64,000 nucleotides of DNA from Octopus sinensis (Eukaryota): assembly GCF_006345805.1 (NCBI RefSeq), contig NC_043002.1, positions 34,472,001 through 34,536,000 of the forward strand. The letters run 5' to 3'. Below the pieces are notes generated by a model that ran no database searches, had not been told where the DNA came from, and worked only from the letters and a program-made list of their open reading frames with translations. The position numbers were made by a program, and so were the translations under genes. This document shows positions 1 to 64,000 of this stretch, piece after piece; the first letter of the stretch is position 1, and every line of letters starts with the position of its first letter.

Positions 1-16
1 CTTTATATTCCATATT

Positions 17-153
17 ATCACAGAGGGGTGCTTATCCTTTCTTGCCAGTATGAAGGCCAATTTAGCTATGTGGGTATTTCTGTATGTGCTTGGTATGTAC
101 ATTGCTAGATTGGCCTTCATACAGGCAAAAAAGGATAAGCACTCCTCTATGAT
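17..153. repeat. 55-bp-arm inverted repeat (hairpin, 27-nt loop)
   Basis: 17-71 vs reverse complement of 99-153: 49/55 identical. Confidence 0.88.
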
Positions 154-665
154 TCATCCAATAATACTGTATCGCCTGATGAAATGAATCAATGGTGATG
201 ATCAACCGGATTCCCGCGGATAATGCGGAATATAATGTACTAATCCCAAGGATACCGACTCTGATGTCAAAAGCATGGGATTTGTGGAAACGCGCGTTGC
301 GATGTATTAAATATTTGTAAATTCCGTCCTAGCATTCTTGTTTTTACTATATTTATCCTACATTATATCGGTATGACCAGGATGGAACCTTGAAAAACTG
401 ACTTACTAGTCAGTATCATTAGACGGTAGCCGGCATAATGAAACGCGGACTAGAAGAAACAGGGATAACTGATGAAGAGGGATATTCTTTATATTGCATG
501 TCTCGTTTCTGTTTGTTTCTTCGTTGTTCGAAAAAAAGTTCGTTTTCTATGTTTTTGTTTTTATATTTTCGTTTCTCAATGTGTTCAACGTATTTTTGTC
601 TTGAACCCATATATGCATGTATATATACATATATATGTAGGTATATACATATATGTATGTATATA

Positions 666-828
<163 letters not shown>

Positions 829-834
829 GTCAAT

Positions 835-1136
835 GTGCATGGCTCAGTGGTTAAAGCGTCGAGCTTACGATCGTGTGGTTGTGTGTTCGATTCCCGGACC
901 GGGCTGCTTTATTTCACGTTGCTCCAGTTAACTCAGCTGTAGAAATGAGTTGCGACATCACTGGGGCCAAGCTGTATCGGCCCCTTTGCCATTCCCTTGG
1001 ATAACATCAGTGGTGTGGAGAGGGGAGGCTGGTATGCATGGCCTTCTATAAACAACCTTACCTGGACTTGTGCCTCGGAGGATAACTTTCTAGGTGCAAT
1101 CCCATGGTCATTCATGACCGAAGGGGGTTTCCTCAT
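835..1136 (+). mobile_element. tRNA-derived SINE
   Basis: GGCTCAGTGGTTAAAGC (A box) ... GTTCGATTCC (B box), then a non-tRNA body. Confidence 0.75.
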
Positions 1137-1580
1137 AAATGGATGGATAAACTAGAAATTAAACATTAAATTATTTTCTTTCTTTTGTTTAAAAGTGTTT
1201 TTCGAAAATGACTAGCAATGAGTTTTGCTTGTGATTGATTGTCATATATAAAAGCCAGTCAGGAAAGTAAAAGCTATATCGTATTCATGGGTATGTTTCT
1301 GTGTGGGCGTATGTACATGTAACTGAGTGTGTGTGTACGTAAGTGTATTCTGTATAGGTATATTCGAAATTCGTTATTTCCGTTTATTTAATTCACATAG
1401 ACGTTATTTTTAACCTCAATTAATTCCTAATTAGTCGATGAGAACTCTCGATAATTAAATATTTCTATTGGACAAAATTAAGGTTCGCTTTGTGAAATTC
1501 ATTTGCACCTAATTACCATATAAAAGCTTCTAGGTATCTCAATATTCTAAATAAATATATAAATATATATGTGTGTGTGT

Positions 1581-1639
<59 letters not shown>

Positions 1640-1651
1640 AATGTACTCGTA

Positions 1652-1698
<47 letters not shown>

Positions 1699-3477
1699 GA
1701 GAGGGAGTGAGAGAGAGACAGAGAGAGAGCACTCTGTTGTTATTTTCACCACTTTAGTAAGGCAGAAATAGTTTCTGTTGTATAAACGCGTTCCATTCGT
1801 TTCTTTTGTATGTTCAGGTCGATATATATTCAACTCCTTGTAACTGACTACTAGTTAAAGAAAATCTTTACAAGAAATTGTCTCTTTTAACACTGGCCAA
1901 AGAAGCTAAATGATACATAAACATCTTGATGTCCCGGAAGGTTTATAGTAGAGTAATAAATACATATATTTATATGGATGTGTTCGAGAGTCATTATTTT
2001 TATTTATTTAGTTCAAATAGACGTTGATCATAACCCCAACTGATCGACCCCAGTACGCAACTGGTACTTAATTTATCGATCTCGAAAGGATGAAAGGCAA
2101 AGTCGACCTTTGCGGAATTTCAATTCAGAACGTAAATATATAGCTTTTAAATGTCTTTCGCTCAGACAATTCATTTAAACTAATGAGGTATTGCTAAGTA
2201 AAGATGAAGCTAACATCTCTTGTCTTCTTAGAATAATTTTATCATGTAGCTAGGCACCATCTCCGGCTGATAACCACAGAATGTTTATAGTCTGCTAAGG
2301 TATTGAACTTCGAGCATTTAATTACTTATCTAGAGTGCTTAAGCTTCTATAATTAATATTTTTATATCATTCATGCAATATCATTTTCTCCTCAACATTT
2401 TTCATTGTGTAGAATGATTTATGTGTACAGTCAAATCACTTTGAAGATCACTCATGGATATGAGTAATCACTGCTTCAGATGGATTCAAAATCTGTAATT
2501 CTTTCCTACATATCTTTTTGTACCTCCTTGAGATACTTCGTATAATTTATAAGTTTATCGCCTTTCATCGTTTCTGTGATCGCCTTTAAGTTTGGAAAAA
2601 GTAAAAATCCCAACGTTCACAATTGAACAACGATTTCGATTTCTTTTTTTAATAAAAGAAACGTTAGCTTTCTTGTAATCTACAAGGTTAGTATTTTTGC
2701 TTTGTAATGTTTTGTTTAACAAATTAAATTCCTAGAAGACATCTTCCAATTGTCTGCTTTTCGCCAATGAATTTTACTCCATGTTCTTTATCATTCATGA
2801 AGACAGTTTTCCTTGGGAAGTTACCTCAGCCAGTTAGGCAACACACCCAAAGGTTTTGAGACGCCCTGATAAGTTTTTACTTACAAAAGAGTCTCTCCAC
2901 ATCAACACTGAATAACACAAACGGAAAGTATAATATTTTAAAGGGTGATGAATATTTTGTATCCACTAAATGTAGTAGTAGCTTCTTTCAATGTATCAGG
3001 TCCACGCTTTTCACAATTTTCACTCTATGATCCCCCTTCAAATATGTTAAGACCTACAAAAAAAGCCATGATTGATTTAGTTGTTTTTGACTGCGTAATC
3101 CAAAAAAAAAAATTACTAGTTTTGCTCTCCCTCGTTGTATTAATTAAACACACATTTATGTACGTATGTGCTTACGATGTTGGTGAGTGTATTTATGAAT
3201 ACACCAGTGTGTACGTGTATATTTATGTATGCATGTGTTAAATAGAAGTAATTGCTTGTGGGCCTTATCTGTCAATCAATTATTGTTTTATTTACATATC
3301 TTATCTATAGAATAATCTCTGTGTACATGAATTTATCTCTCTCCCTTCTCTCTCTTATATCTATCTGTATATCTATTAATCTATCTGCCAATCTTTTCGA
3401 AATTTTATCTATGCACCCATCCATTTATCTACTTACCAATCCATCCGGCAACTATCTATCTCTCTGTCTATCAATTT

Positions 3478-3690
<213 letters not shown>

Positions 3691-5106
3691 TAGATAGATA
3701 GATACACATACACACACAAAAACACATATATATACATAACATATATATATATACATATACATATATACACACATATATACACACAGATATATATACACAT
3801 ACGTATATATAGATATATATATAGTAGAAGATATATATATATATATATATATATAGTAGAAAGAAGTAGAAGATATATATATATATATTTTACCCATCAA
3901 TCTTGCGATCCATCTATCTCTTTATATATCTATATCTACCTCTGTGTGTATGTGTGGTGTGTCGGTATGTTTGTGTGTATGCGTTTATATGTAAGCGTGT
4001 ATGTATGGTTGTGTGTATGTGTGTGCGCACGAACTATCTATCTTTGGGCATGGACATCAAACAAAGAAAGAGCCCATAAACCGTTATCCCGTTATTCTGA
4101 GCTGATATAATTCCGCAACAAAACACAAAAAGAATACAATTCGACAATAAACAACAGCAAACAATATTGGTTATAATACGGTGAGGAGTAGTATGAATGA
4201 GAGATGCGTGGGGTGCCCAGAACCCTTGTAAAAAGGACCTAGGATCAGTGTTATCCCATGTTCTGAATATTTAGGTGTTAATGTGTTAAGTAGGTTGAAC
4301 CAGTGCAGTTTCCTTATTTCCCGGGTTACCGCAGCTATTGTTAGCTTTGATCTTTAAGCCAGTGTCTTAGTGGTCGTCTTTTTGGTCGCTAAATTGATTG
4401 GCTTTGCCGTTGCTGTTGTTGAAGCTGGGAGTTTTGTTGTGGTAGTGGTAGTGGTAGTGGTGGTTGTTATGGTACTTATGGTTGTTATTGTAGTGTAGGT
4501 GATATTGTTGTTGTTGTTGTTTGTTGTTGTTGTTGCTGCTGCTGCTGTTGTTGTTGTCGTTGCTCTATTTCCGTTATTATTGCAAATTTTACATACTCGT
4601 TAGCTCCACGGACAACATGCTCAGCGGCATTTCTTCCGGCTGTTCTGTTCAAATTTTCTGAGTTCAAATTGCGCAGGAGGTTGACTTTGCCTTTCATCCT
4701 TTAGGGGGTCGATAAAACAAATTACCTGTTGATGTAATCAGCTAACCCCCTCTGCAAAAAATTTTCAGGCCTTGTTGCTATATTAATAAAAAGGGGTTAT
4801 TGATCTCTCTTATTTAACAAACGATGTTCAGTCAGAAAATAGCACTCCCCTGTCTTAAATACTGACACCACCAGCCCACCGCAAAAGTACTTTCTCCTTG
4901 AAAGAATTTCCTTCACGCAGTCAAGATAGCATATGTTGTGATTTAGATCTCAATAATCTCACTCCTCAACACTCGATAATCCTTTCCTGATATCCAATAT
5001 ACACACAGAACGGATAGTCACCTCTGACTCTCTCACTCACTCACTCTCTCACTCTCTCACACGCACACACTTATACACACATACAACCATACCTCATCTC
5101 TCTATT

Positions 5107-5155
<49 letters not shown>

Positions 5156-6519
5156 TACCTCCTCTTTCTTTCTCTTTCACACACACCTCCTCTCTCTCTA
5201 TCGTCCTTTCTCTTTTTCTCCCACACACACATACACACATGCATAAACACGCCCACACAATCATACTCATACACACATTACACAAACGCCCTCACAGTAT
5301 GGTACGTTGAATGTCATATCAGTTCCGACCACAAGTGTTCAAATAATTCAATCAACGGAACTGCATATTCATTCCATTGTACAAAGTGGCCGAATATTCC
5401 TCACATTATGTGATATACAGCATAACAAGCTGATTGATATGCTGTGTTACATATAGTATGGTATTCTACGTGACATGGTGTGTGACAACATAATGTGTCA
5501 TGCTATGTGACAAGGTTAGCCCTTTAAATCAATCTACAATCCATTATACAGGCTTCCACACAGTCTCTGTCCCTCACTGAAGTGGTTGTATAGACCTCGT
5601 ATCTTTGATGTAATTTTATGCAAAAATCAACATATAATTCTATGTGTAAAACCTGGTTCTCCGAATTACAGAAACTGTCCATACAACGGGATTCCATACA
5701 CTAACCCAATTTTCCTTGGAAGACTTGCGACTCAATTTTCCTTAGAAGATTTTCGTCACTCACCCAAGGTGCTACGCAGTGGAATCATAACACAAGGCCG
5801 TATGATTGTAAAGCGAGCATTTCATTCATAAGGTAATGCCTACATCAGACACATACAGCCTGAGAAGGCCTGCGGAGCCATTTGTGTAGCCTAGCCTAGC
5901 CTTCCAGACGGTACCAATAAACGACATACTACGTACTCAAACACACTTAAATACGCATCTTGATGATACTAAAGGGGTATTTGTCTGTACCCGAAATATC
6001 TCAGAAATAGTATATTTTATCTTAATTTGTTTTGCATATTTATTTTCATACTTACCTTCAGTAAGTGCTTTACAAATTTTTGTGACATTTGGATCTCTAT
6101 TTATTAATGAAAACGAGTAAACACAATTTTTGTTTACTATTTCTTGACGAGAAAAAACATAGCTTCTGTGACTTCAACACATACACACATGCAGAATACA
6201 CCATAAACAGTATGCACCATATCTGTATAACATTGTGTAATACACTGTGAACAGTGTCCGTTGTATCTTTTTGTCATTGTGTTACACACTGTTGATGGTG
6301 TCCATTATATGTGTATACCACTCTGTACTACGTCAGGACTGTGAATGCAAAATTTGAATAATGCTGTGTAAAACTCCATGAATTATGTCCAACCGATCTG
6401 TATATCACTTTAACATACCAGAAAGAGTGTTCACCAGATCAGTATAACACTGTGTCAGGTGCCATGAGCAGTATTTACCAGATCTGTACACCATTGTGTA
6501 ACACACCATGTACAGTGGA

Positions 6520-8460
6520 TAGATTGCGAAAATATATCGTTGCTAGAGTATATAGAACTTAGGAGGAAATACTAATAAGGTATGTATACTAAAATTGTGA
6601 CGTATGTTACGTAATAAAAGGCTAATCACATATGAGATAATAACAATTCAAAGTAAATAACTGTTTGTGATATGGAAGTTTGGTTTCATTTTAAAAAATT
6701 TTAAGCATTCAAAGTATGAGTTCATTGTATATGAACACACTTAGTAAATAAATTCTGGAATCAAAAACTTATCTATCATCGAAAAATTTTAACTGGAAAA
6801 ATGCAGACTTATCGGAGTTATGGGCATTCAAAGTGTAACGAAATTTAATTGAAAACCCTGCATGCATTGGCAGTATTTAGTTATTTGGAGATGTTGAAAA
6901 AATGTGTATTAACGCAATGTGTAAATTAATTACAATAGAATAGAATAGACGTTCATCAAAATCTTGTATGAACTGTAAATAAGCAATAAATATTATGATT
7001 TGTAAAATAAGTATAACTGATACAGGGTGTCGCAAGTCAGTGTGGTGTGGAAGTTTGGTTTCATCTTTTAAGAATTTTAAGCATTCAAAGTATGAGTTCG
7101 TTGTACTAGGACAAACTTATGAAATACGTTGTGGAATGTAAAAATTATCTACTATCATCGAAAGATTTGAACTGTAAAACTGCAAAATTATCGGAGTTAT
7201 GGGCATGTGAAATTTGGCAATCAGGGATCGAATCCACGCTATGCCTGCATGAAGCCACTACAAATACGTTGTGGAATAAAAAAATTATGTACTGTCATAG
7301 AAAAAGTTTAACTGGAATAATGCAGAATTATCGGAGGAATGGGCATTCAAAAAAGTATGTATGTATAGAAATGTATGAATGGAATCTTTAAAGGTTTAAG
7401 ATTCAAATCAAGAAAGTGCAATAATAATGTTTAGCAGTTCAAAACTGAGTAGTGAAATGCAGAATTAGGTCGGCTGATCGTGAGAATCAAATATTGATCG
7501 CTTTGCTTAAAACTGCAGGTAGTATGGGTTATTCACCTTGGGTTGTTCAAATAAAATATTAGTAATATGTAGTAGATATAAGGATCCATTGGAGGAGGCC
7601 CTATTATCGATTTTTTCAACAATCTAAGTATGTCACGAGGTTTCCAGACATGAGTTCTACTCACGTGTCAAATAAAGTATAAAAGTGATATTGTCTACAA
7701 ATATTAGAAATTGGACACACAAAAAAATCAATATTCAAAGTAATCGAACATAAAGAATGAAACCTGTAAAATATTTCTAAATTCGATGGCTCAATTAGTT
7801 TCATGAAAATGTATGAAATGTAAATAAGTAATAAATATTATGATTAATTAGTTTCATGAAAATATTGTATGAACTGTAAATAAGCAATAAATATTATGAT
7901 TTGTAAAATAAGTATAAGTGATACAGGGTGTCCCAACTGAATGTGGTGCGGAACTTTGGGTTCATTTTTTAAGAATTTGAAGCATTCAAAGTATGAGCTT
8001 ATTGTATTGGGACACACTTATTAAATACGTTCTTGAATAAAAAATTTATGTACTGTCATCGAAAAACTGGAAAAATGCAGAATTATCGGAGTTAAGGGCA
8101 TTGAAAATGTACATGCATCAAGAAAGTGCAATAATAAGATTTAGCAGTTCAAAATTGTGAGTAGTGAAATGCAAAATTAGGTCCGCTGATCGTGAGAATC
8201 AAATATTGATCGCTTCGCTAAAAACTAACAACTGTAAGTGTAGGTGGTATAGTTATTTCCCTTGAGTGTTTAAAAAAATATTGTGCAGTTGCTATGGGTT
8301 ATTTCCCTTGGGTGTTTTAAAAAACTATTAGTTAGATATAAAGATCCCTTCCAGGGGCCGTATTATCGATTTTTCAACAATCTAAGTATGTCACGAGGTT
8401 TCCAGACATGATTTCTACTCACGTGTCAAGTTTCATGAAATCAATAAAACGATGTTTTTT
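6520..8460. repeat. Helitron-like element with internal nested tandem duplications (~900-bp and ~380-bp periods)
   Basis: Block GGAAGTTTGGTTTCAT...GCATTCAAAGTATGAG at ~6675, ~7049, ~7949; TGTATGAACTGTAAATAAGC at 6966 and 7867. Confidence 0.7.
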
Positions 8461-8639
8461 TTACAGGATGTGGTGCATGGAAATAGTCAACGAAACATGG
8501 CACTATAAATTATCGCGGACGTAATCCAAAAACTTGATCGGCATGCATAAGAATGCATGTGATGTGTCCTCAATTTCTCCGGCGCGTGCCTTCATACAAT
8601 TGAAGAAATAGCAAATAATTTCAACCGCACCTAACAAGT

Positions 8640-8890
8640 TATCCGATCTTCACAATGAATCACCAAAGTCCTTCGTAACTGACTGAATCAAAAGCTTTAG
8701 TGAGATCAAGATTTTGTTTTTTCGTTTTTCTTAGATTTCTTTCGCTGCAAATCAGTAGTGTCTCTACCAGACCTGAATAAGTAACGACTTTCAGGAAATG
8801 AAATATCGAAGTTGAGACAGAGAAGGATGATGCTTTCTCTGTGATCATCCAAGTTCTTATCGCCACTACTGACTTCAAATTTAGGCACAA
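8640..8890 (-). mobile_element. RTE-like RT fragment
   Basis: LDLTKAFDSVSYEGLW at the end of ORF 8660-8899. Confidence 0.55.
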
Positions 8891-9082
8891 GGCCAGCAAG
8901 TTCTGGAGAGGAGGCTAGTCGATTACATTGATCCCAGCACTGGTACTTATTTTATCGACCCCGAAAGGATGAAAGGCAAAATCAACCACGCTGGAATTTG
9001 AACTCGGAATGTAAAGAGGGACGAAATGCCGCTTAGCATTTTTCGCCCGGCGTGCTAACGATTCTACCAGTTTGCCGCCTTA
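8891..9082 (-). mobile_element. SINE (family beginning TAAGGCGGCGAGCTGGCAGAATCGTTAGC)
   Basis: Reverse complement matches the copies at 24813-25445. Confidence 0.8.
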
Positions 9083-9805
9083 ATCTTAATATCAACGGTG
9101 GATAATCCCTGTGGCTATCGCACACCTGTCTATCTCTTTGTAGAGGCCAATGATAATAACGTTGTTTGTTAATATAATATGATAACGTTGTTTGATAAAT
9201 AAAGTGCTGTACTCACGGCTCTGTGATGAGTACTGGTTATTTTAAATTCAAATATATATATATATATATATAAAGAGAGAGAGAGAGAGAGAGAGCATGT
9301 GATTACGTGATCACGTGACAGACCAGTCTATCAGATATTGTTACACATCGCTGGTCACAATTCGCTTTTGCTTTGTTTTAGCATTCAAACGATGCCACTC
9401 CTCTGGCTAGGCGAGCAGGCCAACATTCCCCACTGATCGAAGTAGGACTAGAGCAATGTGAAATATGAGAAATGAACTGTTTTGCTCAAGAACACAACAC
9501 GCCACCCTGTCAGGGAACCGAACCCACGATCTAGCGATCATGAGTGCAACAGCCTAACCACCATGTATATATGCATGTATGTCATTGGGCTACCGCCATG
9601 CTAGGACACGAGCTTCGGGGTTTTAGTCGAACAAATCGAACCCAGTACTCATTTTAAGTCTGGTGTTTATTCAATCGGTCTCTTATGTCGAACCGATAGC
9701 TTACAGGATGTAAAGAAACCAGCGCCAGTTGTAAAGCGGTGGTGGTGGTTGTGGTGGTGGTGGTGGTGGTGGTGGTGGACAAACACACTCGCATACATAC
9801 ATACA

Positions 9806-9890
<85 letters not shown>

Positions 9891-10171
9891 ACACATACCA
9901 GTAATTAAATATGAATCTGTGTATAGGCGCAGGTATGTCTTCATGGTTAAGAAGCTTGCTTTGCAACTTTGTGTGGTTTCAAGTTTAGTCCCACCGCGCG
10001 ACATCTTGCGCAAGTGTCTTCTACTAGATACCCGAGATGACCGATACCTTGTGAGTAAATTTGTTAGACGGAAACCGTGCAGAGGTCCAGCCATTTCTAT
10101 TCATTTTTTTCAAAAAAATATATATATATTTAAAAAACTTTGAAAAAAAGTCCTAAGAAAAAGTCCAACTA

Positions 10172-10497
10172 CATGTTCCGGGTTCAGTCCCACTGCGTGG
10201 CACTGCTGATCAAAGCCTTGTCAGTAGATTTGGTAGACGGAAACTGAAAGAAGCCCGTTGTGTGTGTGTGTGTGTGTGTGTCTGTGTGTGTCTGTGTGTC
10301 TGTGTTTGTTCCCCCAACATCGCTCGACAAACGATGTTGGTATGTTTACGTCCCCTAACTTAGCGGTTAGGCAAAAAGAGACCGATAGAATAAGTACTAA
10401 GCTCGCACAGAATAAGCCCTGAGATCGATTTGTTTGACTAAAGACGGTGCTCCAGCATGGCCGCAGTCAAATGACTGAAACAAGGAAAAGGAAAAGT
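10172..10497 (+). mobile_element. Bipartite SINE (tRNA head, internal microsatellite, conserved tail)
   Basis: GGTTCAGTCCCACTGCGTGGCAC...GGTAGACGGAAACTGAAAGAAGCCCG-(TG)n-TTAGCGGTT...CCAGCATGGCCGCAGTCAAATGACTGAAACAAG. Confidence 0.85.
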
Positions 10498-11555
10498 ACT
10501 TTATATACATACATATGTATGTATATAAACGAACATGTGTATCTGTGTGTGTATGTGATTGTGAGTGTGCGTTTATGTGTATAAATAAAGGACAGCTTTT
10601 CTTTAAATATGTTATATTAAGGACACTGTGTTCGACTGTAATATCTTTTATTAATGATTTTTCGTATTTCCTTGTTAATCCTTTATGTCTAGTATCAAAC
10701 AGCACGCTTTCTGAGTTTATTTACATTTCAAGACCTTCTTGGTCACATCATATGACTGAAATGATAACGCTGTTGAAGTGCTCTTCGCGCGCTTGGCAGT
10801 AGATCAAAATAAGATCAAGGGAATACTGTGGTATTTGATAAAATCGCCAATGCCAGATTTTAAATTGTTCAACGGTTAATTCCACTTAGACTTTGTACTA
10901 TATATGCCCTGATTTTTGGATCGAATTTTGCTATAAAGCTTCAGGTGGTAATTTTCCCGTTATTTTCTTTTTGTGGAGTCCTATACAGGATGGTAATGTT
11001 GATAATTTTTTTTTCCATTAGTTATGTTTTATATCTTAATATTAGTTAAAATAATTTCTCATTCTGTCTCAACTTCCTTCCGTTTGCAGAGTGAAAGTGC
11101 AGCATTCGAATGGTTCTCATCGGGGATCGGGCTTCATAATTCAAATACAAGATGACGGCAAAGAAATTTTATGAAAATAATTTCTTTTGTTTCTTCTTGT
11201 TTTATTTGCTGTTGTTTTCTTTTGCTGTTTTTTTAAAACTAAAATGACATTGCGTACTCAATGCACCATTCACTACATTTTTTAACCACTCAAATACTTG
11301 ATATCATTTACCTCAGACGTGAGAATAACATTCCTGTGAATTTTGCTTATATTTATAGACCTTTTAAACCTGTTTATAGACTTTTAAAACTGATACACAT
11401 AGCGGCCAAATCTCCCTCTAGTCATTCGCAATAATGTTGATAAATTCCCACACATTAACCAATACTGACTGATTAATCTCTACATATAAACACAAACAGG
11501 TACAAATACAAGCACACACAGACTTGTATGTATTTACGCATGTATGTATGTATGA

Positions 11556-11588
<33 letters not shown>

Positions 11589-11594
11589 TGTATG

Positions 11595-11628
<34 letters not shown>

Positions 11629-12468
11629 TATATGTCTACATGTATATTTAGTCCTGCTGAGATTCCAGTATGGCGCCCGGTGTGCTAAAAGACCACAGGG
11701 TGTAAGGCACTACTCAGCTTTTGTTAAAGCATATCTCTAGGTCATTCTGATATAAAGCCGGATATGCATTGAATACTATGGGGAGCTTTTGCTTACGCTT
11801 GAGATCATGGCGCTCCTACATTCCAAACCACATCTGCACTAAATATCTTGCTTCGGTTTGTCTCTGGATCGTGTTAATAGGGTGGAGAGGGTCTATAAGA
11901 TGTCATGCTGAAAATAATTTCTTTTGTTTCTTCTGCACGAGTATTACTGCTTAATGGTCAATGATGGTCTTCCTCAGCCACAACTGGACAAACATTATGT
12001 GTATTTAATAGGTTCAGACTGGCTGGCCATGGGTTCGATCCTACAGCATAACATCATGAGTAGACGTAATTTTCTATATCGACAGGTTGACTCATACTTT
12101 GTCAGAGAAATGTCACATTCAAATGTCACAGCCTTATCTGAGAATTACGTAAAGGATACACATGCCTGGAATGTTTGGTCACTTATACGTTAGTTCCGAA
12201 GCAGATGATGCTTCATTGCTGAGCTGCTAAATTACGAGGACGACGTGTATATATATATATATACTTATTACTTATTACTTATATATTGCTTATTCATTTT
12301 TGTACTTCTTATGATCTAGTTATATGTTTTTAAAAAATATATTTTATTTTTTATCTATGATTTGGTAAATGTTTATCATTGTTTGAATTGCATAATAGTT
12401 GTTTTTTTCTCTAATTTATCTTATATTATATTGTATTATATTATATTGTATTATATTATATATATATA

Positions 12469-12523
<55 letters not shown>

Positions 12524-12587
12524 ATATTATTGCGAAATTGATTTAATCTAAATTGAATTTTTCCATGTAAGTTTGGAGTTATACTCC

Positions 12588-12742
<155 letters not shown>

Positions 12743-12786
12743 TATATATATATATACATATATAATATATATATATTATATATCTA

Positions 12787-12889
<103 letters not shown>

Positions 12890-14084
12890 GTACATAAATA
12901 CATATATAAATTTTTCTGCGGCTGCTGAATTTGTTGAGTATATGAACAGATTGGCTGTTTGTTTCTCTGGAGTTGGGTTGGGTTGATCAATCTAGGTGTG
13001 ATATATGTAACGTATAGAATTGATACATAAACAGAAATTTTAATTATTTTTCTGTGTACTTGGAATTTATTTAACTTTTCTTTACTTTGCAGGAAGCAAA
13101 CTGGTCGCTAAGAATGCAACAAGGCTCTTTTATTTAGAGCAAGACAGTTCTTGAGGTTTGTGGTTAACTGAAATGGTTGATGTATGCATACATGTGTGTG
13201 TCGTGCATATGCTGGTGCTTGATAAACTTGCACTCCTGGTTGTGCGTTTTACAATGGAATACAAGTGTGTGCGTGTGTGTGTGTGTGTGTTTCATTACTG
13301 CTTATGCGTGTGTGCTTGTACATACCATATACAGGAGTGATTGTATGCATATGGTGATCAAGTAACCTTAAATGAAGAATCCCTGAAATGTGTATCTCGA
13401 GAATGAGAATCAGTCTGTTCTGTTCTTTTTCGAAGAACTCAAGCAACTCTATTTTTTTTTACACAGTTCGGTTGTTACGTAACCAATACACCTAGGATAA
13501 TAAGAAAGAATGAAAATCTATAGCTTGGATTTAAGAGCTATGAGTTTCTTATAAGTTTTCCATATATGTTCTCCCTTTCCCCAGTTTTTGGTGAAACATT
13601 CATATCCTCCGAGTAGTTGATCTCTAATACGGTACGCGACTTTTGCTCCCTGCCCCATACAACAACATCTATCCTGTTGTACTTACAGCGGATTGTTGTT
13701 TTTATTGAAACTATTCTATACTTTTAAAGGTGTGGATAATGTCTGGTTCTTGTGCGCCTTTTGCAGAAAAGACAATCCTTTCAGCTTACAGTATTGTAGA
13801 CTGTCTTGGGGACAATGTGATGTCTTGTGAGAAGGAAGAATTTCACGGACACTTTTGAAAAGATGCTGATAATATGAGTGATATCTTCCACAATGGTATG
13901 GCACAATCGACCTTTTCTCTCACGACGTAGAAGTCAAGAAGCATCTTTATCTCTCTTGTTGATCAGGTATTTTATTGCTGTCTCCTGTTCTTGGATAACA
14001 AAGAAACTGTAGCCTTTCTAAGGTGAAATGTAATGTTCTTATCGCACGTCGAGAGGGGTTACTATTCGTGTCAATGCTGTTGCA

Positions 14085-14087
14085 AAG

Positions 14088-14118
<31 letters not shown>

Positions 14119-14990
14119 TGTATGTATGTATGTATGTATGTATGTTTTATGTATGTAAGTATGTATGTGTGCAGATTTTTATGTTTTATGTATGTATTCT
14201 CATACATATAGTTGCATATCTAGACATGCTCATATATATTTAAGTGATAAACTTCTGGAAAGGTTTACAGATTTTTACAGTTCCAGTGATGGACTGGATC
14301 TGTAGTCTTCGAATTAGCTTTCTCCTTCCTGGTTTTGAGAAGCCTAATTTCTCAAGATTGATATTTAGGCAGTGTGTTACATATCCCAAGGTCCCAATGA
14401 TTATAGGTATAAACTTGAACTTTTAATCTTGATAGAGTAACTGCAGATTTCTCAATAGCTCAGCATAGGTGTTCTCTTTTTCACTGATCTTCAGCTTTTA
14501 TGTTAACATCAGCTGGGCAGCTAATTTCCACAACTGTACACAGTTTCTCTTCCCTATCCCAAATCATCATATCAGGTCTGTTGTGCTTATTGAGGTCTTC
14601 ACTGATACATTCCACCAGTATTCCTTTTTATTATGAGTGGCTGTCCTTTCTGCCACACTGTGGGTTCTTATTTCTTTGTCCTCGAGATTATCCTTCTGAT
14701 GGATTTCATTATAGAGCGTCCTAGCTACAACGTCATGTCTCATCGGTAGATAATACTGTGATGACATTTTCGGACAACTGCTTATGATGTGGGTAATATC
14801 TGCAGTGTGAACTCCACAAAATCAAACTGCATCGGTTATTACACTTTACAGCTTTTCCTGCATTTCTATCCCTTTTGTGCATCAGGTATCTGGCTGATAT
14901 TTCCTGTTCTTGGATTGCATACGCATACCCTTCAAAGTGGGAGGTAGTAATCCGGCTATTGGTCCCTGATAAACTGCTTTGATGATGTAT
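14085..14990 (-). mobile_element. 3' part of R4/Dong-like RLE non-LTR retrotransposon ending in a (CATA)n tract
   Basis: RHDVVARTLY, YWWNVSVKT, RPDMMIW, VVEISCPAD (RLE PD-D/ExK endonuclease region), interrupted by frameshifts. Confidence 0.8.
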
Positions 14991-15429
14991 GTATGTACGT
15001 ATGTACGTATGTATGTATGTATGTATGTATGTATGTATGTATGTATGTATGTATGTATGTATGTATCGCTGGCAGGCTGGTTGGCTGGCTTGTAGGCTAG
15101 ATGGATGGATGGATGGATGGATGGATGGATGGATGGATGGTTATATGTATTCATGGATGGATGGGTGTGTGGACGGCTGTATAGAAACTCATTTACAAAT
15201 GCTCTCACATGTATATACGAGTTTATGTTTCAGTATGTTTTGAATCGTTCACAATACGGTAAGGTCAGAAGGGAATCATTAATCTGTAAAGCAACAATTA
15301 CTACAAAAGAGGATGAAAGATGGAAGGAAAGAAGGGGGAAGAGTAAAACTATAGTCGTAACTGTTGTCATATCCCCTACTGTTGGCATTAACATGCTGTG
15401 TACTCCTCTGATAAATGTTGTCTCATAAC

Positions 15430-15750
15430 ATACACCACCACCAACACCAATACCACCACTACCATCACCACCACCACCACCACCACCACCAACGCCACCA
15501 TCATCACCACTACCGACGACGTCGCCACCACCACCGCCGCCGCCGCAGCCAGCACCACCACCACCACCACCACCACCACCGCTGCTGCCGTCACCTCCAC
15601 CACCAAGGTCAATAACTCTGCTGCTATCACTTCTCCAACCGACACCACTACGGCTATCAATTCCAGTCCCACTCCACTGCTACCACCACTGTCCATCGTA
15701 CTACTATCACCACCACCGCCACAACCACCACCCTCTACCACCAATGTCGC
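15430..15750. repeat. Degenerate (CAC/CCA)n trinucleotide tract
   Basis: Direct reading; source of the Thr/His/Val-rich ORFs. Confidence 0.9.
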
Positions 15751-15861
15751 TCTATAGTCACCATGGTAATCATGTTTAGTATTGACTTTTTGAGTTTTCA
15801 TTTTCAAAATAAGATTGTGTATGTGCGTGTGCTTGTGCATGTGTGTATGTATGTGTATGTT

Positions 15862-15926
<65 letters not shown>

Positions 15927-16226
15927 TGTGTGTGTCTGTCTGTGTGTGTGAGTGTGTGCGTGCGTGTGAGTATGCGTGTGTTTATTACATGCTACATCTG
16001 AATGAGGTGGCAGTGCCCATGGCCTTCTCAGGTTCACCGGCACCGGTGAGATTGATGCCTGGTTAATATATTAGATTGATGAAACGGACGGCCTCTCCGT
16101 AGAGGCTACTTCCTGTCAAAATAACCCATACACACAACACAACACGCCCGCCCGCCCATGCACGCAAGCACACACACACACACACATACATACATACATA
16201 CATACATACATACATACATACATACA

Positions 16227-16256
<30 letters not shown>

Positions 16257-16257
<1 letters not shown>

Positions 16258-16385
16258 CCAATCCATCACTGGAACTGTAAAAATCTGTAAGATTTCCAGA
16301 AGTTTATCATTGAAATATATATGAGCATATCTAGATATGCAAATATATGAATGAGAATGAATACATAAAACATACAAATCTGCAC
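16257..16385 (+). mobile_element. 3' tip of the same RLE family between two (CATA)n tracts
   Basis: Closely similar to the reverse complement of ~14150-14300 (ATCCATCACTGGAACTGTAAAAATCTGTAA...GAGCATATCTAGATATGCA). Confidence 0.8.
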
Positions 16386-16400
16386 ATACATACATACATG

Positions 16401-16436
<36 letters not shown>

Positions 16437-16501
16437 TACATACATACATACATACATACATACATACATACATACATACATACATACATACATACATACA
16501 T

Positions 16502-17740
16502 AGGAGGAACCTACTTTCAATGTGGGTAGCCTACAAGAAAGCTTTTGACTCAGTTCCCCACACTTGGATGCTAGAAGCACTTCAACTTGCTAAATTTCCA
16601 GTGAGCATAATCAAAGCCATAGCTGACCTGACTTCATCGTGGGCCACCATCTTGAAATTAAACACAAAGAGTGATTGTATTATCACTGATAAAATACAGT
16701 ACCGTATATTCCAAGTGGACAACCTCTCTTTGATGTTTATTCTTTCTGTAAACTCCTTGTAATTCATATTAAGGAAATCTGAAGGATATCTCACTGGTTC
16801 ACAAAGAAAGTGAAATACCAAAATTATACACTGTTTCTTTGTGGATGACTTAGAACTTTATGCAAAGAATATGCACGAGATGAAAAGAGCCTTGCTTAGT
16901 TACAACATTCTGAAAGGATGTAGGGTTGGAGTTTGATCAGGATAAATGTTATATGGTTGTGAAAAGGGGGGAAAACTGTAAACAAAACTAGCAACATCTC
17001 TATCAATGACTTGACTGTTTTCCCTATATCTGACGAGGAATGTTACTGGTATCTAGGAGTGGATAAAAATATATTTTACAAGGGCGCCTGTAACAAAACA
17101 CGTATCACTAAAGAATATTACAGCTGAATAAAGAAAATTTGGACCTCAGAACTCTCTGCTCTCAACAGAACAGTGGCCCACAATGTGTTTGATTAGACGC
17201 TTGAAGATATCCGAGCCATTGATGTTAAAACCTGAAAAATACTAACATGCACACAATTTCCACATAAACAGTGTCGCAGACCGCCACTACCTAAAACGAA
17301 AACAAGGTGGCAGAGGCTTGCATCGATCGAAAGTGCCTTTGAATGTCGTATCATATCCCTTCGGCAACATCTTTTAACCACTAAGTGTCGAAGTACATCC
17401 CTTGACCAAGTTTGCATACATGAGGCTGATAACATCATAAGACTTGGAAGGCTGCTCATTGAGCAACACTCTTCGTCTGATAACCTAGAATACATGCCCA
17501 AAGAAGTCGCACAACTCTACTGCAACGTATAATCAGATGAAAGGATGAGCATATATGAGCAGAAAACTATGTATGAACATGTTAGAAGAAAGCTCCAAGA
17601 TGATAGTAACATTTATCATCAAAACAGTCTATCATGGACCAATAACCGGATTACTACTTCCCACTTTGAAGAGTATGCGTTTGCAATCAAGGAACAGGAA
17701 ATATCAATCAAGTATGATGAAACATATGCAACCATATGAT
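16502..17740 (+). mobile_element. R4/Dong-like reverse transcriptase fragment (degenerate)
   Basis: YKKAFDSVPHTW, IFQVDNLS, FVDDL, YLGVD, YAFAIKEQEI; its 3' end overlaps in homology with 14890-14990. Confidence 0.85.
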
Positions 17741-20700
17741 CCTCAAAGGAGTTTTAGTTTGTGGGGGATAGTGGTTCGTAATGATTGGCTGTAGCTCATA
17801 CTTACCTTTCTCGCATATGATATGATTTTTGCTTCTTAGCTCAGTATGTCATCTAGTAATTTTATATAGTTTAAAGCAGTGGTTAATAATGGTTTAGTTG
17901 CAGAATGGTAGTATTCTTTTGAGCATAAGTGTAAGAACTTATTTTCCATTTTGTTTTGGATTTATTTCAACCACCTAAAGACTTCTTATGTGTTTAATCT
18001 AAGTAGTCTTAATACCACAAAAATGAACGTCAGTTAATTTTTAGATATTTAAATCCTGTAGGTTGTTTCATGAAAATGGACGTGTGCATTAAAGAGCGAG
18101 AAGAATACAATCATATGACACTAATATTTGGTCATGTACCCGAAATTTCTCAAAACTGGAATCACAAGTATAAGGTATTGAAGTTTGTTGGTCTCATCTG
18201 GAATTTCTTCCCATTTTGTAGACATGTAATCATACAATACCCTTGCTGCGTAAATTTCCTTTGTTGAATGCTCATGTCTCCTGTTTCTTTAAGTTTTCCC
18301 TCATTTTTCAATTCCGAGAATTAGTTAGCCGTTATGACACTTGGAGAGTCTTACATCTGATGGTTCATATGATATGAATCGAGTCATTATTATCAAAAGT
18401 TCACAACTGGCCCAAAAACCTCTTGACATATGAAAGTATAGCTTTCCCCAAAAATCTCTATATTCACTATACATTTCACGACGACCTTCATCTGCTGTAC
18501 CTTATCTTGTCGTGCAACTCTAAGCATAACATCGTTACTACTAAGTTATTTATCTACGCTGAATGAAATTCTTTACCAATGTGAACTGGACATATATTTG
18601 GTTATAAGAAACGAAAAAAATTAAATTTCGACCATCCGACCACAAAACTTTTAACCAATTCGGTGTCATCTAATTCTTATGCTCCTGAGTGCCTAAATGC
18701 GATCGCGTTTATTTTTTTTTTTTTCGCTAATGTTTACGGTATTTTTTACATCCAAAATCTTTTTTATTATGTCATCAATGTGTATATTCCGTTTCTCTCG
18801 TTCGAAACAACAACAGCGGTTACTTTCCTGTTCTTCATCGATAACCAGTCAGTGTGTTGATTCATTTTTCAGCAGATTTTTTGTTTTGGGCTTTTTTTTT
18901 TTTTTTGCAGCTACTCTAATTGAAGACGTGTGTGAGAGTGTGTGCGTATACGCTTAATTGCAATTATTCACACCAATGTGAACCTATAACCAAATGTATG
19001 TTTGTTTGTGTGTTATGTATGTATGTATGTATGTATGTATGTAGGTATACTTGTATGTGTTTGGGTAAGTGTATATATGAAAAAGTGAATAGAATAAAAT
19101 TTCGTTATTAGCTATGTCCGGATGTTTTGTTGTCGCCTGTTACATTCGTGTACCATTTTTTGTTTTTTTGTTTTTATATATACATATAGCGGCGTACGTA
19201 CACTTTTGGTATCCTGCATGTAAGTACATATACATATCTGAATTCTGTACGACTCTTTTACTCTTTCTTTTAGCCCCCTTCACACTTTCTTCGTTCTTTC
19301 CACTTTTCTTTTTCATGCCCCCCCTCTCTCACATTTCTTGGCCTTCCCTTCATTCTCACTCTCCCTCCTCTTTTACCTCACTCTGTCCCTTTCCTTTCTT
19401 TTTCTCTCTTTCTCGTCCCTCCATAATTCTTCAATCCCTCTGCTCCCTACCTCTCTCCTTCCACGTGACCGGTGTTCCGTCAAGCCTGACCTTTCTTTCT
19501 TGGTTCGACTACCACCTGTGTAACGTCTCTTATATTCCTTCCCATGACTGCCATGTCTTATGTTCCTGCCGTAAGGCTTCACTTCCTCATACGCCAGCTT
19601 AGTCGATAGACACCTGTTGTTTGTATTTGTAATTGTGTACTATTTCTACGTTTTTTTACGTCCTTCTTTTCGTATACATTCGTTTGCTTTGTTCGAAGGA
19701 GTCTAGTGCTCTTAGCTTAGATTATCTTGAGGACGGCCAGATTGGAGCAGTCTCGAGTGTAACCGACCGAAACTGCAAAGATGATCTGGAATTCGACTGA
19801 AGATAGGAAGCTCCGAATGACCCGTCCTTGTTTTTTCCTGTTCTTTCTTTTGCATCGTCTAACTGTCCGGATGTTTTGTTATCGCTTGTTACGTTCTTGT
19901 TCTATTTTTTGCTTTATATATATATATATAACCAATTCAAATGAATAAACAATTCGAATAAATGGATAAAAAACGAATATGAGTACGTGCACAAGAAGCA
20001 TATTAACTTGACGCTCTGTGAAAGAAAAGAGTTTAATGTTTTGTGCATAGCTCTTCGTCGGAAAGGAGAAAGGAAAAAGTCCAAAGAAGGAGGAGAGAAG
20101 AAATCGCCAACGGACGGCATTTAGTTATCGCTAATGACGAAATTTTACTCTGCTTGCCGGCTATTTACAACAGCAGTTATTGCTCAGTCACTATTTTTCT
20201 ATATCGTAGAGGGTAAATGTGTCTAAGCACGCGGCTGATAGTGGATATTTGCTACTGATGACGCGCAAAGACGCTGAAATCTAGATTTAGTAATTCCACC
20301 ACCGCTGCTGGGCGCTTTTCGGCTCCTGCTGATACACTTCTGTGCCTTTTAGCTCTATACGTCTATACGAGATGCTTTCTCAAGACGAATACCGCAGTTT
20401 TGTGGCTTTCTACAGCGTATCCACATTAAGTAAGATATACAGAATAGTATATGTATGTGTACATATATTCATATGTTTACGCATGTATGTGTGTGTGCAT
20501 GTATGTGTGTGTGCGTGAGTGTGTGTGTATGTGTGTGTTGGTGTCTGTGTCTGTATCTATGTCTTTGTGTGTCTGTGTGTGTGTGCCTGTCTGTATGCAT
20601 GTATCATATATCTATTTATTTATATAGTTCAATTAAATTATTATACTGTTTGTACACAGTAATGGAAACTCTGTTTTCATAAAATTTACAGCTTTCATGT

Positions 20701-21049
20701 TCGTTCAGCAAGCTTTATTATTCCATCAGTGATTTGACTTCTAGGTGTGAAGTATTTGTTACCAATTATGGCGCTTTTATGTTATTTTTATTGCATATGA
20801 TGCAGCAGACATTATCTCTAGAGCTGTGTGCACACTGTACCGTGGTTTGTGATTTCCCTGAAGATTATTTCATCCATGCCCATATTTAATGTACATCTGA
20901 TTTAAGTAATACGATTTATATACTTTAAATATGAATGACAAAATCGAAAAGGTGAAAACTGAACAGAGTGGTGTTTTTAATCTAACGCGTTTTTAAGATC
21001 ATTTCTATTAAACAGATCTGCCATTTTAGATGTTTCTACTGAGATTCTT

Positions 21050-21420
21050 TTACCTTTTACTTGTTTCAGTCATCAGACTGCGGCCATGCTGGGGCACCGC
21101 CTTGAAGAATTTTTAGTCGAGTGAATCGACCCCAGTACTTATTTTTGGTAAGCCTGATACTTATTCTATCGGGTTCTTTTTGCCGAACCGCTAAGTTACG
21201 GGGACGAGAACACACCAACACCGGTTGTCAAGCAGTGGTGCGGGACAAACGCAGACACAAGGAAACCCACTCGTATGTGCGCGCGTATGTGTGTACATAA
21301 ATACATATGTACGACGGGCTTATTTCAGTTTCCGTCTACAAAATCCACTCACAAGGCTTTGCACAAGGTGCATGCCGTGGGACCTAACCTGGAACCATGT
21401 GGTTGGGAAGCATGGATGTG
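21050..21420 (-). mobile_element. Bipartite SINE, minus strand
   Basis: Reverse complement of the 10172 family. Confidence 0.8.
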
Positions 21421-23419
21421 TCCATACCACAAGAATCTGTGAGACTAGTACAGTCAACTCTTTGTCTGACCTCTGTATCACATGTGATACACAGTATATA
21501 TTTCTCTGATCTCCATGCATCATATATTATACATATGCCCAATTTTTTTTTTCAACCACCAGAGCAGGCCCGTCACCAGACTTCGGAGCAGAAGGGTGCT
21601 TCAGAATATTCTAAGTGGGCATTAATTTGTAATAATGCTAAAGTGGAGTTTCAAAATAAGTTTATCACTGTAAATCTGAGGATGTACCATTGAATAGTGA
21701 AGGGGCAGTACCGTCCAATGCACTCCCTTAGCGACGAGCATGCACCAAAGTAACTTGCAAATTATGAAAGGAAAGATTTATTTTGGTGAGAACGTATGAA
21801 ACAAGTCTGCGAACAAGCATGGACTTTTAGGGCAAACTTATGAAAGTGCCTTGAATAAGTAAAGGTTCCATATTCCTATTGAATGGTCACAAGTTGGTAA
21901 CTGAGGAAACAACATGGACTAAGAGTTGGAGATTCTTGAAGGTCGATGTTCTGGAGATAAAGAACTGAATATTACGATCAGTGCAGGACTTGAAGTAAAC
22001 GCAATATGTAAACTTATCCCATGGTCCATCAGCGCCTATATGTCTCCTTTCGTCTATGTTTACAAGTTCTATTTACCACTACCACAGGGCCCACCTGTGT
22101 ATACATGTCTTCTTTAACATTACAACTCTGTCGATTATGTCTACATGTCCCATGTACCACTATGACACTGTCCACGTGTGCTTACATGTTTCATGTAACA
22201 ATACAACACTGTTGACAATGTCCACATGCTCCATGTACTCCTACCACATTGTTCACTTTTGTCTACATGTTCCTGTAGCACTAAAATATTGTTGACAATG
22301 CCTACTTGTCCCATAGACCGCTGTAACACTGTCCACTTGTGTCTACATAACTCCCAGAGCACTGTAACATTCTAAAGCTGTTTATTATTCATTTAAATCA
22401 ATAATTCCGGCAACTTTAAATCAATAACTGCTGACATGAATAGAACGATATGCACCTATCAAACCGAATCACCGAGGAACCTCCTCTGCTGTCAATGATC
22501 AATAGAACTTCGAAGGACTCATTAGAAAGAAGGGCAACATTGAACATTATTGTCGAAGATACTTTTTAATGGATGATTATGACAGGAATGCTTTTGGTCA
22601 CATATCTTGTCTGTCGCAGACAGATCTGACTCGGGGCTACACAACGGCAACAACAATAACAACAATGACAACAACGATGATGACTTCAGCCAGATATCAT
22701 TGGCCAATTTCACTAAAGGTAATTAGGTCTGTTTCACCTGTCACCTTTTGAAAATGTCGATAGATTTGATGACCTTTCCTAATTATCTAATATTAAATGT
22801 CTTCGGAAGATAATGGTTATATCTGTTGATAAAATAACTAAATATTTTCCTTTCTTCTGAGTTTTTCGACAAACAACTACTTCTCATTTGTCTTTATAGA
22901 AACACTCCCATACATGTACACATTTATAGAGACACACTCACAGACATATACACGGACATACGCACTCATGCACAAACGCACACACACACTTGCAAATATA
23001 TAGATTTCAAACATAACTACAAGGTCAAACATTTTGGGGCGAGAGTTATTTTATCAAGCCACAACTACGTAAGATAAAGTAGACCCCGGTAAGATTTAAC
23101 CATTAGAACGCAAAGAACTACAGTTGAATACCGTAATTCATTTTGCCATGTGCTCTTCCCATCTGTAGAGATCCTCAGCCTTTTTTATACGTATATAATG
23201 ATTAGTATTATGTATACATGTGTAAGTATGTGTGTGTGTACTTGTAGAGTACCTAAATACAGGCGAGAAGTGTAAAACAGTACTCAATGCCGAGGGGTGA
23301 GATTTATAGTTATTACAGCTGACGCTTCACATCTAATTATTTGAATTTCACACATTCTTAATCATTAAACAGATGACATGATCGAGAAGCTGAAATTCGA
23401 ATAAACCTAGATGTGATGG

Positions 23420-23780
23420 ATGAGATGACTGCTCCTGCAAGAGCATACCTAAATGATATGCACTCCGTCGGTTACGACACACGAGGTTCCAGTGATCTGA
23501 CCAACCCGTAAGCTCCTCGTTACAAAATTAACATTGCACGCTGGATCGGAGTACTCCACAAGCACGTATACCCTTAATGTAGTTCTCGGGGAAATTCAAC
23601 ATGACACAGAGTGTGACAACGCTGGCTCTTTGAAATACAGGTACTACTCATATTTTGCCAGCTGAGTGGACCGGCGCAAAATGAAATAAAGTGTCTTGCT
23701 CAAGGACACAGCACGTCGCCGGGAATTGAACTCACGACCTTATGATTGTAAGCCATAACGACTAAGCCTGGCGCCTTCAC
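23420..23780 (-). mobile_element. tRNA-derived SINE, minus strand
   Basis: Reverse complement has GGCTTAGT...GGTCGTGAGTTCAATTCC...TGTGTCCTTGAGCAAGACAC; relative at ~9330-9563. Confidence 0.7.
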
Positions 23781-24141
23781 AGACACACACACGCTCATTC
23801 ACACACGCACGCACACACACACACTGCTATTAGCTAATATATCAGTCAACCTTTGTAACAAATATTAATTAGCACATCCGGCATAAGTTAGATGCGTTGT
23901 TTATAGCGCCTAGAACTCCCATAAACGTCCCGAGAAATTATCTCCTGTACACGACAAATGTTCAAAAGCATTGATGATATCAGTTGATATTGCGTCAACA
24001 CCGGTGGATGGTACTGTGGTATCACAGAATTTCATTGTATTAAATATTTGTCGAGACGTTTATTGCAGTCATAAACAACACATACAAATTATATTGGATT
24101 TACTAATTAATATAGATAGAGAGAGAGAGAGAGAGAAGAGA

Positions 24142-24173
<32 letters not shown>

Positions 24174-24214
24174 TCAGAAAATGGCGTTCACTTGTTTGGC
24201 AATTATATGCAATT

Positions 24215-24760
24215 ATATGTTACGATTCCGTATTGCTACTGTTTATATCTCGCTCAGAAATATAGCTTATTTCTCCCAGTTCTTTCTTTGGTTGGTAATC
24301 AATTTTAACTTTCCTAAGTGTCAGTTTTATAGGCATGAGTGCTATGACAAATACTAATGGTGAAAATGAGTCACCTTGAAAGATACCCGTTTTGATTTCT
24401 ACTTCTCTGAGGAATACATAGCTCGAGTACAACTTGGTCTTCCACTCAGACATACTATTCAGAAGAAAATTTGTGATGTTACCAGTAACACCAAACATTT
24501 GCATGCATTTAACTATCCAAGAATGAGAAACCATATCATATGCCCTTGAAAGTCAATCCAGGTCATAGACATGTTGGCATGATGGTTTTTACAATACCTC
24601 AAAAATGTCTTAACGATAACGAGTTGATCCTTGGTGCTCTGAGATCTCTTCCTGCGTCCTTTTTGTTCCTTTGGTAATATTTCTTCCCACAAAAGGAAAA
24701 TATATACTTTCTCTGCAAATATTCCAGTAAGTGCCTTCATATTATATTCAGGTACGCTAT
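24215..24760 (-). mobile_element. RLE-clade (R4-like) RT fragment, second family
   Basis: EQKG..K.SQSTKDQL, MTWIDF..., VSHSWI, GIFQGDSFSPLVFVIALMP. Confidence 0.82.
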
Positions 24761-24812
24761 ACGACGGTAGATTCTCTACAATATTCTACTTTTGTTGTTG
24801 TTTATGTTGTTG

Positions 24813-25445
24813 TTAAGGCGGCGAACTGTCTGAATCGTTAACGCACTGGACGAAATGCTTAGCAATATTTCCGTCGTTACATTCTGAGTTCAAATTCCAC
24901 CGAGGTTAACTTTGCCTTTCATCCTTTCGGGATCGATAAAATAAGTTTCAGTTGAACACTGGGGGGTCGATGTAATCGACTCCACCCCCACCCCCAAATT
25001 TCAGGTATTGTGCATATAGTAGAAAGGATTATTATTGTTGTTGTTGTTGTTGTTAAGGCGGTGAGCTGGCTGAAACGTTAGCACGCCGGGCGAAACGCCT
25101 AGCGATATTTCGCTTGCTACGTTCTGAGTTCAAATTTCGCCATGGTCGACTTTGCTTTCATACTTTCGGGGTCGATAAATTAAGTACCAGTTATGCACTG
25201 GGGTCGATGTAATCGACTTAATCCGTTTGTCTGTCCTTGTTTGTACCCCTGTGTTTAGCCCCTTGTGGGTAGTAAAGAAATAGGTATTTCGCCCGTCGTT
25301 ACGTTCTGAGTTCAAATTCCGTCAAGGTCGACTTTGTCTTTCATTTTTTCGGACTCGATAAATTAAGTAGCAGTGAAACAGGGTTGATGTAATCGACTCA
25401 TCCCCTTCCCCAAAATGGCTGCCCTTGTGGCAAAATTTTAAACTA
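24813..25445 (+). mobile_element. Three head-to-tail copies of the same SINE
   Basis: GTTCTGAGTTCAAAT...GTCGACTTTG...GGGGTCGATGTAATCGACT repeated at ~24885, ~25121, ~25304. Confidence 0.85.
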
Positions 25446-25834
25446 TTATTGGAGTATTTGCATGCTGTACCTTGAAAAACAGCTGCAAGAGAGTTAAGCA
25501 CTGTTCATTGTGCAACAACATGAGTCAAGTAAATTCCATCAGGAATTACAACAGAAATGTTATGATTTATACAGAAGGTGGGACATGTAGCGATTCCTTA
25601 TTATTATTATTATTATTATTATTTTTAAAAAATATTTTTATTATTATTGTTATTATTATTGACACAAAATCATAGGATGGTATGACAGCCATGATCTGTA
25701 AAACACAGCTGATGACATCCATCTGATACAAAGAGTGAATTGCCGAAAGCAGGAAGATTTCCCAATCCTTAACCTTCGAAGACGTTTCCTCTTCAGGACT
25801 TTAACTACACACGCGCGCGCGCACATACACACAC

Positions 25835-25881
<47 letters not shown>

Positions 25882-25883
<2 letters not shown>

Positions 25884-27062
25884 CTAGCTGACGTACCCGA
25901 TAATTCTCGGAAAAGCGGGGCTCATACCCTGGTCCCGTTCTCGTAATTGTTTCGCTAATCTAATAGCAACAATACAAAGTATGTGACCCTTAAAACGGTT
26001 TTTGTGAATTTACAGAGAATACCGAACCGTCTTACATAGGATCTTATTTTTAGGAAATCTCAGTAAGTTATGAACACCAAAATCGTGAAGTCAGTTACGT
26101 AATAACATGCAAATTGGTTACCTGATAGTAACAACTCAAATAAAGTAGCCCTGAAAATGTGTTCCCAGAGTATATAGAACTTAAGAGAAATAGTAATAAG
26201 GCATGTATACCAAAATCATGAAGCATGTTATGTAATAACAGGCAAATCGGATATGAGATAATAACAATTCAAAGTAAGTAACTCTGAAAAGTTCTTCATG
26301 CAGCGCCTGTCAAATGGCTGAAGATGACATGAAAGGCATCGTCAGTCATGGTATATTCACGAATAAATCACTAACCGAAATAAGTGGACCTGTTGTTGAG
26401 GAAAATACTTTTTACTTGTTTAAGGGTTGTTCTTGGTAAAGTGCGATACCAAATAAAATGTAATATTTGGAAAATTTTTTGCACAGTTGCCATAGAAAGA
26501 GTACGCTAATGGTAAAATTTGCAAATAAGTTATGACATTGATATCTCCATAACCCATGGTGAGATTTTACTTAAATTTGCTTTAAATTAAAGAGCTTAGG
26601 TAGGTGTATGAAATGCTATTAAATTTATATATTGACTTAAGACAGGGGTTAGATTGATAGTATCACTGACCTTATCTAACAACTTCTTGTAAGAAAGTCC
26701 ATATAATGTAGAAAGCACAAGTATTTATACAACGTAATCAATGGCAGCCGGTCATTCTAATAATATTGCTTCTCTAATAAATGGAGGTAGAAATGACCAG
26801 TGGGCAAAAGAAAAAAATACATAAAACTAAATGGGTTATTTCCCTTTGGCCGTTAAAAGAAAATAGGTTATAACTGGACCCATTCTAGGGGCCATAGTCG
26901 TCCAATTATAGATTTTTATTAAATTGCAATTAGCCTCATAACAAACGGGATGTTAGTATAATATGTATGCAAAGTTTCATGAAGATTCGTTTACGGGTGT
27001 AGACCGCAACTTGACACAAACAAACACAACCAAACAGACTGCCGTTTATGTATGTATAGACG
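25882..27062. mobile_element. Non-autonomous Helitron-like (Lep1/DINE-type ends) element
   Basis: Starts ACTAGCTGACGTACCCG after (TA)n and ends ...AAACAAAC...GCCGTTTATGTATGTATAGA; internal blocks are homologous to 6545-6660 and 8290-8450. Confidence 0.5.
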
Positions 27063-28017
27063 AGTTCCTATGTTGTGTGGATGTATGTGCTTGTGTCTGT
27101 GTGCGTGTGTATGTGTGTGTGTGTGTGTGTGTGTCTGTCTGTGTATGTGTGTGTGCAGATAAAAGAAAGCCATACAGTACATTTATACAATCTAATCTCA
27201 TCCATTTACTCTTATATATAGATATTATATCTTAAAGCTTAATATTTCGGGATTAAAGTGCCTTATTCAAAAATTTGAAAAACAATGACAATGATGAAAT
27301 TGCATGAAACAACAGATGTTCTTTGATTATCCACCCCACCGCTGTCCACTCCTAAACCATTTCCTCTTCTTCACTTCCTCTTCTTTCCGTCAAGTGGAAA
27401 TTCCTAAACTTCCAACGTGACGGCCTAAGTGATATTAAACAACATCCTTTTTTAGTACAGAAGCGAAAATCTCGCTTGAAGCCTCATATCATTGTGATGT
27501 GATAGGAGTAATTTCTTCATGATTTTCCTCTTCGTCCCTCACTCTCTCTCTCACTCACTCTCACTCTCTATCTATCTATTTATCTATCTCTATCACTATC
27601 TCTACTTCTATCTTTCTCTCTCTCCTTTTCTCCTTCTCTCTCACACTCTCTCAAGTTGTTATAGTAAAGTAGTAATGAGCTTTCTTTTCTACCCTTTTTT
27701 ACTCTTTTTCCCAGAGCTCTGCCCATTTTTGCAAGTGAAATAAATTTAGGGAGCTTCAGAAATGTAGTCAAAAATGATTACATGAACAAAGTACATTCTA
27801 TGCAGAAAATCCACAAAGTACACTTTTATAGAATTTATCTCATCCATCTTCTCCACCAATGACGTAACTTAAAGTTGATATTTCAATATTTCAATATTGA
27901 AATGATTTGCTTAAAGCTTACTATGGTAACAACAATAAAGAAAGAAGTCATTGTTGGACATCAGATATACTTCAGTAATAACTAAGTGTACATACACACA
28001 CACACACAAATATATTC

Positions 28018-28160
28018 ACGGTAAGACGCTTGCTTTCCAACCATATGGTCCTAGGTTCGGTTCCCCTGTGTGGCACATAAGGCAAATGTCTTCTACTATA
28101 GCCTCGGGCCGACCAAAGTCTTGTGAGAGGATTTGGTAGACGGAAACTGAAAGAAGTCAA

Positions 28161-28219
<59 letters not shown>

Positions 28220-28610
28220 CATAGTGAGAATTTACAAAGAAACAAAAAACGAAGATGGGTGCGTAAATAAGATGTATTAGTTTAACGAGCGGGAAGTGAG
28301 AACGTCTTTTACGTTTCGAGCCTACGCTCTTCGACAGAAAGGAATGTATGCATGTATGTATGTATGTGTATATACATCTATGTGTGTGGTGTGCGTTTTG
28401 TGTCTGTGTTTGTCCCCACAACACCGCTTGACAACCAGTGTTGGTATGTTAACGCCCCCATAACTTAGCGGTTCAGCAAAGATACCGATAGAATAAGTAT
28501 TAGACTTAAGAAATAAGTCCTGGGGTCGATTTGTTCGACTAAAACCCTTCAAGGCAGTGCACCAGTATGGCCGCAGTCAAATGACTGAAACAAGTAAAAG
28601 AATAAAAGAA
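28018..28610 (+). mobile_element. Bipartite SINE with (TA)n and a second repeat inserted in its central tract
   Basis: Head 28018-28160, tail 28395-28610. Confidence 0.8.
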
Positions 28611-29159
28611 TATATATTACGGGTTCCAGTCATTGGAATGCGACCATGCTGGGGCACCGCCTTGAAGGGTTCTAATCGAATGAATTTATTTTTTAAAGCC
28701 TAACATTTATTCTATCGGTCTCTTCGGCCGAACTCGTAGGTTACAGGGATGCAAAAAAAAACAAAGTTTGAAATGTACGCATAGCACATGGTAGGGAGCT
28801 TTAACACAAACATAACAATACTAGAACTGATATGTACATATATATTTAATGGTGAAATGAACTTGATGAAATATACATATATCATGAATGATTGACAAAA
28901 TATGAAATGTATGCAAAGCAACTGGTAGAGAACTTTAACGCAAAATAACATTAGTAACGATGAAATGTACGTGTATCTTGAATGACAAGTCAAATATTAA
29001 ATGTGTATATATATATATGCGAAGATGATCCGGTTCTTGACTGAGGATAGAAAGCTTTGAATGACCCGTCCTTGCTCTTTTGTATCGTCTATCTAGATGT
29101 TTTGTTGTCCCTTTTTGTATCACCTAGTTGTCCGGATGTTTTGCGTTCTTGTCCCATTT

Positions 29160-29216
<57 letters not shown>

Positions 29217-29313
29217 ATAGTTAATCCAAACATAAACACAAAAAAACACAGCAACGCGAGGACGTGGAACAGATAAAGTATTATTGGACGCTCAGGAAAG
29301 AAGGGAAGGAGGG

Positions 29314-29346
29314 TTTAACGTTTCGAGCGGAGCTCTTCGTCAGAAC
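29314..29346 (-). ncRNA. Minimal type I hammerhead-ribozyme-like motif (Penelope-type repeat)
   Basis: Minus strand GTT-CTGACGA-AGAGC-TCC-GCTC-GAAAC-GTTA-AAC. Confidence 0.5.
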
Positions 29347-29451
29347 AAAGGAGAAGGAAGATCCCGAAAGGGAAGACAGAGGAAAAAAAATTGCTGGCGG
29401 TGCTCACGAGGTCACATACATAGCGGCGTACGTACACTTTGTTCTTTTATA

Positions 29452-29541
<90 letters not shown>

Positions 29542-30071
29542 ATGTATGTATGTATGTATGTATGTTGAACGAAGGGCTAAATATGAAATGCACGCGTGTC
29601 TGAATGTTGGCAGGACAAGCTAAGACTGTCAATAGCCGGCTTGATGTGTGTATGAATGCGTGTGGTCGACATATAACAAATTTTCAAGAGGAAACATACA
29701 CATTCATACAGCGATAACTTTCAAAAGTTATGGCCTGACAGTAGCGGTGTCTTATCTTCAAGAATTTAGGCTAAATGATAATTTTGCAACGTCAGTGTCT
29801 CGTGAGCAAATTGTTCACCGATCTACGGCAAACAGACAAATCACTGTTGTCATAATTTATACAAACTCAATTGAATAATTCATGTCAAATCGAGCTGGGT
29901 GGTTTGACAGATCCACATATTTCAATGGAGTCTTGGTGTCGGCTGCTAAACACAAACAAGTATGCACACACGCATTATGTGGGTGCGAACAGTAATGCAT
30001 GTATGTATATGTACGCACATATGTGTATGTGTAAGTGTTGGGATTTATGTATGGACGGGTATTTGTGTATG

Positions 30072-30137
<66 letters not shown>

Positions 30138-30290
30138 CAGGCCGACAGACAGACAGATAGGTAGGTAGGTAGGTAGGTAGGTAGGTAGGCAGGTAGGTAG
30201 GTAGGTAGGTAGGTAGGTAGGTAGGTAGGTAGGTAGGTAGGTAGGTGGGTGGTGTGTAGGTAGGCAGATAGGTAGGTAGATAAACATAAA
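30072..30290. repeat. Compound (GATA)n-(GACA)n-(GGTA)n microsatellite
   Basis: Direct reading. Confidence 0.96.
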
Positions 30291-30492
30291 TATTATATAC
30301 GTGTGTGTATGTGCGTATGTATTTTTTGTGTGCTATATATGTATATATGTATATATATGAATATATATGTACACACACATATATATATATATATAGATAG
30401 ATAGATAGATAGATATATAGCTATATGGATATATAGATATATACATATATATAGATATATAGCTATATATATATATATATATAGATATATAG

Positions 30493-30534
<42 letters not shown>

Positions 30535-30830
30535 GAATGTATGTATGTATGTATGTATGTATGTATGTATGTATGTATGTATGTATGTATGTATGTTCTT
30601 TTATTCTTTTACTTGTTTCAGTCATTTGACTGCGACCATGCTGGATCACCACCTGCCTTCAGTCGAGCAAATCGACACCAGGACTAATTCTTTGTAAGCG
30701 TAGTACTTATTCTATCGGTATCTTTGCCGAACCGTTAACTTACGGGGACGTAAACGCGCAAGCACCGGTTAACAAGTGATGTTGGTGGGGACAAACATAG
30801 ACACAAACATGTACGCACATATATACATGC

Positions 30831-30876
<46 letters not shown>

Positions 30877-31209
30877 TGTATGTATGTATGTATGTATATA
30901 TATACATACGTGGATATACCTGGGTTGCTTCCAGGCGCGCGGTTGCCCCACTGTTGTTGCCACAGTATCTCTCTAGGAGAAGGAAACTTTGAAAGAAAAC
31001 CTACGACACTGACAATACTCGATGATGTTGATTAGTTCTTCGAGTGCATGTTGTCCATGTTCAGAGAATGGGATTGGATTTGTGTAAATCCTTTCCCCAC
31101 TATAAAAGATGATGTACAGACATCGCTGGAAAAATTGTAAGACCTACGCATTTGTGGGACTTTCGATGAGGCGATGCCAATACTCGAACACGAGTTTGCA
31201 GCCGTCATC

Positions 31210-31242
<33 letters not shown>

Positions 31243-31549
31243 TGTATGTATATGCATATATATATGTATGTGTGTGTGTGTGTGTGTGTGGTGTGTGTGT
31301 GTGTGTGTGTAAAAGAATTTTTTGCGTAATAAGTTAAAAAACAAGCTGTATAGATATTAGAGCATTTATATATAGAAGGTCTTACAGCTATTTCTAGGAT
31401 ATTAATTAATATTCCTTCATCGGAGACGGTGTGAGAGGAAATATACATAAATGTATGTATGTATGTATGTATGTATGTATGTATGTATGTATGTATGCAT
31501 GTATGTATGTATATATGTATGTATGTATGTATGTATATGTATATGTATA

Positions 31550-31645
<96 letters not shown>

Positions 31646-31699
31646 TGTACATATTTATATGTGTGTGTATGTATGTATATATGTATGTGTGTATAGGGT

Positions 31700-32720
31700 T
31701 GAATTAATATTTAGTAGACATGCCCTTTGCATTTTCAATGCAAGGACCCTACTAGGCAAGCTACTGATCAGATTACGAATATTTTTCTTGCGGAACTTCT
31801 CGTCAAGTTTCATGCAGTAATCTCAAAAGACCTGGCTTTGAAGATGCTTTCTTGTTCTTTTTATAAAGTATCCTGTCCATTATGTCCCAGCGTTGTTCAA
31901 TAGGATTCATATCTGGTGACTGGCTTGGCCATAGAAACTTTTTAATGCCATTCTCAAATCACAACAAATCTTGAGTCATTTTAGCCGTGTGACAAGGAGC
32001 TTCATCTTCCATCAATAGTCTTCTTTAATCATTTCACTACTGGAGAAGATTGGAAGGAGTCCTTTCTGCAACGTGTACATATAGTTATCTGGGTTTATGT
32101 TTCCCTCATATTTCACCTGTTCAGATCAACCATTACTTCAAATTGCTCCCCACACCATCACAGAATAGCTGCCGTGTTCCATTGTTGGCTGCAATTTTTT
32201 CACATTAAATTCTTGATCACAGTGTTTTCAGACCTACACTCGACCACTTTCAGGAAATACAGGAAATCTGGACTCATCAGAGAATATGACAGTGTCCCAA
32301 AATGCTATTGGCTTCTCTACCATCTCACTAGCCCAGTCCTTTTCTCCGCTTGATGTGGCTGGTCGAAGAAGTGGCTTCCTTCTTGCTACTCTGCCATAGT
32401 AACCAAGTTTGTGGAGATACCTGACAACTGTTCTGGGACTGACATCAACTTGTTCTACTATGTCAGAGGCCTTGCAAAGAGGATTATCCTCCACACTTCT
32501 CGTAACAAAGAGAAGAGTCCTGTCAAGAGACCTAGTCAATCTGAACGAGGTGATGTGGACCCCTTCTCCTCTCTGGTGAATTGCACAATCATTCTATTAA
32601 CTATAGAAAGCGAGATCCCAAGGTTTTCTGCGATTTTACGCTACGCCCACCATACGGCCTCTTTGAAATTCAGACAATTCCAAGGTTTCTTTTCTACATA
32701 GCATGATTAAACAGTCACAT
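31700..32720 (-). mobile_element. Tc1-like transposase pseudogene
   Basis: ORF 32234-32539 ...ARRKPLL...WDTVIFSDES; further minus-strand MEDEAPCHT and WPSQSPDMNPIEQRW; TIRs not clearly seen. Confidence 0.88.
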
Positions 32721-32859
32721 ACATAATCTGAAACATAAAAATGTCAATTAATAAAAAATATAAATTTTTACAAGTTAGAATAAACATAACACGATGCTTT
32801 ATGCGGTGTCTATTTACTTCTGTCGTGTATGTGTGTATGCGTGTGTATGCGTGTGTGTA

Positions 32860-32894
<35 letters not shown>

Positions 32895-32896
32895 AC

Positions 32897-32932
<36 letters not shown>

Positions 32933-33118
32933 GCTAGCCACTACACATTCTTTATTTTCTCTCTTTGTTTCTTTCTGTGTTCCTTTCTGTGGAAAAGCGT
33001 AGGCTCAAAATGTTAATGACTTTTTCACTTCCCGAGCGTTATACTAATACATCTGTTTGTTGTCTACACCACCTGTCTTCGTCTTTTGTTTTTTTTGTTT
33101 TTTTTGTGAATTCTCCCA

Positions 33119-33179
<61 letters not shown>

Positions 33180-33744
33180 AAATTAATTAATTAATTAATA
33201 TTAATAATTTAACCATTATGTTAAAAGAACCATTATCGGTAAACTTATACAAATTTTTTTATAATTATGAGTATAATTATAATTAGGGTTCAGCAAAAAT
33301 TTGCTTCACCACATACCGAAATTTAGAAATAGCAGTTAAAAACTAACTATTTCACTACCATAAGAAAATCTCCGAGGTATTCTTAAGGAAGGAAGGAAGG
33401 CTCCCATTATACCATGAAACCTGTTCGCATTGAATTTCCTACCAAAATTAATTGTACCAGTAAGAGCAGTTGTCTTTGCAGAATTCTGTTTCCTGGAAAT
33501 ATCTAACTTCAGAGAGAAAGTTATTTTGTCAGTATGAAGAGGTCTCACAACGTTCTTGTAAAATGTTAGCAACTACGTCTGATGTTACATTCGCCAAATA
33601 TAATAATCACATTATCTATGTATGAGTATTAAACTGGGAGACTTTCCTATCAAAGCAGTTAGATTGATCTACGTCATACTATAACATGTCATTTTAAGAT
33701 ACCAATATCAGCAACCATGATATGAAGATTTTCACAACTTTATC

Positions 33745-34095
33745 TTTTATTTGTTTCAGTCAATGAACTACTGGGACATCACCATGCTGGGGCATCGCCA
33801 TACTGAGGCATCGCCATGAAGGTTATTTTAGTTGCACGAATTGATCCCACTCAGGTGCTTATTCTGTCGGTCCCTAAGTTACGGCGCAGGTAAACAAACC
33901 AACACTGACAAGTAGTGGTAAGGGACAAACATGCACATATACGCACATATATATACATATATATACACACACACATGTGTATGTATGATGGGTCTTTTTC
34001 AGTTTCCGTCAATAAATCCATTCACAAGACTTTGGTCGACCTGGAGCCATAGTAGAAGACACTTGTCCAAAGTGCCACGCACTGGGACTGAACTT
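33745..34095 (-). mobile_element. Bipartite SINE, minus strand, degenerate
   Basis: TTGTTTCAGTCA...ATGCTGGGGCA tail and GTGCCACGCACTGGGACTGAAC head. Confidence 0.75.
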
Positions 34096-34954
34096 ACCTG
34101 TAGTATTTGGAGTGGATGGTAGTTTCTTTTCTCAATGCTAGTGCTAAAAAAATGGGTCTGTCTTGAAATAAAATTTTATATATATATATTAATAAACAAG
34201 GATACAAAGTATTACCAACATTGCTAGAAATAGGAGTCAAAGAACCACGTGGTTTCAGAGACCCTTTAACATTTCGGGAAAGATTTCCCTTTTCAAATAG
34301 AAAAGAAAAAATCAAAGAGTTCAGAGAAATCTATTGCTACCAGCAGACCATTTTAGTGTGTTGTAACGAAAACCATTGATGGATTACTATATTTATAGTT
34401 CTGGTTGCTGATTAGGCAACTCGAAGTTGGAAAGTTCATTTAGCAACAGTGTATACGATATGTTTGTATGCGTGTCTGTGAGAGAGAGGAGGGAACGCGT
34501 GCTCAAGCAACGAGAAATTATCTAATATTCACAACGTTCGAAAATTCGAGCACTCTCAGCGATTTCATTCCTGGCTCTGTTCAGAGTCCAGCAAATAGCT
34601 GCTTATATTTATTAAGTCTAAAAACTGTTCTCCGACTCCGTACTACCGATTTCCTCCTCCACAAAATCGGGATAAGGGCGTCCTGTGTAAGAAATGAGCC
34701 CCGCCAGGTGGAGTGGCTGCTGCAGCGAGTGTAGCTGGCCTTTCCGCGGCAACGCCATTGAAGTCGTTACCGTGGGCCACTGTTGGGCACAGCATCTGTC
34801 CCAGGGTATGTAGCCCATTGCCTCCTCCCCTCCATCTTCTGCTGCTTTGTCCGCCCCTTTTTTCTTTCTTTTCCTTTTTATCTTACCTTTGTTTTTCTTT
34901 GTATTTAAATGTTGTGTAATTGACTACAGAAATAATAAGAACTAAACAATAAAA

Positions 34955-35134
34955 CAATTGCAGTGTGGAAGGTGTTTATAAGCCATTTAAGAAACACAAA
35001 AAACGTTAGATTCACTTCAACATTTAAATTTAATTTGTCACAATATTTTCGTCGCTTTGAGACCGCGACCTATTCACAGACAAAACTTCGAGTGTTTCTT
35101 AAATGGCTTATAAACACCTTCCACGCTGCAATTG
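34955..35134. mobile_element. MITE-like element with 43-bp TIRs
   Basis: CAATTGCAGTGTGGAAGGTGTTTATAAGCCATTTAAGAAACAC (34955-34997) vs 35092-35134, 42/43 identical; one-ended relative at ~41003-41200. Confidence 0.8.
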
Positions 35135-35614
35135 CTTTCGTTCCAGCACACGATTTCAGATCAAGTCATTCGCTATGCAAGTACATCTCCGTAAACAATA
35201 AAAATAAACCATAAATAATTTTTTTTTAAACCATAGCAACAATAATATAAAAAGACAAAAAGCAATGTCTTTACAGAGTTTTGATGTGAAATAAAAGAAA
35301 GAATACAACCTAAGGAAACTGTAATCTCTGAAGATTTTATTAAGAATAATGATCAGTCTGCATACCTCAGCAGGTAAAGCATGTGATATGGCATGGCATT
35401 TCAGAAGTGAACGAATATATTAAAATATAATACCTTGATATCCGAAAGAATCAAAATTTTGATTATCACAATGTGATTAAGTAAGATAATAGATATCAAA
35501 ACCATAATAAACTTTATACAACAATCATTTCAATCCACAGCAATTTTTCAATTGTTGATTATCGCTAAGTCCAATATGATTAATATATCTAAAATTTGGC
35601 TCTGCATCACGTCA

Positions 35615-35706
35615 GCCCGCATAGCTCAGTCGGTAGAGCATCAGACTTTTATGTAGTGTCGATTGATGAAATCTGAGGGTCGCGGGTTCAAGTCCCTCTG
35701 CGGGCG
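35615..35706 (+). tRNA. tRNA-Lys(UUU) with 19-nt intron (35652-35670), isolated copy 1, structurally intact
   Basis: GCCCGCATAGCTCAGTCGGTAGAGCATCAGACTTTTA-[TGTAGTGTCGATTGATGAA]-ATCTGAGGGTCGCGGGTTCAAGTCCCTCTGCGGGCG; 7-bp acceptor stem, A and B boxes, anticodon TTT, T6 terminator at 35713-35718. Confidence 0.93.
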
Positions 35707-36303
35707 ATAAAGTTTTTTATTGCAATTCCTTTTTTTCTTTTTTCGTAGTCGAACAAATTTTCACCTTGATAATGTTACAATTGTCATTCAAAATTCTTTT
35801 GCGTCGTTATATTTCCATTGTGATTCAGTCTATTGGTGTATCAGTCCCACCATACAATGTCACGTCATCATCAAATCAGAAAACGTAATTATCATTGCTA
35901 CATGTAAATTAAATGATTGTCCCGCCCTCTGAAGCAGCTCTGTATCGCATACTGCTATTTCCATCGACAGAGAAACATTTATTTACGGTGTGCTAGATTT
36001 ATCTCGATCACATAAGAATTGCACAAACTCTGTCTTACTTTCATTTTATTTCCAAAAGTGTCATAATTTCGTTGCACCACTGTGATATCATTAACGGAGT
36101 CCTTCTGAAGCTGATTAAAATTTAGGTAATAGAAACATATTTCTGATCTTAACTCTATTTATCTGTTCTATACCTGTTGATTAGCCTTAACACCTTGATA
36201 TTGGTTATTAGTTGCTTCCAGCTTCCATTATTATCTTCATTTTCAACTTTGTATATATACATTCATACATACATATGTGTATGTGTGTGTATGTATGTAT
36301 AAG

Positions 36304-36472
36304 CGCAGGCGTGGTTGTTGAGTAAGATGCTTGCTTGCCAACCAAATTGTTTCGTATTCAGTCCCACTGCGTGGCACCTGGAGGCAAATGTCTTCCACTA
36401 TAACCTCAGGCGGGCCATAGCCTTGTGAACCTTGAGTGGATTTGGTAGACGGAAACCGAAAGAAGCTCGTCG

Positions 36473-36533
<61 letters not shown>

Positions 36534-36801
36534 GTATGTATGTATGTATGTATGTATGCATGCATGCATGTATGTATGCATGTATGTATACTTGTGAGTG
36601 TCTTTGTGTTTGTGATTGTCCCCTACCACTGCTTGACAACCGGTGTTGGTGTGTTTAAGTTCCCGTATCTAGCGGTTCAGCAGAAGTGACCGATATGATA
36701 GGTACCAGGCTTTAAGAAACAGTCCTGGCGTCGATTCATTCGACCAAAACCCTTCAAGGCGGTGCTCCAGCATGGCCACAGTCAAATGACAGAAACAAGT
36801 A

Positions 36802-36805
<4 letters not shown>
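36304..36805 (+). mobile_element. Bipartite SINE, near full length
   Basis: GCGCAGGCGTGG...CAGTCCCACTGCGTGGCACC head, (TA)n/(TATG)n centre, tail ending GAAACAAGTAAAAG. Confidence 0.85.
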
Positions 36806-36833
<28 letters not shown>

Positions 36834-36838
<5 letters not shown>

Positions 36839-39417
36839 GCGACTACAGGTCATCCGCGTCACTCGGGCTCATCACAGATTTTGCATAAGACACATGTATA
36901 AAAGAAAGAAAGAAGCATAAAGCACACCGCAGAGTTATATGTACACTGATAATTTAACAATAAGACCGAAATATAGTTTTGATATAAAAATTACTCACTT
37001 CATTTATATATGAACTCCAGTCGTCTTGGTTTGATGGCGAACTCGTGTCATGCAGCTCCTTCTTGTTGCCCACGTCGTTCAAAATGCTTTTCTCGATAGA
37101 AATCCGAGCCAAACTTAACGTCTAGTAATTTTTTTAAATGCATCCTCTTGAATGCCAGAACATCTCTCTCGTAAGGACATCAGAACGATATCAATTATTT
37201 CAAAATAGGTAATTTTGTAATTAATTTGTGCACCTCTGACTCATTTTCTAAGAGATGGATCAGACTCATCTGCCTGTTCAATGACAGCAGCTGTATTGCG
37301 CAGAATGTTTTCATAATGTTCGTCCATACGATAACCTTCAGCACAATGAATGGAGTCGCTTAGTTTACTCTGACCATGCTTTATATCGAGTAGCTTACAC
37401 TGCAGGATATCAAAGATTTTTCCAGCCTGAGAAAGTATGTTATGAAAGCAACTGATGAAAAACACGAATGTGAAATCATTCAACTTCGCCAAATGATTGT
37501 CTGTTTGACAAAGTGTATTTTCATCCCACTTTTCACTAGAGCATAGAATACTTGTGAAGACATTTTTCGAGTTTTCATGCAATAGTTTTATGGAGGACTC
37601 AGTTCTTGATCTATAGCACCATCTTGTCTCGCACAGTGATGGAATACTGACATTAAGCTGCCTGAAAACGTTTTTCCGCTTAGTACTGGAAGATGTAAAT
37701 TTACTAAATGCGCGTAAATGAGAAAAAAAACATATTTATTCCACTCACCTTCTCGGCACTTTTACTCAAGACTAAGTTAAGCTTATGCGCATATCAGTGA
37801 ATGAAGTGCGCGTGTTTAAATCCTTTATCCTTTAGCTAGCTCTGTATTCCGTTTAGCGTTCCTGTCATTACAGCTGCCCCGTCGTAAGTCTGACTCACTA
37901 ATTTATCGGTAGCATGACTGAAGGAGTTCAACGCAGTTGCGATCACATCAGCCAGTCTTGTGGCACTTTTATCAACACTGACTTCATAGGATCCAAGAAA
38001 TCGTTCACATGTTTTGTCTTCATATGCATATCTTATTATGATCGATAGTTGGACATGCATTGCAGAGTCTGTAGTTTCGTCGGCTTGTACAGACATGAAC
38101 GGAGCTTTATCAACTTCGCTTCTAATTTCATCAGAGATGACATTTCCAATCGCTTGTATTGGGTCATTTTGTATTGTGCTTGAGACTCCTGAGAACTGTT
38201 TCGACTCCTCTTTAGTAGAAAGTCAAGAAGCAAACACGTTGTCGACTTCAACAAAACACTGAAATCGTTCACGGTAACTTCCTCTATTAAGGCTGTCACT
38301 TCCTTTGTCATGTCTACATAACGGCAACTCTTATTTACACAGGTATAACATTGCATTTGTTAACTGCTTTAAATAATGTCTATTTTCTTCATGCCGTTCT
38401 TTTTCCAGTTTGGCAGACTCACTAATTGCTGTCACAATATCGTACAGTCCGAAAGTTTTCAAGCTTTTTTAACTACTTAAATGATTCACTGATATACTGT
38501 GGTGCTTACAGTCACTCAGGATGTTTTGATAATTATCCTAACTTTCACCTGTCCATGACTGATTAGCTTTTGGTTGAAACAACAAGCATAGCCAGCAGTA
38601 GAGTTTCTCCGTGACGCTACTTGCACAAAGCCAATCAATCTGTTCATACCATTTTATCTGAAATGTTCAAGTTCCAACTTTGGTTTTCGATGAAGGATTC
38701 GGCCTGCCTGCTCAAAGAATTTCACGTTTTCTGCAATATTTCTAGCGTCAAATGGTTTATTTTTTATATCTAGCACTATGTCTTTCTCTATTTCTAAGTT
38801 AAGGTTAAAAATAAGACAACCCTGCAAAACACACAGACGCCCAGAATAACAGCAATCAAATAATGACAGCGGAGTGCACAACAAACATCAGCGATCTGAC
38901 TGTTGCCAGTACTCTTGACAAGGGATTCCAGTTAGTCTTCTAAACCTACCAGGCTCGTTCGTAAAAGCCCGAGTTGCTGGATAATTTATCGTTCCTTTCA
39001 GAATATTGTAGAACGGAAACTTTTCGTAAATTGGAATCTAAATCCTAATCTCCATAGAAATTTATTGTTTCAAGAAAACATTGAATTTGAATTACTTTTA
39101 ACTTTTACGATTATAGATAACAACTCGGGCTGTAACTTCTGAGCCCGAGTCGGGCGCATGTGAAAGATGTCGAGAAAACGTCTGCTACGAATTTTTTGAC
39201 ACCGAGCACCTCTAAGACGACCGCTAGACGCTGAACAAAATATAAATGAACTACGACCCGGCTCAATAAAAGGAGCCCGAGTTGTTGGCTGCAATTACTT
39301 GCATATAGTCAGTGTTGGGAAAAATTAAATCAGTTTGCAAATATGCGTTCACTTAATGCTTTGTTAAATTTATACTCGGGCTAAGCCCGAACAGCCTGAG
39401 TGCCGGAGTCGCCACTG
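36834..39417 (-). mobile_element. hAT-superfamily transposon (DUF4371/ZMYM1-like transposase, degenerate) with both TIRs
   Basis: Ends CAGAGGCGACTAC / GGAGTCGCCACTG; 8-bp flanks ATATATAT vs ACATATAT; ORF 37836-38096 SVQADETTDS...QLSIIIRY...ERFLG...SQTYDGAAVM is hAT catalytic-like. Confidence 0.85.
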
Positions 39418-39426
39418 ACATATATA

Positions 39427-40990
39427 CAGTGGGGGAAATAAATATTCATACATGTCAAAATTATTTATTTATTTAATTTCTAATGAACATAAATGGGATA
39501 TACCAATACTATATTTGCATACACATGCATAAACTAAGAATATGCAAAAGAAACTAATAAATTATAGTAGCTAAGGAATTTATATACAATTATAAATATT
39601 TAGCGGTGAAAAAAGTATTCGTAAAGAACATAAATAACTGATACTATTGATTTAATACTTCGTAGCATAACTATTATTCAGTTCCACTTCAACCTATCTC
39701 TTCTTGTAGTTCTTAATCAATGACTCACATGTTTCTTAAGGAATTTTTTCCCATTCTTCTTGACAAATTTTCTTCAAATCTGCAATGCACGTTGGGGCTC
39801 TTGAATGAATTTTAATTTTCAAATAACGCCACAAATTTTCAATGGGGTTCAAGTCAGGTGACTGGTTTGGCCATTCTAATAATTTTATATTGTAATCGAC
39901 AATCCATTTTTGGTAGACTTCGCCGCATGCTTAGGCTGTTGTAAAACCCACACTTCACAAATCTGGAGTTTTTCTACAGAGTTCCATAAATTATTGTTCA
40001 AAATATTTTGGTACATCTCTGCAGTCATTCTACCATCTATCACATGTAAATTGCCAGGACCATTTTCAGAGAAACACCCCCACACCATGATGTTGCCACC
40101 TCCAAACTTTACGGTAGGAATTGTGTTTCTCGACGAATAGGCAGTACCATCTTTCCTCTAAACATGGCTACGCAAATTTCGTCCAAACAATTCAATTTTC
40201 GACTCGTCTGTCTATAGAACATTTTCCCAGAATGTATCAGATTTATCTTTATGTTCATAAACAAATTTTAAACGGGCATCTCTATGCCTTTTAGTCAACA
40301 GCGGAGTTTTTCTAGGAGAGTGTGACTTCAGTTCATTCCTATGAAGTTCATTGCTGATTGTTCGTAGTGTAACACTAGTCCCTGAAGCTAACAAATCTTC
40401 TAGCAACTCCTTTCTGGTGATCATAGCATTTTATTTCGATTCTTCGATTCATTTTTCTTAAAGCTCTAGGGGAAATCTTGCATGGTGCACTGGATCTTAT
40501 TCAGTACCTGATTTTTTATATCCTTGAATAAATGAACATATGGAAGAAAATGGAATACAAAGGGTCTCTGGTATTTTCCTGTAACTTTTACCTGCTTTCC
40601 AGTGTTCAATAATTAAGTTTTTCACTTAGTTTGTAAGTTCTTTATTTTTTACCATTATTACGATACTACTTTATGTTGTCTCAGTGTTGAATGAAGAAGC
40701 TAGCGTTTTGACACTTAGAAATGACAACTGGAACAACTGAAAAAGTTCAAGTAAAAAAAATATTATTTTAACAGAATTTTGTGGCATAGAAAATCGTAAA
40801 TTTATTCTGTATGAATACTTTTTTCACCCCTAAATATTTATAATTGTATATAAATTCCTTAGTTACTATAATTTATTAGTTTCTTTTGCACGTGTATGCA
40901 AATATAGTATTGGTATATCCCATTTATGTTCATTAGAAATTAAATAAATAAATAATTTTGACATGTACGAATATTTATTTCCCCCCACTG
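39427..40990 (-). mobile_element. Tc1-family DNA transposon with ~200-bp TIRs and TA target duplication; transposase disrupted
   Basis: TA|CAGTGGGGGAAATAAATATTC ... GAATATTTATTCCCCCCACTG|TA; minus-strand fragments SPRKTPLL, DESKIELFG, MVWGCFS and WPNQSPDLNPIENLW (Tc1 DDE motifs). Confidence 0.93.
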
Positions 40991-42519
40991 TATATATATA
41001 TAAACAATTGCAGTCTGGAGGATATTTGTAAGCCATTCAAGAACACACAAAAACCATTAGTTTCACTTCAACACTTAATTTTCATTTGCGTCAACATATT
41101 TTCGTCGCTTTGAAACCGCGACCCGTTCACTGACAAAACTTGGTGCTGCAATTGTTTTTGTTTCAGTGCGCGATCTTAGATCAAGTCACTTTTGTACAGG
41201 TGTCAAGACATTATGGCCATTTCAAGCGGCTCCATTTAATTTATCAAAGAAAACATTACGTCAATTTGAAAGAAACCGCTCTCTTCAGAAGCAGATGACC
41301 ATATAGATTTAATACATAGAGGATAAACCATTTTTAACAAATTTACATCAATAATAGAAACTTTGTTTCGTTATGTTATATCTGTGACAGAGTGAGTGAC
41401 TCATATATATCATATATATACATATGATTGATTGATTCTAGTTTCAGCTTATGAGCTGTGGCCATGCTGGGGCACCGCCATATACATATATATATATACA
41501 TATATATATATTTACTAGTTTTATTTTGTCTTTTTGTCTTCTCTCCTTGTGCTGTATGGGCATTTAATGTGGTTTTAGAGTCATATCATGGCTGCTATTT
41601 TCAGCATAGAGGTATCTCTTAGATACCCTAAATTATAATTTTAATAATAATTATTACCTTTGAAGGTTTTTATTTCCATGCTGGCTACTTGATAAGATCG
41701 TTATTTAATTTAAATTAGCGATCTTGTACTTTTATATATGTATATATATTTTCATTTCTAACCCCACATTCTGTCATTTTCTTTTCTTTTCTTTTACCTC
41801 CACTTCACCCCATGTCATGAAAGAGATAAATATGAAGCCCCATTAGTTATATATAAATTTAAAATATCTATGTTTCATTCATTTCGTGATTCAAGTCTAT
41901 AAAGAACAGATTCTTGCTATCTAGGTTAATTCACATTAGATAGCCACATGTAGAAAACTTTGTCTATACTGTCTATTCACTCCTTTCTGTACACCTGTAT
42001 ATCTGATATCCTTTTTAGACAAGTTTAAAATAAGTGTAGAATGTATAATTAAAGTTCATATTAGCTATCCCCTACAGTTTCTATTAAATGTGTATCTGAT
42101 TTTCATTCTTCACAAAAAATAGCCACATACAACAACGTTTCATTTTAAGATACCAATATGAACAACCAGTATTTAAATATAGTAATCCCTAGCTTTCTAT
42201 ACATCATCATCATCTTAGTTACAAATTAAATATCTCTGTTCCAATTTAATCTACATTATAAAGATTTTTCACAGCCTTCAAGCGTATTTATATCACAACG
42301 ACTGCCTACAAAATATTGATGGATTTGCTCTGAAATATGCGACAGTACGAAATGTTTCTTTAGGATATGAATTATGAGAGTTGAATGAATTAAGACGTGA
42401 TGCATCAGAAGTGAACGAATATTTTAGATATAAAGTAATGAGTGAAATAAAATATTAATTATCACTATATGGTAAAGTAAGATATCAAATATCAAAGACA
42501 TGTCCACTTTATGCACTTT

Positions 42520-42945
42520 ATAAAAAGAGTATCACCGAGGCCTTTTTCCGGTGACTCGTTAAAAGGAAGACTGGGCATGCCGTGGTTAATGATGCGCAGA
42601 CACGGGCTGAGACTGCGACATCTCCGGCTCTACGTAGACGATGGTGAACAGGTGTGGTCGCCGTTTGTGAGGCACGCTTTCCTGCAGCTCGTCTCCATGA
42701 CCGAACTACAGTCGTGGATCAAAAAGAGGCCGAGGAAGGGCGAATGGCACCGCGAGTGTCGCGTTGCTCTCAAGCAACTATGCCGTCCCGGGTCGACCTT
42801 GAGCGACTTCAACACAACCAAAGCATTCTATAGGAGATTAGTGGAGGGGAGGTACGACAACGATCTCGAGGCGAACCTGGGTGTCGACGAGGAATACCTG
42901 ACTCGCCTGTTCAAGACGACTTTCGGGCCGAAACCTGCAGCGAAA
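42520..42945 (+). mobile_element. GC-rich L1/Tx1-like ORF2 fragment
   Basis: Abrupt GC-rich island in the 5' half of ORF 42511-43356 (GLGMPWL...QVWSPFVRHAF...KAFYRRLVE); the 3' half of that ORF is unrelated AT-rich read-through. Confidence 0.6.
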
Positions 42946-43976
42946 TTAGACCCAATTGTTTCAACAATTTTTCCGTTCAAAAATTCTTCGCCCGACGGCA
43001 TGGTCAAAACTTTATCAGAAGGCATTTTAAAATTGGTTTCCTCATATAGTTTTTTCTTTGGGGTTGGAGAGAAGCCCTTGCACAAGAGAATAAATAATTC
43101 CCCTCCTCAAGAGGGGAATAACGTTCAAAATTCTGCTAAACACGATAAAACAAGGTGTTTTGTTTTAAAAAAACACACAACAAATGAAACAACAGCAAAT
43201 TCAACAATTAAATTAACAATTACCAGCAACTTACAGTATAATACATCAACAGAACGGAGAAATAGCGAATACATTTATTCTAACCACAAGGGGGCAGTAC
43301 AAATGATTCTGGGTATCGAATGTTGTTACACAAAAGTGTATCTAAAAATGTTATGATAATATAAAACGAATGAAGGGACAGACATATCACAACACAGTGG
43401 GGGAACTGTTCCGACTCTGCAAGACACGTTCCACCACTGAACCTTTTGTTTTAACTTTTCCTGGATAGCACTCACGTAGGACCATTCATTCCCAACATGC
43501 AATCCACTTGCATCCACCTTTTACCGAATCTGTCCGATGACAGACACTTCTTTTCTAACCTTATCTTCCCTCGTAGAAGGAAGACAAAAAAGTTGGTCAA
43601 TCCTTGGTCAGAAATGAAAGTGCCTTTCATACGTGCCTGCTCAATCAATAATGTGTTTATTTTAATTTGTTTCTAAATGAAAGTAGAGCTGTGTTGATGG
43701 CGTAGATAATGTACAATCAGTTGTTCTTATTCCATATTTCCCGCAACGATGAACGGCAAAGTCGACTTTGTTTCTATTTATACTCAGAAAAAGTGCTTAT
43801 CCTATTTTCCCTGTTTACACACAAACACACACACACACACACACACACTTACGTACATGAATAATTGGAAATCCTGCTAGGTATATGGATCCAATCGTCC
43901 TTGTAAAGACACACACAAGAAAAGCGTTTTTGAATAATAAAAAAAAAAAAACGTAAATAAACAAGCGTGCACACAC

Positions 43977-44049
43977 TTCTGAAACTCGAAAGCGAACCAG
44001 AGACCTTTAGATCTGCAGTCTAACGCTCTCCCAACTGAGATATCTCGGC
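43977..44049 (-). pseudogene. tRNA-Phe-derived pseudogene with GCA (Cys) anticodon
   Basis: Minus strand GCCGAGATATCTCAGTTGGGAGAGCGTTAGACTGCAGATCTAAAGGTCTCTGGTTCGCTTTCGAGTTTCAGAA resembles the canonical metazoan tRNA-Phe(GAA) body with GAA>GCA and stem-breaking changes. Confidence 0.8.
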
Positions 44050-44659
44050 TGGAGTCAATATAATCGACTTAACTCACCCCATCCCGAAATTGCTGGCCTT
44101 GTGTCAATATTTGAAATCGTTATTACAGTGAATGGTGATTGGTTGATTAGCCATTGTTTGTCGTTGTTTAATAAGTGCTTTGCAACAGTGTCTGACTGTC
44201 TCCGTTGCTGTTAGAAATAGCAACCAAATCTCCCTTAAATAAAACTACACCGTCTGAAATAAAGAAAAGACACATTAGATAATGCTGTTGTACTTAACCT
44301 TAAATCAACAAGATGGTCCCGGAAGGAGAGGTCAGCTCCATCAAAGCTGGTTTCTGGCTACCCAACAATTCTACTGCCGGCATAATCATTTCAATTGATT
44401 AATTTATTAAAGAATGAACATATATTATTACAGCCATTCTCTCTCTTCCTCTTCTTTCTGTCTTTCTTTTTGTCTGTCTCTTTCGCTTCCTCTCTCTCTT
44501 TTATATATTTTTCTCTCTCTAGTTTCACCTCAGAGCTGCGGCCATGCTGATGCATCGCCGTTTAATATATATATATATACATACACATACATGTGTGTTT
44601 GTGTTTGACGAACTGTACAGCTTCCATCCAACAAAGTTTAATCACAGTGTATCGCAGTG

Positions 44660-45950
44660 TGTTCGAACATGGAACCGCGTGGATGCAAAGCGAACTTGTT
44701 ATATACGCAACCACAAAAGCTTTTCTCGATGCGTGCTCGTAAAGCTCTACCGCAGCTCGGGCTCTGGTGGTCTTCTAGGACTGAAGACAAGGAGTTGGCT
44801 ATGGATTTTCGCAGGTCGCGTTTTTGTGCTCCTGCGATCCTATTCTGTTTGTATGTGGTACCCTTGCCGGCTCAGTTTCACCATGAAGGGTGGGCTTGTT
44901 CTTGCATTTCCCAAGGGTCGGGGTAAATATCAAAGCACTTCAGTGAGGCTTTGAAGCCCTTTTTTTCTTATCACCTTGCGTACGCTTTCCTTCCGCCAGT
45001 TCGTTGGGAAACAGTTTTTTTTTGGAGAGGAAATCGTGCGTCAGTCATTTGAACGAGGTGCCCGGCCCACCGGATCTACTCTCTCCTCAACACCTCGGCA
45101 GACAACCTCCTTGTCTGGGACCTTATCTTGCCAGGGGATTTTCAACAGCATTCTCAGACAGTTCATGTGGAAGTTGTTTGGTGCAGCATTTATAAACTGC
45201 CCACTTCTCACAGGCATACAGTAGTGTAGGGAGTACAACTGCTTGGTGCACCTTTGCTTGGTAGCCAGCGTCATGGCTGTCTTTTCCTAACAGCCATCCA
45301 AGTGCTGAAATACCCTTTGCGATATGTGTGTTGGCTTCATTATCAATGTTCTCAGAACTGGAATGTGTGCTGCTGAGGTGCATGAACTTACTAACAACCT
45401 TCAGGGTTTCCCTCTCCGGCAGGGACAGTTGGTTTAACACGTTGCATTTGTTGGGCAGGTTGGTGCATAGGCTCTGTCTTTTGAGTACTGATCATAAGGC
45501 CAAAGTTGTTGCAGGCAATGGGAAACAGTTAATACTCTGTTGCATCTGAGCCTCAGTGGCAGTGTTGCGTGTGCAATCATCTGCAATCAGGACGTCATGC
45601 ACTGAGTCTTCTCTCACCTTGTTATTCGCCTGTAGTCTTCGTAGGCTGAAGAGTCTGCCATCGGTCCTGAATCTGATCTTGGCTCTGGTTTCATCGATGT
45701 TGTGGAAAGCATCTGACATCATGGTCGAGAACATCGTGCTAAACTGCATAGGTGCGAGTACACAGCCCTACTTCACTCAGTGACTGGGAATGCGTCAGAA
45801 GAATCTCCACGGCCCAGCACCCAAGTGAGCATGCTATCATGAAACTGTTGCACCAATTTGTCTGGGCAGCCGAACTTTTCCATGATCTTCCAAAGCCCCT
45901 CACGACTGAAGGTGTCACAGACCTCGGTTAAGTCTATAAACGTCATGTAT
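44660..45950 (-). mobile_element. RTE-BovB-like LINE, RT and C-terminal region, degenerate
   Basis: FIDLT...SREGLWKIM.KFGCP; FRTDGRLFSLRRLQA; LIADDC; LKASLK.FDI.PD.WE. Confidence 0.88.
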
Positions 45951-46130
45951 AAGATCCCTGTTCTATTCCTGATATCTCCTGATATCTTCCTGATATCTAT
46001 TGCTGAAATCTTTATATATATAAAACTGAGAATGTGTGTCTGTCTGTCTGTTTCCCTAAAACATGAGAACTACACAACCAATTTCGTTCAAATTTTACAC
46101 ATGCCTTACTTAGGGCCCAAGGAGTGTCAT

Positions 46131-46351
46131 GGGCTCGCTCTGGGCGCCATTGGGCTCACTGTCCAAATCCACGACACCACAGTGGGCGCTATGGCGACCA
46201 GAGCTCGCTCTGGGCGCCATTGGGCTCACTGTCCAAATCCACGACACCACAGTGAGCGCTATGGCGACCAGAGCTCAGAGCTCGCTCTGGGCGCCATTGG
46301 GCTCACTGTCCAAGGCCACGACACCACAGAGAGCGCTATGGCGACCAGAGC
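46131..46351 (+). repeat. Three GC-rich 70-bp tandem units, each a long hairpin, inside a Helitron-like element end
   Basis: Units 46131-46200, 46201-46270, 46278-46347; preceded by TCTTTATATATAAAACTGAGAATGTGTGTCTGTC at ~46009. Confidence 0.9.
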
Positions 46352-46364
46352 AATTAAAACAGGC

Positions 46365-47160
46365 AACAACACGGAAACAATCAACAGAAACTACACTTGC
46401 ACTTCGGCAACAATACCAACACTTCCAACTCACACAGACGCAATACCAATTTATTTATTGCCCACCGGGGGCCAAACATAGAAATGGACAGAACAACTAA
46501 TGGGATCAGTGAAATGATATGATTTTACATATAATATGACTTTAAAAATTTTGATACAATAGAAAAAAATTGGAATGGAACTAACAATACAAAAACAATA
46601 CAAATGAAGCGATGATCAGGCCACGCTCCGACCACAAGCCACGATCTACCGCTGGTACCTTTATTTTCTTCTTTTTTTTTCGTCTATTCATACGGTTCTT
46701 TGCACGCACACCACTCGTGCTACATGCTTCCATCTCTTTTGGAACGTACACTCCAACAGACATCTCTTCTCCAGCCACAGCTTCCTTTTCAAATGAAAAG
46801 AAAAAAAATGATCGTAAATTGTGGCCAGAGATAAAGTTGCCTGTCTTAATTCCTTTTATCCTAGTCTTCCATACTGCATCTTTCGCTATTGCTACAACCG
46901 TGATAAAACAATTCTTACGATCGTTCGTTAAAACTCCCGGTGGGTCAATTTTTATAATTGACTCAGTCGACAGCTGTACTCTTCCTTCGTCGGACAACAG
47001 GTATTCAGCATAAGCCCTTATTTCAGTTATCTCCAGACACTGAACAATAGCGTGAGGGACGGTTTCCCTGTCCCCCACCCCCGGTATCTTGGACAGGTCG
47101 GCGACTGACGCTTACCATGTCTTGCGAGCTTATCCCAAACGGGCAGCCTATGAGTTTGCT
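46365..47160 (-). mobile_element. L1/Tx1-like LINE 3' end (zf-RVT region)
   Basis: LPVWDKLARHG...PTCP...ETVPHAIVQC...IAKDAVWKTR. Confidence 0.75.
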
Positions 47161-47214
47161 GCATTTAAAGAAGTCGTTAGTGCCCTGAATCATTATGTTA
47201 CCGTGTATCAAATA

Positions 47215-47870
47215 TTGCGATTTGGGTTAATTCGTTTGTAATGAAGAAGCTGAAATTGTAAAGTACTAATTTTCATATTTTTTCTGGTTTAGCTCTTAGC
47301 CATCGATATTTTTGTGTAATTCGTTCCCAGATGTATACGACGTATTACAGGTAACTTAGAGAGAAATCTTTTTGCAGTAATAGGTTGACTCCTACCGTAT
47401 AGGGAGTTAAAGAACCCTTCTCCGACATTTCCTGTGATACCAAGATTTCTTAAATTATGATAGAGGATTCCATGATCAGTCTTGTCAAACGCCTTAATAA
47501 TATCAAGGTTTTAACAGTCAATGATCTTTCCTCTTAAGAGATTATTAGAGGTAGTGTTATGATGTTGTAAGCATTGTGACAGGCAACTTCGTTCAGTCCG
47601 AAACCTATTCCGAGTGTCATCTAAGTTGTTTTCCCTCAGGTATGTTATTACTTTTTGTCTTCGGACAAGGCATTGGATAATTTTAGATGTGTAAGACGTG
47701 AGGGAAACAGGTCTGTAATTTTTAGCTTCAGCACTGCTACCTTCTTTGTACCTATATAGGTTTTATTATAGCTTCTTTCAATAGTCTCGGGAATATGAAG
47801 GTATCTGGCGACTTTTGAAATAGTACCTTTAATGATTTCATGAGGCGGTTTTTGCACGTTTTTTAGCTAT
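47215..47870 (-). mobile_element. CR1/Jockey-like RT fragment
   Basis: DIIKAFDKTDHGILYHNLRNLGITG on the minus strand (~47420-47510). Confidence 0.7.
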
Positions 47871-48099
47871 ATAACTAGAATACTATCTGGTACAGATGCT
47901 GAGTTTGAGTCTAAATCATTAATAGCCGCAAGTATATCAACTTCCATGATATTAATTTTAAGTTGTGTCTCTGCACTTGAGTTGTGGGATCAAAGAATTC
48001 GCTTGGATTATGCACGGGGCTGCGATACGGACGGAGAATACAGCCTTCCGCCTGTTGAAATGAAAGTGTCGGGGATAAAGTTTGCGATCATGTCCACGA

Positions 48100-48590
48100 A
48101 GACCTCTATCCGGCGCTGGGGTGAAAATCTTCGCAAATGGTAAGTTTACATGTCCGTTGAAGATGTTGAAAGCCGGATGAGATCTTCCTGCATCCTCCGT
48201 CGTTCGAGTGAAGGCAATGCCAGCCGTTGAGGATGTTCCTCTTACGCAAGCTTAGACAAGCCCGCGCCCATTCGGGTTGCCAAGTGTTGAACCCGTTCCA
48301 GGTGTTGAATGTCTTTCTGGAGATATGGGTTTGAGTTATGGATGCAATATTCGAGGATGGGTCGAACTAGAGTGATATATAGAGGCTAAAAGACGTCCAT
48401 TTGAAAGGATCGGTGGATGAGGAAAAGATTCCTTCTGGCTTTGCGAAGTACAAAAATACCACGCCCACCAAGTCTTTTTCAGCCATGGTCCTTGTAATCC
48501 ACTCTTCAAGAGGGAGAAGATTTGTTAGGCAAGATCTTCGGGGTAGAAATCCATGCTGCGAGTCGGATATATTTTTGTGCCATATACAGA
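48100..48590 (-). mobile_element. CR1-like RT fragments
   Basis: SQHGFLPRRSCLTNLL...VVFLYFAK and KDIQHLERVQHLATRM...LERRR. Confidence 0.8.
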
Positions 48591-49367
48591 TAATTGGATA
48601 ATGCTTTGGTTGGAAATAGCTGTGGGAATGAATTGAACATTGTGAATAAAGACAAAGTCGAATGTTATTTTCCCCTAATTGGACGGGTAATGATGTATGG
48701 GAAAGTCTTTTGTTGTATCGAGGAAAGCGTTCGTATCCCTCCACTTCAGTTGCTTAGCTCCAGGCTGGATATAATCCTCGGACCAGCTAAGATTAATAAA
48801 ATTAAAGACCCCTGTTAAAAGCATATTAGCCCGTATGCTGGCCTCATCTAGGGTTAGACTTATGAGCGAAAAAAGCACCTCTTCGTGGTGAATCGCTAGG
48901 TAATGCTTTTAATATCATTTCCTTTTTATATAGATTAGTCTGAAATTGTCGAATATATTTCTTCGCAAATTAGGTAATTTCGGAGTCGGTCTGCAATCAT
49001 TTAAATGTTTCCTTTCAAAATCTTTTAAAATTTTTTTTTTCTTAAACTGGTCTAGTATTTCGAATGAGCAATAAATATCAAGGTATTTAACAATGAGCAT
49101 TAAATATCAAACAAAAATAAATCATTTTGTTCCCTTGTCAAACTTTGGACCTAACAACCTAAATGAGGAAACCGATATGACTGAAAGAATTTTAAAAGGA
49201 CTTTTAAAAGGTCAAACAGTCGAATCCATTCAACCATGTCGTCAGTCTTTAGCGACATCAACTACTAAGAGAACAGCATTAGCGGCTGTCTTCAAGAAAC
49301 CAAGTATGAAGAGTAGCTGGTCATGCTTGTCGTTCTTGTTGTTTGCTGCTACTGTTGTTGTCACATA

Positions 49368-50270
49368 AAAAGAGATGAAAGAGGCAGTGGTATACGAAGT
49401 GAGAAAGGAGGAAGAAGAAAGGCGGAATGTACATTTGGTGCAATGCAGTCAACAGGGACAGTGCCTGAGATGGGAGGAATATGTGATCAACCGCAGAATA
49501 TCATGGAAGGAACTTTGGGCTTGGGAACAAGCAAGAACATCCTTCCTGATCAAGTCTATCTTCGACGTTTTACCCTCACCGGCGAACTTAGTCCGGTGGA
49601 ACATAAACAAAACCGATGAGTGTAGATGCGGAGAGAAAGCGACGGTTAGACATGTTCTGTCCAGTTGCAGACTAGCACTTGAAAGATATACATGGCGGCA
49701 TAATAAAGTCCTCGGTGTCATAAGCGCAGCACTCAAGGAGAAGATCGAGAGGTACAATAGGGGAAAATACCCAAAAGTAGAAAAGCGCAGGAAAGTATAC
49801 TTCCACAAGGAAGGAAAAGGTTATAAAACCAGGCCTACAAGTAAAGTATACGAGATGGACGAAAGATGGGAGGGATACTGGGAGGTGGCCACGGACTTGG
49901 AAAGACAAGTAGTATTTCGACTAATAAAAACAACAAAAAGACCGGATTTAGTTCTATGGAACAGAGACCGGAGAATGGGAATTTTACTAGAACTGACAGT
50001 ACCTTGAGAAGAGAACATCGGCAACGCAGAGGAACGAAAGGAGAAGTATGAAAAGCTAATCGAAGAAAGCAGAGAACAGGGATGGAATGTCGAATATTAT
50101 CACCTGGCAGTTGGGGCTAGAGGGTTAATTGAAAAGAAAATGACAACGCTTTTCAAAAGAAGATTTGTTTTTTCTAGCCCCTAGCTGCGTAAACTAATAA
50201 GGAGAGTACAGGAGGCGGTCGAAAAAGTCAGCTTCTATATATGGCTGAAGCGGGAAGACCGATGGGAAAT
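49368..50270 (+). mobile_element. 3' portion of HERO/NeSL-like RLE retrotransposon (CCHC knuckle plus RLE)
   Basis: ORF 49375-50007 QQGQCLRWE...CRCGEKATVRHVLSSC...RYTWRHNKVL...KRPDLVLW...LELTVP, then stop and EENIGNAEERKEEKY...VGARG. Confidence 0.88.
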
Positions 50271-50313
50271 AACATCATTAGGTGAGACAAGCTGACTGAA
50301 TCAGCTTCGCTGA

Positions 50314-50525
50314 CTGACAAGTGACGGTCGTTTAGAAACAGCGCGGGCTAAAACTACGCGCCCTTCACTAGTCAGTTAATGTGAGACTGTGTCACATGAC
50401 AACTTGCTGGAGCTGCCTGCTGACAGGTGACGGTCGTTTAGAAAAAGCGCGGGCTAAAACTACGCGCCCTTCACTAGTCAGTTAATGTGAGACTGTGTCA
50501 CGTGACAACTTGCTGGGGCTGCCTG
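50314..50525 (+). repeat. Two 106-bp tandem repeats, each with an E-box palindrome
   Basis: Units 50314-50419 and 50420-50525 differ at only a few positions; TGTCACATGACA at 50390 and TGTCACGTGACA at 50496. Confidence 0.9.
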
Positions 50526-50544
50526 CTGGAGCCTATGCGGCAGG

Positions 50545-50579
50545 TATTTAAAGGGAGAAATTTGACAAGACAGTCAGTC
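50545..50579 (+). promoter_or_regulatory. Candidate Pol II core promoter: TATTTAAA plus TCAGTC initiator
   Basis: TATTTAAA at 50545-50552; TCAGTC at 50574-50579 (A is 31 nt after the first T), upstream of the ORF1-like reading frame. Confidence 0.55.
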
Positions 50580-50659
50580 ACCGGCTGACACTCGCTGTCA
50601 CTTGTTCATTTATTCATCGATGCTCAGAAACTGTTTATTGTGAGTTGCTTAGTTTTTGA

Positions 50660-51869
50660 TTGTTGAATTTGTTATTGTTGAGCGTTTCGGTGTGGGGATT
50701 TTGGTTGTCTGTCTGTGTTGGGACGGACAAGGGGAAAATGGACTGCCCCTCCATAACGGGAAGGATGGCCGGGAGAAGTTTGTTTGAAAGTTTGTCGGAG
50801 TTGTCGACGTCCGAGGAGGAGCTGGAAGGAGCAGTGAAAGGAATGGATGGGAAGCTTGGTAATGCGTATGCAGGAGTGGCGAGGAGGAGGTCGGAAGAAA
50901 AGGAGGTGGACCTGGTTAAACTGCCGGGCTTCCAGGAATTTGTGGAGGAGGAGGACGGCGAAGTCGAGCTGTCACCACCAACAAGGCGTGGTGAGTGGTT
51001 CGATCACGGGACCGTCAAGTGTAGAGTGTATGCAAGCGGAAGGAAAAGAATTGAAGTAGTGGGCATGGAAATTGTTGAGGAAGCGCTGAAACAAACAGAG
51101 GAGGAAGTTGTGTGTTTGACAAGAGGGATGGAATGCGGTACAGTGACGGTTCGATATGGGAGCGAGAGCGTCGCAAGAGGGGTGGCAGCCGGGGCAGTAA
51201 CAGCGGAGTAACCTGCTGCCTTCGTACTTAAACGGGAAAACCACGCGAGTCGGGGTGGAGGGAGTGCCCCCACACCTAGAGGGCAAATATATGGCAGCAG
51301 CTGTGATTGGAGGGAATGAGAAGAAGGTGGATATCCTCCTTGCCACCATAAAATATGAAGGCTGGAGGGGTGCTACCCTGGATATGAGCGTACAGGCGGA
51401 GACCGAAACGCTGGAATTGTTAACAGAAAATATAAGAATGGGTACCATCATCATGAGAGTGTGGGTGGAAGGCAGAGCCCCGCGCTGTTATAAGTGTGGC
51501 CTGAGAAGTCACATAAGAGTCAACTATCCTCCCCCACCAAAGGAAAAGGAAATTGTTACGGAACCCCAAAAAGAAGAAGAAACTAAAGAAGAGAACCAAA
51601 CAGAAAAGGAAACGACAGAAGAAGAGGAGATCCAGCAAGAGTGGGAAGAAGGAAGGAAAAAAGAAAGAGAAGAAGGAGAAAAGCAAACAGTACGGAACCC
51701 CAATCCACCCCAACACCATCCGCACCCTCTGAGTCCCACCCGTCCCCTGCAGACAGTGAACCCACCCGCTCCCCACCAACAAGAAAACAGAAAAAAGATA
51801 CACACAGCCAAGACACTAAAAAAGAACCTGGGCCCAACATTTTATGTATTGCAGGGAAAGAGGAAATAA
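50660..51869 (+). pseudogene. L1/Tx1-type ORF1 (gag-like) with one frameshift near 51205-51210 and a degenerate zinc knuckle
   Basis: ORF 50660-51211 and the frame carrying 51255-51869 join across a frameshift; LLPSYLNGKTTRVGVEGVPP...RVWVEGRAPRCYKCGLRSHIRVNYP (CX2CX4HX4C with last C>Y), Glu/Lys-rich tail; no ORF2 follows. Confidence 0.72.
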
Positions 51870-53367
51870 AAAAGACAATGACGGACTACCAATGGTGTGA
51901 TAGGGGAGGGAAACGATGTGCAGTAATTCCAAAGGAACAAGTATATGAGTTTATGGAAAGGTGCGAAAAGAAGGACTGGGGAATATCTAAAGGGAACATG
52001 GATGAAGAGACGGTGAAGGAATTGGAAGAGTGGTTCGGGAGAAGGATAGAGATGAAGGCATATTGCATTGGGACTGAGCAAGGAAGGTTTGTTTGGGACT
52101 GACGACTGAAGGACAGGTAAGTGATGCTAGCGGATGGGGCCGTTAGCATCACTTTTATATATCATTTTCATAATTCATTTACCCATATTTATGTAATTGT
52201 GATGTTTTGTGTTCCCAATGTTTGTACTCTCCATTCTGTGTCGCCCTCTATGGGTAATAAAGAAACACAGTCACCGGCTGATACTCGCTGATGATACATC
52301 GAAGAGGCCAGGGAACAGAAGAAAGAAGACATGCACCCAACACCAGAGCTGAAGACACCTCCGAAAGGAGTTGCCTCGCCACGTCAAAATAGTAGAGGAG
52401 TAGGGGCTGAAACCGGACGTGGTTCCTCCTGATGATGTCTTGAGCTAACTGGATCTTATAAAGGAGCTGTTGTGGTATCAGACCACGAAGCACGGTTGTA
52501 ATTCCTTTTTTTCTCTTGACGCTACTTTGCTTCAGAAGTTGGTCAGTCATAAATTCCCTTGGGAATTTTAAGCCCAGCTTCATCACTTTTATTTTTTATT
52601 TTTTTGTTCTTTGTTTTTGCCTTGAAACGAAATCTAGCTTCAAGCATCTTATACAGATAACTTTTGAGACACTATTTTCTGAAACTGGTAATATTATGTA
52701 GGGGGTGCAAATTTTGATCTTGCACCACCTGAAAATTCCAAGGGGTGCAGGTGCACCCGCTGCACCCCCTGTTCCCGAGCCCTTGAAGACAGCGCAATGA
52801 TTTTGATGTCCTGTGTATAAAGTATCCAACGATATGATATTACTGAATTGACGACAATCAGTTTCGTTTAGGCGGAATCAAGTGTTTGTTATTAAAGACC
52901 CAGGTTTCCAACTGTTGAACGGGCTGGTCCAAGTCTGCGTTCCACATCATTTCCAAAGTACAATTGGTGGAAACGATAGCTCCAAGATAAAGAAAATAGT
53001 CAACTGGAATTGACACAAAAACGTGAACCCAGAACTACTTCAATTGGCGTCACTCTATCATCACAAGAATTAACTTCTTTGAAGTCAAAAGAAAAAGAAA
53101 AGTTGAAGAAAAACATTAAAAAAAAAACTACGCTCTCCACCATATTCCAGAATATTTTACGCGAGACTGGCCTTCCCACTCGTTAAGGCCATCAACACGG
53201 AGGAACCACTTAATTGTGAAAAGAAATGAGATTTCTCGGACACAAGAAACGACAAACTACGGCAGCGATATGCTTTTTCACTTCACTTCACAACAAATTA
53301 ACAATTGTCAATAGTAGCTTGGTGCAACATATTTAATCTACCTAAAATTCACTTTCGATAACAGTCA

Positions 53368-53459
53368 GCCCGCATAGCTCAGTCGGTAGAGCATCAGACT
53401 TTTAAGAACTGTAGTGTTATGAAATCTGAGGGTCGCGGGTTCAAGTCCCTCTGTGGGCG
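53368..53459 (+). tRNA. tRNA-Lys(UUU) with 19-nt intron (53405-53423), copy 2
   Basis: Same body as copy 1 except C68T (G5-U68 wobble); intron AGAACTGTAGTGTTATGAA; T6 run just downstream. Confidence 0.9.
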
Positions 53460-53948
53460 ACAAATTTTTTCATGCAATACCATTTTTTTTTTTTTTCTTT
53501 TTCTTAGTCAAACACATTTTCACCTTGCTGCTGTTACAGTTCTCATTCAAAATTTTTCTTTTTTGCTCAATCTTTTCTTGCTGCCCATCACGTTTTCCAG
53601 CTTGGCAATGTCATTCCGGTCATTCGAGATATTTTTACGCTCTTCTATTTCCATTAGCATTCAGTCTTTTGCTCTTTTATTCCTACCGCGCTATGTCATC
53701 ATCTTCGGCCACAGTCTAATGACTGAAATAAGTAAAATTCAATCATTGTATCAAGTAAATTAACTGACTGGCAATTCTGTGAAGCATGGATACAGATCTC
53801 TGACTAAAGTTTTCATCTACAAAGAAACGTATATTTACATCGTACTAGATCAATTTCAGCCATCTAAAATCACACACAATAGCTCCTCTTAAATTTTCAT
53901 GTATTTTCCCCTGGCGTCAAACAAATACACTTCATTGTTGTTCTTATA

Positions 53949-53986
<38 letters not shown>

Positions 53987-54212
53987 TGAGTGTGTGTGTG
54001 TGTGTGTGCGCGTGCGTGCGTGCGCGTGTGTGTGTGTGTGTGTATGTAGTAGTAGTCCACTGTAGTCCACTCATCTGCAATGAGTATTTCTTAAATGGAC
54101 TGGCATCTCATTGAGGAGCATTTGCAGTAATACGGTCACCTACACGCCATAGAGACGAGGTAACCGCCCTTTGAATCCTAGAACTCTCGACAGCAATGTT
54201 CGAGTGGTGATA

Positions 54213-54247
<35 letters not shown>

Positions 54248-54654
54248 AGAGGTGGTAGTGGTGGTGGTGGAGGAGGAGGAAATATTGCGTGATGCAACTG
54301 AAATAACTGATGGCTATATTATACCAGCTGCGTACTGGGGTCGATCTTTTCGACTCGCGCCGTCCACAAAAATGTCGGGCCTTGTGCCTAGAGTAGAAAA
54401 GATTATAATTGAAAGTGAGTAGTGTATATACATTTTGAATGACCAATATGACTTTACCAGGATGGGACTTGATGAGTGAACGAATTGCTATATTAAATAC
54501 CAGTAGTTAATGTGAAGGAATTATTAGTAATCACTACGGTGTGACATAAGATATCAGATGACAGCTCTATACAACAATCGTTTTAGTTAACAAGGAATGT
54601 CTAGCTAAGTCCATAATATTTCATTTGTCTAAAAGTTAAACTGACTTAACGGAA

Positions 54655-54746
54655 GCCCGCATAGCTCAGTCGGTAGAGCATCAGACTTTTAAGAACTGTC
54701 GTGTTATGAAATCTGAGGGTCGCGGGTTCAAGTCCCTCTGCGGGCG
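54655..54746 (+). tRNA. tRNA-Lys(UUU) with 19-nt intron (54692-54710), copy 3, intact
   Basis: Exons identical to copy 1; intron AGAACTGTCGTGTTATGAA; T runs downstream. Confidence 0.92.
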
Positions 54747-55856
54747 ACATATTATTTTCTTGCAATACCATTTTTTTTTTCTCGTAGTCGAATACATTTT
54801 CACCCTGCTACTGTTACAATTGTTTTTCCCTTTTGGCTCAATCTTTTCTGGCTGCCCATCACATTTTCCAGCTTGGCAATGTCATTCTGGTCTTTCGAAA
54901 TATTTTTACTCTCTTCTATTTCCATTAGCATTCAGTCTTTTGCTCTTTTATTCCTACCACGCTGTCATCATCTTCGGCCACAGTCTAATGACTGAAACAA
55001 GTAAAATTTAAACATTCTCACAAGTAAATTATCTGGCTGCCCTGGCAATTCTGTGAAGCATGGGTATAGATCTCTGACTACAGTTTTCATCTACAAACTA
55101 ACATATATTTACATCGTACTAGATCCATTTCAGCCATCTAAAATGACACACAGTAGCTCCTCTTAAATTGTCATGTATTTTCATATATCAAACTTCGTTG
55201 CACCACTGGTAACACATTAAGAACAAGACCACTGATTATTACATTTTAAGATATTATGATATTAGTGCCAGAAAACAAGATATAGGATCTTTACCTTTTG
55301 ACCTACAGATTTAAAAAAAATTTTTTCTAACTAAACACTTTCAAACTTCGGACACTGGTAGAATGTGTCATATAAAACATGTTTTACTCTTAGCATTTTT
55401 GAGAAAAACTTATATTTACGAAGAATTTTGATAATTTCAAGCAATCGATGACGTGTATTCAGATAAATAAAATGACTGCTGTTGTTTATCAACAAGAAAT
55501 TCCGGTGGTGTATATTTCGTTTGTCACTGCTATTTATGACAACCCTAACTCAAAACCCCAAACCCTACCTTAAAACCTTAACGCTAACCCTAACCCTAAC
55601 GCTAAAACCCTAGTTGTCGACGATACACCACAGACAATGCTTTTATGAGTTTCATAAAATGCGTTGTCGAGTTATATCTAAGGAATGCCAATATATGATA
55701 TGTAGGATTATAACGATCTGAGATTGTGTAATGGAACTGTAGCCATTGCCAGTAGTATTGTATGTATGTATGAATGTTTGTATGTATGTACATATGTATA
55801 TTGTAGCTAAGTTCAAAAGATTTAATCTATCTAAATTTTCGTTGATGTACTTGTCA

Positions 55857-55948
55857 GCCCGCATAGCTCAGTCGGTAGAGCATCAGACTTTTAAGAACTG
55901 TCAAGTGATGAAATCTGAGGGTCGCGGGTTCAAGTCCCTCTGCGGGCG
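55857..55948 (+). tRNA. tRNA-Lys(UUU) with 19-nt intron (55894-55912), copy 4, intact
   Basis: Exons identical to copy 1; intron AGAACTGTCAAGTGATGAA; T4 about 10 nt downstream. Confidence 0.92.
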
Positions 55949-56145
55949 ACGATTTCTCTTTTGGAAATTGTCCCTGAAGAAATACCTAATTCACTGGTTT
56001 CAAATGTGATCATTTACATTTCTTTAATTGAATTGATTTGGTGTGGAAACAGCTGCAAGTAGGAATTTCTCTGCAGGAATCCGAATTTCTTTGAATAAAT
56101 AACTTCTGTACTTCATTTTTTTCTCTCTTCTTTTTGACATATTTA

Positions 56146-56220
<75 letters not shown>

Positions 56221-56223
56221 TTG

Positions 56224-56278
<55 letters not shown>

Positions 56279-56787
56279 ATATATATGTATGTAAAGTATA
56301 TGTATACATATATACGCATTGACACACGCAACATACATACACAAAGATAACTGCGCCCTCATACATACATACATCATATACATGCACACTCTTTGGTCAC
56401 ATACACTAACACACACACACACACGTTATATACGCACAAACTCACGCACGTCAGAGTTACTCACCCCTATTCACACACACTTGCTCACTCACACACACCA
56501 TTCTCGCATAAACACACACGCACGCGCCCCTTCTCTTCTTGCCATCACTAGCACTTTATTATCATTAAACCTCTTTCTTAATTATTATCTCGCTTCCTTT
56601 CAACCTCTTTTTTTCTCCAATAAATCGCCATGTTGGACCGCTGAAATCTACAAGATTTTTTTCATTGTTTTTCTTTCTCTGTTTATTTTCTCTTATCCCT
56701 TTCTATTGAAGAGCGTAGGCGCGAAACGTAAAGCACATTTTCATTTTCCCCAGCGTCAAACAAATACACTTCCTTGTTGTTCTTATA

Positions 56788-56821
<34 letters not shown>

Positions 56822-57024
56822 TGTGTGTGTGTGCGTGCGTGCGTGTGTGTGTGTATGTAGTAGTAGTCCACTGTTGTCCACTCATCTGCAATGAGTATTT
56901 CTGCAATGGACTGGCATCTCATTGAGGAGCATTTGCAGTAATACGGTCACCTACACGCCATAGAGACGAGGTAACTGCCCCCTTGAATCCTAGAACTCTC
57001 GACAGCAATGTTCGAGTGGTGATA

Positions 57025-57056
<32 letters not shown>

Positions 57057-57467
57057 GATAGAGGTGGTAGTGGTGGTGTTGGATGGCGGGGGAGATATTG
57101 CGTGATGCAACTGAAATAACTGATGGCTATATTATACCAGCTGCGTACTGGGGTCGATCTTTTCGACTCGCGCCGTCCACAAAAATGTCGGGCCTTGTGC
57201 CTAGAGTAGAAAAGATTATAATTGAAAGTGAGTAGTGTATATACATTTTGAATGACCAATATTACTTTATCAGGATGGGACTTGATGAGTGAACGAATTA
57301 CTACATTAAATATCAGTAGTAAATGTGAAGGAATTATTAGTAATCACTACGGGGTGACATAAGATATCAGATGACAGCTTTATACAACAATCGTTTCAGT
57401 TAACAAGGAATGTCTAGCTAAGTCCATAATATTTCATTTGTCTAAAAGTTTAACCGGACGAACGGAA

Positions 57468-57559
57468 GCCCGCATAGCTCAGTCGGTAGAGCATCAGACT
57501 TTTAAGAACTGTCGAGTAATGAAATCTGAGGGTCGCGGGTTTAAGTCCCGCTGCGGGCG
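57468..57559 (+). tRNA. tRNA-Lys(UUU) with intron, copy 5, B-box variant (C56T; T64G)
   Basis: T loop TTTAAGT instead of TTCAAGT; T stem GCGGG/CCCGC fully paired; intron AGAACTGTCGAGTAATGAA. Confidence 0.75.
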
Positions 57560-58377
57560 ACATATTATTTTCTTGCAATGCCATTTTTTTTTCTCGTAGT
57601 CGAATACATTTTCACTCTGCTACTGTTACAATTGTTTTCCCTTTTGGCTCTATCTTTTCTTGCTGCCCATCACATTTTCCAGTTTGGCAATGTCATTCCG
57701 GTCTTTCGATATATTGTTACGCTCTTCTATTTCCATTAGCATTCAGTTTTTTGCTGTTTTATTCCTACCGCGCTATGTCATCATATTTGGCCACAGTCTA
57801 ATGACTGAAACAAGTAAAATTTAATCATTGTCACAAGTAAATTAACTGACGGCCCTGGCAATTCTGTGAAGCATGGATAGAGATCTCTGACTACAGTTTT
57901 CATCTACAAACAAACGTATATTTACATCGTACTAGATCCATTTCAGCTATCTAAAATCACACACAATAGCTCCTCTTAAATTTTCATGTATTTTCATATA
58001 TCAAACTTCGTTGCACCACTGGTAACACATTAAGAACAAGACCACTGATTATTACATTTTAAGATATTATGATATTAGTGCCAGAAAACAAGATATAGGA
58101 TCTTTACCTTTTGACCTACAGATTTAAAAAATAATTTTTTCTAACTAAACACTTTCAAACTTCGGACACTGGTAGAATGTGTCATATAAAACATGTTTTA
58201 CTCTTAGTATTTTTGAGAAAAACTTATATTTGCGAAGATATTTCACCTTAAAGTTCTCGTGTTTCGATAATTTCAACCAATCGATAACGTGTATTCAGCT
58301 GAATAAAATTACTGCTGTTATTTGTCAGCAAGAACTTCCGGTGGTGTATATTTCGTTTGTCACTGCTATTTATGACA

Positions 58378-58465
58378 GCCCTCACCCTAAAACCCGAACC
58401 CTAACCCTAAAACCTTAACCCTAACCCTAAAACCTTAACCCAAAAACCCTAACCCTAAAACCCTA
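58378..58465. repeat. Degenerate (TAACCC)n telomere-like tract (paralog at ~55551-55613)
   Basis: AACCCTAACCCTAAAACCTTAACCCTAACCCTAAAA... Confidence 0.8.
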
Positions 58466-58721
58466 TATGGCGACGAAACGCCACAGACATTCTTTTAATG
58501 AATTTCGTAAAATGCGTTGTCGAGTTATATCGAAAGAATGCCAATATGTGTTATGTAGGATTATAACGATCTGAGATTGTGCAATGGAACTGTAACCATT
58601 ACATGTAGTATTGTATGTATGTATGTATGTATGTATGTATGTTTCCATGTATGTACGTATGTTTATACTAGCTAAGTTCAAAAGATTTAATCTATCTAAA
58701 TTTTCGTTGGTGTAATTGTCT

Positions 58722-58813
58722 GCCCGCATAGCTCAGTCGTTAGAGCATCAGACTTTTAAGAAGTGTCAAGTGATGAAATCTGAGGGCCGCGGGTTCAAGT
58801 CCCTCTGCGGGCG
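58722..58813 (+). tRNA. tRNA-Lys(UUU) with intron, copy 6, A-box variant (G19T; T47C)
   Basis: D loop AGTCGTTA instead of AGTCGGTA; intron AGAAGTGTCAAGTGATGAA; no T4 until 58889. Confidence 0.72.
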
Positions 58814-59032
58814 ACGATTTCTTTCTTTCGAAAATGTCCCTGAAGAAATACCTAATTGACTGGTTTCAAATGTGATAATTTAAATTTCTTTTATTGTATT
58901 GATTTGGTGTGGAAACAGCTGCAAGCAGGAATTTCTCTGCAGGAATTCGAATTTCTTTGAATAGATAACTTCTGTACTTCTTTTTTCTTCCATCTTCTTT
59001 TTGTCATATATATATATATATATATGTATGTG

Positions 59033-59090
<58 letters not shown>

Positions 59091-59354
59091 AAGAATAGTC
59101 AATATACATTAGCGTGAGCATACAGAGTGACCCCATAAAGACACAGCCAATTGTTAATATATGGGCATTCCTTCGATATGACTCGACGACATCGGGCATT
59201 TCCGAATTCAAAGAAATTCGAATTCATGCGAAGAAATTCCTGCTTGCAGCTGTTTCCACATCCAATCAATTGAATTATAGAAATTTGAATTCCCATATTT
59301 GAAACCAGTCAATTGGTTATTTCTTCTGGGACAATTTCTAAACAGAAAACTCGT

Positions 59355-59395
59355 CGCCCGCAGAGGGACTTAAACCCGCGACCCTCAGATTTCAT
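59355..59395 (-). pseudogene. Inverted 3' half of tRNA-Lys(UUU) gene (exon 2 plus last 5 nt of intron)
   Basis: Reverse complement reads ATGAA-ATCTGAGGGTCGCGGGTTTAAGTCCCTCTGCGGGCG; no 5' exon upstream on the minus strand. Confidence 0.9.
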
Positions 59396-59409
59396 CTGAG
59401 TATTGTTTG

Positions 59410-59650
59410 TGTATGTATGTATGTATGTATGTATGTATGTATGTATGTATGTATGTATGTATGTATGTATGTATGTATGTATGTATGTATGTATGTATGT
59501 ATGTATGTATGTATGTATGTATGTATGTATGTATGTATGTATGTGTGCATGTATGTATGTATGTATGTATGCATGCATGCATGCATGCATGCATGTATGT
59601 ATGTATGTATGTATGTATGTATGTATGTACGTATGTATGTACGTATGTAT
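59410..59650. repeat. (TATG)n microsatellite between the inverted half-tRNA and copy 7
   Basis: Direct reading. Confidence 0.97.
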
Positions 59651-59707
59651 CTAGTAGCTAAGTTCAAAAGATTTAATCTATCTAAATTTTCCATGACTCG
59701 TATGTCA

Positions 59708-59799
59708 GCCCGCAGAGCTCAGTCGGTAGAGCATCAGACTTTTAAGAACTGCCGTGTTATGAAATCTGAGGGTCGCGGGTTCAAGTCCCTCTGCGGCCG
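59708..59799 (+). pseudogene. tRNA-Lys(UUU) with intron, copy 7, probably defective (T8G, G71C)
   Basis: GCCCGCAGAGC start (U8 lost); acceptor 3' strand TGCGGCC breaks C2:G71; intron AGAACTGCCGTGTTATGAA. Confidence 0.75.
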
Positions 59800-60593
59800 A
59801 CAAATTTTCTTTTGGAAATTGTTGCAGAAGAAATGACCAATTGACTGGTTGGTTTTATATTTGCTGGATGGTTTTATATTTACAGATATGTATTGGTATG
59901 TTTATATGTACAGATAATTACTAGCATGTTACATGTTTTTATGAATCAAATATCATATAAAAGCGCTTTCGTCCACCCTGTGGAGTTTTCAAATTGAACT
60001 TTTGCAGGAATTTTGTCTCCTTATATAGTATTATTGAGTGTGTAGGGGCGGGGAGAGATATAAGATACTACAAGAGGGTGAAGAATGGGGAGAAAGTGAG
60101 TGAGAGAGAGAGAGATCGTGTGTGGTTTTGTATCTTAAAGAAGTGTTAAAGAAAAAGAGAAGGAAAGAAAGAAGAAGGAGAGAAAGAAGAAAAAATTGCT
60201 GATATCTTTGCAGCTGGTCAGTCTTTCAATGGTAAGTGATTCTTAGTTTTTAGAAATGGCAAACCCAGCTGGTCACTCCAAGCGGAGCAAAATGTCACTT
60301 TTAAAGAAATTGTCTGGATTTCTTTCATATTATTGTCTTGTGAGAGAGAGAGAGAGAGAGAGAGAGCGTGTGTTTTGGTGTCTGTGTATCTGAAAGGAAG
60401 TGTCAAATGGGAAAGGGGAATGAAAGGAAGGAGGAGGAGGAGGGAAACAAGAAAAGAAAATGTGTTTACAATTTTGCAACTGGTGAGTCTTTCAATCCAA
60501 TGTTTGATACCTGTGCTGATATGGGATGGAGAATCTGGATGAAAGAGTGTTTTTATTTATGTATATGTACATATGTGTAGTACTGTTTGTGTG

Positions 60594-60650
<57 letters not shown>

Positions 60651-60729
60651 AATACAATTTACTTTACAAAAGTGGTCCTTCATCTAGTACAAAATATTAG
60701 AGAAATATTTTCAGCCATTTAATTTGCTG

Positions 60730-60969
60730 GGGAACTTTGTTATGAAGTATTTTTCCATATTTCTCCTGAAGGAGGTGTCATTCTTTGGACATTTGTAGAA
60801 GGGAAAGATCTTAAATTTTCCTTCTCCACATGTTTCTAGGTGTTTCGCTGAGTAAATACCCAGATACATGTGGAGAAGGAAAATTTAAGATCTTTTCCTT
60901 CTACAAATGTCCAAAGAATGACACCTCTTTCAGGAGAAATATGGAAAAATACTTCATAACATAGTTCTC
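60730..60969. repeat. ~240-bp imperfect palindrome (foldback), copy A
   Basis: ~100-bp arms GAACTTTGTTATGAAG...CCACATGT / ACATGTGG...CTTCATAACATAGTTC around a partly self-complementary 32-nt core. Confidence 0.92.
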
Positions 60970-61395
60970 GTGTCCCAACTGAAACAGATGAGGGCTATAT
61001 TATACCTGTTTCTTTATTACCCACAAGGGGCTAAACATAGGCATAGGTACAGTGCTATATTATACAACCTGCGCACTGGGGTCGATCTATTCGACTGGCC
61101 CCCTCCACAAAAATGCCGGGCCTTGTGCCTAGGGTAGAAAAGATTATAATTGAAAGAGAGTAGTGTATATACATTTTGAATGACCAATTTGACTTTACCA
61201 GGATGGGACTTGATGAGTGAACGAATTACTACATTAAATATCAGCAGTAAATGTGAAGGAATTATTAGTAATCACTACGAGGTGACGTAAGATACCAGAT
61301 GACGGCTTTATACAACAATCGTTTCAGTTAACAAGGAATGTGTAGCTAAGTCCATAATATTTCAATCGTCTAAAAGTTAAACTGGGCGGCCGGAA

Positions 61396-61487
61396 GCCCG
61401 CATAGCTCAGTCGGTAGAGCATCAGACTTTTAAGAACTGTCGAGTTATGAAATCTGAGGGTCGCGGTTTTAAGTCCCTCTGCGGGCG
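61396..61487 (+). pseudogene. tRNA-Lys(UUU) with intron, copy 8, probably defective (G53T, C56T)
   Basis: B box reads GCGGTTTTAAGT; intron AGAACTGTCGAGTTATGAA. Confidence 0.75.
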
Positions 61488-62348
61488 ACATATTATTTTC
61501 TTGCAATACCATTTCTTTTTTCTCGTGGTCGAATACATTTTCACCCTGTAACTCTAACATTTGTTTTCCCTTTTTGCTCATTCCTTTCTTGCTGCCCATC
61601 ACATTTTCCAGCTTGGCAATGTCCTTCCGGTCTTTCGAAATATTTTTACGCTCTTCTATTTCCATTAGCAGTCAGTCTTTTGCTGTTTTATTCCTACCAC
61701 GATATGTCATCATCTTCGGCCACAGTCTAATGACTGAAATAAGTAAAATTTAATCATTGTCACAAGTAAATTAACTGACGGTCCTGGTAATTCTATGAAG
61801 CATTGTTATAGATCTCTGACTACAGTTTTCATCTATCAAGAAGCATACAATTACATGGTACTAGATCCATTTCAGCCATCAAAAATCACACACAATGGCT
61901 CCTCTTAAATTATCATGTATTTTCATATATTAAACTTCGTTGCACCACTGCTGCGCATTAAGAACAACACTATTGATTATTTAAGATATTATGATATTAG
62001 TGCCAGAAAACAAGATATATAGAGAGATAGATATCCTTTGGTAAAGAATGAAAATCACACTCACACATTTAATAGAAACCTGTAAAGAATAGTCAATATA
62101 CATTAGCGTGAGCATGCAGAGTGACCCCATGAAGACACAGCCAATTGTTAAAATATGGGCATTCCCTCGATATAACTCGACGACGTTGGGCATTTCCGAA
62201 TTCAAAGAAATTCGAATTGATGCAGAGAAATTCCTGCTTGCAGCTGTTTCCACATCCAATCAATTGAATTATAGAAATTTAAATTCCCATACTTGAAACC
62301 AGTCAATTGGTAATTTCTTCTGGGACAATTTCCAAAAAGAAAACTCGT

Positions 62349-62388
62349 TGCCCGCAGAGAGACTTAAAACCGCGACCCTCAGATTTCA
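62349..62388 (-). pseudogene. Second inverted 3' half of tRNA-Lys(UUU) gene
   Basis: Reverse complement TGAA-ATCTGAGGGTCGCGGTTTTAAGTCTCTCTGCGGGCA; truncated inside the intron. Confidence 0.88.
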
Positions 62389-62435
62389 AGTTCAAAAGAT
62401 TTAATCTATTTAAATCATCATTGAATCGCATGTCA

Positions 62436-62527
62436 GCCCGCATAGCTCAGTCGGTAGAGCATCAGACTTTTAAGAACTGCCGTGTTATGAAATCTGAGGG
62501 TCGCGAGTTCAAGTCCCTCTGCGCGCG
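62436..62527 (+). pseudogene. tRNA-Lys(UUU) with intron, copy 9, probably defective (G52A, G70C)
   Basis: T stem GCGAG; acceptor 3' strand TGCGCGC breaks C3:G70; intron AGAACTGCCGTGTTATGAA. Confidence 0.75.
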
Positions 62528-63070
62528 ACGAATTTTCTTTTGGAAATTGTCGCAGAAGAAATGTCCAATTAACTGGTTGGTTTTATATTTGCTGGATGAT
62601 TTTATATTTACAGATATTTATTAGTATGTTACATTTTTTATGAGTCATATATCATATAAAAGCTCTTTCGTCCACTCTAGTGGAGTTTTCAAATTGAACT
62701 TTTGCAGGAATTTTTTCTCCTTTTATAGTATTATTGAGTGTGTAGGGGCGGGGAGTGATATATGATGCTACAAGAGGGTGAAGAATGGGGAGAAAGTGAG
62801 AGATAGTGAGAGAGAGAGATCGTGTGTGCTTTTGTATCTTAAAATAGTGTTAAAGAAAAAGAGAAGGAAAGGAAGAAAGAGAAAGAAGAAAAAATTTGCT
62901 GATATCTTTGCAGCTGGTCAGTCTTTCAATGGTAAGTGATTCTTGGCTTTTAGAAATGGCAAACCCAGCTGGTCACTCCAAGCGGAGCAAAATGTCACTT
63001 TTCAAATAATTATCTGGATTTCTTTTTTATCATTGTCTTGTGAGAGAGAGAGAGAGAGAGAGAGAGAGTG

Positions 63071-63141
<71 letters not shown>

Positions 63142-63495
63142 TGTGCGTGTATGTGCGCGCGTGTGGGTGGGTGTCTGTGTATCAGAAAGGTATGTCCAAT
63201 GGGAAAGGGGAATGAAAGGAAGGAGGAGGAGTGAAAGAAGAAAAAATGTGTTTACAATTTTGCAACTGGTGAGTCTTTCAATCCAATGTTTGATACCTGT
63301 GCTGATATGGGATGGAGAATCTGGATGAAAGAGTGTTTTTATTTACGTATATGTACATATGTGTAGTACTGTTTGTGTGTGTGCGCGCGCGCGTGTGTGT
63401 GTGTGTGTGTGTGTTTAATACAATTTACTTTACAAAATTTGTCCTTCATCTAGTACAAAATATTATATAAACATTTTCAGCCATTTCATTTGGTG

Positions 63496-63734
63496 GAGAA
63501 CTTTGTTATGAAGTATTTTTCCATATTTCTCCTGAAGGAGGTGTCATTCTTTGGACATTTGTAGAAGGGAAAGATCTTAAATTTCTTTCTCCACGTGTAT
63601 CTGGGTATTTACTCAGTGAAACACCTAGATACATGTGGAGAAGGAAAATTTAAGATCTTTCCCTTCTACAAATGTCCAAAGAATGGCGCCTCCTTCAGGA
63701 GAAATATAGAAAAATGCTTCATAACATAGTTCTC
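63496..63734. repeat. ~240-bp imperfect palindrome, copy B (core inverted relative to copy A)
   Basis: Same arms; core ATCTGGGTATTTACTCAGTGAAACACCTAGAT is the reverse complement of the copy A core with 2 differences. Confidence 0.92.
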
Positions 63735-64000
63735 GTGATGCAACTGAAACAGATGAGGGCTATATTATACAAGCTGCGCACTGGGGTCGATCTATTCGAC
63801 TGGCCCACTCCACAAAAACATCGGGCCTTGTGCCTAGAGTAGAAAATATTATAATTGAAAGTGAGTAGTGTATATACATCTTGTACGACAAGTATGACTT
63901 TACCAGGATGGGACTTGATGAGTGAACGAATTACTATATTAAATATCAGTAGTAAATGTGAAGGAATTATTAGTAATCACTACGAGGTGACATAAGACTT

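What the first reader, a model, noticed from the sequence alone, without database searches (positions are those of the whole stretch)
35615..62527. Family of intron-containing tRNA-Lys(UUU) genes in an animal genome
Nine full-length genes carry a 19-nt insertion exactly between positions 37 and 38. In human and Drosophila, tRNA introns are mainly in Tyr-GUA, Leu-CAA and Ile-UAU (plus Arg-UCU in human), and Lys-UUU is intronless; intron-bearing Lys-UUU is familiar from budding yeast. The exons show a compensatory acceptor pair (C6:G67) and four copies look intact, so these appear to be real genes. If they are the main Lys-UUU source, AAA decoding would depend on TSEN/RtcB splicing, a lineage-specific intron gain or retention. 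I cannot verify whether this is already catalogued.
Basis: partly seen in the sequence, partly recalled or inferred. Interest (0 to 1): 0.82.

Follow-up and report, generated by a model that had tools for sequence, protein, structure and literature searches.

The report
Intron-bearing lysine tRNA genes in octopus
An octopus chromosome segment carries a cluster of nine lysine-tRNA (anticodon UUU) genes, each interrupted by a standard 19-base tRNA intron; about four look functional, and the same kind of intron-bearing gene proves common in environmental eukaryote DNA, so this is a modest extension of known biology, not a lineage-specific oddity.

Summary
Nine 92-nt tRNA genes lie on the + strand, one at 35615 and eight in a 9-kb array at 53368-62527. 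Each has a 19-nt insert exactly between positions 37 and 38, and splicing it out gives a tRNA-Lys(UUU). The window matches Octopus vulgaris chromosome OX597819.1 at 98-99%. The genes have A and B boxes, a shared TATA-like upstream block, oligo-T terminators and an invariant G at intron position -3 that can pair with C32, the pair the splicing endonuclease needs. Exons diverge 3.3% between copies and introns 17%. Four copies look intact. Five carry changes at invariant positions and are probably decaying. The T-stem C50/U64 mismatch is normal for this family. All have G at -3, and the spliced exons show strong compensatory covariation. The intron is therefore widespread, not an octopus-specific gain. 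Not tested: expression, splicing, and whether octopus also has intronless Lys-UUU genes. No paper in the held library describes this. Verdict: a new member of a known kind, of modest interest.

The parts
35615..35706 (+). tRNA-Lys(UUU) gene, dispersed copy. Consensus exons, looks intact. Intron at 35652-35670 (TGTAGTGTCGATTGATGAA). T6 terminator 7 nt downstream.
   Evidence: Rfam 59.0 bits; sequence. The identical copy, intron included, is present in Octopus vulgaris OX597819.1.
53368..53459 (+). tRNA-Lys(UUU) gene, first of the array. Its only exon change is C68U (G5.U68 wobble), so it looks intact. Intron at 53405-53423. T6 terminator.
   Evidence: Rfam 57 bits; differences from consensus.
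54655..54746 (+). tRNA-Lys(UUU) gene with consensus exons, looks intact. Intron at 54692-54710. T4 terminator.
   Evidence: Rfam 59 bits.
55857..55948 (+). tRNA-Lys(UUU) gene with consensus exons, looks intact. Intron at 55894-55912. T4 terminator.
   Evidence: Rfam 59 bits.
57468..57559 (+). tRNA-Lys(UUU) gene copy with C56U (B box, G19:C56 tertiary pair) and U64G (restores C50:G64). Probably impaired in transcription or folding. Intron at 57505-57523.
   Evidence: Rfam 63.8 bits. C56 is conserved in at least 90% of 42 distinct relatives.
58722..58813 (+). tRNA-Lys(UUU) gene copy with G19U and U47C and no run of four T within 25 nt downstream. Probably decaying. Intron at 58759-58777.
   Evidence: G19 is invariant in 42 relatives.
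59708..59799 (+). tRNA-Lys(UUU) gene copy with U8G and G71C (breaks C2:G71). Probably a pseudogene. Intron at 59745-59763.
   Evidence: Rfam 47.1 bits. U8 and G71 are invariant in relatives.
61396..61487 (+). tRNA-Lys(UUU) gene copy with G53U and C56U. Probably a pseudogene. Its intron (61433-61451) equals the consensus.
   Evidence: Rfam 49.4 bits.
62436..62527 (+). tRNA-Lys(UUU) gene copy with G52A and G70C (breaks C3:G70). Probably a pseudogene. Intron at 62473-62491.
   Evidence: Rfam 47.1 bits.
54603..54635 (+). Example of the conserved upstream block (positions -52 to -20 from the gene start): TAGCTAAGTyCAwwAkATTTmATyTrTCTAAAw. It is AT-rich and TATA-like and stands in front of all nine genes. 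Inferred to be an upstream Pol III promoter element.
   Evidence: Alignment of flanks. The motif occurs in the window only in front of these genes: six matches with up to 3 mismatches against 0 expected. Pairwise divergence is 24% here and 57% at -19 to -1.
59355..59395 (-). Inverted fragment holding the last 5 nt of the intron plus the 3' exon.
   Evidence: BLAST with the gene, positions 52-92, 97.6% identity. Because it includes intron bases, it is a DNA-level rearrangement and not a retrocopy of spliced tRNA.
62350..62388 (-). Second inverted 3'-half fragment, abutting the upstream block of gene 62436.
   Evidence: BLAST, positions 53-91, 92.3% identity.
53903..59087 (+). Two tandem units of about 2.84 kb (53903-56220 and 56743-59087, 90.6% identical), each carrying two of the genes.
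   Evidence: Self-BLAST.
59087..63770 (+). Second pair of duplicated segments (59087-61005 and 62081-63770, 88-94% identical). Each carries one gene and one inverted fragment. A further copy of the 54313-55284 segment lies at 61054-62019.
   Evidence: Self-BLAST.

Best explanation
This is a cluster of nuclear tRNA-Lys(UUU) genes in an octopus genome (Octopus vulgaris or a very close sibling). There is one dispersed gene and an eight-gene head-to-tail array built by tandem segmental duplication. Each gene carries a canonical 19-nt tRNA intron between positions 37 and 38.

Inferred mechanism: RNA polymerase III transcribes each gene from the internal A box (TAGCTCAGTCGG) and B box (GGTTCAAGTCC), helped by a conserved AT-rich, TATA-like block at -52 to -20, and stops at the oligo-T run downstream. 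After end processing, the tRNA splicing endonuclease (TSEN) measures from the mature domain. It uses the pair between C32 and the invariant G at intron position -3 (the anticodon-intron pair) to cut at both splice sites. The RTCB ligase then joins the halves into a 73-nt tRNA that reads AAA (and AAG).

Four copies (35615, 53368, 54655, 55857) look functional. Five have acquired changes at invariant positions and are decaying, which is the usual birth-and-death turnover of tRNA gene clusters.

The intron is not an octopus invention: the same arrangement is widespread in environmental eukaryotes.

Shown here: the sequence anatomy, the conservation pattern, the organism and the existence of many relatives. 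Inferred: transcription, splicing, ligation and use in translation.
For: Gene identity and intron position: Rfam tRNA model, 47-64 bits, one insertion after A37; 19 nt in all nine copies.

Organism: a hAT fragment in the window is 81-93% identical to Octopus vulgaris proteins. O. vulgaris GCA_951406725.2 OX597819.1:97,599,904-97,620,759 is collinear with window 29541-47752, with the main blocks 98-99% identical, and carries gene 35615 unchanged.

Constraint: pairwise divergence among the nine copies is 3.3% in exons, 17.1% in the intron, 23.7% in the upstream block and 57% at -19 to -1. Exon versus intron gives Fisher p = 9e-7. The duplicated flanks are only 88-94% identical.

Promoter and terminator: the upstream block occurs only in front of the genes. 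Eight of nine genes have a run of at least four T within 25 nt downstream.

Splicing signal: intron -3 is G in all 9 window copies and in 106 of 106 unique relatives, while -2 and -1 vary freely. The proximal anticodon-intron pair is the one intron feature reported as conserved and critical for excision in eukaryotes (PMC10485636).

Cloverleaf: across 42 distinct spliced sequences, 98.5% of cells are paired, with 85 double-sided changes; 0 of 500 shuffles reach this. The C50.U64 mismatch lies within the family's range: 9 of 42 sequences are unpaired at 50:64, and an identical GCGGG/CCCTC arm occurs in four unrelated contigs and in an intronless gene.
Against: No expression or splicing data could be examined.

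Thermodynamic folding does not favour the splicing-competent conformer. With the cloverleaf enforced, the best fold pairs U33-A37 with the intron's 3' end and A38 (-32.4 kcal/mol), which buries the 3' splice site. The conformer with the C32:G(-3) pair scores about -25 kcal/mol.

The central anticodon-intron helix is poor in octopus: intron -4 is U, against A in 81 of 106 relatives.

Every copy except 57468 has a pyrimidine-pyrimidine mismatch in the T stem. Five of the nine copies have changes at invariant positions, so the low exon divergence could partly reflect gene conversion instead of selection.

The identity between the window and the O. vulgaris reference over 92 nt is not informative when the background identity is 98%.
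Confidence: 0.8

Rival explanations
1. The genes are real and spliced but are a minor source. Octopus would also have intronless tRNA-Lys(UUU) genes elsewhere that supply most of the mature tRNA, so AAA decoding would not depend on splicing.
For: Only 64 kb of a genome of several gigabases was seen. Intronless Lys-UUU genes with the same GCGGG/CCCTC T arm exist in unidentified ENA contigs. One long contig (L041, probably algal or viral) carries both forms.
Against: There is no intronless copy in the window and no intronless junction in the three other octopus loci fetched, L125-L127, of which L125 largely overlaps the window. None of the roughly 100 animal-like metagenome loci has the intronless junction, although nine of them, and the MAG contig, hold two or more intron-bearing genes. 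In well-studied intron-bearing families such as Tyr-GUA, nearly all functional genes carry the intron (PMC12168002).
Confidence: 0.25
2. All nine copies are dead. The 19-nt insert would be a disabling insertion in a pseudogene that was then amplified by segmental duplication.
For: The T stem has a C.U mismatch. Five copies have further defects. The local fold hides the 3' splice site.
Against: The insert sits exactly at 37/38. Its -3 G is invariant here and in 106 relatives with otherwise unrelated introns. Exons diverge five times more slowly than the intron and far more slowly than the flanks. A promoter-like upstream block and the terminators are retained. The same T-stem mismatch recurs in many independent lineages.
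Confidence: 0.07
3. The units are a tRNA-derived SINE or some other mobile element, not cellular tRNA genes.
For: Cephalopod genomes are rich in tRNA-derived repeats (my own knowledge). One copy is dispersed 18 kb from the array and shares only about 280 bp with it.
Against: Each unit ends in a Pol III terminator right after the tRNA, which a SINE head cannot have. There is no tRNA-unrelated body and no A-rich or simple-repeat tail bounding the shared segment. Homology between gene types is limited to about -57 to +100. The array arose by 2.8-3 kb segmental duplications. The inverted fragments include intron bases, so they are DNA rearrangements.
Confidence: 0.03
4. ARAGORN's reading is right: these are suppressor-like (anticodon UUA), Ile(UAU) or Leu(UAA) tRNAs with a non-canonical intron.
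For: ARAGORN labels.
Against: The labels differ between near-identical copies. The same program, as run here, gives nonsense anticodons of two or four bases for intron-bearing relatives. The covariance-model alignment places the insert after A37, leaving a standard CUUUUAA loop. Eukaryotic nuclear tRNA introns lie at 37/38 (PMC10485636).
Confidence: 0.02

Closest known systems
Saccharomyces cerevisiae tRNA-Lys(UUU) genes (tK(UUU)), one of the ten intron-bearing yeast tRNA families
   Same: Same isoacceptor (anticodon UUU). A short intron at the canonical 37/38 position, removed by the tRNA splicing endonuclease. The family is held as multiple gene copies (PMC6582322; PMC12168002).
   Different: The exon sequences are animal-type, not fungal. 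From my own memory, 68 of 73 positions match human tRNA-Lys3. L008 carries nearly that sequence with a 22-nt intron. The yeast intron is 23 nt (my own knowledge) and this one is 19 nt. In animals the halves are expected to be joined by RTCB direct ligation, not by the fungal Trl1/Tpt1 pathway (PMC12168002). In yeast, removing the intron gives a respiratory-growth defect. Nothing is known about this in octopus.
Intron-bearing tRNA families of model animals (Tyr-GUA, Ile-UAU, Leu-CAA, and Arg-UCU in human)
   Same: Canonical 37/38 position, short intron, anticodon-intron pair, Pol III genes that are often clustered. The expected enzymes (TSEN, RTCB) are the same.
   Different: A different isoacceptor. 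The GtRNAdb survey in PMC12168002 names Tyr, Ile-UAU, Leu-CAA, Arg-UCU and Met-CAU as the intron-rich animal families and lumps everything else as 'other'. That text does not single out Lys-UUU.
Human and Drosophila tRNA-Lys(UUU) (tRNA-Lys3), intronless
   Same: Almost the same mature sequence, D arm, anticodon arm and T loop (my own knowledge of the human sequence; the tool-based comparison is with L008).
   Different: Those genes have no intron. Octopus has C6:G67 in place of G6:C67, and a G49:C65 / C50.U64 T stem in place of C49:G65 / A50:U64.
Uncultured-eukaryote Lys-UUU genes found here (for example L076, L095, L096 and L101 with the same T arm; L122 and L123 from a TARA sample with the same acceptor stem)
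   Same: Intron at 37/38, G at -3, 18-21 nt introns, oligo-T terminators, often tandem copies.
   Different: The source organisms are unknown and the intron sequences are not alignable. Similarity to the octopus introns is no better than for shuffled introns.

Membership tests
Eukaryotic nuclear tRNA gene (Pol III, type 2 promoter) | Sequence fits the tRNA covariance model and folds as a cloverleaf | tested here: met
   RF00005 scores of 47-64 bits against a gathering score of 29 for all nine copies. The spliced consensus folds with the acceptor and D stems and the core of the T stem; in the minimum-energy fold the anticodon arm is drawn as an extended eight-pair helix. The cloverleaf is supported by covariation across 42 distinct relatives.
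Eukaryotic nuclear tRNA gene (Pol III, type 2 promoter) | Internal A box (positions 8-19) and B box (52-62) close to consensus | tested here: met
   TAGCTCAGTCGG and GGTTCAAGTCC are read directly from the sequence. The comparison with the consensus TRGCNNAGTGG / GGTTCGANNCC rests on my own knowledge. Copies 57468 and 61396 have C56U, 61396 also has G53U, and 62436 has G52A.
Eukaryotic nuclear tRNA gene (Pol III, type 2 promoter) | Oligo-T terminator shortly downstream | tested here: met
   A run of four to six T within 25 nt in 8 of 9 copies; 58722 lacks one.
Eukaryotic nuclear tRNA gene (Pol III, type 2 promoter) | Transcribed by Pol III in vivo | not testable with these tools
   No expression data are available.
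Canonical endonuclease-spliced tRNA intron (eukaryotic type) | Intron lies between positions 37 and 38 | tested here: met
   The covariance-model alignment places the only insertion after A37. The rule is taken from PMC10485636.
Canonical endonuclease-spliced tRNA intron (eukaryotic type) | Proximal anticodon-intron pair (position 32 with intron -3), leaving the 3' splice site in a 3-nt bulge | tested here: met
   C32 and G(-3) are present in 9 of 9 copies. G(-3) is present in 106 of 106 unique relatives, while -1 and -2 vary. Caveat: the minimum-energy fold prefers another pairing.
Canonical endonuclease-spliced tRNA intron (eukaryotic type) | Length within the known range (6-133 nt) | tested here: met
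   19 nt. The range is taken from PMC4090602.
Canonical endonuclease-spliced tRNA intron (eukaryotic type) | Intron is actually excised and the exons ligated | not testable with these tools
   Needs tRNA sequencing, RT-PCR or an in vitro TSEN assay.
tRNA-Lys(UUU) | After intron removal, a 7-nt anticodon loop with U34 U35 U36 | tested here: met
   The loop is CUUUUAA in all nine copies.
tRNA-Lys(UUU) | Charged with lysine and used to read AAA/AAG | not testable with these tools
   Inferred from the anticodon and from near-identity of the mature sequence to animal tRNA-Lys3 (my own knowledge; L008).
tRNA-derived SINE | tRNA-related head without its own terminator, followed by a tRNA-unrelated body and a tail, dispersed as retrocopies | tested here: not met
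   The terminator follows the tRNA directly. Shared homology is limited to about -57 to +100. The copies arose by kb-scale tandem duplication.

The most novel reading that the evidence does not exclude
Every functional tRNA-Lys(UUU) gene in octopus, and in many other marine invertebrates, carries this intron. On that reading it is an ancient intron, shared with fungi, that vertebrates, insects and nematodes lost independently. Reading of the AAA codon in these animals would then depend entirely on the TSEN/RTCB splicing pathway, and the intron may be kept for a reason, as the respiratory-growth defect of intronless yeast tRNA-Lys(UUU) hints.
Probability: 0.4. Interest if true: 0.45.

Novelty: new member of a known kind. 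Interest (0 to 1): 0.3.

Why it matters
The textbook list of intron-bearing animal tRNAs (Tyr, Ile-UAU, Leu-CAA, Arg-UCU) comes from a few model species. This case shows that a cephalopod, and apparently many uncultured marine eukaryotes, also keep an intron in tRNA-Lys(UUU).

If all Lys-UUU genes in these animals have the intron, a very common codon depends on tRNA splicing. That would give a natural system outside yeast for asking what this intron is for.

The finding is also a practical warning. Tools run without intron handling mislabel these genes as suppressor, Ile or Leu tRNAs.

It does not reveal a new mechanism.

Tried and rejected
1. Intron homology across lineages. The octopus introns looked similar to some metagenome introns (for example L025, L104). 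Global alignment scores were no higher than for shuffled introns: the top score of 14 was reached in 61% of shuffles. Intron sequence therefore says nothing about common descent.

2. Translation trick. I searched the protein database with the peptides that the intron-bearing and intronless genes would encode, to look for octopus intronless copies. Octopus six-frame ORFs are evidently not in that database. The search returned mostly intronless Lys-UUU genes of unknown organisms, so it is uninformative for octopus.

3. Identifying the organism from the non-LTR fragment at 49375-50007. The best hits were only 50-57% identical, and the named hits were spread over corals, fishes and sea slugs. An exact look-up found nothing. 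The hAT fragment solved the question.

4. Taxonomic naming of the metagenome loci. Contig names carry no taxonomy. Pfam gave only an animal-type LRRNT/LRR protein on L032 and a GT92 domain on L020. Rfam found only tRNAs. My recollection that the Ga0056xxx and Ga0126xxx samples are gutless-worm metagenomes could not be checked.

5. Literature. Seven full-text searches and several papers turned up no description of Lys-UUU introns in molluscs or other animals. The supplement of the GtRNAdb survey is not held.

6. Thermodynamic support for a bulge-helix-bulge fold was not found.

7. The SINE reading and ARAGORN's anticodon calls were considered and rejected, as set out under the rival explanations.
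Full report
WHAT IS THERE

The Rfam tRNA model finds nine full-length 92-nt matches on the + strand. One is at 35615-35706. The other eight lie between 53368 and 62527, at 53368, 54655, 55857, 57468, 58722, 59708, 61396 and 62436. Scores are 47-64 bits against a gathering score of 29.

The model alignment shows one insertion, directly after ...CAGACUUUUA (A37) and before (A38)UCUGA. The alignment of the nine copies shows that it is 19 nt in every copy. Removing it leaves a 73-nt tRNA with a CUUUUAA anticodon loop, that is tRNA-Lys(UUU).

ARAGORN found seven of the nine and called them Stop(UUA), Ile or Leu. These labels differ between near-identical copies. The same program gives meaningless two- or four-base anticodons for intron-bearing relatives. 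The labels are artefacts of intron placement.

BLAST with each exon finds no other full copy and no intronless copy in the window. It finds only two inverted 3'-half fragments, at 59355-59395 and 62350-62388, and these include the last bases of the intron.

WHERE IT COMES FROM

The window is repeat-rich eukaryotic DNA, about 37% G+C and full of microsatellites. I recognised no host protein gene, only transposon debris.

A hAT/DUF4371 fragment at 37839-38222 is 81-93% identical to Octopus vulgaris proteins and 83% identical to an O. bimaculoides protein. The locus of one of these proteins is O. vulgaris GCA_951406725.2, chromosome OX597819.1:97,599,904-97,620,759. It is collinear with window 29541-47752, with the main blocks 98-99% identical, and contains gene 35615 unchanged, intron included. 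The window is therefore O. vulgaris or a very close sibling species.

ARE THESE GENES?

Several independent features say yes.

- Promoter boxes. The A box (TAGCTCAGTCGG) and B box (GGTTCAAGTCC) are standard. The comparison with the consensus is from my own knowledge.
- Terminators. Eight of nine copies have a run of four to six T within 25 nt downstream.
- Upstream block. All nine share an AT-rich, TATA-like block at -52 to -20 (TAGCTAAGTyCAwwAkATTTmATyTrTCTAAAw), while the 19 nt next to the gene are unalignable. The block occurs nowhere else in the window. I infer that it is an upstream Pol III element.
- Divergence pattern. Pairwise divergence among the copies is 3.3% in exons, 17.1% in the intron, 23.7% in the upstream block and 57% at -19 to -1. 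Exon versus intron gives Fisher p = 9e-7. The duplicated segments that carry the genes are only 88-94% identical.
- Conserved intron ends. The intron's last five bases (AUGAA) are invariant. The G at -3 can pair with C32. This proximal anticodon-intron pair is the one intron feature reported as conserved and critical for excision by the eukaryotic endonuclease (PMC10485636).

INTACT AND DECAYING COPIES

Copies 35615, 54655 and 55857 have identical exons. Copy 53368 differs only by C68U, which gives G5.U68.

The other five carry changes at positions that are invariant or nearly so in 42 distinct relatives:

- 57468: C56U, plus U64G
- 58722: G19U and U47C, and no terminator
- 59708: U8G and G71C
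- 61396: G53U and C56U
- 62436: G52A and G70C

These are probably dying copies.

The array was built by tandem segmental duplication. There are two units of about 2.84 kb (53903-56220 and 56743-59087, 90.6% identical) with two genes each, a second duplicated pair (59087-61005 and 62081-63770), and a further copy of one segment. This is ordinary birth-and-death evolution of a tRNA gene cluster.

THE T-STEM MISMATCH

Eight copies have C50.U64 in the T stem, which could suggest a pseudogene. Across 42 distinct spliced relatives, however, 50:64 is the one weak pair: 9 of 42 lack a standard pair there, and every other pair is paired in at least 41 of the 42 sequences. The identical GCGGG/CCCTC arm occurs in four unrelated contigs with different acceptor stems and in an intronless gene. 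The mismatch is a family trait, not a defect.

RELATIVES ELSEWHERE

With the loci fetched later, these hold 106 unique gene sequences and 41 distinct mature sequences. The introns are 10-32 nt (mode 19-20), and T4 terminators follow 111 of 125 genes.

Intron -3 is G in 106 of 106 unique genes. Positions -2 and -1 are free, and -4 is A in 81. If the conserved feature were pairing of the anticodon with the last three intron bases, -1 and -2 should be A. They are not. The invariant G is therefore best read as the partner of C32.

The spliced exons fit the cloverleaf with 98.5% of cells paired and 85 double-sided changes. No shuffle out of 500 reaches this.

Many of these genes have animal-type exons. 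L008 has a mature sequence I recall as one base from human tRNA-Lys3, with a 22-nt intron. L032 carries an animal-type LRRNT/LRR protein. L122 and L123 (L123 from a TARA ocean sample) have the octopus acceptor stem and a 21-nt intron. A contig filed under a Rubritalea MAG consists of 1054-bp repeats, each holding three tRNA genes: Glu-CTC, an unidentified 91-nt tRNA with an insert in the anticodon loop, and an intron-bearing Lys-UUU. Others, with a T or A discriminator base, are probably algal or viral.

I could not attach names to the source organisms.

No animal-like locus holds the intronless junction, although nine hold two or more intron-bearing genes.

HOW IT MOST LIKELY WORKS

The following steps are inferred. 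Pol III transcribes each intact gene. The ends are processed. TSEN positions itself on the mature domain, uses C32:G(-3), and cuts after A37 and before A38. RTCB joins the halves. The tRNA then receives CCA and the usual U34 and A37 modifications and reads AAA/AAG.

One caveat applies. In silico, the lowest-energy fold pairs U33-A37 with the intron's 3' end and A38 (-32.4 kcal/mol). The conformer with the anticodon-intron pair scores about -25 kcal/mol. Local structure alone therefore does not present the 3' site in a bulge. Eukaryotic enzymes are known to rely on the mature domain and to tolerate weak local structure (PMC4090602; PMC10485636).

COMPARISON WITH WHAT IS KNOWN

Mechanistically this is a canonical tRNA intron. 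The closest named case is yeast tRNA-Lys(UUU), one of ten intron-bearing yeast families. Removing its intron causes a respiratory-growth defect (PMC6582322).

In model animals the intron-bearing families are Tyr-GUA, Ile-UAU, Leu-CAA and, in human, Arg-UCU. A GtRNAdb survey of 576 eukaryotes names those families plus Met-CAU and lumps the rest as 'other' (PMC12168002).

I found no paper in the held library that describes Lys-UUU introns in molluscs or other animals. Automatic annotation with tRNAscan-SE has very probably already catalogued them (my own inference).

VERDICT

The claim of a lineage-specific feature is not supported, because the intron is widespread. The claim that AAA decoding depends on splicing remains untested, because only 64 kb of the genome was seen. 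This is a new member of a known kind, of modest interest.

Noticed in passing
window 43977-44049 (-): A weak tRNA match (30.9 bits) with a Cys(GCA)-like anticodon arm, a degenerate T arm and an unpaired acceptor stem, with a run of 11 T starting about 27 nt downstream. Probably a tRNA pseudogene or the head of a tRNA-derived repeat. It is unrelated to the Lys genes.
   Followed up: partly
window 58379-58465: An interstitial telomere-like repeat, (CCCTAA)n with variants, inside the tRNA array, about 260 bp upstream of gene 58722.
   Followed up: no
window 37244-38222 (-), 39888-40430 (-), 32237-32593 (-), 24223-24785 (-), 45126-46069 (-), 47292-47762 (-), 49375-50007 (+): Transposon debris: a frameshifted hAT/DUF4371 transposase, Tc1/mariner-like transposase pieces, and several reverse-transcriptase and zf-RVT fragments. 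I recognised no host protein-coding gene in the 64 kb.
   Followed up: partly
L061 (Ga0115006_10004414) 3385-6171: A dense one-strand array of tRNA genes (17 Rfam tRNA matches; ARAGORN lists 16) with two type II hammerhead ribozymes between them (52.7 and 50.1 bits). It includes a Lys-UUU gene with a 17-nt insert at 37/38 and another tRNA with an insert. It looks like a viral tRNA array.
   Followed up: no
L128/L129 (CBDBEG010000035.1, filed as MAG: Rubritalea sp.): A 14.4-kb contig made of 1054-bp tandem repeats. Each repeat holds three eukaryote-type tRNA genes: Glu-CTC, an unidentified 91-nt tRNA with an insert in the anticodon loop, and an intron-bearing Lys-UUU. This is almost certainly eukaryotic contamination of a bacterial genome bin.
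   Followed up: partly
L124 (ena:ERZ27264179:k141_19502) 306-378: An intronless tRNA-Lys(UUU) gene with the same GCGGG/CCCTC T arm (C50.U64 mismatch) as the octopus genes, in an unidentified organism. Many similar intronless copies with conserved flanks appear among short ENA contigs, possibly a high-copy family.
   Followed up: no
window 46133-46351 and 50314-50528: Tandem repeats of 70-77 bp (3 copies, 88-96% matches) and 106 bp (2 copies, 96%) inside the retroelement-rich, G+C-richer stretch at 44-52 kb.
   Followed up: no
window 59355-59395 (-) and 62350-62388 (-): Inverted copies of the intron end plus the 3' exon stand upstream of genes 59708 and 62436. The second replaces the distal part of that gene's upstream block. 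This points to an inversion or template-switch event before the last duplication.
   Followed up: partly
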